55,241 nucleotides of DNA. It comes from an uncultured SAR86 cluster bacterium. Lineage in GTDB: Bacteria > Pseudomonadota > Gammaproteobacteria > Magnimaribacterales > AG-339-G14. The notes below the pieces were generated by a model that saw only the letters and a list, made by a program, of their open reading frames with translations, was not told the origin of the DNA and made no database searches. The number at the start of each line of letters is the position of its first letter. Position 1 is the stretch's first letter. Of this stretch, positions 1 to 55,241 are shown in pieces. Made by a program: the position numbers and the translations under genes. The stretch is from contig CABZRA010000004.1 of the NCBI GenBank assembly GCA_902527995.1, positions 1 to 55,241 on the forward strand, given 5' to 3'.

Positions 1-693
1 TAAAAATAAACCCAATTCGAATAAAAGCCAGGTTGGAATAGCGAGTAAAGTTTGACTAATTACATCGGGCGGGGTGAGTAACATCCCAATTACAAAACAA
101 CCCACAATTACGTACGGCCTTGCTTTAGATAAGCTTTCTCGAGAGGACAATCCTCCCCAAATTAATGCCAAAATCAAAATAGGCATTTCAAAAGCAAATC
201 CAAAAGCTAACAAGATCGTGATAATAAAATCCAAATACTGCGCAATGTCTGTCATCACTGCTACTTCAGAAGGAGCAGCTTGAATAAAGAAAGAAAAAAT
301 TAAGGGGAAAACTAAGTAGAAGGCAAATGCCATGCCAGCATAAAATAAAATAATACTAGAGGCGCTTAGAGATACCGATAACAATCTTTCTTTGCGATAT
401 AGTCCAGGTGAAATAAAGTTCCAAAGTTCTACAATGAGATATGGGATTGCTAAAAATAATGCCGCGTAAAAACTCAGTTTTAAAGGTGTTAAAAAAGGAG
501 AGGCTACTCCAGTGGCGATCATCGATGAATTCTCTGGAAGAAATTTCATTAAGGGACCTGCTACAAATAAATAGATAGTCTCTTGAAAGAAGGTCAAAGC
601 AATAAAACAAATTGCTAAGACGCCCATAGCCCTTAAGAGCATATTTCTTAGTAAGCCCAACTGGAAGATGATTGAATTTTTGTCTTCAGTCAT
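1..693 (-). CDS. tatC: Twin-arginine translocase subunit TatC (3' end runs off the window)
   Basis: Not in the ORF track. Hand translation from ATG at 693: MTEDKNSIIFQLGLLRNMLLRAMGVL...LMKFLPENSSMIATGVASPFLTPLKLS...GMLLTPPDVISQTLLAIPTWLLFELGLFL. Typical TatC motifs; follows tatA-tatB. Confidence 0.95.
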   Translation of the reverse strand, partial: MTEDKNSIIFQLGLLRNMLLRAMGVLAICFIALTFFQETIYLFVAGPLMKFLPENSSMIATGVASPFLTPLKLSFYAALFLAIPYLIVELWNFISPGLYRKERLLSVSLSASSIILFYAGMAFAFYLVFPLIFSFFIQAAPSEVAVMTDIAQYLDFIITILLAFGFAFEMPILILALIWGGLSSRESLSKARPYVIVGCFVIGMLLTPPDVISQTLLAIPTWLLFELGLFL

Positions 694-877
694 CTTCTTT
701 TTTCTGTTTGTCAAACCCTTCAGAATAAAGTTCTTGCTTTAACTTTCTTAAGCCACTTTTCAACTTAAGAAAAATTTCTTCGATTGAAGTTATAAAAGCA
801 GGCAGTCTCGATGGTCCTAGGATGATTAAGGAAATAAAACAGATTATTAAAATCTCAAAGAAACCGATATCAAACAT
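686..877 (-). CDS. tatB: Twin-arginine translocase subunit TatB (short, 63 aa)
   Basis: MFDIGFFEIL...LGPSRLP signature; lies between tatA and tatC. Confidence 0.9.
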   Translation of the reverse strand: MFDIGFFEILIICFISLIILGPSRLPAFITSIEEIFLKLKSGLRKLKQELYSEGFDKQKKEDD

Positions 878-1057
878 TTACTGAGGATCGTCTTCTTTTT
901 TTTCCTCTACAGGCTCTTCTTTAACAGCTTTTCGAAAATTTTTAAAAGCAGAGCCTAAATCACCACCCATATTTTTTAATCTTCTTGTTCCAAAAATAAG
1001 AATTATTATTGCCAGTATGATTAAAAGTTGCCAAATACTTATTCCACCAAAACCCAT
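878..1057 (-). CDS. tatA: Twin-arginine translocase subunit TatA (59 aa)
   Basis: Not in the ORF track. Hand translation: [59 protein letters not shown]; GAGGT SD-like site upstream. Confidence 0.95.
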
Positions 1058-1059
1058 TT

Positions 1060-1386
1060 TTACCTCTTAGATTTTTCTTCTAAACCTGAAACACCTTCTC
1101 TATTTTCTAATTCCTCTAAAATTTTAGAGGGATCAATATCTTTGTACGCTAATAATACCATGACGTGAAACAAGAGGTCTGCAGCTTCATGAATAATTGA
1201 ATTCTTATCTAAAACATCTGCTTCTGCGGATTCAATTAATTCTTCAGACTCCTCTTTTATTTTTGCAATAATTTTCTCTGCCCCTTCAATAAAAAGTTGG
1301 GATGTATAAGATCTAGAATGCGGGGAATTCTTTCTTTCTTTCAATAGTAAAGACAGCCTATTTATTATGTTAGTTGAATTATTCAT
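1060..1386 (-). CDS. hisE: Phosphoribosyl-ATP diphosphatase
   Basis: SYTSQLF...[10 protein letters not shown]...[14 protein letters not shown]...[10 protein letters not shown] motifs. Confidence 0.93.
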
Positions 1387-2930
1387 AAAGTTAATGACAT
1401 TGATATTACCGAAATAATAATTACTGCAGAAGTTATTAATAAATAATTCATAGAAGTTTTTTGGGTATTTATCTCTTTTCTTAGACTTTTAACCTCGTCA
1501 TTAAATTCATCTAAATTAGAAATATTTTCAAACATAACTTCCAATTTCTCTGGAAGTTCGTATGCTTTTTCAAATAAACTTGGAACGTCGTCTTTAATTT
1601 TTTTAAATAAACTTGCTGGATTGTATTTTTTGTTTACCCATTGCTGGATGAATGGTTTTGCTGTGCTCCATAAATCTAAATCTGGGTAAATTTGTCGGCC
1701 AAGGCCTTCTATATTGAGAAGAGTTTTGTGAAGTAAAAGCAATGACGCAGGGAGTGATAAATTATAAATTCTAGTCTCTTCAAAGAGATACAAAAGCATT
1801 TCTCCAAATTTTATCTCGCTGAAAGGCTTTTCAAAAATTGGATCTAGAGCTGTTCTAATGGTTACTTCAAGCTCAACGGGCCTTGTACTTTGATCTACCC
1901 AACCAGCAGAAATCATAGTTTTCGCTACACCTGCGTAATTTTTGCTGAACATGTCTGCAAGCATTTTTCCAATAAGCAATTGTTCTTTCTCGCTCAAGCT
2001 TCCACAAATTGCATAATCTACGGCGATATAGGATGGAGATTTAGGATTGGAAGCATTCACAAAAATATTTCCTGGATGCATGTCCGCATGAAAAAAATTA
2101 TCTTCAAACAATTGCTTAAAAAAGATACTAACTCCGCGTTCTGCAAGCAACTTCAAGTCCACTTCCTTTTCCACCAATGTTTCTATATCGGTTACAGGAA
2201 TACCTTCTATTTTTTCCAAAGTTAGTGTTTTTAATCCTGAAAATTCCGAATATGTTTTAGGCACATATAACAGCTCATTATTTTCAAAAAAATTAGCAGT
2301 TTGAATGGTATTTCCGGCTTCTTTTTTTAAATCAACCTCTGAATGTATAACCAATTCGTACTCGTCGATCATTTCTTTTAATTTCAATCTCTTTGCATCA
2401 GACTTAAATTTGTTAGCAAAGTAACCAATGGCTTTTAACAATGCTAAATCTTTTTTTATCTTTTTTTCTAGGTCTGGACGTACGACTTTTACTACGACCT
2501 TTTCCCCAGTCTTTAGTTTCGCTTCATGTACTTGAGCAATTGAAGCCGCTGCAAGAGGCACATCATTAAATTCGGCAAAGATTTCATCTATTGGCCTACC
2601 CAAGTCCAGCTCAATTATTTCTTTGGCAATCTTTGTTTCAAAAGGTTTTAAATCATTTTGAAATTTTTTTAACGCATGAACTATTTCTTTATCTAATAGA
2701 TCTGGTCTCGTTGATAGTATTTGTCCAAATTTTATAAACACTGGGCCAGCTTTTTCTAAAGCTTCTGCAAGCCTTTCGCCTGAAGATCTATTTTTTTTAG
2801 AAAATCTAAAAGGATTTAATAAGAACAAGAAAAAGAGCCAATTGGGTAACGCTTCTTTGGTAAAAATTTCATTAAGGCGATAGCCAAAAAATAAATAAGT
2901 AATTTTTAAAAAACGAAATAGTGCTGTCAT
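1383..2930 (-). CDS. ubiB: Ubiquinone biosynthesis atypical kinase UbiB
   Basis: GPVFIKFGQILSTRPDL, AAASIAQVH, VVVKVVRP, FFHADMHPGN motifs. Confidence 0.95.
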   Translation of the reverse strand: MTALFRFLKITYLFFGYRLNEIFTKEALPNWLFFLFLLNPFRFSKKNRSSGERLAEALEKAGPVFIKFGQILSTRPDLLDKEIVHALKKFQNDLKPFETKIAKEIIELDLGRPIDEIFAEFNDVPLAAASIAQVHEAKLKTGEKVVVKVVRPDLEKKIKKDLALLKAIGYFANKFKSDAKRLKLKEMIDEYELVIHSEVDLKKEAGNTIQTANFFENNELLYVPKTYSEFSGLKTLTLEKIEGIPVTDIETLVEKEVDLKLLAERGVSIFFKQLFEDNFFHADMHPGNIFVNASNPKSPSYIAVDYAICGSLSEKEQLLIGKMLADMFSKNYAGVAKTMISAGWVDQSTRPVELEVTIRTALDPIFEKPFSEIKFGEMLLYLFEETRIYNLSLPASLLLLHKTLLNIEGLGRQIYPDLDLWSTAKPFIQQWVNKKYNPASLFKKIKDDVPSLFEKAYELPEKLEVMFENISNLDEFNDEVKSLRKEINTQKTSMNYLLITSAVIIISVISMSLTL

Positions 2931-3682
2931 GTAATTTTTTCACCAAAGTGTAATGCAACAATCCCACCAGTCATATTTTGATATTCAGTATTTTTAAATC
3001 CTGCTTCATTCATCATTTCTAAAAATTCATCTTGTTTTGGATGCATCCTTATAGATTCAGCTAAATATTCATAACTTTTGCTGTCTCCAGCAACCCATTG
3101 CCCTAGTTTTGGCAACAGATTAAAAGAGTAAAGATCATATAATTCTGAAAGCCAATTGTATTCAGGATTAGAAAATTCTAAAACCAATAGTCTTCCACCG
3201 GGCTTTAAACATCTGTAAAACTCTCTTAAAGCTTGATCTTTGTTAGTAACATTTCTTATTCCAAAAGCAATTGAAATACAATGAAATTTCTCATCTTCGA
3301 AAGGTAATATTTCTGCGTCTGCCACAAGATTTAAAACGTTATTGCATCCTGAATCTATAATCCTGTCTCTTCCGACCTTCAGCATTTTTTCATTGATGTC
3401 TGAAAGAAAAACAGTACCTGACTCACCAACCAGATCTGAAAATAAAATGGCAAGGTCTCCAGTTCCGCCGGCGACGTCTAAAACGGAATTTCCTAATTTT
3501 ATGTTACTCATCTGAATAGTCGCTTTTTTCCATAATCTATGAACTCCTAAAGACATAAGATCATTCATAAGATCATATTTATTCGATACTGAATCAAAAA
3601 CTTCTTTAACCAAATCAGGTTTTTCTTTAGAGTTAACTTTTTTGTAACCAAAATGAGTTTCTTTTTTATTCTCTTCCGTCAT
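2927..3682 (-). CDS. ubiE: Ubiquinone/menaquinone C-methyltransferase UbiE
   Basis: THFGY, YDLMNDLMSLGVHRLWK, LDVAGGTGD, YLAESIRMHP. Confidence 0.96.
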   Translation of the reverse strand: MTEENKKETHFGYKKVNSKEKPDLVKEVFDSVSNKYDLMNDLMSLGVHRLWKKATIQMSNIKLGNSVLDVAGGTGDLAILFSDLVGESGTVFLSDINEKMLKVGRDRIIDSGCNNVLNLVADAEILPFEDEKFHCISIAFGIRNVTNKDQALREFYRCLKPGGRLLVLEFSNPEYNWLSELYDLYSFNLLPKLGQWVAGDSKSYEYLAESIRMHPKQDEFLEMMNEAGFKNTEYQNMTGGIVALHFGEKIT

Positions 3683-3719
3683 AAATTCTCTTATTTTGTT
3701 ACTATTGTAGAGTAATCGT

Positions 3720-4265
3720 ATGGAAAAAAAATTAATCTGGTTAGATTTAGAAATGACAGGGTTGGATCCTAATGCTGAACGGATTATAGAAATCTTTACA
3801 GCGGTTAGTAATGAAGATCTTACTGAAATTATTGATGGTCCAAATATAGTAGTTTCTCAACCCCAAGAGTATATAGATGCTATGGACGATTGGAATCAAA
3901 CTCATCACGGTGATTCAGGTTTAATTGAAGATGTGCTTAAAAGTAATATTACCCAAGAAGAGGCAGAGCAAGAAACTTTAAGATTTTTAAGAGAACATGT
4001 AAAAAAAAATTCATCTCCACTCTGTGGTAATACAGTTTGGCATGATAGAAAATTTTTAACTTTATATATGCCTGAATTAGAGGATTACTTTCATTACAGG
4101 TGTATAGACGTTAGTTCGGTTAAAGAGCTAACGAAACGTTGGAGACCTGAGATTTCTATTCAGCACACAAACAAAACTGCTGCTCACAGAGCGCAGGCAG
4201 ATGTTTACGAATCTATAAATGAATTGAGATTCTATAGAGACACTATATTTGCGAAATCAGGATAA
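3720..4265 (+). CDS. orn: Oligoribonuclease
   Basis: IWLDLEMTGLD, HGDSGL, SPLCGN, HYRCIDVSS, HRAQAD DEDDh motifs. Confidence 0.96.
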   Translation: MEKKLIWLDLEMTGLDPNAERIIEIFTAVSNEDLTEIIDGPNIVVSQPQEYIDAMDDWNQTHHGDSGLIEDVLKSNITQEEAEQETLRFLREHVKKNSSPLCGNTVWHDRKFLTLYMPELEDYFHYRCIDVSSVKELTKRWRPEISIQHTNKTAAHRAQADVYESINELRFYRDTIFAKSG

Positions 4266-4270
4266 ATTAA

Positions 4271-5593
4271 ATGAGAAAAGTTTTTATTAAAACTCATGGC
4301 TGCCAAATGAATGAGTATGATTCTGAAAAAATGTTAGACCTTTTGGCAGCAAAGGACGACTTCACGCCAACCGATAATCCTGAGGATGCTGATTTACTAG
4401 TACTTAATACTTGTTCTATTAGAGAGAAGGCTCAAGAAAAAGTGTTTCACCAAATTGGTAGATGGAAAAAACTTAAAGATAAAAACCCTCACGTAAAAAT
4501 AGCCATTGGCGGTTGCGTAGCAAGCCAAGAAGGAAAAAAGATTACGCAAAGAGCGCCAGCAGTTGATATTGTTTTTGGACCTCAGACCCTTCATAGACTT
4601 CCAAATATGTATAAAGATGCAAGCCAAACCTTCAATAGACAGTTAGATGTAAGTTTCCCAAAAATAGAAAAATTTGATTATTTACCTCAATCCAATACCG
4701 ATGAAGTTACAGCTTTTGTTTCGATCGCAGAGGGTTGCAATAAATATTGTTCGTTTTGCGTGGTGCCACACACAAGGGGGCATGAAGTCAGTCGTCCAGT
4801 AGAAGATATCTTATTGGAAATTAATTCCTTAGCGAATAGAGGTGTAAGGGAAATTAATCTTCTTGGTCAGAACGTAAACAACTTCAAAGGAACATATAGG
4901 GATAAAAAAACCTCCTTGGCTTTTTTAATTGAAAAAACTTCGGAAATTAAAGGAATTGATAGAATTAGATACACCACCAGTCATCCCTATGAATTCAAGG
5001 ACGATCTAGTTGAGCTTTATAAACATGTCCCTGAATTAGTCAGTCATGTTCACTTACCTGTTCAAAGCGGATCAGATAGAATTTTAAAACTAATGAGACG
5101 AAGATACACTGCATCGAGGTATTTAGACCTAATTGCACGAATTAGAGCAAATAGACCAAATATAAGTTTTTCATCGGACTTTATTGTTGGGTTTCCTGGA
5201 GAATCAGATAAAGATTTTCAAGATACAATGGATTTAGTTGAAGAAGTAGCATTTGATGAGTCTTTCAGCTTTGTTTATAGTCCGAGGCCTAATACTCCTG
5301 CTGCAGAAATGGAAGACGATATATCTCAGGAAATTAAAAAAGAAAGATTGGCCATTCTTCAACACAAGCTAAATGAACTTTCATCTAAAATATCTAGAAA
5401 AATGGTAGGGACAACAGAAAATTGTTTAGTCATAGGAGTCTCCAAAAAAAATCCAGGAGAGCTCCAGGCGAGGACGGAAAATAATAGGGTAGTAAATTTC
5501 GCTTCCAATCATGACAAGATAGGCAAATTCGTAAATATTAAAATTGTTGATCAGTTGACTAATTCATTGAGAGGTAAGTTAGAAAGATTCTAA
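4271..5593 (+). CDS. miaB: tRNA i6A37 methylthiotransferase MiaB
   Basis: [18 protein letters not shown], radical-SAM CNKYCSFC, C-terminal TRAM domain. Confidence 0.96.
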
Positions 5594-5596
5594 TAT

Positions 5597-6568
5597 ATGC
5601 CAAAGCTAAAATTTAAATTACCTGAAATCGAGACTCAAAATCTCTCGCTAATTTGCGGCCCAGTAAACGCAAATATTGAGCAAATAGAAAATTCTCTATC
5701 AATTAAAATTAAAAACAGGGGGAATAGTTTTTCAATATCTGGCGAAAAAAATAATGTTGTAAAAGCAAGAATGATTTTGGAGGACCTTGCCGCTCTTGCT
5801 CAAACTAGCGAATCAGTTTCACCTGATGAAGTACATTTTTCAATTTGTAGAGCGCTAAACGGAACTGCATCAGATGTTGATGGAACAATTTTTGAATTAG
5901 AAAAAGAAAAAGATTTTACGATTCAAACTCCTAAGTTATATGTTACTCCGAGAAACAAGTCACAAAAAAACTTTGTCCAAGCAATTATGGACCATGACAT
6001 ATCTTTCGGAATAGGACCAGCTGGAACAGGCAAGACTTACATCGCAGTAGCAGCAGCAGTTAATATGTTTGTTGAAGAAAAGGTTAATAAAATTATCCTT
6101 ACTAGGCCGGCTGTGGAAGCGGGAGAACATTTAGGCTTCTTGCCAGGAGATCTTTCTCAAAAGGTTGATCCTTATCTTCGACCGCTTTATGACGCTTTGT
6201 TTGACATGATGGGTCCTGAAAAAGTTGGTAGATTAATTGAAAATGGAAAAATAGAGGTTGCACCTCTCGCTTACATGAGGGGAAGGACCTTAAATGACGC
6301 TTTTTTAATTTTAGATGAAGCTCAAAACTGTACTCCCGCCCAAATGAAAATGTTTCTTACCAGAATTGGTTTTGGTTCAACGGCGGTGGTTACAGGAGAT
6401 ATTACACAAACAGACTTGCCTAAAGGTACGCCTTCAGGTTTATCAGATGCTGTAAAAATTTTGGATAGTCAAAAAGATATCGCTTTTCATTATTTTCATG
6501 CAGATGACGTCGTCAGACATAATTTAGTACAGAAAATTATTGAAGCTTACGAACGAAAAAAAGATTGA
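5597..6568 (+). CDS. ybeZ: PhoH-family ATPase (YbeZ)
   Basis: GPAGTGKT, RPAVEAGE, LGFLPGD, AYMRGRT, DEAQN; miaB-ybeZ-ybeY-corC synteny. Confidence 0.93.
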   Translation: MPKLKFKLPEIETQNLSLICGPVNANIEQIENSLSIKIKNRGNSFSISGEKNNVVKARMILEDLAALAQTSESVSPDEVHFSICRALNGTASDVDGTIFELEKEKDFTIQTPKLYVTPRNKSQKNFVQAIMDHDISFGIGPAGTGKTYIAVAAAVNMFVEEKVNKIILTRPAVEAGEHLGFLPGDLSQKVDPYLRPLYDALFDMMGPEKVGRLIENGKIEVAPLAYMRGRTLNDAFLILDEAQNCTPAQMKMFLTRIGFGSTAVVTGDITQTDLPKGTPSGLSDAVKILDSQKDIAFHYFHADDVVRHNLVQKIIEAYERKKD

Positions 6569-7029
6569 TGCATCTAAGTTTAAATAATTTTAATTCCTCA
6601 AAATTTATTAAATTATCGAAATCAGAAATTTTAAATGTCGTTATAGAGGTTTTGAAAACTGTTGAATACAAATTCACAAAGAATCACCAGTTAAATTTGA
6701 GTTTTGTTAGTTCAGAGGAAATGCAATTACTAAACAAAACTTATAGAAATAAGGACAAACCTACAAATGTTTTATCTTTCGAATTGCCAAAAAATTTTCC
6801 AGTTGGGAATGAAAAAACCTTAATTGGAGAAATTGCATTGTGTGAAGAGATAATTTATGAAGAATCAAAAAAATATAAAAAAATCTTTGAAAATAGACTA
6901 AAACATATGATAATCCACGGCCTTCTTCATTTAATAGGATTTGATCACATTAAAGAAGAGGAAGAAAATAAGATGGAGAGCATTGAAAAGAAAATAATGA
7001 AAAATATTTCCGCGGGAGATCCTTATTAG
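6568..7029 (+). CDS. ybeY: rRNA maturation endoribonuclease YbeY
   Basis: [13 protein letters not shown] and [15 protein letters not shown]; ATG overlaps the ybeZ stop codon. Confidence 0.93.
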
Positions 7030-7030
7030 G

Positions 7031-7918
7031 ATGAAAGAAGAACCTCCAAGTACTGAGGCTCAGTTGGATCAAAAACTGGGTATCTTCAAAAGAATAAGAA
7101 ATAATTTGAGAGAGATTTATAGGAAAATCTCTTTCAAACCTATCAATCAAAATGAGCTAGCGTCTGTTTTAAAAGAGGCGGAAGAGAATAATATTATTGA
7201 TAAAGACGTGCTAGAAATGATGGAGGAAACTATTGAGTTTGCGACGATACCAGTAAGAGATGTGATGGTTCCAAGATCACAAATGATTTCATTAAATGAA
7301 TCTGATAGTACCGATCAGTTAATTAATAAAGTTGTGAAATCTTCTCACTCCAGGTTCCCAGTTTTTAATGAAGATGAGTCAAAAATCATTGGAATTTTAC
7401 TTGCAAAAGATCTATTAAAGTTTGCCCCAGGACTGATAAACGAAGGTTTTAACATTGACGAGTTTGAAATACAAGAAATAGTAAGACCTGTTAACCACAT
7501 ACCTGAGAGTAAAAAAATAAATGTCTTATTAGATGAATTTAAATCTAATAGAAGCCACATGGCACTTGTTGTAGATGAATTTGGAGAAGTAAGTGGATTG
7601 GTAACTATTGAAGATGTATTAGAAGAGATAGTCGGCGAAATCGAAGATGAGACAGATATCGGAGAGAAAACGAAAATTATTCAGAAATCAGAAACAGAAT
7701 ATTCTGTTCAGGCAATCACAGAGATTGAAGAATTTAATAGTAATTTTTCTACTAATTTTTCAGATGAGGACTTTGATACTATCGGAGGCGTCGTTACAAA
7801 TAAATTTGGAAGATTTCCTAAAACTGGAGAGTCAATAAAAATAGATAATTTGAAATTCAGTATTCTTTCTTCAAACAAGAGACAAATAAAAAAACTTAAG
7901 GTAGAAATTAAAAATTAA
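7031..7918 (+). CDS. corC: CBS/CorC-domain Mg/Co transport-associated protein
   Basis: [41 protein letters not shown]-terminal CorC_HlyC domain. Confidence 0.9.
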
Positions 7919-8826
7919 TCAATTCTAATATTTTTGTGATTTTTCAGCTCCTCAGAAAATAATTTCATCAAGTCTTTCACTTCTCTTTCTCCGGCATAAT
8001 TTTGTCTAGAAATTAAAGCTATCTCTCTGTGAGGGCCTTTTTCGTCAAGTTTTATTTTTGATAATTCTGGATTATCAGCAATAAGTTTAGTTACTGCCAT
8101 TTCTGGAACCAGCGTGGTTCCTATTCCTCCTTTTACTAGCTCGATGGAAGTACTCAAGGTAGAAGCGTTGAACGTAATTTTTGAAGTATTTTTTATTTTA
8201 CAAGCATTTAAAATGTGGTCCTTTAAACAATTTCCTTCTTCGAGCATTATTAATTCCGATAGATCTAAGTCTTTTGCCTTAATTGAAGTTTTATTTGATC
8301 TGGGATCTTCTTTTTTTGTAATCCAAAAAAAATTTTCATTCCAAAACTTATTAACTTTGTAACCAGAGGTTTCAAATGGTAACGCCATAATTGCCATTTC
8401 TATTTCTCCGGAAGATATTTTTTTCAAAAGAACATCGGTTTGGGCTTCAATAATATTTAAATTTAGGTTCGGATAATCCTTTTTTATTCTTGGCAAAAGA
8501 ATTGGAAGAAGGAAGGGGCCAATGGTCGGGATTATTCCCAAAGATATTGAATTTGAAAAAGGCTCTGAATTGAGCTCACTCAATTTGCTGATATTTTCAA
8601 TTTCATTTTTTATATTTTTTGCTTTCTCTATTATTGATCTTCCTAGATTTGTGACAATAACTTTTTTATTATCACGTTCGAAAATCTTAAGTCCTAGTTG
8701 ATTTTCCATTTCTGTTATCGCATTACTCAATGTGGAAGGGGAAACAAAACACTGCTCTGCTGCTTTTTTGAAATGAAGAGTTTCAGCTACAGCAATTGCG
8801 TAATTAATTTGTTTTATTGAAATCAT
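7915..8826 (-). CDS. oxyR: H2O2-sensing LysR regulator OxyR
   Basis: Lys[16 protein letters not shown], redox Cys pair in [14 protein letters not shown]; divergent from katG. Confidence 0.9.
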
Positions 8827-8831
8827 TAACG

Positions 8832-8869
8832 TTCGATTTTATCGAATTATAAATTAGAAAAATATATAT
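8832..8869. promoter_or_regulatory. Putative OxyR operator in the oxyR-katG intergenic region
   Basis: Perfect dyad TTCGAT-TTT-ATCGAA (8832-8846; LysR T-N11-A), then TTAG after 7 nt. Approximates the ATAG-N7-CTAT-N7-ATAG OxyR spacing. Confidence 0.6.
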
Positions 8870-8894
8870 TTAACAATATATCAAATAAAGGTAA

Positions 8895-11069
<2,175 letters not shown>

Positions 11070-11078
11070 GCTTTCATA

Positions 11079-11136
11079 ACTCAGAGGTATTATTTCTAAA
11101 TTACTAAGGTAAATAGAATATAATACCTCGATGAGT
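11079..11136 (+). terminator. Long imperfect hairpin after katG overlapping the coaD -10 box and start codon
   Basis: ACTCA-GAGGTATTAT-TTCTA pairs with TAGAA-T-ATAATACCTC-GA-TGAGT; no U-tract. Confidence 0.5.
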
Positions 11137-11610
11137 CAAAAAGCTATTTACCCTGGTACTTTTGATCCAATTACCAAAGGTCACGTAGATTTAATTGAAA
11201 GAGCTTGTGAATTATTCGATTCGGTTGTTATAGCCATTGCAGCCAGCGAAGCTAAAAATCCTCTGTTTACTCTTGAAGAGAGAATTGAAATTGCAAAGAA
11301 AATATTTTCTGATAATAAAAAAATCGAAGTGATTGGTTTTTCAGGGCTTTTAGTAGATTTAGCAAAAGACAATGATGCAAAAATTTTGATCAGAGGACTG
11401 AGAGTTGTGGCTGACTTTGAATACGAGTTTCAATTAGCAAACATGAATCGTGCAATGATGCCCGAATTAGAGAGTGTATTTTTAACACCAAAAGAAAAGT
11501 ATTCTTATATTTCATCTACTCTAGTCAAAGAAATTTGCAAAATGGGCGGGGATGTATCTGAATTTGTTCACCCAATTTCTCTAGAAGCATTAAAAAGTAA
11601 ACTTTCTTAA
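11131..11610 (+). CDS. coaD: Pantetheine-phosphate adenylyltransferase
   Basis: [29 protein letters not shown]. Confidence 0.97.
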
Positions 11611-12422
11611 CTTTGACATACAGGGCAGTACACGGTTTGTCTGTTTGCCTGCTTAATTAGCTTTAACTTTGCACCGCAAGTTAAACAGGGAAGATTGCCA
11701 CGATCGTAAACTCTTAGCTCTTTTTTAAAGTAACCAGGAGCTTCAGATGCGTTGGTGTAGTCTTTGAGTGTGGTTCCGCCTGCTTCGATGGCCTCAGTCA
11801 AAGTTTGCCTAATGGCTTGAGATAGATCTTCGCAGTTGGTTTTTGAAAGTCTTTGCGATTGTTTTCTTGGGCGGATGCCAGCTAAAAAAAGTGCTTCATT
11901 AGCATAAATATTCCCAACACCAGTGACAATGTTTGCATCCATGATTAAATTCTTTATCGGACGTGTTTTTTTTCTTGTGACTGAAAATAGGTATTTTCCG
12001 TTAAAGCTGTTACCAAGTGGTTCGGGTCCTAAATTTTTAAGTAATTTATGTTGATCAGGTTTAGTGTCAATTTTTATTAAGGCGCCAAATTTTCTGATGT
12101 CTGTATATCTTAAGGTCCAACCATCAGTAAAATTGATATCCCAATGTTCATGTTTCTTTGGGTCAGTAGGTTTGTTGAAAACTCTAAGTTTTCCTGACAT
12201 ACCTAAATGAATCAAGAGATGCCCTTCTGAAAGATTTAAGATAATGTATTTTCCTCTACGCTCAGCAGAGCACACCTTTTTGTTTTTAAGAAATTTTTTG
12301 AGGTTTTTATTTATAGGCCACCTAAGTTTCTCGGTTCTAGGTTCAAAAGAATTTATTTGCTTATTTAGAATTCTTTTTGAAATTCCACGCAGAGTCGTTT
12401 CTACTTCGGGAAGTTCAGGCAT
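11607..12422 (-). CDS. mutM: Formamidopyrimidine-DNA glycosylase
   Basis: [29 protein letters not shown]-terminal zinc finger. Confidence 0.97.
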
Positions 12423-12423
12423 A

Positions 12424-13764
12424 TTAATCTGTCATAAAATTACTGATGTCATAAATATCAGCAGGAGATAAGATGCCAGCAGATAATTTGAGATTAAGTT
12501 CCGCAATAATAAAATCATATTTAGAAGAATTAAAATCTCTCTGAGCTGAGAAAAAATTTCTTTCTGCATTAAGCAAATCTACGATATTCCTTGTATCAGA
12601 TTCATACCCAAATTGAGTAGCTCGCAAAGCTGATCGGGAAGATTTTAATGCTTGTTCACGAGCTTTAACATTTGCTAGGTTTGTAAGCACAGATGAATAA
12701 GAAGATTTAATTTGTTGCTTAATTTTTCTTTCCATTAATATTTCTTCTTGTTGAGCTTTTTCAAAATTCGCATAAGCTTCCCTTCTTTCTGAACTTATTA
12801 GCCCACCAGCCATTAAAGGCCAAGAAAATTGAAGGCTATATTTTCTATCTTCAATATAATTTTCTTCAAAACTAAAATTCCCACCAGCGAAGGAAGGTTG
12901 TCTACTATTGTTGCGAGTCACATTGGCGACAAGGTCAACATCTGGGAAATGATCAGAAAGCTTACTTTGCGCATTTCTCTTAGAGGCTCTGGTAGCAAGT
13001 TTTGCAGCTTTTAAAGAAAAATTATTAGTTAGGCCCATACCTACCCATTGTTCTTGAGACTTAGGATTAGGCGAGCTAACAGGATATGTCTCGTTTAAAT
13101 CAGCTAAATCTGGCGCTTCTCCAATAATCGCTATTAATGCTTCACGAGCAAATTCCAATTGACCTTGACTAGCAATCCTCGAAACTTGGGATAGGTCATA
13201 AAATGCTTGTGCCTCTTGAAAATTAGTAACAGAGGAAACTCCCTCTTCAAAAAGTCTTTTTGCTATGTCTCTTTGTCTCTTGATTGCGCTTTCTTCTGCT
13301 TGAGCTACTTCCAAGTTTTTTATCGCTTTTAATAAGTTGAAATATGTTATCGAAACCCTTGTTATGGTTTCTTGTTGTGCAAAAGCAAATTTGGCTTTAG
13401 CAATTTCGCTCATCGCTTTTCCTTGACTGAATTGGAACCATCTATCAACCCTAAAAATGGGTTGAATTAAATCTGCAGAATATCCATAAGTATTATTTCC
13501 AGTACCGTCAAAAAAGGTGGATTGAGAACCTCGAAGTACTTCTGATTCGTTCCAGCTAGAAATGCCTCTAGTGGTCAAGCTTGGCAAGAGACCTGCTATT
13601 CCTTTTGCTTTGGCTTCTTTTTCGGCACGATAAGTTGCTTCTGCTATTTTCAATTCGGGATCTTTATCTAATGCTAATTCATAAATCTCGGCAAGAGATA
13701 ATGATTGCCCACTTATTAAAATCGAAAGGAAGAATGAAGAAATAATAAAATATAATTTAAACAC
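12424..13764 (-). CDS. tolC: TolC-family outer membrane efflux protein
   Basis: Signal peptide, two OEP repeats, RNIVDLLNAE; tolC/thiC/parE synteny; GTG start. Confidence 0.88.
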   Translation of the reverse strand: MFKLYFIISSFFLSILISGQSLSLAEIYELALDKDPELKIAEATYRAEKEAKAKGIAGLLPSLTTRGISSWNESEVLRGSQSTFFDGTGNNTYGYSADLIQPIFRVDRWFQFSQGKAMSEIAKAKFAFAQQETITRVSITYFNLLKAIKNLEVAQAEESAIKRQRDIAKRLFEEGVSSVTNFQEAQAFYDLSQVSRIASQGQLEFAREALIAIIGEAPDLADLNETYPVSSPNPKSQEQWVGMGLTNNFSLKAAKLATRASKRNAQSKLSDHFPDVDLVANVTRNNSRQPSFAGGNFSFEENYIEDRKYSLQFSWPLMAGGLISSERREAYANFEKAQQEEILMERKIKQQIKSSYSSVLTNLANVKAREQALKSSRSALRATQFGYESDTRNIVDLLNAERNFFSAQRDFNSSKYDFIIAELNLKLSAGILSPADIYDISNFMTD

Positions 13765-13821
13765 ATTGAAATTATATATTATTTAAAGTTGACACTGTAA
13801 ACATTATACAAATGAATATAA

Positions 13822-15660
<1,839 letters not shown>

Positions 15661-15668
15661 GAGAGTAA

Positions 15669-16145
15669 ATGATTAAAGTGGGAGAGCAATTACCCTCAGC
15701 AAAGCTATTTAAGCTTGGAGAAAAAGGAGTAGATGCCATTGAAAGCACCGAATATCTCGCTGATAAAAAGGTAGCTATAGTTTCTGTACCGAGTGCATTT
15801 TCGTCAACATGTTCAATTCAACTCCCTGGTTATATAGAAAAATCTGAAGAAATTCTTTCTAAAGGTATAGATGAAATTGTTTGCTTAGCAGTAAATAATG
15901 CTTTTGTAATGAAAGCGTGGGAAAAGCACCTTGAGGCATCTGACAAAGTAACTTTTCTATCTGATGGAAATGGTGAGTTTTCCAAAGCTATGGGTCTTTT
16001 GGCAGACGCATCAATGATAGGTTTTGGAGAAATTTCAGCAAGGTACGCTGCCGTTGCAAATAATAATGTCTTAGAAGCAGTTTTTGTGGAAGCTGGAACC
16101 GCTCTTGAAGTAAGTACAGCAGAAAATTTACTAAATAATCTTTAA
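15669..16145 (+). CDS. Prx5-type peroxiredoxin
   Basis: VPSAFSSTCS peroxidatic motif, FVMKAW, SDGNGEF; AGGAG SD. Confidence 0.88.
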   Translation: MIKVGEQLPSAKLFKLGEKGVDAIESTEYLADKKVAIVSVPSAFSSTCSIQLPGYIEKSEEILSKGIDEIVCLAVNNAFVMKAWEKHLEASDKVTFLSDGNGEFSKAMGLLADASMIGFGEISARYAAVANNNVLEAVFVEAGTALEVSTAENLLNNL

Positions 16146-16147
16146 TT

Positions 16148-18043
16148 TTGGCCAACTTAAAATATACCGCTGAGTCAATTGAGGTCTTATCGGGATTAGA
16201 GCCCGTAAGAAAAAGACCTGGTATGTATACCGATACCTCTAGTCCAAATCACCTTGTCATGGAAGTTGTAGACAATAGTGTTGATGAAGCAATTGCAGGA
16301 TACGCAAAAGAAATTTCTGTTTCTCTGAATAAGGATAATTCCATCTCTGTCGAAGACGACGGGAGGGGAATGCCAGTTGATTTGCATCCAGAGGAAAAAG
16401 TCCCGGGTGTTGAATTAATATTTTCTAGATTACATGCAGGAGCCAAGTTCTCTAATAAGGAATATGTTTTTTCAGGAGGTTTGCATGGAGTGGGAGTTTC
16501 GGTAGTAAATGCTCTTTCAAGTTATCTAAAAGCAGAAATCAAGAGAGATGGCTCTAAGTTTGCTATTGAATTTGCTGATAGCTTGAAAAAAAAGGATCTA
16601 AAAAAAGTTGATTCGGTAGGGCAAAGAAATACTGGAACAAAAGTTGTCTTTAAACCAGATGCAAGTTTTTTTGATACTGAACAAATTTCTTCAAAAAATC
16701 TTTCTAATGCTTTAAGAGCAAAAGCAGTCCTATGTCCTGGACTCACCATAAAATATAAAGACGAAATTTCTAAAACTAGAGAAGAATGGTGTTACGTAGA
16801 TGGTTTGGGAGATTATCTGATAAATGAACTAGGCGAAGGTCTCTATATTCCTGAAAATCCAATTATAGGGGAGCACATTGATAAAGATTCAGCTCTTTCT
16901 TGGGCCCTAGTATGGGAAAGAGGTGAAAAAGAAAAAATTTCGGAAAGTTATGTAAATCTAATTCCAACTCCTCAAGGTGGGACCCATGTAAATGGAATGA
17001 AAAGCGGAATGACCGAGGCGCTTAAAGAATTTTGTGATTATAGAAAACTAATACCAAGGGGGGTCAAATTAACATCTGATGATGTATGGAAAAATTGTAA
17101 TTTTGTTTTATCAGCTAAACTTACAGATCCTCAATTTAGTGGCCAAACAAAAGAAAAATTGTCTTCAAAAGATTTTCAAAATGTAGCATCGTCAATTTCC
17201 AAAGACAGTCTTGCAATATGGTTAAATCAACATACTGAAGCGGCTGAAGAAATAGCTTTTATAGCCATCGAAAATGCTCAGGTAAGAGTGAAAGCCAGCC
17301 AAAAAGTCGAAAGGAAGAAGATCACAAAAGGAATAACGTTACCTGGAAAGTTATCAGATTGTGTTTCAGGAGAAATCTCAGAGACAGAATTATTTTTAGT
17401 TGAAGGAGAATCAGCAGGAGGATCAGCTAAACAAGCAAGAAATAGACAATTTCAAGCTGTAATGTCGCTTAAAGGAAAAATTTTAAATACTTGGGAAGTT
17501 GATACAGATGCTGTCACACAATCACAAGAAGTAAAAGACATCGCCATGGCCTTAGGTTTGGAACCAGGTTGTAAGACTCTGGAAAATTTAAGGTATGGAA
17601 AAATATGTATTTTGGCCGATGCTGATACTGATGGCGCTCACATAGCTACACTTATTTGCGCACTATTTTTAAAACATTTCAGGCCTTTGGTTGAAGCTGG
17701 ACATGTGTTTATAGCTCAACCTCCTTTATTTAGGATAGATCAAGGAAAAGAAGTATTTTATGCCCTAGATGAAGATGAAAAAGAAAAAATAGTAAAACAA
17801 CTAAATTCAAAAAATAAACAAAAGAAAATTGAGATTCAAAGATTTAAAGGATTAGGAGAAATGAATCCAAGTCAGTTAAGAGAGACGACAATGGAATTAG
17901 ATGGAAGAAGGCTTCTAAAACTAACTTTAGAAAAAGGCAACACCTCTACTTCGTTGATGGATATGTTGTTGTCTAAAAAACGTGCAGGCGATAGAAAAAA
18001 CTGGTTAGAAACAAAAGGAGACCTCGCTAGTTTAAATGAGTAA
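16148..18043 (+). CDS. parE: DNA topoisomerase IV subunit B
   Basis: [50 protein letters not shown]; TTG start. Confidence 0.96.
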
Positions 18044-20264
18044 AGAGGAAAGCTTACCAATAGGCGGATATGCTGAAAAAGCATACTTAGAATATTCTAT
18101 GTATGTAATATTGGATAGAGCCTTACCTTTTGTTGGAGACGGCCTTAAACCAGTTCAAAGAAGAATTGTGTATGCAATGTCCGAGCTAGGTTTAAAGTCT
18201 TCAGCTAAATTTAAAAAAAGCGCAAGAACGGTAGGAGATGTTATTGGAAAATTCCATCCTCATGGTGACGGTGCCGCATATGAGGCTATGGTGTTGATGG
18301 CTCAAGAATTCTCAACAAGATACCCACTAATTGAGGGTCAAGGAAATTTTGGATCTTTGGATGATCCAAAAAGTTTTGCAGCCATGCGATACACCGAATG
18401 CAGACTTTCATCTTATTCACAAAATCTTTTAACCGAAATTTCTCAGGGCACGGTAGATTGGATGCCCAACTTTGATGGCACGCTAATCGAGCCAAAATTT
18501 CTACCCTCTAGATTGCCTAATGTTTTATTGAATGGAGCTTCTGGAATAGCTGTAGGAATGGCTACAGATATTCCTCCTCACAACTTAAGAGAAGTTGTCC
18601 AGGCAACTATCGGTCTTTTGGATTCCCCAAAACTTTCAATCAAAGATTTGATGAGTTTTATACCAAGCCCTGATTTTCCTACAAAGGCTGAAATCATTTC
18701 CTCAAAAGAAGAACTTGAAGAAATTTATACATCGGGAAGAGGCTCTATTAAATTAAGAGCTACTTACGAGATTGAAGACGGTGAAATAGTTATAAATTCG
18801 CTTCCCTACCAAATTTCTTCATCAAAAATACTTGAGCAAATAGCTTCACAAATTGATTCAAAAAAAATTACTATGATTGAAGATTTAAGAGACGAAAGTG
18901 ATGAAACAAACCCAGTGAGAATTATCATTTCACCACGTTCTAATAGAATTGATAAAAATGCCTTAATGAGTCATTTATTTGCGACTACGGAGTTGCAAAA
19001 AAATGTTCGAGTAAATCTTAATGTCATTGGTCTTAACGGAAAACCAAGAGTTTTTGATCTCAAGGGAATTTTAAAAGAATGGATAAAATTTAGAACCGAG
19101 ACGGTAAAAAGAAGGCTTCAACATCGACTAGATTGGGTAAATGACCGGTTACATATTTTAGATGGTCTATTAAAAGCTTATTTAAATCTTGACGAAGTGA
19201 TAAAAATTATCAGAACACAAGACGAGCCAAAAAAGGTTTTAATGAAAAAATTTAAGCTTTCTGAGATACAAGCAAATGCAATTCTAGATATACGTCTAAG
19301 ACAGTTAGCAAAGCTAGAAGAGGAAGCGATCTTACTAGAAAAAAAAGATCTATCCTCTGAGGCAAAAGAAATTGAAAAAATTCTAGGCTCTTCAAGCAGA
19401 TTAAAAACATTGTTAAAAAAAGAGCTTAAAGAGGATTTAGAAGAATACGGTGACGCTAGAAATAGTGATCTAGTAGAAGCAGAAGAAGCTAAGGCATTTG
19501 ATGAGAAAGATTTAATTTCAAATGACCCTATGACTGTAGTGTTATCTAAGAGAGGGTGGATTAGAGCTGCCAAAGGCCATGAGATAGATCCTGAAAGCCT
19601 GCAATATCGAGAGGGAGATGACTTCCTTTCTTCAGTTACCGCACGTAATAGTCAAAATGCGGTAATAATCGATAGTTTTGGAAAAGCTTTTACTTTGCCA
19701 ATTCATAAACTTCCTTCGGCTAGAGGACAAGGAGATCCAGTTTCTAGTAGCATTAACTCCCAATCTGGCTCTACTTTTGCGGGGGTCGTTGCAGGAACAG
19801 AAGAAGAATATTGTTTGTTGGCTGCAAATAGTGGATATGGTTTTATTGCAAAAATATCAGATCTTCAAACAAAAAATAAATCTGGAAAAGCGGCTTTGAA
19901 TACAAAAGGAGCAATTCCTCTTGGACCTGAAAAACTTACTTCACTAAGAAATTCTTATATCGCATCTATCACTGAGGAAGGAAAAATGCTCTTAATTGAT
20001 TCTAAAGATTTACCAATTCTTTCAAAAGGAAAGGGAAATAAAATTATCAATATTGATAAAAAGAAATTTGAATCGAAAGAAAATAAACTGGTCTTTATTA
20101 AAACGCTTGAAAAAGGTTCTGATCTTAAAATACATAGTGGCAAGCAAAGCTATACTGTGAAGGCTAAAGATTTAGAAAATTTTGTTGGAACGAGAGGAAG
20201 AAAGGGAAACTTTTTACCAAAGGGTTATAGAAGAGTAGAAAAATTGGAAGTTATTACCGAGTGA
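18036..20264 (+). CDS. parC: DNA topoisomerase IV subunit A
   Basis: [39 protein letters not shown]. Confidence 0.96.
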
Positions 20265-20269
20265 AAAAT

Positions 20270-21319
20270 TTATTCGTTACTAACGTTAGGTATTAATTGT
20301 TGGTTCAATCTTTTCTTCTCCTTTATCTCTTCAATTGCTGCGTTAATTTCAAGGAATCTCTCTGGAGTAGCTGGATGAGTAGAAGTATGGCTCTGATTTA
20401 TACTTCCAGGATGTTCTACGGCCATGTTACGCCAAAAATCAGCAACATTGTCTATTGAGTATCCAGCTCTTTCCATATAATAAATTCCTACGTAATCTGC
20501 TTCAGCCTCAAACTCTTGAGAATACATTCTCGCTCCTGCTTGACCAAATACACCTTGAGTATTTACACCATAATATGCAGCAGCTAGGTCAACTATTGTG
20601 CCAAGAAGGGAATTTGTTCTTAACTTTGAAATATGGTTCATAATGTTATGCCCAAGCTCATGAGCTATCACGAGTCCTAATTGTTCATCTTCCTGAGCAA
20701 ATCTAATCATGCCTGTTGTTATGCCAATTTGACTTCCATTCGCAAAAGCATTCACTGAATCATTTTGAACAAGTAAGATTGGGTAATTGCAAATTAGATC
20801 AGGATCAAACGTAGCAACTCTTTCTTCGCCTTGTCTTTTATAAACTACTTTTAAAGAATCTGATTTAGCCCTAAGCTTTTCAAGCTTTTTATGAAATTTT
20901 TCCTTATCTTCAGAAGCTTTAATATTATTGATCGATACAATTTCATCATTACTTCTAAGTCCACTCTTAAAAGCCGAAGAGCTTGGGATAACATAAGTTA
21001 ATAAAAGCCTATCATCGATTTCGTAAACTTCTTTCTCAACTTCTGAATATTTATCTGAAGATACGTAAGCATTAAACATCACTCCAAGTGAGCTAATTGT
21101 GTTTTCGCATAACTCCGAGGAATTTTTAAGAATTGGATAACCCACTTTTTGAAGTCTTTCATATCTAGCTTTAATTTTTTGAAGCGATAATTTTTGTTGA
21201 AGTTTTGTTTCTGCATCAAGTGCTTCACTATCAATACTTATCCTTTGCGTTGAGGGACCAGCACAAGAGCTTATCAAAGCAAAAATAAGAAGGAGTTTTA
21301 TAAATCTAAAATTCGACAC
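20270..21319 (-). CDS. M48-family Zn metalloprotease lipoprotein with PDZ-like domain
   Basis: Lipobox LISSC, NAFA, HELGH, EAEAD, THP. Confidence 0.85.
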   Translation of the reverse strand: MSNFRFIKLLLIFALISSCAGPSTQRISIDSEALDAETKLQQKLSLQKIKARYERLQKVGYPILKNSSELCENTISSLGVMFNAYVSSDKYSEVEKEVYEIDDRLLLTYVIPSSSAFKSGLRSNDEIVSINNIKASEDKEKFHKKLEKLRAKSDSLKVVYKRQGEERVATFDPDLICNYPILLVQNDSVNAFANGSQIGITTGMIRFAQEDEQLGLVIAHELGHNIMNHISKLRTNSLLGTIVDLAAAYYGVNTQGVFGQAGARMYSQEFEAEADYVGIYYMERAGYSIDNVADFWRNMAVEHPGSINQSHTSTHPATPERFLEINAAIEEIKEKKRLNQQLIPNVSNE

Positions 21320-21372
21320 AATAATATGTTAAGAAATTTTTTTCTTTTAACAAGAATTTGATTAGAAATTTT

Positions 21373-22572
21373 CTAAACGATATTTTTATATGCTTTTTCA
21401 AACCTTTTAAAACCTTCATTGATTTCTTTATCTGAAATTATAAGAGAAGGAGCTAATCGAATGGTTTTATCTCCGGCAGCTTGAACAACGATTAAGCCTT
21501 CTTTGTAAGCAGATTGAATGAAATTTGATGATTTAACAGTCTTAAAATCACATCCAATCCAAAGACCAGCAGTTCTAATATCTGAAAACATATTATATTT
21601 TTCTGTCAAAGCGTTTAATTTTTTTGAAAAAGAGATTGTTTTCTTGACGACTCCAGATAAAACTTTTTGTGAGGATATAATTTCAACCACTTTTTTCGCA
21701 ACAATGCACGCTAATGGGTTTCCGCCGAAAGTACTACCATGAGTTCCGGGTTGAAAAGCTTCAGCTATGTGCTTTTTAGCTAGTGTTGCTCCGATGGGCA
21801 TTCCTCCACCTAACCCTTTTGCTAGCGTTGAAATATCAGGCGTAACTCCATATCCCATATACGACATTAAAGTACCAGTTCTTCCAATCCCACTTTGAAC
21901 CTCATCGAAAATCAATAGCGCTTTATGTTTGTCAGCAATTTTTCTTAGGCCTTTTAAAAATGGATTAGTTGCTCTAATTATTCCTGATTCCCCCAAAATT
22001 GGTTCTATAAAAATTGCGGCCGTTTTTTTTGAGATAATTTTTTTTACCGACTCAAGATCATTAAATTTTGCTCTTTTGAAGCCTTTCAATAATGGTCCAA
22101 AACCAGTTTTTTGTATTTTCGAGTCTCCGGCACTTATATTCAACATAGAGCGACCATGAAAAGCATCAGTGAATACAATTATTTCATTCTTTTCTAACTT
22201 GCCTTGATCATAAAAGTATCTTCTTGCTAGTTTTATCGCAGCTTCATTAGCTTCATTACCAGAATTCGAGAAGAAAACTTTATCAGCAAAAGTTTTTTTT
22301 GCTAATAATTCGCTTAGTTCTAATGCAGGTTCGTTGTAGAGATAGTTACTTACATGCCAAAGCTTAGTCGATTGAGCTTTTAAAACTTTAATAAGTTCAG
22401 GATGAGAATGACCAAGGCAGGTAACAGCAATTCCTCCGCCGAAATCAACGTAATTATTTCCATTTGAATCCCATAAAATTGATTTTTTCCCTTTGATAGG
22501 GGTAAACCATGCAGGAGCATAATTAGGAGTTAACGCTGTTCTATCAATAGAATTTATTATTTTCTTAGCCAT
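21373..22572 (-). CDS. argD: Acetylornithine/succinylornithine aminotransferase
   Basis: DFGGGIAV, NSGNEANEAAIK, DEVQSGIGRTG, AKGLGGG, HGSTFGGNP. Confidence 0.9.
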   Translation of the reverse strand: MAKKIINSIDRTALTPNYAPAWFTPIKGKKSILWDSNGNNYVDFGGGIAVTCLGHSHPELIKVLKAQSTKLWHVSNYLYNEPALELSELLAKKTFADKVFFSNSGNEANEAAIKLARRYFYDQGKLEKNEIIVFTDAFHGRSMLNISAGDSKIQKTGFGPLLKGFKRAKFNDLESVKKIISKKTAAIFIEPILGESGIIRATNPFLKGLRKIADKHKALLIFDEVQSGIGRTGTLMSYMGYGVTPDISTLAKGLGGGMPIGATLAKKHIAEAFQPGTHGSTFGGNPLACIVAKKVVEIISSQKVLSGVVKKTISFSKKLNALTEKYNMFSDIRTAGLWIGCDFKTVKSSNFIQSAYKEGLIVVQAAGDKTIRLAPSLIISDKEINEGFKRFEKAYKNIV

Positions 22573-22617
22573 CAAAAAAATTAATTAAAATGATTTGGTT
22601 TAATATAGCAATTTAAT

Positions 22618-23106
22618 ATGGTTACTGCAGATCGCCTCGAAACAAATCATACATTTAGATTGACTTTAACGCCAAATCGTTCGATTTCGTGGAAAGGTAA
22701 TATGCTTTTTTTAATGTTAATTTCAACTCCCATTTTAATAATTGCTTTTGGGTTTTTATACATTGGAGCTCCAATAATTCTTCCATTTGCAGGACTAGAA
22801 ATTCTAATAGTCTTATACGCTTCGTATTACGTTTATCAAAAAACCAATAAACAAGAAATAATAACCATTTCTCCAGAAAAATTAATTATCGAAAAAGGAA
22901 GATTTAGACCTGAAACTTCAATTGAATTCATTAGGGAGTGGGCGTATGTTTTTGTAGAAAAAGCGAAACACCCTTGGTATCCAATTCATATTGTTATTTC
23001 CTCTAAAGGTGAAAGAGTTCCTGTGGGAGACTTTTTAACTGAAGATGACAAGAAAATCTTGATAGAAAAAATGGACGAAATAATTAGAGAAATAAGAGTT
23101 ATTTAG
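22618..23106 (+). CDS. DUF2244-like integral membrane protein
   Basis: LTPNRS, ILPFAGLE, VGDFLTED pattern, two TM segments. Confidence 0.8.
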   Translation: MVTADRLETNHTFRLTLTPNRSISWKGNMLFLMLISTPILIIAFGFLYIGAPIILPFAGLEILIVLYASYYVYQKTNKQEIITISPEKLIIEKGRFRPETSIEFIREWAYVFVEKAKHPWYPIHIVISSKGERVPVGDFLTEDDKKILIEKMDEIIREIRVI

Positions 23107-24265
23107 CTCTTTGATTGAAACGTCTGCCGATCATTGCAGATGCTATATTTACTTTTTGGACATCAATAGTTCCGCCCGCAATTCCCCAACCAAATGCATC
23201 TCGGACTTTTCTTTCCATGCCATATTCTTTGTTAAATCCGTATCCTCCCATAAGTTGCATTGCTGTAGTTGTTACTTCTCTGGCAATTTCATTTGCAAAA
23301 CATTTTGCGCTGCTTGATTCTAGGATGTCAGGTAAACCGTTAGCTGCATTAAAAACAGCACGATGAATTAATAGTCTAGAAGCTTCAACTTTCATCAACA
23401 TGTCTGCTAACTTAATTTGTACTGCTTGAAAATCTACTATTGGCTTGCCAAATTGTTCACGTTCCTGAACATATTCTTTAACATAATCTAATGCGGAAGA
23501 AGCTTGAGCTAGAGCCATAGTCGCATTACCACATCTTTCTAAATCAAAAGTTTCCATGAGTTTTTTAAAACCATCTTCAGGCTCAACCAATAAATTTTCT
23601 AAAGGTACCTCTACATTATCAAAGTAAATATCTGCCGAGGGAATCCCTCTCCAACCCATTAAACGCTCGCTATTTCCAAATGTTAGACCAGGGGTATCTA
23701 AATCAACAAAAACCGCACCAATTCCTTTAGCAGCTGGAGCATCTGACATTTTCGCATACACAACATATCCATCGGAGTGACCAGCTCCAGAGCACCATCT
23801 TTTGTTACCATTGATAACAATTTTGTCGCCTTTGATCTCTGCTTTAGTTTTAAGGTCTGTTAATCCAGTGCCTGCTCCTGGTTCCGACATACTTACAGCA
23901 ACTACTTTTTCTCCTTTACAAACTTCAGGAATAATTCTTTTCTTTAGAGCTTCGGTACCGAAATGTTCAATTACCTTAACTGGACCCGCATTGGCTTCAA
24001 AAACCGGCCATCCCACAGCGGAAGAGATTTTTCCGAATTCTTCTAAAATTATTATTGCATCAAGGTTTGATAATCCTTGACCACCATATTCTGTTGGCGC
24101 GTTGACACCGAGAAATCCCAATTCTCCAATTTTTTTTAATACGTCTTGCGGTACTGGACTTGCAGACTCTTCCATCTCATTAGCAAGAGATGTAAGTTCA
24201 TTGACAGCGAATTCACGTGCTACTTTTTGTAATTCTTGCTGATCTGAAGTAAGTTTAAAGTCCAT
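23099..24265 (-). CDS. Acyl-CoA dehydrogenase family protein
   Basis: SEPGAGT, NGNKRW, REQFGKPI, GGYG, IAGGT; likely start MDFKL at 24265. Confidence 0.92.
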   Translation of the reverse strand: MDFKLTSDQQELQKVAREFAVNELTSLANEMEESASPVPQDVLKKIGELGFLGVNAPTEYGGQGLSNLDAIIILEEFGKISSAVGWPVFEANAGPVKVIEHFGTEALKKRIIPEVCKGEKVVAVSMSEPGAGTGLTDLKTKAEIKGDKIVINGNKRWCSGAGHSDGYVVYAKMSDAPAAKGIGAVFVDLDTPGLTFGNSERLMGWRGIPSADIYFDNVEVPLENLLVEPEDGFKKLMETFDLERCGNATMALAQASSALDYVKEYVQEREQFGKPIVDFQAVQIKLADMLMKVEASRLLIHRAVFNAANGLPDILESSSAKCFANEIAREVTTTAMQLMGGYGFNKEYGMERKVRDAFGWGIAGGTIDVQKVNIASAMIGRRFNQRAK

Positions 24266-24307
24266 AATTAGGAAGTTAATTATACACATTGAGTTAAAAT
24301 CATCATC

Positions 24308-24730
24308 ATGAATGAAGATAAATTTCCATTACCGAATGGATATAAAAAGATAGAACAGACAGAAAGTCATATATCTCATATTGGACAAGGTTTTTATAAA
24401 AGAAATGACAGCGGTAATTTAGTTATGGCTTTTTGGATAAGACCTGAAAATGGAAACTCTGGAGGCGTAGCCCATGGTGGAATGTTAATGAGCATTGCAG
24501 ATTATTGTCTGTGTTCTGCAGCAATGGAATCTCGGGAAAATTATGCAGCCACTGTAAGTTTTAGATGTGAATTTATTGCACCAGCAAAAGTCGGACGTCT
24601 TTTAGAAATTTTCCCAAAAATTGATAAAGAAACAAAAAGTCTTGTTTTTGGACAAGGTAAAATTATATGTGACGGCGAAGTAGTTCTTAATTTTTCTGGA
24701 GCAGTAAAAAAAATCTTAAAAAGTACTTAA
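24308..24730 (+). CDS. PaaI-family hotdog thioesterase
   Basis: NSGGVAHGGMLMSIAD motif. Confidence 0.88.
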   Translation: MNEDKFPLPNGYKKIEQTESHISHIGQGFYKRNDSGNLVMAFWIRPENGNSGGVAHGGMLMSIADYCLCSAAMESRENYAATVSFRCEFIAPAKVGRLLEIFPKIDKETKSLVFGQGKIICDGEVVLNFSGAVKKILKST

Positions 24731-25966
24731 TTTTTTTTGAACTAAAATTCCCTTTAATCTAGCTATATCTGGAATTCCTTTTAAATATTTTATTGATGCT
24801 TCCCCTTGAATTAAAGGCCTTAAATATCTTCTACCTGCATTTGTAATTCTAAATCCGTCATTTGAAATAAATGCAGCAGGTAATTTTTTTTCCACATTAG
24901 CTATATTTTTTAAAGAGGCTTCAGAAACTGTCCATTTATAAGGCTGGTCACTGACTCGTCTAATAGTCGGCATCACTCCTGTTTTACCGCTCAAAGCGAG
25001 TTGAACGGCATATTTTCCAACCGCATATGCCTGATCTAGATCTGTTTTGGATGCAATATGTCTTGCTGATCTTTGGAGATAATCAGCTACCGCCCAATGA
25101 TTCTTTAAACCAATTTTGGTTACCATCGATGCAAGAACTGGTGCGACTCCACCTAGCTGCTTATGGCCAAAAGCATCAACTGATCCTGAATCTGCTAAAA
25201 ATTTTCCAGTTTTGTATTTAACTCCCTCAGAAGCTACAACAACACAGTATCCAAATCTTTGAGTTTTTTCTTTCACAGTCTTTAAAAACTTAGCTTTTTC
25301 AAAAGGTATTTCAGGAAGCAAAATAATATGTGGTGGATCTTCAAATTCGTTCCCCGCTAGACATGACGCTGCGGCAATCCATCCAGCATTTCTGCCCATA
25401 ACTTCTAAAATAAAAACTTTGGTTGAAGTTTCCGCCATGCTTTTAACGTCAAGTCCAGCTTCTAGAGTTGATGTTGCTACATATTTAGCTACTGATCCAA
25501 AACCAGGAGAACAATCAGTGAAAGGAAGGTCATTATCAACAGTCTTAGGAATACCAATACACTGAAGAGGAAACTTTAACTTCTTGGCCATCTCAGAAAC
25601 TTTGAAAGTTGTGTCTTGACTATCCCCACCTCCGTTATAAAAAAAATAACCTATGTCGTGAGCAGAAAATACTTCGAATAACCTTTCATACTCTTTTTTT
25701 TGTTTGACCGGGTCTTGCAATTTGAAACGACAAGATCCAAAAGCTCCTCCAGGAGTTTGTCTTAATTTTGCAATGGTAGATTTGGACTCTTTGGAAGTAT
25801 CAATGAGCTCTTCATTTAAAGCTCCTAAAATTCCATTTTTACCAGCTAGAACCTTATTAATTTTCGAAGATTTATTAACTGTTTCAATTAACCCACATGC
25901 CGAGGCATTTATCACAGAAGTAACTCCTCCGGATTGAGCGTAAAAAGCATTTTGTTTTAGAGCCAT
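24716..25966 (-). CDS. pfp: 6-phosphofructokinase, probably pyrophosphate-dependent
   Basis: QSGG, NGGGDS (Asp at the 104-equivalent), PKTVDND (Lys at the 124-equivalent), EVMGRNAGW. Confidence 0.88.
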   Translation of the reverse strand: MALKQNAFYAQSGGVTSVINASACGLIETVNKSSKINKVLAGKNGILGALNEELIDTSKESKSTIAKLRQTPGGAFGSCRFKLQDPVKQKKEYERLFEVFSAHDIGYFFYNGGGDSQDTTFKVSEMAKKLKFPLQCIGIPKTVDNDLPFTDCSPGFGSVAKYVATSTLEAGLDVKSMAETSTKVFILEVMGRNAGWIAAASCLAGNEFEDPPHIILLPEIPFEKAKFLKTVKEKTQRFGYCVVVASEGVKYKTGKFLADSGSVDAFGHKQLGGVAPVLASMVTKIGLKNHWAVADYLQRSARHIASKTDLDQAYAVGKYAVQLALSGKTGVMPTIRRVSDQPYKWTVSEASLKNIANVEKKLPAAFISNDGFRITNAGRRYLRPLIQGEASIKYLKGIPDIARLKGILVQKKLSTF

Positions 25967-26018
25967 CAAACAAATATAACTGAAAAAAGTATTTCTGTGA
26001 AAAGGATATAATTTACAA

Positions 26019-27365
26019 ATGAAAATTTATATTCTTGGCATCTGTGGAACTTTTATGAGTGGGGTTGCTCAATTGGCAATCCAAAAAGGATTCCAGGTCT
26101 CTGGGTGCGATGAAAATATCTATCCTCCAATTAGTGACGTCTTAAAAGATCTTGGAGTAAAAATTGATAAGGGTTATTCAGAAAAATACTATTCTGAAAA
26201 TACAGATTTATTCATTATTGGCAACGTAGTTAGTAGAGGAAACCCTTTGATGGAAAAAATTCTTAACGAAGATAAATCTTTTTCTTCGGGTCCAGAATTT
26301 TTATTTAATTATGTTCTAAAAGATAGACACGTCGTTTCAATTGCTGGAACTCATGGAAAAACTACCACCTCTGCAATGATTACAAAAATCTTATTAGATT
26401 TCGGTATTGATGCCGGATATTTAATTGCAGGAAAAGTTAAAGATTTTTCAAATTCAGCTGAATTAGGTAACGATAAGCTTTTTGTTATCGAATCGGATGA
26501 ATACGACACTGCATTTTTTGATAAAAGATCAAAATTTATTCATTACAAACCATCTACTCTGTTAATTAATAATCTAGAATTTGATCATGCTGATATTTTT
26601 AACAATTTGGATGATATACAAAAACAGTTTCATCATTTAATTAGATCATTGCCTCAGAACGTAAAAGTTTTATTTCCTTTTGGAGATGACAATATACAAA
26701 CTCTTTTAAAAAATGGTTTCTACTCAATAAAAGAGCCTTTTAATTTTGAATTTTCTGAAAAAGGATGGTCCATGATAATCAATGAAAATAAAACCTCTGA
26801 TTTTAAGGTTTGTTTCAATGGAGAACTTGTAAACGAAATTTCATTAAAACTGATTGGTGAGCATAACTTGCGAAACGCTTTTGCTGCCTTTCTTACAGCC
26901 TTATCGTTAGGAGTAACACCTAATTCTATTAAAAATTCACTTTTAAATTTTAAGGGTGTTGCGAGGAGAATGGACCTTTTAGGAGAAAAAAACACAGTTT
27001 CTGTTTATGATGATTTTGCTCATCATCCAACGGCAATTAAACTTTCCTTAGAGGCATTAAAGAAAGCTGATAGTTCAAGAAAAATTATTTGTCTCCTAGA
27101 GATGCGTTCAAACACTATGCTGTCAGGGTTTCATGATGAAAAAATTCCAGAAGCTGTATCGAATGCAGATGAGGTATACCTTTTTTCAAAAAATGAGACC
27201 CAAGCTAAAAAGATAATAAGCCAAGATCCTAAAATTAATTTCTGCGAATCTAAAGAGGAATTTTTAAAAATTTTGAGGAAAAAAAATTATCAGGAAACGA
27301 ATATTATTTGTTTTTCTAATGGTTCTTTTGGCGGAATTCAATCAGAGATTTTTAAGAATTTATGA
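26019..27365 (+). CDS. mpl: Murein peptide ligase Mpl
   Basis: GICGTFM, GTHGKTTT, DEYDTAFFDKRSKF, LEFDHADIF, DDFAHHP. Confidence 0.95.
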   Translation: MKIYILGICGTFMSGVAQLAIQKGFQVSGCDENIYPPISDVLKDLGVKIDKGYSEKYYSENTDLFIIGNVVSRGNPLMEKILNEDKSFSSGPEFLFNYVLKDRHVVSIAGTHGKTTTSAMITKILLDFGIDAGYLIAGKVKDFSNSAELGNDKLFVIESDEYDTAFFDKRSKFIHYKPSTLLINNLEFDHADIFNNLDDIQKQFHHLIRSLPQNVKVLFPFGDDNIQTLLKNGFYSIKEPFNFEFSEKGWSMIINENKTSDFKVCFNGELVNEISLKLIGEHNLRNAFAAFLTALSLGVTPNSIKNSLLNFKGVARRMDLLGEKNTVSVYDDFAHHPTAIKLSLEALKKADSSRKIICLLEMRSNTMLSGFHDEKIPEAVSNADEVYLFSKNETQAKKIISQDPKINFCESKEEFLKILRKKNYQETNIICFSNGSFGGIQSEIFKNL

Positions 27366-27382
27366 AATTTCGATTATTTTTT

Positions 27383-27730
27383 TTATTCTTGTTCAGAAGT
27401 ATTTTCATCATCAGAAGAGCTTGAATCAGAACTTTCAGGAGATTCAGTTTCAACTTCAGTTGCTTGAGCTTTCTTAGCAGAAGCACCTTTTTTTGCAAAT
27501 CTTTTCTTAAATCTATCGACTCTTCCTCCAGTATCAATAATTTTTTGTTTACCAGTATAAAAAGGGTGGGAAGCAGATGAAACGTCAAGGGGGCAATACG
27601 GATAAGTTTTTCCATCTTCCCATTCTTTGGTTTGATCGGTTTTTAAAGTTGATGGAATTAAAAAGTACTCATCAACACTAGTGTCGTGAAAGAGAACCTC
27701 TCTGTATTCTGGATGAATTTCTTTTTTCAT
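27383..27730 (-). CDS. rpmE2: 50S ribosomal protein L31 type B with C-terminal extension
   Basis: [27 protein letters not shown]; no CxxC zinc motifs. Confidence 0.93.
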
Positions 27731-27788
27731 ATTCTAAAGTTTAGGCGCGAATAATATCAGAACTTTTATTCTTGAAGAAACAAAATTT

Positions 27789-28256
27789 TTAAGAATTTTT
27801 AGATTGGTTTTTTTGTTTTTTTTCAGAAATGCTTACAACTTTCTTACTACCATAGACCTCGGTATATTTTTTCCCATCAAGATAATAAAATCCTTTTGAA
27901 GATATATACCATTTAGATATTTCCCTTTTTTCAGAATCTGAAACCCAAGAAATATCATTCAAAGACTCTTCTATATCGGTATGACTTGTTTCAGCATTAA
28001 AGATAGGAGGGCTTCCCTTCAATTTATGCGCTTTAGATAACCAAGCGTTCAAAAAACGCCTTATGCCTCTTCTAGTTTTTCTTCTTGATGGGTTCGATTC
28101 ACACCACTCAGCAGCAGCTCTGATTTCATGAATTACATTGCAATCTTTATATGTGCGGCTCCAAGCAATCACATCATTTTCTTCAATTTCAAAATAACTG
28201 CCATCTTTTAAAATAATTTCCATCGAATAAAGACTATCTATTATTTCTGGTAACAT
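27789..28256 (-). CDS. Phage-like protein resembling the C-terminal domain of phage replication initiators
   Basis: WCESNPSRRKTRRGIRRFLNAWL motif recalled from phage proteins (not searched); alternative start MEIILKDG at 28223. Confidence 0.55.
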   Translation of the reverse strand: MLPEIIDSLYSMEIILKDGSYFEIEENDVIAWSRTYKDCNVIHEIRAAAEWCESNPSRRKTRRGIRRFLNAWLSKAHKLKGSPPIFNAETSHTDIEESLNDISWVSDSEKREISKWYISSKGFYYLDGKKYTEVYGSKKVVSISEKKQKNQSKNS

Positions 28257-28285
28257 CAAATTTAAGTTAATAACTTTATGGAGGA

Positions 28286-28666
28286 ATGATGTCTTATCAA
28301 AATGATGTAGAGGTTTTTATGAAAATAGGAAGTCAGCCAATTCAAAAAGAATTGACCTTAGATACTGACGAAGCCAAGCTTTACATGAAATTAATTAGCG
28401 AAGAATATAAAGAAACCCTAGATGCTTTTAAAAACAATGATTTGATTGAATTAGCAGATGGACTTACCGATCTGGTTTGGGTAATTATGGGGATGTGTAA
28501 TAGTTGCGGCATTCAATTTGATAATGTTTGGAAAGAAGTCAGAGCATCAAACATGAGTAAATTTGTAGATGGAAAAGTAATAAAAAATGATTATGGAAAA
28601 ATTATGAAGCCTAAGTCGTATTTCAAGCCAAATATAAAAAATGCTCTAGGTTTGGTAAAAACTTAG
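28286..28666 (+). CDS. MazG-like (DR2231/PRA-PH type) nucleoside triphosphate pyrophosphohydrolase
   Basis: LISEEYKE, ELADGLTDLVWV, EVRASNMSK, GKIMKP; GGAGG SD (start may be 28289). Confidence 0.87.
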   Translation: MMSYQNDVEVFMKIGSQPIQKELTLDTDEAKLYMKLISEEYKETLDAFKNNDLIELADGLTDLVWVIMGMCNSCGIQFDNVWKEVRASNMSKFVDGKVIKNDYGKIMKPKSYFKPNIKNALGLVKT

Positions 28667-28733
28667 AAAAAATTGATAGAATAATTCGAATTAAATAATT
28701 CAAAGTAAAATTTATAAGTTTTAGGAGATAAAA

Positions 28734-29912
28734 ATGGGTAATGCATATATCGTAGGTGCGGTAAGAACACCAGGCGGGAAAAAAGACGGAAAATTAAAAA
28801 ATTGGCATCCTTCAGATTTAGGGGCATTGGTCCTTGATGAGCTAGTTGAAAGAACAGGTGCAAAAGGAGAAATGATTGATGACGTTATCTTTGGATGTGT
28901 AAGTCAGTCAGGCGCGCAAGCCGGAAACGTAGCTAGAAACGCTGTCTTAAGCTCAAAGCTCCCAGAATCTGTGCCAGGAACTTCAGTTGATAGACAATGC
29001 GGTTCATCACAGCAAGCGATACATTTTGCAGCTCAAGCTGTAATGTCTGAAACTCAAGATATTGTAATTGCAGGCGGTGTAGAGGTCATGAGTCAAGTGC
29101 CCATTGGATCCAATATAATTGATAGCTTTAAAGAAGGACATGGTCAGCCATTCAATGGCAAGGGTATGACAGCTAGATATCCAGGTGTTCAATTCAGTCA
29201 ATTTGCTGGCGCTGAGATGATGGCTGAAAGATGGAATTTTTCTAGGGAAGATTTAGATGCATTTGCATATGCAAGTCATCAAAAAGCTATTACTGCAACT
29301 GAATCGGGATATTTTGATAAAGAGATCGTTCCTGTTGAAGGAGATTTACCATCTGGAGAAAAAGAAATGGTTTCTATTGACGAAGGCATTCGTTTCGATG
29401 CCTCTTTAGAGAGCTTATCTGGCTTAAAAACTTTATCTGAGAATGGCGTTCTGACAGCAGGTAGCTCTAGTCAAATTTGTGATGGAGCGGCAGCGATTAT
29501 GATCGTTAATGATGCTGGTTTAGAAAAGTTAGGCATAAAACCAAGGGCAAAAATTGTTTCTTTAGCTTTGGCAGGGGATGACCCAGTGATTATGTTGACA
29601 GGACCTATTCCTGCTTCTAAAACTGTATTAGATAAAGCCAATTTATCAATAGACGATATAGATATTTACGAAGTGAACGAGGCTTTTGCTCCAGTTCCAT
29701 TAGCATGGGCGCATGAGTTAAAAGCAAATAAAGAAAAACTTAATGTGAATGGAGGGGCTATGGCACTCGGTCATCCTCTCGGAGGAACTGGCGCAAAGCT
29801 GATGACGACTTTGTTACATGAATTAGAAAGGAGACAAGGGAAATACGGTTTACAGGCAATTTGCGAAGGAGGAGGAACAGCTAACGCAATGATTATCGAA
29901 AGATTAAGTTAA
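28734..29912 (+). CDS. Acetyl-CoA C-acyltransferase (thiolase)
   Basis: DRQCGSSQQA, NEAF, GHPLGGTG, CEGGG; AGGAG SD. Confidence 0.95.
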   Translation: MGNAYIVGAVRTPGGKKDGKLKNWHPSDLGALVLDELVERTGAKGEMIDDVIFGCVSQSGAQAGNVARNAVLSSKLPESVPGTSVDRQCGSSQQAIHFAAQAVMSETQDIVIAGGVEVMSQVPIGSNIIDSFKEGHGQPFNGKGMTARYPGVQFSQFAGAEMMAERWNFSREDLDAFAYASHQKAITATESGYFDKEIVPVEGDLPSGEKEMVSIDEGIRFDASLESLSGLKTLSENGVLTAGSSSQICDGAAAIMIVNDAGLEKLGIKPRAKIVSLALAGDDPVIMLTGPIPASKTVLDKANLSIDDIDIYEVNEAFAPVPLAWAHELKANKEKLNVNGGAMALGHPLGGTGAKLMTTLLHELERRQGKYGLQAICEGGGTANAMIIERLS

Positions 29913-29925
29913 AGTTCAAGATTTT

Positions 29926-30315
29926 ATGAAAGTTTTATCTGAGTCAAAAGTTTTCAATTGCTCAGCAAAAACTCTTTGGGACATTTTATCTGATATTTCA
30001 AGATGCGATTGGGTTCCAAGTGTAGATGAAATTACTCTTGAAGGAGTTTCTAGAGTCTTTGAAATGGAAGGCATTGGAAAAGTCCGTGAAAATATATTGT
30101 CGCTGGATAATGAAAACATGAAATTGCAATATTCTGCAGTAGAGACGCCTAATCCAATCGAACATCACCTAGCAACAATGCAGGTAGTTGAATTAGATTC
30201 AGAAAATTGTGAACTGAATTGGACAACAGAAATTGATCCAGAGATTTTTTCAGAAGCTGTTCATCACGGAATGCTAATCTCCATTAAGGGTTTAGAAGAA
30301 GTTATTTCTGATTAA
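29926..30315 (+). CDS. SRPBCC (polyketide cyclase/lipid-binding) family protein
   Basis: LWDILSD..DWVP, VRENILSLD, LQYS pattern. Confidence 0.75.
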   Translation: MKVLSESKVFNCSAKTLWDILSDISRCDWVPSVDEITLEGVSRVFEMEGIGKVRENILSLDNENMKLQYSAVETPNPIEHHLATMQVVELDSENCELNWTTEIDPEIFSEAVHHGMLISIKGLEEVISD

Positions 30316-30327
30316 AGAATTTCTTAA

Positions 30328-30780
30328 TTAGCTAAAGTAGTTTCTTAAAACCAATTCTCTTGAATTTACATTTAAATGATTTAAGCAAATCTCCATATCG
30401 CATTCCTTAAAAAATCCGTCTCCTCTTTCTGGCCATTCTATAAATAGAATACTGTCAGATTCATTTGAATATTCTTCAATACCCAAAACTTCCAATTCCT
30501 TTCTACTCTCAATTCTATACAAATCCATGTGATATATTTTTTTATTACCAATCAAGTAAGGCTCCACAATAGTAAAGGTTGGGCTCGTAACTGATTCTGA
30601 TAAGCCATAAACCTTAAGGATTTCTTTAACAAGAGTAGTTTTACCTGTTCCAAGGTCCCCCTTTAAAAAAATTATTTTGGCTGTATTCTTAGAAATTAAA
30701 GTTATCTTATGAGCAATTTCTGAAGCAATTTTTTTAGTTTCCTCGAGGGAATTAAGTATTAATTTTTTGTCATTACTCAT
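30328..30780 (-). CDS. tsaE: tRNA threonylcarbamoyladenosine biosynthesis ATPase TsaE
   Basis: GDLGTGKTT, VTSPTF, HMDLYR, IEWPE; likely start MSNDKK at 30780 overlapping the nnrD stop. Confidence 0.94.
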   Translation of the reverse strand: MSNDKKLILNSLEETKKIASEIAHKITLISKNTAKIIFLKGDLGTGKTTLVKEILKVYGLSESVTSPTFTIVEPYLIGNKKIYHMDLYRIESRKELEVLGIEEYSNESDSILFIEWPERGDGFFKECDMEICLNHLNVNSRELVLRNYFS

Positions 30781-31612
30781 TAATAACTCTCGCAAAAAGA
30801 TCAATAATATCTGTTGGTAAAAGTGATTGTTGATTATTTTTTTCTGAATAAATATCTCCCGCACGAGCATGTAAATCCACTCCAAGACAAGCTGCCTCAA
30901 ATAAACTAAGTTTTTGAGCGATTAAACCACTTATCATTCCGCTCAATACATCTCCCATTCCTGCTGTGGCCATGCCGGGATTTCCTTTATCACAGATATA
31001 TATTTTATCTTCCTTGCAAATTAAGGTTTCATGACTTTTTAATACAACTACCGAGTTATATTTATTTGATATTTTTTTAGCTGCAGAGATTTTATTTTTC
31101 TTAACTTTTTCTACAGATGTATTCAATAGTCTGGCTGCTTCACCTAAATGAGGAGTTAAAACAATTTTTTTTGGGAGTGGTAGTTTTTTTGAAAATTCTG
31201 GAAGTAAATTTAATCCATCTGCATCGATTAATATTGGGGTCTTATTTTTATAAGTGTTCTCCAGAGACTTGTAAATCATCTGTTCGCTCCAGTAATCTTT
31301 TCCTAATCCCGGACCTAAACAAATTACAGTGGGAAAATCTAAATAATTTTCCAAAGATTGACCACTATCGACTGGTTTTGTCATAACTTCTGGAGCAAAA
31401 CTAAGCGCCGCTTGTAAATGTTCAGATCGTGTTGCTAGTGAGACAAGACCTGCACCAATTTTTATCGCAGCTTTCGAAGAAAGCAAAGCTGCTCCTCCAA
31501 ATCCAATATTTCCGGCAACAACTAACACGTGACCAAAGTCACCCTTATGGGATTCGGAATTTCTTAACAATTTCCTTAATAATTTTTTAGTTTCTATGGT
31601 TCGTGGGTTCAT
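30773..31612 (-). CDS. nnrD: NAD(P)HX dehydratase (stand-alone)
   Basis: HKGDFG, GPGLG, DADGL, LTPHLGEA, ATAGMGDVLSG. Confidence 0.92.
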   Translation of the reverse strand: MNPRTIETKKLLRKLLRNSESHKGDFGHVLVVAGNIGFGGAALLSSKAAIKIGAGLVSLATRSEHLQAALSFAPEVMTKPVDSGQSLENYLDFPTVICLGPGLGKDYWSEQMIYKSLENTYKNKTPILIDADGLNLLPEFSKKLPLPKKIVLTPHLGEAARLLNTSVEKVKKNKISAAKKISNKYNSVVVLKSHETLICKEDKIYICDKGNPGMATAGMGDVLSGMISGLIAQKLSLFEAACLGVDLHARAGDIYSEKNNQQSLLPTDIIDLFARVINE

Positions 31613-31717
31613 AAAAATTTTTTCCTTAAAATCAAAATTTCTTCCATCTTCTCATTGCTAAAAGCCCTAGGAAAGATATAGAGTATGTAGATTAAATTAT
31701 TTTTAAAGGAGAAGAAA

Positions 31718-32695
31718 ATGATCAAAACAAAAATAACAGAAATGTTTGGAATTGAACATCCAATAATTCAAGGAGGAATGCATTATGTTGGATTTGCTGA
31801 AATGGCTTCTGCAGTAGCAAACGCAGGTGGATTAGGAATAATTACAGGTCTAACTCAAAAAACTCCAGATGATTTAGCAAATGAAATTGCTAAATGTCAC
31901 GACATGACTGATAAGCCTTTTGGAGTGAACTTAACTTTTCTTCCGGGATTTCAAGAGCCAGATTATCCGGGATATATTGAAGCAATTATAAAAGGAGGAG
32001 TGAGAATAGTCGAAACTGCTGGAAGAAGTCCCGAAGCCTACATGCCTGATTTAAAAGGAGCAGGAATAAAAGTGATTCATAAATGTACTTCAGTTAGGCA
32101 TTCTCTAAAAGCCGAAAAAATTGGCTGTGATGCTGTGAGTGTGGATGGATTTGAGTGTGGCGGACATCCAGGTGAAGACGATATACCAAACATGATTCTT
32201 CTTCCTAGAGCTGCCGAAGAGTTGTCGATTCCTTTTGTGGCATCTGGAGGAATGGGAAATGGCCAACAACTTGCAGCGGCTTTATCTATGGGAGCAGATG
32301 GCATCAACATGGGAACAAGATTTATTGCTACTAAGGAAGCTCCTGTACATGACAATGTTAAAGAAGCTTTAGTGGCTGCATCTGAACTTGATACTGAACT
32401 AATTATGAGACCGTTAAGAAATACTGAGAGGGTTTTATCAAATGGCGCAGTTTCTAAAATTCTTGAAAAAGAAAAAGCTCTTGGTGATGATATTCAGATT
32501 ACAGACATCATAGATGAAGTAGCAGGTGTGTATCCTAAGATAATGCAAGAAGGTACCATGGATGCTGGAGCATGGAGTTGTGGAATGGTTGCTGGATTAA
32601 TTCATGATGTCCCTACTTGTAAAGAGTTGGTCGAAAGAATAGTTTCTGATGCTGAAGAAATAATTAAAAGTAGACTTTCCCAATTCGTTGCTTAA
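31718..32695 (+). CDS. FMN-dependent oxidoreductase, nitronate monooxygenase/FabK family
   Basis: PIIQGGM, DGFECGGHPG, ASGG, MGTRF; AAGGAG SD. Confidence 0.88.
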   Translation: MIKTKITEMFGIEHPIIQGGMHYVGFAEMASAVANAGGLGIITGLTQKTPDDLANEIAKCHDMTDKPFGVNLTFLPGFQEPDYPGYIEAIIKGGVRIVETAGRSPEAYMPDLKGAGIKVIHKCTSVRHSLKAEKIGCDAVSVDGFECGGHPGEDDIPNMILLPRAAEELSIPFVASGGMGNGQQLAAALSMGADGINMGTRFIATKEAPVHDNVKEALVAASELDTELIMRPLRNTERVLSNGAVSKILEKEKALGDDIQITDIIDEVAGVYPKIMQEGTMDAGAWSCGMVAGLIHDVPTCKELVERIVSDAEEIIKSRLSQFVA

Positions 32696-32700
32696 AAGTA

Positions 32701-33576
32701 ATGTCTAATAAATCAGGTTCAAAGCCTCCTTTTCCAGAGAATTTAGAAAATTCTATAAATTTTAAGAAAGGAGGTCCTGGAGATGAGCCATCTTCACCTA
32801 GACCTGCGGCCACAGTACTTTTAGTTCGCGCACCAAAAGAACAAGTTGAAGTTTTTATGATTCAAAGAAATGCGAAGACAAATTTTGGTAATGCTTGGGT
32901 TTTTCCTGGAGGCAAATTAGATGAAATCGATGGAATCAACGAAGCCAATGATTTTTGCTTTGGGTTAACAGACGAAATGGCTTCTCAAATACTCGGTTTA
33001 GAGAGAGGTGGTTTAAATTATTGGGTCGCTTGCATCAGAGAATGTTTTGAAGAGTGTGGAGTACTTTTAGCTTATAGAGAAAATGGAGATTTATTCGATA
33101 ATCCTAATGAAGAAGAATCTAAATCTTTAAATAAATATAGAGATCTGCTTAATCAAGGAGAGCCGGTTTTATATGAGCTTTGTAAAGATATGAATTTGAG
33201 ATTGGCAGTAGATAGACTTGCATACATATCTCATTGGGTAACACCAAAGTTTGAAATGAAGCGTTACAGTACTAGGTTTTTTATTGCTTTAGCACCTGAA
33301 AATCAAATAGCTGAGCACGATGGAGGTGAAGGAGTTAAAAGTACTTGGATTTCTCCAGAAAACGCTTTAGAAAAAGGAAAAAATGGGGACTTTCCTATTA
33401 TATTGCCTACTATTAAAACTTTAGAATCCATTGAGGGTTTTGCAAATACTCAAGAATTAATGGAAGCAAAAGTAAAAATTCAAAACGAAGTTTCATGCAT
33501 TGAACCTAAATTTTTTATGAAAGATGGAAAAATGATTGGATTGCTTCCTGGAGATAAGGGTTATGAAGATCACTGA
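32701..33576 (+). CDS. NUDIX hydrolase, NUDT19-like (putative acyl-CoA diphosphatase)
   Basis: PRPAATV, VFPGG, IRECFEECG, WVTP..KRYSTRFF. Confidence 0.85.
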   Translation: MSNKSGSKPPFPENLENSINFKKGGPGDEPSSPRPAATVLLVRAPKEQVEVFMIQRNAKTNFGNAWVFPGGKLDEIDGINEANDFCFGLTDEMASQILGLERGGLNYWVACIRECFEECGVLLAYRENGDLFDNPNEEESKSLNKYRDLLNQGEPVLYELCKDMNLRLAVDRLAYISHWVTPKFEMKRYSTRFFIALAPENQIAEHDGGEGVKSTWISPENALEKGKNGDFPIILPTIKTLESIEGFANTQELMEAKVKIQNEVSCIEPKFFMKDGKMIGLLPGDKGYEDH

Positions 33577-34378
33577 GTTATCTCCTTTAGTAAGAAGAAT
33601 AACTGCAGATAATTCAGGAGTTTTTACAGGCCCAGGAACAAACACTTATTTAATTGGGCATGATGAAATAACTGTGATTGATCCAGGCCCAGCTTCAAAA
33701 GAGCATATAGAAAACATAGCTAAAATTTGTGGGGAGGACATCAAACAAATTTTGGTAACCCATACCCATAACGATCATTCACCTGGAGCCAAATTACTTC
33801 ATCACAGGACTGCTGCACCTGTGAGGGGCATGAAAGCATTGCATAGTGAAATGCAGGACCCAACCTTTAAGCCACAAACTATTCTCAAAGATGGGGATGT
33901 AATAGAACAAGTGGATTACACTTTAAGAGTAATTCATACCCCAGGTCACGCATCAAACCATTTGTGTTATTTCCTTGAAGAAGAGAAAACAATATTTACT
34001 GGCGATCATATAATGGATGGTTCTACTGTAGTAATAGCTCCTCCAGATGGAAGCATGAGTCAATATTTACAATCACTGAAAATTCTTAAGGATGAAGATA
34101 TTAAATACATAGCCCCCGGACATGGCGATTTGATGGAAAATCCACATGCCGTAGTAGATTGGATTATAAGTCACAGAATGTTTCGAGAAAAAAAAGTAAT
34201 CGATGCAATTACAGAGTTGAATAGAGCTTCTTTAGAAGCATTACTTGAAAAAGTTTACGATGATGTTGATCCCAGACTTTTAAGCATAGCTAAATATTCT
34301 CTTCAAGCGCATTTAATTAAGCTAATTGAAGAAAAAAGAGTTGAGCAAGATGAATCAGAATTTGTCTGGATGCACTAA
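33563..34378 (+). CDS. Metallo-beta-lactamase-fold hydrolase, LACTB2-like
   Basis: GPGTNTY, THTHNDHSPG, TPGH, TGDH, PGHG, C-terminal winged helix; GGAG SD before ATG 33563. Confidence 0.88.
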   Translation: MKITELSPLVRRITADNSGVFTGPGTNTYLIGHDEITVIDPGPASKEHIENIAKICGEDIKQILVTHTHNDHSPGAKLLHHRTAAPVRGMKALHSEMQDPTFKPQTILKDGDVIEQVDYTLRVIHTPGHASNHLCYFLEEEKTIFTGDHIMDGSTVVIAPPDGSMSQYLQSLKILKDEDIKYIAPGHGDLMENPHAVVDWIISHRMFREKKVIDAITELNRASLEALLEKVYDDVDPRLLSIAKYSLQAHLIKLIEEKRVEQDESEFVWMH

Positions 34379-35016
34379 CTTAAATCAAGCTTGATCCCAC
34401 ATCCACCATGCCCGCAGTAACCTCCTGGATTCTTTGCTAGATATTGCTGGTGATATTCTTCAGCGAAAAAGAAGTTTTTTATTTCTTTTATTTCGGTAGT
34501 AATTGGCTTGAAACCGTTATTAGCTAAGATAGCTTCATAAGCTTTTTTTGTTTCTAGAGCTTGTTCCATCTGTTTTTGATTCGTTACATACAAACCTGAT
34601 CTATATTGAGTTCCAATATCATATCCTTGTCGCATCCCCTGAGTTGGATCATGATTTTCCCAAAAAGCTTTAAGCAGAATCGAAAATTCTATTTTATTTG
34701 GATCAAAAATTACCTCTACGATTTCATTATGAGCTGTTCTCCCAGAGCATACTTCCTCGTAAGTTGGATTCTTTGTGAAACCATCTCCATAACCAACTGA
34801 AGTAAATAAAACACCTTCTATTTCCCACATATATTTTTCAGCTCCCCAAAAGCAACCCATTCCGAAATAAACTTTTTCAAAAATTGAACCTTCTATCGGA
34901 TATGTGTTTTTGTTTACATAATGAGATAATGGTTCAAAGATTTTTTCTTCTCTTCCAACAAGAGCATCATGTTCTTTTGGTAATTCTGTTTTAGTTAGAA
35001 AAGATAAAAGTGACAT
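34375..35016 (-). CDS. msrA: Peptide methionine sulfoxide reductase A
   Basis: GCFWG, NPTYEEVC, GTQYRSG, AEEYHQQY. Confidence 0.96.
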   Translation of the reverse strand: MSLLSFLTKTELPKEHDALVGREEKIFEPLSHYVNKNTYPIEGSIFEKVYFGMGCFWGAEKYMWEIEGVLFTSVGYGDGFTKNPTYEEVCSGRTAHNEIVEVIFDPNKIEFSILLKAFWENHDPTQGMRQGYDIGTQYRSGLYVTNQKQMEQALETKKAYEAILANNGFKPITTEIKEIKNFFFAEEYHQQYLAKNPGGYCGHGGCGIKLDLS

Positions 35017-35019
35017 TAT

Positions 35020-36948
35020 TTATTTATTTAACCTGTTATTGATTAATTCATCAACAATGCTTGGATCCGCTAAAGTAGAAGTGTCACCAAGATTTTCTAG
35101 ATCATTAGAAGCAATTTTTCTAAGTATTCTTCTCATTATTTTACCAGATCTTGTTTTAGGCAAGTCATTTGTAAACTGAATAAGATCTGGCTTTGCAATT
35201 GCTCCTATCTCTTTTTTAATTAATTCGATCAATTCAATTTTGAGTTCATCACTTGGAGCGGTAGCTTTCATCATATTTACATAACAGTAAATACCCTGAC
35301 CTTTTATTGAATGATCAAAACCCACTACTGCGGCTTCCGCAACTCCATTGTGCAAAACAAGTGCACTTTCAATTTCTGCTGTTCCAAGTCTGTGCCCAGA
35401 AACATTCAGAACATCATCAACTCTTCCTGTTATCCAGTAGTAACCGTCTTCATCTCTTCTGGCTCCATCACCAGTGAAATAATAATTTGGGTAAGTTGAA
35501 TAATAAGTGTCCACACACCTTTGGTGATCTCCAAAGACTGTTCTAATTTGCGAAGGCCAAGATTTTTTTATTACTAAATTGCCAGAACCTGGTCCTTGAA
35601 TTTCGTTTCCATTCTCATCTAACAATGCTGGACTTATTCCAAAAAAAGGTTTGCAAGCACTTCCTGGTTTTTGATTAGAAAATCCAGCCAATCCCGAAAT
35701 TAAAATGCTTCCTGTTTCTGTTTGCCACCATGTATCTACGATTGGACATTTTTTATTACCAACTTTTTCGTAATACCACTCCCAAGCTTCGGGATTAATT
35801 GGCTCTCCTACAGTACCTAAAACTTTTAGTGATTTTCTAGATGAAGACTTAAGTGGTTCATTACCAAATGCCATAAGAGCTCTTATGGCAGTAGGAGCTG
35901 TATAAAAAATACTTACTTTATGCTTATCAATTACTTCCCAAAATCTTGATGCATCGGGATATGTTGGAATTCCCTCGAACATGAGAGTTGTAGCTCCATT
36001 ACATAACGGTCCATAAACTATATAAGAATGACCTGTAACCCATCCAACATCAGCTGTGCACCAATAAATATCCTCATCCGAATAATTAAAAATATATTTG
36101 TGAGTTAGGGCTGCTCCTAGGAGATAGCCGCCTGTAGTATGTAACACTCCTTTAGGTTTTCCAGTAGATCCAGATGTATACAATATAAATAAAGGATCTT
36201 CAGCTGACATAGGTTCACAATCACACGCAGGGTTGAATTTTTCCTTTTCTGCAAAATAATCAACGTCAATACTGCCATTCAAATTTAATTCTAATTTTGT
36301 TCTTTTGACTACTATTACTGAATGTACATTTGGACAAGACTTGACAGCTTGGTCTACATTTTGTTTCAAGGGGATATTCTTTCCACCTCTTATCCCTTCA
36401 TTCGCAGTGATTACGGTTTCGCAATTTGAATCTAAGATCCTGTCTTTTAAAGATTCAACTGAAAACCCTCCGAACACAACCGAATGTACTGCTCCAATTC
36501 GCGCACATGCTAACATCGCATAGGCAGCTTCAGGAATCATGGGCATATAAATGCACACTCTGTCTCCTTTTTTTATTCCTCTATTTTTGAGTAAATTAGA
36601 AAATTTACATACCTCATCATGAAGTTCTTGATATGTAATTTTTTTAGATAAAGATGGATCGTCGCTTTCCCAAATAATTGCAATCTCATTTGGTTCGTTT
36701 AAATATCTGTCAACGCAGTTAAAAGAAGCATTTAGTTGTCCATCACTAAACCATTCAATTTTCCCTTCATGCATATCACACGAATTTATCTTAGTCGGTT
36801 GTTTAAACCAATCTAGTTGAAGCGAAGCTTGAGTAGCCCAGAAAGATTCTGGATCATTTATAGAATCCTCATACATTTTATTAAAGGTATTCTCATCTAG
36901 GTTAGCTGTATCTTTGACAGATTTTGAAACAGGGTAGGTTTTACTCAT
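35020..36948 (-). CDS. acs: Acetyl-CoA synthetase
   Basis: [31 protein letters not shown]. Confidence 0.97.
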
Positions 36949-37415
36949 AATATTTTAAGTTTTTGAGAAATTTTACTATTTATTTCTGAAAATCTATTTT
37001 TGATCTGTAAACAATTAATTTCAAGTAATGGTTTAATAAAAAAATCTCTGTTCTGCCAATCATAGTGGGGAATAGTCAATTTAGGTTTGTTAATCGTTAA
37101 ATCGTCAAAGAAAACAATATCAATATCTATCGTACGAGGTTTCATGTGAGAATTTTTCTTTCTTTTAAGTTTTTTTTCAATTTTTTGTAGATGATCAAGT
37201 AGTGCAAATGCAGAAAGATCTGTTTTAACTTTCAAAGCAAGATTAAAAAAAAATGGCTGTTTAACGGGACCATATGCTGGCGATTTAAAGATTTCGCTTT
37301 TTTTCAAAATTTTAGTTTTAGGAAGCTCGTTTATTTCGGAGCTAGCATTTGATAGATTTTTAGATCTGTCGCCTAGATTAGTCCCTAAAACCAAATAAGC
37401 AATATGTGAAGACAT
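36945..37415 (-). CDS. folK: HPPK (folate synthesis)
   Basis: [20 protein letters not shown]. Confidence 0.9.
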
Positions 37416-38002
37416 TAACCAAATTGTTGTTTTTCTTTTATTTCATCGACGGTCTTACAATCTATGCATTGTGTTGCTGTGGGTCTAGCTTCTAGCCTTT
37501 TAATGCCGATTTCAATTCCACAGGTTTCACAAAAACCATACAAATCATCATCTATATCTTTCAAAGACATTTCAATTTTTGAAATAAGCTTTCTTTCTCG
37601 CTCTCTTTTTCTAAGTTCCAACATAAACTCCTCCTCTTTGGCTGCTCTATCAAGAGAATCAGGGAAATTACTTTGGTCTTTTTGAATTAATTGTTCAGTT
37701 TTTTCTTGCTCAGTCTCTAAAGCCAACTTCCAAGCACTTAGGATTGAAATGAAATGTTTCTTCTGAGACTTATTCATATATTTTTCTGTTTTATTTGGAT
37801 TGTAAGGTGTAAAAGTTTTTGCAAAAGACTCAAAATCAGAAGGATTAGAAATAATTTGTTTTTTTGTAACTTTTCTTTTGACAGTTGTCTTTTTAGCTGC
37901 GGCTTTTTTTAGGGCTGGTTTTTTAGCTTTGGCTTTTGTAGGTGCTTTTGTCTTAGCTTTGACTTTTATAGGTTTCGAGTTAGGTTTCTTTTTTGCGACC
38001 AT
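37415..38002 (-). CDS. dksA: RNA polymerase-binding protein DksA with basic N-terminal tail
   Basis: YMN, FPDSLDRA, C4 zinc finger CETC...RLEARP...CIDC. Confidence 0.95.
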   Translation of the reverse strand: MVAKKKPNSKPIKVKAKTKAPTKAKAKKPALKKAAAKKTTVKRKVTKKQIISNPSDFESFAKTFTPYNPNKTEKYMNKSQKKHFISILSAWKLALETEQEKTEQLIQKDQSNFPDSLDRAAKEEEFMLELRKRERERKLISKIEMSLKDIDDDLYGFCETCGIEIGIKRLEARPTATQCIDCKTVDEIKEKQQFG

Positions 38003-38050
38003 AAGAAAAAAATTAAGGTGGTGAAATTTACCAAAACCTAAGATAACTTT

Positions 38051-39052
38051 CTAGTTAATTTTTATAAATTTTTCATATAATTCTAGATAATCTTTCGGCT
38101 TTAATCTTGGGCCTATTATTTCTACTCCTTTGGATGCCAAAAAACAGCCAAACTTAGCAGCCTCTTCCAATTTTCTTTCCTTACTAATTAGATTCAAAAC
38201 ACCTCCAGCAAACATATCCCCCGCACCATTGGTGTCAATCGCTTCGGCAGGAAAGCCGTTAATTTTCTTTGTAAATTTTTTTGTAATTACAAAAGCTCCA
38301 TTTGAGCCATCAGTGACAAAAATATTTTTCGCTACAGCTAATAATGCATTCTTAATTGTTTCTATGTCCTCTGATTCACAAAATGCTTTCGCTTCTTCAA
38401 AATTACAGAATAAATAATCTATAGGCATAGCCATCCAGCTTTCAAGTCTATTCTTGAATGAATTGACGATGTTAGGATCAGATAGACTAATTGAAATTTT
38501 TATATTTCTTTCTCTTCCAATTTTGATTATTTTTTTGCTCGTTTCGAAACAGGAATCGCTGCTAACTAAATAACCTTCCAAATAAATAATTTCAGAATTA
38601 TTTATTAAGTTTTCATCGATATCAGAAAGGTTTAAGTCTGCGCTTATTCCTAAGCAAGTACTCATCGTTCTTTCGGCATCAGGAGAGATCATAATTAAGC
38701 AGGTCCCAGTATTTTCTTCTCCATCAGAAATTATATTGTTTTGAATTCCTATCTCTTCAAGATCTTTTTTATAGAATTTTCCGTTAGAATCCCTAGCAAC
38801 TTTGCCCAGAAAACCACAACTACTACCTAAAGACGACGCAGCGAAAATAGTGTTCGTTGCCGAACCTCCGCAGGCGTTTTGGCTATTTTTAAAATGTTTA
38901 GATAATTTTTTAAATAGCTGTTCTTGATAGTTTGATTCACATAAGCCCATAGTTCCTTTCTGTATTGAGATATCGTCAAGGAAAGAATCTTCTATTAAAA
39001 ATTGTTTATCTACCAAGGCATTACCTACACCAAGTATATTAATTTTTTTCAT
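38051..39052 (-). CDS. PfkB-family (adenosine-kinase-like) kinase
   Basis: GNALVD, GGSATN, ERTM, DTNGAGDMFAGG. Confidence 0.85.
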   Translation of the reverse strand: MKKINILGVGNALVDKQFLIEDSFLDDISIQKGTMGLCESNYQEQLFKKLSKHFKNSQNACGGSATNTIFAASSLGSSCGFLGKVARDSNGKFYKKDLEEIGIQNNIISDGEENTGTCLIMISPDAERTMSTCLGISADLNLSDIDENLINNSEIIYLEGYLVSSDSCFETSKKIIKIGRERNIKISISLSDPNIVNSFKNRLESWMAMPIDYLFCNFEEAKAFCESEDIETIKNALLAVAKNIFVTDGSNGAFVITKKFTKKINGFPAEAIDTNGAGDMFAGGVLNLISKERKLEEAAKFGCFLASKGVEIIGPRLKPKDYLELYEKFIKIN

Positions 39053-39680
39053 TATTTATGATTAAAATATTTTTTATATTATTAACTTCTTCGTAAAAAA
39101 GGCCTTTAGAGATAGCAAATCTTTCGTATCCTAGCATTTTTAAATTCATTATATTTTCGCTATTAATTCCTCCAATTGCATATATAGGTTTGTCATTACA
39201 TAGTAAAGCTTCTTTTATTACTTCTTCATTAGGGGGATAAACAATGTCGTCTTTAGTAGAACTTTTAAAAAAAGAGCCAACAGCCAAATAATCCCAATTG
39301 ATTAATTCCTCAGGAGGATTTTTTAATAAATTAAGATTCCACTTACACGAGAAACCTGTAATGTAATTTTCATTAATTATATTTGAATATTTTTTTAAAA
39401 ATTTTTGATTTTTTTGGTTATGGTAATCTTTTTCTCCCAAATGAAATCCGTCAGCGCCTATTTCTAATGCAATTTCAGGAAAATCATTAATAATTAATTT
39501 TCCATTTTGACTTTTTATAATTTCCAATAAGTAGGTAGCGTTTTTTCTAATAATTTCTAACTCTTCATTCTTCGATCGATATTGGAAAGTGCTGATACCA
39601 ACTTTTAAAAGATTATTAACTTTTGCTGTTAGTTTTTTTAGATTTTCATTAGCCGGCGTTATTGCGTATATATTATTCAT
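39039..39680 (-). CDS. thiE: Thiamine-phosphate synthase (divergent)
   Basis: QYRSK, IIND, ADGFHLG, SSTK, AIGGI. Confidence 0.85.
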   Translation of the reverse strand: MNNIYAITPANENLKKLTAKVNNLLKVGISTFQYRSKNEELEIIRKNATYLLEIIKSQNGKLIINDFPEIALEIGADGFHLGEKDYHNQKNQKFLKKYSNIINENYITGFSCKWNLNLLKNPPEELINWDYLAVGSFFKSSTKDDIVYPPNEEVIKEALLCNDKPIYAIGGINSENIMNLKMLGYERFAISKGLFYEEVNNIKNILIINNEKN

Positions 39681-40456
39681 TGATTCAAATTAATAAACTC
39701 TTGATGGCCCGTATTAAGAGAATTGTTTAAATATTTTTCCATAAAATCATTTGCTTCTTTGCAACTTTTGTATAAATTTTTTGATTTGATCAAATTGCAA
39801 AGTATTGATGTTGAAAGGGCGCAACCTGTTCCATGAATTTTTTTATTTAATTTAGAGGTTTTTATTTCAAGTTTTTTTTCCCCATTTACGTAGAGCGTAT
39901 TAACTATATTTTTACTAATTTCATTCCCAGTGACGTAAATTTTGCTAATTCCTAAATCTTGAAGTTTTTTTATAGAATCTTCTGGTTCTTTAAAGCCAGT
40001 TAAATAAAAGAGTTCTTCGCTATTCGGTGTTAAAACAGAAGCGAGTGGGTATAATTTTTTTAAAGCTAAATTTAAATTTTTTTTCTTTAAAAATAAGCCT
40101 CCTCCTCCAGCCTTTATTATTGGATCAATAACTATGGGGATATTTAGATGTAATTTTAAAAAGTTAGCAGTTTCTTCAATAATTTTATTTGATGAGACTG
40201 CACCGATTTTAATTCCAGAAACTTCGAAATTTTTTACCATATTTTTTAAACTTTTTTTAAAAAATTTTTCGTTAACATCAATTACTTTGTATAACTTTTT
40301 TGCGTCTTGAATAGTCAAATTATTGATTACGGAAAGACAATGAAAATTAAATTTATTAGCAACCATTATGTCCATCGTCATTCCTGCAGCACTCGTTGGA
40401 TCGTGCCCTGATATTGTTAAAATAAATTTTTTCTGACTCATGTTAAATAAACTCAT
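39677..40456 (-). CDS. thiD: Hydroxymethylpyrimidine/phosphomethylpyrimidine kinase
   Basis: GHDPTSAAG, KIG, DPI, TPN, HGTGC; start may be 40441. Confidence 0.87.
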   Translation of the reverse strand: MSLFNMSQKKFILTISGHDPTSAAGMTMDIMVANKFNFHCLSVINNLTIQDAKKLYKVIDVNEKFFKKSLKNMVKNFEVSGIKIGAVSSNKIIEETANFLKLHLNIPIVIDPIIKAGGGGLFLKKKNLNLALKKLYPLASVLTPNSEELFYLTGFKEPEDSIKKLQDLGISKIYVTGNEISKNIVNTLYVNGEKKLEIKTSKLNKKIHGTGCALSTSILCNLIKSKNLYKSCKEANDFMEKYLNNSLNTGHQEFINLNQ

Positions 40457-40495
40457 TATAATGCTGCTCTAAGACAAGCCAAACTAATTAAAAAG

Positions 40496-41512
40496 ATGGA
40501 AAAAAGCAAAGTTGGTATAATCGGTGCAACAGGATACGTTGGCGAAGAATTACTCAAACTTCTTGATCAAAAAACTGACCTAGAAGTCTCTTTTTTATCT
40601 TCCTCAAATAGTATTGGAGAAAATCTTTATGAAAAGATTAAGCCATTCAATAACATAAAAGATCAAAAGTTTTTTCCTGCTGAAGAGGCTATTTTAAAAG
40701 ATCTTGATTATGCTTTCTTTGCTACACAACATAATTTTTCTATGGACATTGTTCCCTCATTACTAAGAAAAAAAATCAAAGTAATAGATCTTTCTGCAGA
40801 TTTTAGATTTTCTGACCCCAATTTATGGCAGCAAGCATATGAAGATGAACATCGAGCCACAGACTTATTAAAAAATGCAGTTTATGGTTTACCTGAACTA
40901 GAAAGAGAAAAAATAAAAGATGCTGATCTAGTTGCTGTTCCAGGTTGTTACCCTACAGCTTCACTTTTGGGAATAATTCCAGCTATTCACTATCTAAAAA
41001 AAGAACCTCAAATAATTTTAGACGTAAAATCAGGCATAAGCGGAGCGGGCAGGCAAACGGTTGAAAATAAATTGTCAGTCGAAATTGAAGACAATTTTAA
41101 GGCTTATTCGCCTGAGTTTCATAGACATCAATCAGAAATTTCACATTTTCTAGAAAAACAATATGGATCGGCTCCCTTTATAATATTCACACCTCATTTG
41201 ATTCCAACATTTAGAGGAGAATATGTAACTTGTTATTTAGAAATAGAAAATCAAGAGAATAATTTCCAAGAAATTTACGAGAACTTCTATAAAAACGAAA
41301 AATTTGTTAGAGTATTACCGAAAGGTACGATACCTGAGATAAAAAAGGTACAAAACACAAACTTTTGCGACCTATCAATTTTTAAGAAAAAAAATATTTT
41401 GACAGTACATATCGCTATTGATAACCTCCTTAAAGGTGCCGCGAGCCAAGCGGTTCAATGTTTAAACTTAATGTCCGGAGCTAAAGAAGATTCAGGATTA
41501 AATTCATTATGA
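40496..41512 (+). CDS. argC: N-acetyl-gamma-glutamyl-phosphate reductase
   Basis: GATGYVG, DLSADFR, PGCYPT, SGISGAG, DNLLKGA. Confidence 0.95.
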   Translation: MEKSKVGIIGATGYVGEELLKLLDQKTDLEVSFLSSSNSIGENLYEKIKPFNNIKDQKFFPAEEAILKDLDYAFFATQHNFSMDIVPSLLRKKIKVIDLSADFRFSDPNLWQQAYEDEHRATDLLKNAVYGLPELEREKIKDADLVAVPGCYPTASLLGIIPAIHYLKKEPQIILDVKSGISGAGRQTVENKLSVEIEDNFKAYSPEFHRHQSEISHFLEKQYGSAPFIIFTPHLIPTFRGEYVTCYLEIENQENNFQEIYENFYKNEKFVRVLPKGTIPEIKKVQNTNFCDLSIFKKKNILTVHIAIDNLLKGAASQAVQCLNLMSGAKEDSGLNSL

Positions 41513-41856
41513 TCGATAAGTACATTCCACAAGAACTGAATATTTCTGAAGCAGCAGTTTCAAGAATAGACAAATTAGTTGCAGATGAGGAGAGTAATGC
41601 AATTTCTTTGAGGGTATTTGTAACAGGTGGAGGATGCTCAGGCTTTCAATATGGCTTTAGATTAGAAGATGAATTGGATGAGGAAGATACTATTTTAAAA
41701 AAAGATAAAGTATCTATTGTCATCGACCCGCTGAGTATGCAATACATTTATGGCTCTACTTTAGATTATAAAGAAGATTTAGAAGGTTCTAGATTTGTTA
41801 TTGATAATCCCAACGCTGTAACTACTTGTGGGTGCGGTTCTTCTTTTTCAATTTAA
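41509..41856 (+). CDS. erpA: Fe-S cluster insertion protein ErpA
   Basis: GGGCSGFQY, NPNAVTTCGCGSSF; argC-erpA-anmK synteny. Confidence 0.93.
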   Translation: MIDKYIPQELNISEAAVSRIDKLVADEESNAISLRVFVTGGGCSGFQYGFRLEDELDEEDTILKKDKVSIVIDPLSMQYIYGSTLDYKEDLEGSRFVIDNPNAVTTCGCGSSFSI

Positions 41857-41858
41857 CC

Positions 41859-42989
41859 TTAAAATACCTCTCCTGTGAGAGAAGGAATAGCTCCTGTAGA
41901 AGATTTTAGATCAATTTTCTTGTTTTCTAATCTTTGCTTTGCTAGCCAACCAAATGTAGAGGTTTCTACAAACATAGGGTCGATACCGATAGTTTTAGTA
42001 TTACCAATAGACCAATCTCTAGGCAATTTTGTTTTTATCCTTTTTATCAAATAAGAATTTTTTGAACCACCACCACAAATATAGATATTTAATTTTTTTG
42101 ACGAACAGTTTTTTATAAGTGAATTAACTAGAGTTAAAGCAGTAATTTCAGTCATTGCTGAAATCCAATCAAACTTACTTATATTCGAATCTTTAATAAA
42201 TAGTTTTGAAAAGTCGTAATTCTCTGTAGAGTCACTTTTTGGAGTCTCTAAATTAAAAAAGGGCTTCTTAATTAAAAAATCGATAGTTTTTGTAAGTTTT
42301 TGAAAATCCCCCTTTTTTGCAAAATCACCATTTTTATCAAATGAATTTTTTCCTCCTATAAGCTTCTTAACACTTTGATCGATTAAACAATTTCCTGGAC
42401 CAGTATCCCATCCAATAGTCTTTTTATTTTTTAGCAACAAAGTAACATTAGTGATGCCTCCAATATTTACAATTGCTCGATTTTTTGTCTTTTCTCTTAA
42501 AAAGAAATTATGAAAAGATGGAGTAAGGGGAGCCCCACTGCCTCCATTCATAATGTTCGTTTGACGAAAATTACTAATTGTTTTAATACCAGTCAGGTCT
42601 GAAATTATTTTTGGATTACCTATTTGGAGAGAATAAGGTTTTTTTGAAAAAGGGCGGTGTTGGATTGTTTGGCCATGCGAACCGATTGCTTGGATGTCAG
42701 AATTTCTTAATTTGGATTTTTTTAACAACTTTTTCACGACGTTAACTGTTTCCAAAGTGAATTGGTTATCAGCTTCTTTTAACTCTTTTGTCGGGTGAAG
42801 AAAAAGGTTTTTTTTTGTTCTTGATAATTTCATCATTCTATCTAAAAGAGCTTTTGGCATTTTTACCGAACATGAATTTAAGATTTTTATATTATTGGTG
42901 ATTTTTAAAAGAGACGCATCTATCGAATCCATGCTCGTACCCGATAAAGTACCAATATATAAATCATTTTTGTTTCTAATTTGCTGCAT
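41859..42989 (-). CDS. anmK: Anhydro-N-acetylmuramic acid kinase
   Basis: SGTSMD, HGQT, GAPL, NIGGI, DTGPGN, CGGG. Confidence 0.93.
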   Translation of the reverse strand: MQQIRNKNDLYIGTLSGTSMDSIDASLLKITNNIKILNSCSVKMPKALLDRMMKLSRTKKNLFLHPTKELKEADNQFTLETVNVVKKLLKKSKLRNSDIQAIGSHGQTIQHRPFSKKPYSLQIGNPKIISDLTGIKTISNFRQTNIMNGGSGAPLTPSFHNFFLREKTKNRAIVNIGGITNVTLLLKNKKTIGWDTGPGNCLIDQSVKKLIGGKNSFDKNGDFAKKGDFQKLTKTIDFLIKKPFFNLETPKSDSTENYDFSKLFIKDSNISKFDWISAMTEITALTLVNSLIKNCSSKKLNIYICGGGSKNSYLIKRIKTKLPRDWSIGNTKTIGIDPMFVETSTFGWLAKQRLENKKIDLKSSTGAIPSLTGEVF

Positions 42990-44262
42990 AGATTTGTAAA
43001 TATAGATTATCTATTCTATTTATCATTCTTACAGCCAAATTTTGAAAACCTTCTTTTTCAGAATCACCTATTGGTTCAGCATCAGGAAGCTTTACTGTTA
43101 ATGGATCCGTATGCATGCCATTCACTCTGAACTCGTAATGCAAGTGATATCCAGTTGCTAACCCAGATTTACCAACATAACCAATAATCTCACCTTGGGA
43201 AACTTTATCTCCTAACTTAAGGCCTTTTTTATATTTAAATAGATGTGCATATCTAGTTGAATAATCCTCTGAGTGCTTTATTTCAATTAACTTTCCATAG
43301 CCTCCTTTGTTACCAATATAAGATACAGATCCTGAGCTAGTAGAAATAATAGGAGTTCCTTTTGGAGCTGCATAATCTACTCCAGTATGGGCGCGAATTG
43401 TATTTAAGACTGGGTGTTTTCTATTTAAATTATATTTTGAGCTTATGTAACTAAATTCAACTGGAGTTCTCAAAAAGGCTTTTTTTACATTTTTACCTCG
43501 CAAAGAAAAATATTCTTTGGTCCCGTCTTTATAAAAATATCTGATAGCAGTAAAAACCTTATTACCTCTTAAAAATCTTGCAGCTTTTATATCTGGATTT
43601 TTTACTTGGTTTCCTTTCCAATAAAAATCTTCATATAAAACGTCAAATTTATCGCCGGGCCTGATATCAAAAATAAAATCTATATCCCATCCAAATAGAT
43701 AGACTAAATCCATGATTAGACTATCAGACAATCCTTCACGAACGGCAGACTCGTAAAGAGAGGTATCAATAGTAACTGAAGCAAATCTTTCAAGTTTTTC
43801 TAAAGGCCTAGAAAAGTTTTGTATCTTAAAGAGACCATTTTCATAAGTCGCTAAGATGCCATCTAATTCGTTAGAGGTTAAAAAGATTTCTTCGGGTTCT
43901 CCAAAGCTAGTCTTTTTTATTTCAAGAAAGTCACCAACTTTAATTTGAGCTAATTTTTCAGAGCCACTAGTCTTAATAAGAGCTCTGATATAAGCATCTT
44001 TGATGTTAGATGTTTTGAGTAAATTTAATAAAGTATCATTTTTTTTAATTTCAAGGATTTGAATCACATTATTTGTATCAACTTCATGAGAAAGGCGATC
44101 ATCAGCAAGTAAAACTTTACTTCTGAAAACTTCCTTTTCAATAAACTCGGAATTATCCGATGGGTAAGGGATTTTTGGCGAAAAAATAATTCCAATAAAC
44201 AAAAGAATCAAAATTAGTAAAAAAAGTAAATAATATTTAATTTCAAAAAAAAGATTTTTCAT
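42976..44262 (-). CDS. M23 peptidoglycan DD-endopeptidase (MepM/OapA-like)
   Basis: RAHTGVDYAAP, YAHL, GLATGYHLHYE; anmK-M23-tyrS synteny. Confidence 0.9.
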   Translation of the reverse strand: MKNLFFEIKYYLLFLLILILLFIGIIFSPKIPYPSDNSEFIEKEVFRSKVLLADDRLSHEVDTNNVIQILEIKKNDTLLNLLKTSNIKDAYIRALIKTSGSEKLAQIKVGDFLEIKKTSFGEPEEIFLTSNELDGILATYENGLFKIQNFSRPLEKLERFASVTIDTSLYESAVREGLSDSLIMDLVYLFGWDIDFIFDIRPGDKFDVLYEDFYWKGNQVKNPDIKAARFLRGNKVFTAIRYFYKDGTKEYFSLRGKNVKKAFLRTPVEFSYISSKYNLNRKHPVLNTIRAHTGVDYAAPKGTPIISTSSGSVSYIGNKGGYGKLIEIKHSEDYSTRYAHLFKYKKGLKLGDKVSQGEIIGYVGKSGLATGYHLHYEFRVNGMHTDPLTVKLPDAEPIGDSEKEGFQNLAVRMINRIDNLYLQIYAAN

Positions 44263-44325
44263 TTTTAATCTTCAATTATTTTATCTGTTAAAGTTATAAA
44301 AGTTATTTTTTGATATTCTAATTAA

Positions 44326-45549
44326 ATGCTTACAGTTCAAGAAAAAATCGAAATTCTCCTAAGAGGCATCGAAGAAGTAATTCCTAAAAAAGATTTTATC
44401 TCTTTGATCGAAAAGAAACAAAAGTTAACTGTAAAAGCTGGGTTTGATCCAACTTCACCCGATTTGCATTTAGGCCATACAGTTTTAATAAATAAGCTAA
44501 AGCAATTTCAAGATTTAGGTCATAAAGTGATCTTTCTAATTGGCGATTTCACTGGCTCTATTGGCGACCCTTCTGGAGTTAGTGAAACAAGACCTGTTTT
44601 ATCAAAAGAAGAGTTAAAAAAAAATTCAGCTACATATAAAAAACAAATATTCAAAATTTTAGATCCTAAAAAGACAGACATACAGTTTAATTCGAGCTGG
44701 TTCAATAAAATGAAGCCCCAAGATTTTGTAAAATTAGCTTCTTCAATGACTGTTGCCAGGATGCTTGAAAGGGAAGACTTTAGTAAAAGATACAAATCAA
44801 ATCAGCCTATTTCGATTCATGAATTTTTGTATCCTTTAGTACAAGGATACGATTCATTTTTTCTTAAAGCTGATGTTGAACTCGGAGGGACAGACCAAAA
44901 GTTCAACTTATTAGTTGGAAGAGATATACAAAAAATCAATGGAATGAAAGAACAGATAATTATCACTTTACCCATTCTCGAAGGTTTGGATGGGGTAAAG
45001 AAGATGTCCAAGTCTTTGAATAATTATGTTGGGTTGACAGATAATCCCGATGAGATGTTCGGAAAGCTAATGTCTATTTCAGATGAAATGATGTGGCGTT
45101 ATTATGATCTTCTGAGTTTTAAAACCAATAAAGAAATTAAAAAATTAAAAAATATGTCATCTTCTGGAATTGACTTAATGGAGACAAAGTTTAAGTTGAG
45201 TTTAGAAATTGTGGAAAGATTCCACGGTAAAAGGAAATCAATAATGGCATTGGAGGAATTTAAAAATAGGTTTGGCAAAAAAAAAGACCCCACAAATATT
45301 TTAAATCTTGATTTAAAAATAAAACAGAAGTCTTTAAAATTGATTGATCTTTTAGCGCATTCTGGACTTGGAGAGAATATATTTTGTCAAAGCAAATCTG
45401 AAGCCAGAAGAATGCTGTCCCAATCTGCGGTAAAGGTTGATGGAAAAAAGGTAACTAAGGAAGATTTTTTAGTCAAAATCAACAAAAAAACCTTAATTCA
45501 AGTAGGAAAAAGGAGGCATTTAAAAATTACTTTAAAAAGCTCAAATTAA
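44326..45549 (+). CDS. tyrS: Tyrosine--tRNA ligase
   Basis: [28 protein letters not shown]-terminal S4 domain. Confidence 0.97.
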
Positions 45550-45552
45550 CCC

Positions 45553-45620
45553 TTTAATTAAACTTATTCATATGTATAATCGCAAATTCCTGCGCTAAAT
45601 TTAACGTAGGGAGTTTTTTA
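45553..45620 (+). promoter_or_regulatory. rRNA operon promoter and leader
   Basis: TTTAAT (45553-58)-16 nt-TATAAT (45575-80), then CGC, a boxB-like hairpin and a degenerate boxA-like AGTTTTTTAATA. Confidence 0.6.
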
Positions 45621-45745
45621 ATAGATTAGTTCATGTAATTCGTGCGGACACTTGCCTTGTAAGTAAAGGTACGTGTCACTTTTTGAATATTTATATTCAA
45701 AACCCTTTTTTGATATTTTTTTTAGAAAAAAATATCCGTTTAATT

Positions 45746-47279
<1,534 letters not shown>

Positions 47280-47552
47280 CTATAAAACACGATTTTTACT
47301 GTGAGTGTCCGCTCGAATTGCATGAATTAGTTTTCTAACCTTTAAGGTTAAGAGTGTTTTTTAAAAGTATTGTGATCCAAATATTAATAATTATTGTTAT
47401 CAATTATTAATAGAATTTTTAAAAGTTTTAAAACTTTTAAACATCAAGTTCAAGAATTAAATTTATTTAATTCTGAATGCTAATGGCAAATAAAATTAGG
47501 CGCTTATTATTCAAATTGTCTTAACTTTCAAACTTTTTAGTTTAGAAACATT

Positions 47553-50457
<2,905 letters not shown>

Positions 50458-50524
50458 TGTTTCTAAATTTGATTGTAATCGCTTGATTTTAATTTGATTG
50501 GATCACGGTACGTAACGAGAATTT

Positions 50525-50641
50525 TGTCCGATGACAATAGCGAGTGTGACCCACCTGATACCATATCGAACTCAGAAGTGAAACTACTTAGCGCCGATGG
50601 TAGTGTAGTCTTTTCTATGCGAGAGTAGGACATCGTCGGAC
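50525..50641 (+). rRNA. rrf: 5S rRNA
   Basis: GTCCGATGAC...CCACCTGATACCATATCGAACTCAGAAGTGAAA...GAGAGTAGG..ATCGTCGGAC with paired ends. Confidence 0.97.
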
Positions 50642-50653
50642 TTCTTGTTAAAT

Positions 50654-51460
50654 TTAAATTGTCCCCATACAAATTGCATATTCACTTTTTTCATGAAAAG
50701 CGACTTCAATTTCAGCTAACTTAAATCCATCTTCTAAAATTTCCCTCATTAAAGTATATTTTTGCGTTCGCCCTATTACATATACTTTTTTAATTTCATA
50801 AAAATAAGCAGAAGTTATTGCTGTTTTTAAAATAGTTTGTCCGACCATGCTAATTATTCCTGCAGCTAGATCCTCCTTTGAACAATCAGAAAATTCACTT
50901 TTGCCGAAATTCACCGCGCTAGCTGTTTCTGGTAGGTTGCCTATTGGTCCAGAAACCACGTCTTTCAGAAGTAAATCAACTTTTTCTTTTTCACCTTTGG
51001 CCGAAAGAGAATTTATGATTTCATGCGAATCCTCTTTAATAATTAAACTACAAAGTCCTTTGATCGTGCCACCTCCAAGTCCTGTCCCTCCAGAATGAAA
51101 AATTTCATTGTTATTTTTTATTGCACAGGCAGAGCCGGAACCTAAACTAATTACCATAAAAGAGTTTTCTTCAGGATTGAATAGAGAAATAGCTCCTTTA
51201 ACGATGGCATCGATTTCGTTGAAATGATCTATTTTAATTTGCTCGTAAGATGATGGAAGGTCTAAATGTTTACCTCCGGTAACTCCTATTTTTGATAAGT
51301 TATCAACCTCAGAGACACAAGAATCTATAATCTCTTTTAGGAAATTAACTGATGCCCCCTTCGAATCAAAGGATTTAAACTCGAGTTCTGAGTTTTTGGA
51401 AATAACAACGTCGGTGTTAGTAATACCGAAGTCTATTCCTAATTTTGTAGATTTAGCCAT
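50654..51460 (-). CDS. Type II (Fumble/CoaW-like) pantothenate kinase-like protein
   Basis: GIDFG, NEIDA, SLGSG, GGTGLGGGT, VDLLLKD, NFGK, EDLAAG. Likely ATG start at 51460; the ORF track uses TTG at 51481. Confidence 0.78.
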   Translation of the reverse strand: MAKSTKLGIDFGITNTDVVISKNSELEFKSFDSKGASVNFLKEIIDSCVSEVDNLSKIGVTGGKHLDLPSSYEQIKIDHFNEIDAIVKGAISLFNPEENSFMVISLGSGSACAIKNNNEIFHSGGTGLGGGTIKGLCSLIIKEDSHEIINSLSAKGEKEKVDLLLKDVVSGPIGNLPETASAVNFGKSEFSDCSKEDLAAGIISMVGQTILKTAITSAYFYEIKKVYVIGRTQKYTLMREILEDGFKLAEIEVAFHEKSEYAICMGTI

Positions 51461-51494
51461 ATTGCTGTTACTAACAGGCAATATAGATTAAAAA

Positions 51495-52646
51495 CTAAGC
51501 GTTTGCTTGAGCTTCTTGAATTGCTGCAAGCATCTCATCTGAATCTTTTTTAACTTCTTCAGATGATTCAAGAGGTTTAGAAATTTCTGCCCAGTCAATT
51601 TCGTAATCGCTAGTTGCATTTTCGTATTCTAGGATACCCAACTCTTCGTATCTTGGCCTTATTGATTCAGTTAATAGTCCAATTCTTTTAAGATTAGGCA
51701 TTACTCTAGAAAATAAGAAACTTCTAAATTGGTCAAGCCCCCCGTTATTTAGTTGGAAAACTCTGGCCTCTTCTTCAGACATCTTTAAAAATTTTGACAT
51801 TGCTTTAGTGTTGATCAATCTTTCTTTAGAGACCACACAAGCTTCAAAAGCGAATTCAGCTCTTTCCTCTATTTCTTCAGGAGATAAAGTTTTTACAAAA
51901 TCTTCTAAGTAATTTATACCAAAAGTGACGTGTCTAGCTTCATCTCTAATTATGTAGTGAAGAAGTGTTTGTAATAAAGGGTCCCTTGCTGATAATTTCA
52001 TATTTGTGAAAGCTGCGAGAGCAAGTCCTTCAATAATAATCTGCATTCCAATGAACTTTAGATCCCATCTTTCGTCGGTAAGTATTTTGTCTAATAAAGC
52101 TTTTAAATTAGGGTTAATGGGATAATGAAACCCAATTTTTTCCTGCAAATATCTGTTAAAAACTTCTACGTGTCTAGCTTCGTCAAAAGTTTGTGAAGCC
52201 GCATACATTTTTGCGTTGAAGGTAGGAGCACAGCTAGCGATCTGAGAAGCAACCAAAAGCGCTCCTTGTTCACCATGCAAAAATTGACATAAAACTTCAG
52301 CAGTTTCGTGCCTATCAAATTCAATTTTTTCTTCGTCCGATAAAGCTTTATATGAGTCTAATTGTTCATGAGGAAATTCTACTCCATCAACTCCTAGAAG
52401 CTTCTCATCCTTTGGATGATTGTAACTCCAATCAAGATCAATCGATCCATTCCAATTGAGTTCTTTTCCTAATTCATAAAGTTTTTTTATTCTATTTTCA
52501 GCAACCGTGTAGTCCCAATTGTAAGATCCAGTAAGGGGCGTGTTGAAAATCTCAACTACGTCTTCAACGTCTTTTTCTTTAAGGTCTAGTTCATCATCGA
52601 AATAGACTAAATCTTCAGGTGGCCCAGGTCTTTTAGTAATTTTCAT
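51495..52646 (-). CDS. Ferritin-like di-iron protein (AurF-like oxygenase superfamily)
   Basis: LHGEQGAL, DEARHVEVF, IIEGLAL, DEARHVTFG: two E...DExxH sets. Confidence 0.85.
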   Translation of the reverse strand: MKITKRPGPPEDLVYFDDELDLKEKDVEDVVEIFNTPLTGSYNWDYTVAENRIKKLYELGKELNWNGSIDLDWSYNHPKDEKLLGVDGVEFPHEQLDSYKALSDEEKIEFDRHETAEVLCQFLHGEQGALLVASQIASCAPTFNAKMYAASQTFDEARHVEVFNRYLQEKIGFHYPINPNLKALLDKILTDERWDLKFIGMQIIIEGLALAAFTNMKLSARDPLLQTLLHYIIRDEARHVTFGINYLEDFVKTLSPEEIEERAEFAFEACVVSKERLINTKAMSKFLKMSEEEARVFQLNNGGLDQFRSFLFSRVMPNLKRIGLLTESIRPRYEELGILEYENATSDYEIDWAEISKPLESSEEVKKDSDEMLAAIQEAQANA

Positions 52647-52681
52647 TGATATAAATTATTCCTTTGCAGCAATAAAGTCAA
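52647..52681 (-). promoter_or_regulatory. Sigma70-like promoter abutting the start codon of the di-iron gene
   Basis: TTGACT (52681-76)-17 nt-TAATTT (52658-53)-6 nt-ATG. Confidence 0.7.
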
Positions 52682-52693
52682 TAGATAAGAAAG

Positions 52694-54457
52694 CTATACT
52701 GAAGCTTTGTTTTCAGCGAATAATTCAGTTAGCTGCTCTAACATAACTCCCCCTAGTTCTTCTGCTCGGTGAATAGTTACAGCTTTAGAATAATATCTTG
52801 TAACATCATGCCCGATTCCGATTGCTATCAGATCGACATCTGTTTTATTTTCTATGTCTTTTATTACTGATTTTAAGTGATTATCTAAATAACTAGTGGA
52901 ATTGGTCGATAAAGTACTGTCATCCACGGGAGCGCCATCAGAAATTACCATTAAAATTTGTCTTTGTTCCGGTCTTTTGAAAAGTCTGCTGCAAGCCCAA
53001 AGTAAAGCTTCACCATCAACATTTTCTTTCAAAAGGCCCTCTCTCAGCATCAAGCCTAAGTTCTTTTTTGCTCTTCGCCAGGCAAGATCAGCAGGTTTGA
53101 AAATTATATGACTTAAATCGTTTAACCTTCCTGGGTTATTTGGTTTACCGCATTCGACCCAGAGTTTTCTGCTGTCACCGCCTTTCCAATGCTTCGTTGT
53201 AAAACCAAGTATCTCCGTCTTAATATTACATCTATCGAGAGTAGCTCCAATGATGTCAGCAGAGATAGCAGCTGTTGTCATGGATCTTCCTCTCATAGAA
53301 CCTGAACTATCTACTAAGATCGTTACAATTGTGTCTTTAAATTTGGTATCTTTTTCTTGTTTAAAACTCAATGGGGTGAGAGGGTCTGTAATAATTTTTG
53401 TCAATTTTGAAGTATCCAAAATACCTTCATCTTTATCGTATTCCCAAGACCTATTTTGTTGTGCCAACAAAAGTCTTTGCAGTCTATTTGCTAGTTTTGC
53501 TATTACATTTTTACTTGGGTCAATTAACTGGTCTAATCTTAATCTGAGTCTTTTCAATTCTTCTTGGGCACATAGATCTTCGGCATCTACAACTTCATCA
53601 AAATCTCTACAAAAAACTTTATATTCATGGCTGTTTTCGATGTTAAATAATTCTTCAAGCTTAGATCTATTCTCGATCCAGTTTTCATCATTTTCTTCTA
53701 CTTCTTCCTCTTCAAATTCCATTTCTTCAGAAGTTTCTGATTCTGTCGGTGTTTCTTCCGAGGAGCCTTGTTCTTCTTGAGATTCATCCTCTTGATTATC
53801 CTCCTCTGTATCATTCTCATCATTGTCATCTTCAGAGGAATTTTCTTCTTTTTGTTCTTCTTCTTCTTCAAATTTAATATCTAGTTCATTAAGTAAATTT
53901 TTAATGGTTTCCAGGTAAAGCTCTTTATTTTTAAGATTTTCTTTTAAGAGGGGGATGAATTGTTTTTCAAGTTTTCTTAAATCTTTATCTAAAGGTTTGA
54001 GAATATCTTCTTCAAGAGGAACAAGTTTATTTTTCAATATTTTATGTTTCAACCATATATCGAGAGTCTTATTAACACTCTCAAGAGCAGATTTAGGTTC
54101 AAACAAAGGAAGTTCATCGACAAAATTTTTACGAAGATTATTTTTCAAGCCTTTGAATTGAAGTGAGCCTAAAATTTCAATTCGAACATTATTTTGTTCA
54201 TTCAAACTTTGATCTAGTTCTAAAACTCCGGTTGAACTATTTTTGCGTTCGTATGAAAATTTTTCTTTTAAAGCTACTTTGTCAGCTTTTGCTCTACTGA
54301 GAGCTAAATTTTCTAGAGACAAGTCATTTAAAGGAACTGAGTTTGATTGAATTGAGTCATGGCCAAAACTTATTTCTAGTTCTTGTTTTAAAGAAATTGC
54401 TCTAGTAGAAGACGAAAGCGCTTCTTTAATTACTTGTTCTTTTGATCTGTCACTCAA
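52694..54457 (-). CDS. cobT: Cobaltochelatase CobT subunit (vWA domain)
   Basis: [55 protein letters not shown], acidic linker. Confidence 0.92.
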
Positions 54458-55143
54458 TCTTGATCTATTAAATTACTAATTGAGTCCGAGGTTTCTTGAT
54501 CAAAGCATCTTTGAAAATACTCAGCAATAATTGGCTTTTCTGTTTCATCACATTTATTCAAAAAGCTCAATTCAAAAGAAGAAACTAGATCGGAAAAAAT
54601 TTGATAATTTTCTGCCCAACTAATTACTGTTCTTGGAGACATTAGGTTTGAAATATCCCCATTCTTAAATCCCTCTCTAGTGAGATTTGCGAGCTCAATC
54701 ATATTTTTAACTATTTCAGAACCTTTTTTATTGTCTAAATTTTTAACCTTTGACAAAACCACCTTGGTCTCAAGCTCAACACTAAGGTAATTTAAACATG
54801 ACACAATCTGCCATCTATCCATTTGTCCTTGGTTGATTTGTTGTGTGCCATGATAAAGTCCAGTGCTATCGCCAAGACCTACTGTGTTGGCCGTTGCAAA
54901 AAGTCTAAAAAATGGATTTGGGGTTAGAACCCTATTCTGATCTAAAAGCGTAAGTCTTCCATCAACTTCTAAGACCCTTTGTATAACAAACATCACGTCA
55001 GGTCTACCAGCATCGTACTCGTCAAAAACAAGAGCTGTTGGGTTTTGAATTGCCCAGGGAAGGATTCCTTCTTGAAACTTTGTGACTTGCTTATCTTTTT
55101 CTAATGTTATTGCATCTTTTCCAAGAAGATCCAATCTGCTGAT
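54454..55143 (-). CDS. cobS: Cobaltochelatase CobS AAA+ subunit, 5'-truncated as assembled
   Basis: [56 protein letters not shown]. The N-terminus with Walker A is missing; in-frame TGA at 55173-55171. Confidence 0.9.
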
Positions 55144-55241
55144 GGGACTGGCAATATTTGCAACCTGAGCTCAAACTAGATGCTAAGGCAATCAATTGTT
55201 TCGAAGCAATATCAAGAACATCGGTGCTAAAAACACTCGCA
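55142..55241 (-). other. Fragment of an AhpD/carboxymuconolactone decarboxylase-family gene joined to cobS
   Basis: Minus-strand frame from 55240 reads [33 protein letters not shown] (CxYCxxH motif). Confidence 0.75.

Follow-up and report, generated by a model that had tools for sequence, protein, structure and literature searches.

When a -10 hexamer stands six or seven nucleotides before a start codon, is the gene transcribed into an mRNA without a leader, and how common is this arrangement among the genes that head transcription units? The question is raised by the window, i.e. the whole stretch of 55,241 nt analysed here, in which a sequence-only reading had listed ten sites of the form TAnnnT-N6/7-start and called the architecture pervasive. 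All ten were found where that reading had placed them, with the spacing it gave, and are listed below together with the anti-Shine-Dalgarno (anti-SD) core (N being the number of nucleotides between hexamer and start codon).

3708 to 3722, forward strand: orn, TAGAGT (3708-3713), N6, ATG at 3720
11119 to 11133, forward strand: coaD, TATAAT (11119-11124), N6, ATG at 11131
13762 to 13776, reverse strand: TolC-family gene, TATAAT (13776-13771), N6, GTG at 13764
13881 to 13896, forward strand: thiC, TAAAAT (13881-13886), N7, GTG at 13894
21317 to 21331, reverse strand: M48-like protease gene, TAACAT (21331-21326), N6, GTG at 21319; a weak case
24295 to 24310, forward strand: PaaI-like thioesterase gene, TAAAAT (24295-24300), N7, ATG at 24308
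25964 to 25978, reverse strand: pfp (PPi-phosphofructokinase), TATATT (25978-25973), N6, ATG at 25966
26007 to 26021, forward strand: mpl, TATAAT (26007-26012), N6, ATG at 26019
44311 to 44328, forward strand: tyrS, TGATATTCT (44311-44319), N6, ATG at 44326; a weak case
52644 to 52681, reverse strand: di-iron protein gene, TTGACT (52681-52676), 17 nt, TAATTT (52658-52653), N6, ATG at 52646
47272 to 47276, forward strand: anti-SD core CCTCC at the 16S 3' end, by sequence reading

The gene names proposed earlier agree with NCBIfam for orn, coaD, the TolC-family protein, ThiC, PPi-PFK, mpl and tyrS; the M48, PaaI and di-iron proteins have weak matches only, under the curated cut-offs. The window is also richer in such sites than the genome, with TAnnnT at N6/7 before 14/27 first genes (at the starts chosen in the earlier reading) as compared with 67/336 genome-wide.

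Positional enrichment was measured for a loose motif (TAnnnT) and a strict, TATAAT-like one, with 500 dinucleotide shuffles as background. Three genomes were used, namely the genome under study (G000), a congener (G005) and a sister-family genome (G025), with 336, 506 and 348 transcription-unit-first genes respectively (hereafter first genes; 1190 in total). At N6 the loose motif precedes 42/336 first genes in G000 (15.9 +/- 3.7 in the shuffles; z = 7.1), 58/506 in G005 (23.0 shuffled; z = 8.0) and 47/348 in G025 (15.4 shuffled; z = 8.0), while the strict motif is found in 26/336 (4.8 shuffled; z = 9.9), 36/506 (6.8 shuffled; z = 11.7) and 27/348 (4.6 shuffled; z = 10.2). The expected peak over shuffled sequence is therefore present and sharp at N6, but its N7 component is not enriched within any single genome (TAnnnT, 25 vs ~18, 27 vs ~25 and 19 vs ~18), a small excess emerging there only on pooling the three (31 vs ~10, strict motif in genes without an SD). 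Since ~16 of the 42 loose N6 matches in G000 (~38%) are expected by chance, the motif by itself proves none of the sites.

The hexamer of the N6 class is TATAAT-like, the frequency of A at -9 and -8 being 0.60-0.67 as against 0.37-0.41 in TAnnnT elsewhere, and the position of this motif supports the earlier claim of a gene class whose sigma70-type -10 box is placed for +1 on the start codon. TTG starts are nearly absent from the class (0/42 and 1/58 vs 33/294 and 64/448 among the remaining first genes, the latter amounting to 97/742 in G000 and G005) and GTG starts are frequent (8/42 vs 13/294), which fits a purine at +1; the 100 N6-class genes of G000 and G005 start with ATG in 86 cases, GTG in 13 and TTG in one. 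These starts are not miscalled in ten families (Mpl, CoaD, Orn, Pfp, LexA, FdxA, TsaD, ArgG, SmpB and UbiA), as the alignment to the family profile begins between residues 1 and 7; for instance, residue 2 of Mpl is aligned to profile position 1, and the alignments of Orn (NCBIfam oligoribonuclease), Pfp and CoaD begin at residues 2, 4 and 5. A TTGACA-like -35 element (16-18 bp upstream of the -10, at least 4/6 matches) shows no class-wide enrichment (21% vs 10-22% in controls), and conserved TTGACT/ATGACA-17 spacing is seen at individual genes, i.e. the di-iron gene and lexA.

The strict box at N6-7 is excluded from SD-bearing genes, being found in 0/265 SD-class first genes vs 120/925 non-SD genes when the three genomes are pooled. 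The hexamer, it may be added, physically takes up the position of an SD. An SD-like 4-mer at -15 to -4 is present before 78/336, 106/506 and 81/348 first genes, so that about three quarters have no SD core, and the non-SD genes carry a surplus of -10 boxes at N8-12 (108 vs ~49 expected). The 16S rRNA gene lies at 45746-47279 and its 3' end reads GGATCACCTCCTAA, with the CCTCC core intact, as had been noted before.

Comparison of the ten genes across 30 relatives, which are kin and not independent samples, places a box at N6/7 in 65/73 cases within the own genus, 61/93 in the family's other genera and 28/74 in other families, against 3, 7 and 16 for an N9/10 control. In what follows, f1 denotes the family that includes the own genus, f2 to f4 other families, and g1 to g4 genera. 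Support is good for eight of the ten sites. For orn, TAnnnT-N6 is kept in 19/19 f1 orthologues with variable nnn and spacer, and an invariant TATTGT, 5 nt further upstream, overlaps the TAGAGT; the f2 genomes have that TATTGTAAATT box too, ~23 nt upstream and with GGGAA after it. The coaD box is at N6/7 in 16/18 f1 orthologues (the remaining two have N9 via a 3-nt insertion), and all four f2 orthologues have an SD (GGAG/AGGA/GGAGG). The tolC site is at N6 in 8/8 own-genus genomes, where the start is GTG or ATG, and is replaced in g2 and g4 by GAGGAG or GGGGA plus TTG (SD-led in 7/7). For thiC, N6 or N7 is found in 8/8 g1 and 4/4 g3 genomes and is absent from g2 (N10) and g4; Rfam reports no TPP riboswitch within the window that holds this gene. 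The PaaI-like gene, whose start lies 42 bp from that of a divergent acyl-CoA dehydrogenase gene (24265), keeps N6/7 in 16/16 f1 and 2/2 f2 orthologues with variable spacers. For pfp, N6/7 is present in 18/18 f1, 3/4 f2 and 4/4 f4 orthologues, and 3/4 of f3 are SD-led, while mpl, which lies opposite pfp with 52 bp between them, has G(G/A)TATAAT-N6-ATG/GTG in 18/18 f1 and 4/4 f2, N7 in 4/4 f3 and neither in f4 (0/4), its spacer letters varying from genus to genus. In the di-iron gene, g1 and g4 retain the -35, the -10 and their spacing and g2 has TATAAT-N6 (12/12 over the three genera), and 3/4 g3 and 4/4 f3 orthologues are SD-led. An AGGA 12-13 nt upstream of the start in both mpl and the di-iron gene is a point against placing them in the leaderless class. 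The two weak cases are tyrS, whose site is present in only 3/8 own-genus genomes and in 0/8 genomes from other f1 genera (-10-like boxes lie 9-12 nt upstream elsewhere), and the M48-like gene, with the site in only 4/7 own-genus genomes (the other three have TATCAT ~10 nt from a different ATG) and with no copy outside the genus found by the query used.

More generally, hexamer and spacing are conserved while the spacer drifts. Between G000 and G005, hexamer identity is 0.72-0.86 and that of positions -4 to -1 is 0.41-0.56, where other genes have 0.62-0.72; the box has the same N in 15/22 comparisons and differs by one in 4/22. Furthermore, orthologues toggle between SD-led and leaderless-type starts: depending on the relative, the same -10 box either abuts the start codon or stands before an SD-bearing leader (coaD, orn, tolC, di-iron, lexA). 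The geometry can be very compact. Divergent start-to-start gaps have a median of 69-76 bp and are at most 60 bp in 46/101 G000 pairs, and the fdxA and pncC starts are a mere 20 bp apart around a palindromic AATTATAATT that is 6 nt from each ATG, an arrangement kept at 10/10 loci in g1 and g4 (the gap is also 20 bp in g3, there with N5/N7, but 23 bp in g2). At lexA the order is ATGACA-17-TATAAT-N6-ATG, and the CTGT-N8-ACAG box spans -10 to +1. A textbook leaderless mRNA, that of phage lambda cI transcribed from PRM in E. coli, starts at the A of its AUG and likewise encodes a repressor with an operator overlapping its own promoter region, although cI is a single phage gene, whereas the class described here is chromosomal and conserved across an order. 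Separately, an 'N7' match at recA was rejected as false, being part of the recA LexA box with a TATAAT further upstream.

It is highly improbable that the peak is due to random matches in intergenic DNA rich in A and T, or that start calling or in-frame stops created it. TAnnnT does occur at ~5% of any upstream position of first genes, and a hexamer beginning at -12 shares the reading frame of the start codon, so that an upstream TAA stop at gap 9 mimics the motif before internal genes. This stop accounts for only 5 and 9 of the matches in the small loose N6 bump of internal operon genes (25/378 and 31/597), a bump that is itself a point against the promoter reading. Chance does not agree with z values of 7-12 against dinucleotide shuffles. 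Neither the in-frame neighbours N3 and N9 nor ATGs close to these starts but out of frame with them (3/600 and 5/928) give a peak, and the N6 peak persists under three start rules and with starts set by orthologue alignment. Indeed, a plain longest-ORF caller recovers the strict motif in 24/311 cases in G000, whereas the same caller gives 3/581 and no peak in 80 loci (1.0 Mb) from other Gamma-/Betaproteobacteria, a control that also bears out the earlier remark that the class is unusual beside typical members of these groups. Chance remains a tenable reading for single sites only, tyrS and M48 among them. It is also distinctly unlikely that TAnnnT at -12 to -7 is no promoter and acts as an A/U-rich, non-SD ribosome-recruiting element in a leadered mRNA. 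Low SD use despite an intact anti-SD, the unenriched -35 and the N6 bump of internal genes would suit such an element, but the strict motif is ~3.5-fold (3-4 times) commoner before first than before internal genes (26/336 vs 8/378, 36/506 vs 13/597 and 27/348 vs 10/356, i.e. 7.1-7.8% vs 2.1-2.8%), and the authors of GeneMarkS-2 define non-SD ribosome-binding sites (RBSs) by the opposite pattern, with the same motif before all genes (PMC6028130). A recruiting element likewise sits poorly with a TATAAT-like consensus of fixed T, A and T positions, with the TTGAC-17 conserved upstream in some cases (di-iron, lexA), with a 20-bp divergent gap that is too small for two leaders outside coding sequence, and with f2 orthologues of coaD and orn that carry the same box upstream of a real SD; nor does it offer a reason for the near-absence of TTG starts.

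A promoter box placed for initiation on the start codon is thus the preferred reading, and its extent can be estimated. The direct excess at N6-7 is ~100/1190 first genes (8.4%), or 26/784, 35/1128 and 32/728 over all genes (3.1-4.3%), and boxes 8-12 nt upstream, with predicted leaders of 1-6 nt, add a further ~5%; about one in twelve operon-leading genes has its -10 box exactly at N6 and probably an mRNA without a leader. With an excess of ~8% of first genes and 3-4% of all genes, the class is not pervasive: the leaderless-type architecture is real, but it is a minority, already known, and no genome-wide rule. The sequence-only reading had gone further, proposing that leaderless initiation prevails among operon-first genes, with housekeeping genes in a leaderless tier and stress and catabolic genes in an SD-led one, and that streamlining gave rise to this system; the full proposal is unlikely. 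The scarcity of SD-like 4-mers, the tiny divergent gaps and the N8-12 surplus given above favour it, as do many SD-led genes that presumably encode beta-oxidation enzymes (as judged from their N-termini), and an extrapolated share could reach ~30% if strict boxes catch ~1/4 of promoters, as in the SD class. However, the direct excess is only the above 8.4%, 175/300 first genes carry neither signal, and the strict share is equal in the 1.2-Mb genomes (26/336, 36/506) and the 1.6-Mb sister-family genome (27/348), contrary to a streamlining strategy. The SD class conserved in two genomes has N-termini that we take to be those of DnaK, EF-Tu, S6, L20, SdhA and DnaA, and its conservation exceeds that of the leaderless class (median identity, 89.6 vs 83.0%; P = 0.023), the latter including LexA, SpoT, PncC/CinA and an efflux channel; SD-led EF-Tu, DnaK and ribosomal proteins contradict the housekeeping assignment. 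In the window, SDs do precede the KatG (8931), thiolase (28734) and flavin oxidoreductase (31718) genes and those called 'peroxiredoxin' and 'MazG', although the 158-aa and 125-aa products of the last two match no NCBIfam family at 1e-10.

The same signal is known from the TA-led genes that Zheng et al. 2011 (PMC3160421) defined in silico, in which TANNNT beginning ~12 bp upstream of the start is taken as a -10 box and a 5' UTR as absent; dinucleotide shuffles were used as a test there too, and such genes were found in 15/239 gamma-proteobacterial genomes, mostly Xanthomonadales and Legionellales, at 3.0-5.7% of genes. The present excess of 3.1-4.3% falls within that range, and N6 enrichment, first-gene bias, SD absence and ATG/GTG starts that could supply a purine at +1 are all found here, although this lineage differs from those genomes in being of an uncultured marine type, with 0.9-1.8 Mb and 34-36% GC. 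There is also a likeness to group C of GeneMarkS-2 (e.g. Mycobacterium tuberculosis and Deinococcus), described as having a Pribnow box 6-8 nt from operon-first starts and SD-type RBSs before other genes, with 25-50% of operons predicted leaderless (40% in M. tuberculosis), and as rare in Proteobacteria (104/1854) (PMC6028130). Here, too, a Pribnow-type box is close to operon-first starts and SDs precede other genes, but the share, ~8% as judged from motif excess and not from GeneMarkS-2 calls, is below a quarter to half of operons. A marine gammaproteobacterial baseline is provided by the mapped transcription start sites (TSSs) of Alteromonas macleodii Te101, where 10 of 1315 gene TSSs belong to leaderless transcripts and the median length of the 5' UTR is 63 nt (PMC5864184); the leaderless-type share here is, by prediction only, about ten times as large, and, unlike in that strain, many predicted -10 boxes are less than 40 nt from starts. 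Finally, the dense genome of Thermotoga maritima has very short promoter-bearing intergenic regions and unusually short 5' UTRs, both considered there as effects of compaction, with 11-17 nt leaders, strong SDs and no leaderless transcripts detected (PMC3636130), whereas SD use is low here and some leaders have apparently been lost entirely.

Taken together, these results quite probably reflect a minority class of sigma70-type promoters that give leaderless mRNAs. More specifically, the -10 hexamer (TAnnnT, mostly TATAAT-like) would occupy -12 to -7 from the start codon, RNA polymerase would initiate on its A or G, the resulting mRNA would have neither a 5' UTR nor an SD, and ribosomes, presumably 70S, would initiate at the 5'-terminal AUG or GUG. 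The stretch is contained in 20 RNA runs, all in the form of assembled contigs, along which no pile-up of molecule starts or ends was listed. The class is present in at least two families of an order of marine gammaproteobacteria with 0.9-1.8 Mb genomes. A broader proposal, possible but doubtful, is that in most non-SD transcription units of the order translation begins in a 5'-end-dependent manner on mRNAs that have no leader or one of 1-6 nt, strong -10 boxes making only a part of them visible as the N6 peak; the order would then be the equivalent, among gammaproteobacteria, of Actinobacteria and Deinococcus, with shared palindromic -10 boxes for divergent pairs 20 bp apart and frequent toggling between SD-led and leaderless starts.

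Low SD use and AT-rich DNA can make leaderless architecture seem more pervasive than the statistics permit, an over-reading that is corrected here. For these abundant, mostly uncultured marine bacteria, SD-tuned gene finders will misplace the starts of the class, and a leaderless model is advisable. Bidirectional and repressible leaderless promoters could be studied in a small space at the fdxA/pncC pair, with its 20 bp, and at lexA, with its operator inside the promoter. The genes whose orthologues differ in being SD-led or of leaderless type (coaD, orn, tolC, di-iron, lexA, pfp) constitute a natural series on the exchange of initiation modes.

All ten sites at which a TAnnnT hexamer had been read as a -10 box six or seven nucleotides (N6 or N7) before a start codon, namely those of orn, coaD, tolC, thiC, the M48 protease, PaaI, pfp, mpl, tyrS and the di-iron gene, are found in the window as described. 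Seven of the ten gene names are firm by NCBIfam, the other three being weak matches. The anti-Shine-Dalgarno (anti-SD) sequence is intact, the 16S rRNA 3' end being GGATCACCTCCTAA. No tRNA gene lies in the 16S-23S spacer (window 47280-47552, about 273 bp), nor did ARAGORN detect one elsewhere in the 55-kb window.

The window corresponds to contig C4; the genome to which it belongs (G000) is 71% complete and comprises 777 kb in 45 contigs, with a GC content of 34% and about 94% of its DNA covered by gene calls. Genes were called with our own ORF and Markov-model caller, giving 784 in G000 and 1128 in G005, a complete congener genome of 1,194,046 bp that was used whole, and starts were fixed by aligning 715 reciprocal-best orthologue pairs between the two (682 conserved start columns). 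A gene was counted as 'first', by a distance rule, when its upstream neighbour was divergent or the same-strand gap was at least 40 nt. The pairwise conserved-start rule set the starts of tolC and M48 too far downstream (13587 and 21079), so that genome-wide counts may be slightly low; for these two genes a multi-genome view was used. The first 800 kb of G025, a sister-family genome of 1.59 Mb, were also surveyed.

Under every start rule, TAnnnT shows one sharp peak upstream of first genes, with the hexamer at -12 (N6). It is found there in 43/312 first genes with longest-ORF starts, in 36/300 and 34/318 with conserved starts, and in the final sets in 42/336 (G000) and 58/506 (G005), where adjacent spacings give about 18 and 25. 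A strict motif, with at least 5/6 matches to TATAAT including TA...T, occurs at N6 26 times in G000 and 36 times in G005, against about 6 and 8, and the surveyed part of G025 has 47/348 loose (TAnnnT) and 27/348 strict matches. The positional enrichment that the sequence-only reading proposed as a check is indeed obtained against 500 dinucleotide-preserving shuffles (loose z = 7.1, 8.0 and 8.0; strict z = 9.9, 11.7 and 10.2), and at N7 no enrichment was seen in any single one of the three genomes. When TATAAT-Nk-ATG is counted genome-wide without gene calls, the N6 totals of 16 and 22 compare with about 10 and 14 for the remaining spacings, a signal too weak for a pattern scan of many genomes.

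Out-of-frame ATGs at -60 to +120 of the same starts give no peak (3/600 and 5/928), and no rise is seen at the in-frame spacings N3 and N9, so that in-frame stop codons do not account for the N6 peak. Among internal operon genes the strict motif shows a weaker bump at N6 (8/378, 13/597 and 10/356), part of which is the TAA of the upstream gene at a 9-nt gap. As a control set, 80 loci from other Gamma- and Betaproteobacteria (1.0 Mb) were taken from a search for Mpl homologues (at most 45% identity) and read with a plain longest-ORF rule: 3/581 strict and 12/581 loose matches lie at N6, against 24/311 and 42/311 in G000 under the same rule.

The N6 boxes themselves are TATAAT-like, with A at -9 and -8 in 0.60-0.67, against 0.37-0.41 for TAnnnT elsewhere upstream. 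The 100 genes that follow such boxes start with ATG (86), GTG (13) or TTG (1), TTG being the start of 97/742 other first genes, and its near-absence fits a purine at +1 and a 5'-terminal AUG or GUG. Strict boxes at N6-7 occur in 120/925 first genes without an SD core but in 0/265 of those that have one. Between G000 and G005, the hexamer of N6 genes has an identity of 0.72-0.86, the last four bases before the start are least conserved in these genes (0.41-0.56; other genes 0.62-0.72), and the spacing of the box is unchanged in 15/22 cases and shifted by one base in 4/22. TTGACA-like -35 elements were sought upstream of N6 boxes and are not enriched.

Orthologous loci of the ten genes were followed in 30 relatives with genomes of 0.9-1.8 Mb, from four families (f1-f4) of one order, which are kin and not independent samples; f3 and f4 were assessed from the ten genes plus lexA only. 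A box was scored when TAnnnT preceded, at N6 or N7, an in-frame start at most 15 nt from the aligned N-terminus. It is present in 65/73 cases in the window's own genus (g1), 61/93 in the other three genera of f1 (g2-g4) and 28/74 in the other three families, with 3, 7 and 16 for an N9/10 control in the same groups. For mpl, pfp, PaaI, orn and coaD the box is kept throughout f1, the spacer varying in sequence at constant length, and the di-iron gene has TTGACT or TTGACA-17-box-N6/7 in g1 and g4 and TATAAT-N6 in g2. By box position, tolC is of the leaderless type in its own genus only and thiC in two genera, while M48 (N6/7 in 4/7) and tyrS (3/8 in the own genus, 0 elsewhere in f1) are weak. A leaderless thiC mRNA would offer no space for a TPP riboswitch, and upstream of thiC (window 13765-13893) Rfam finds none at its gathering threshold. 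In G006, a near-identical relative (L173, L254, L258), an in-frame TGA interrupts the thiC match and the M48 gene is matched as two pieces, either of which could reflect a pseudogene or an assembly error.

Several of these genes have SD-bearing alternatives. In f2, coaD carries GGAGG between TATAAT and the start, and the same TATTGTAAATT box of orn lies about 23 nt upstream with GGGAA after it. Two sister genera have GAGGAG or GGGGA before tolC, and AAGG or GGGAG precedes the di-iron gene in f3 and in one genus. Orthologues therefore switch between a leader with an SD and a box that abuts the start.

The following loci, two of them outside the window, show the arrangement of boxes and starts at close range.

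G000 contig C2, 26111 / 26132 (outside the window; loci L409-L430), minus strand / divergent: fdxA / pncC (cinA), ATGs 20 bp apart
G000 contig C3, start 55950, promoter about 55910-55952 (outside the window; L380-L408): lexA, ATGACA-17-TATAAT-N6-ATG
Window 23099-24265, minus strand: acyl-CoA dehydrogenase, NCBIfam profile from residue 1 at ATG 24265, not 24289

The fdxA-pncC gap consists of six bases, a palindromic AATTATAATT-type centre and six bases, and with this layout each ATG has TATAAT at N6; two polymerases could not bind the two promoters simultaneously. Within f1, two genera keep the layout (ten loci); of the other two, one has 20 bp with N5/N7 and the other 23 bp. In lexA, the gene's own CTGT-N8-ACAG SOS box spans the -10 and the start codon, and judging from its sequence the promoter would be both leaderless and repressible. 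The lexA box lies at N6-N8 throughout f1 and f4 except in g3, where the SOS box abuts the ATG and the -10 is TATAAA, and one f2 genome places a GGAG-bearing leader after this box. An N7 match at recA (C2 26679) belongs to a LexA box and is probably no -10.

A thiolase-like identity for 23099-24289 is ruled out by the NCBIfam acyl-CoA dehydrogenase match. ATG 24265 is preceded at 13 nt by a conserved TGTGTATAAT and has no SD, the distance implying a leader of about 7 nt. At window 40441-40496, a divergent pair with a 54 bp gap has a common palindromic CATTATAATG, 13 and 32 nt from the ATGs, with no SD on either side. RNA runs containing the sequence carry the labels marine or seawater metagenome. 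Window 20001-30000 is partly present in 20 of them from 11 studies (best share 0.49), always as assembled contigs, which cannot show starts. For 11001-31000 (4 runs, 3 studies) no sites at which molecules start or stop were reported, and among the best 32 of 334 RNA pieces none bridges a divergent gap.

The signal and its leaderless reading are already in print. Zheng et al. 2011 (PMC3160421) place TANNNT about 12 bp upstream, with 3.0-5.7% such genes in 15/239 gamma-proteobacterial genomes, mostly Xanthomonadales and Legionellales. GeneMarkS-2 (PMC6028130) models the signal as group C, with 25-50% of operons leaderless, rare in Proteobacteria, and a mapped marine gammaproteobacterium (PMC5864184) has 10 leaderless among 1315 gene TSSs. 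No literature on leaderless genes in SAR86 was found, though the per-genome lists of the survey papers may already include relatives; none on SAR86 and Shine-Dalgarno had translation initiation in title or abstract; and in two papers from the streamlining and Pelagibacter literature (PMC9516812, PMC2704228) 'leaderless' occurs in the reference list only.

Pooled over G000, G005 and G025 (1190 first genes; baseline, the far-upstream strict-motif level), N6 has a strict-motif excess of about 79 genes, N7 of 21 and N8-12 of 59. Box position thus predicts about 8% of first genes to be of the leaderless type and about 5% to have leaders of 1-6 nt; the loose N6 excess is 3.1-4.3% of all genes. An SD core 4-mer at -15 to -4 precedes only 21-23% of first genes in the three genomes despite the intact anti-SD, and SD genes have their boxes at N of at least 13, mostly 20-29. 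Neither an SD nor an N6/7 box is present in G000 or G005 for 175/300 (58%) first genes with conserved starts, and divergent starts lie a median 69, 75.5 and 91 bp apart. An architecture called pervasive shrinks accordingly to an excess of only about 8% of first genes at N6-7. Given these shares, the low use of SDs and the short divergent gaps, the predicted leaderless type is a clear minority class in a genome whose leaders are short as a rule and mostly lack an SD; a larger leaderless share may be hidden.

The box is shared by G000 and G005 in 37 genes, including SpoT, TsaD, ArgG, LexA, FabA, PncC, SmpB, FdxA, UbiA and the window's genes, and an SD in 56, including KatG and thiolase. From their N-termini, we take DnaK, EF-Tu, S6, L20, SdhA, DnaA and many beta-oxidation enzymes to belong to the SD class. 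Identity is 89.6% in SD genes versus 83.0% in leaderless-type genes (Mann-Whitney P = 0.023). Streamlining had been proposed as the cause, but the leaderless-type share is equal at 1.2 and 1.6 Mb, and a simple link to genome size is therefore not shown. Nor is a division into leaderless housekeeping and SD-led stress or catabolic genes supported, with SpoT, LexA and PncC of the leaderless type and DnaK, EF-Tu and S6 (presumed names) in the SD class. A better reading is that SDs mark high-demand genes, and the leaderless type genes of low or moderate demand, regulators included.
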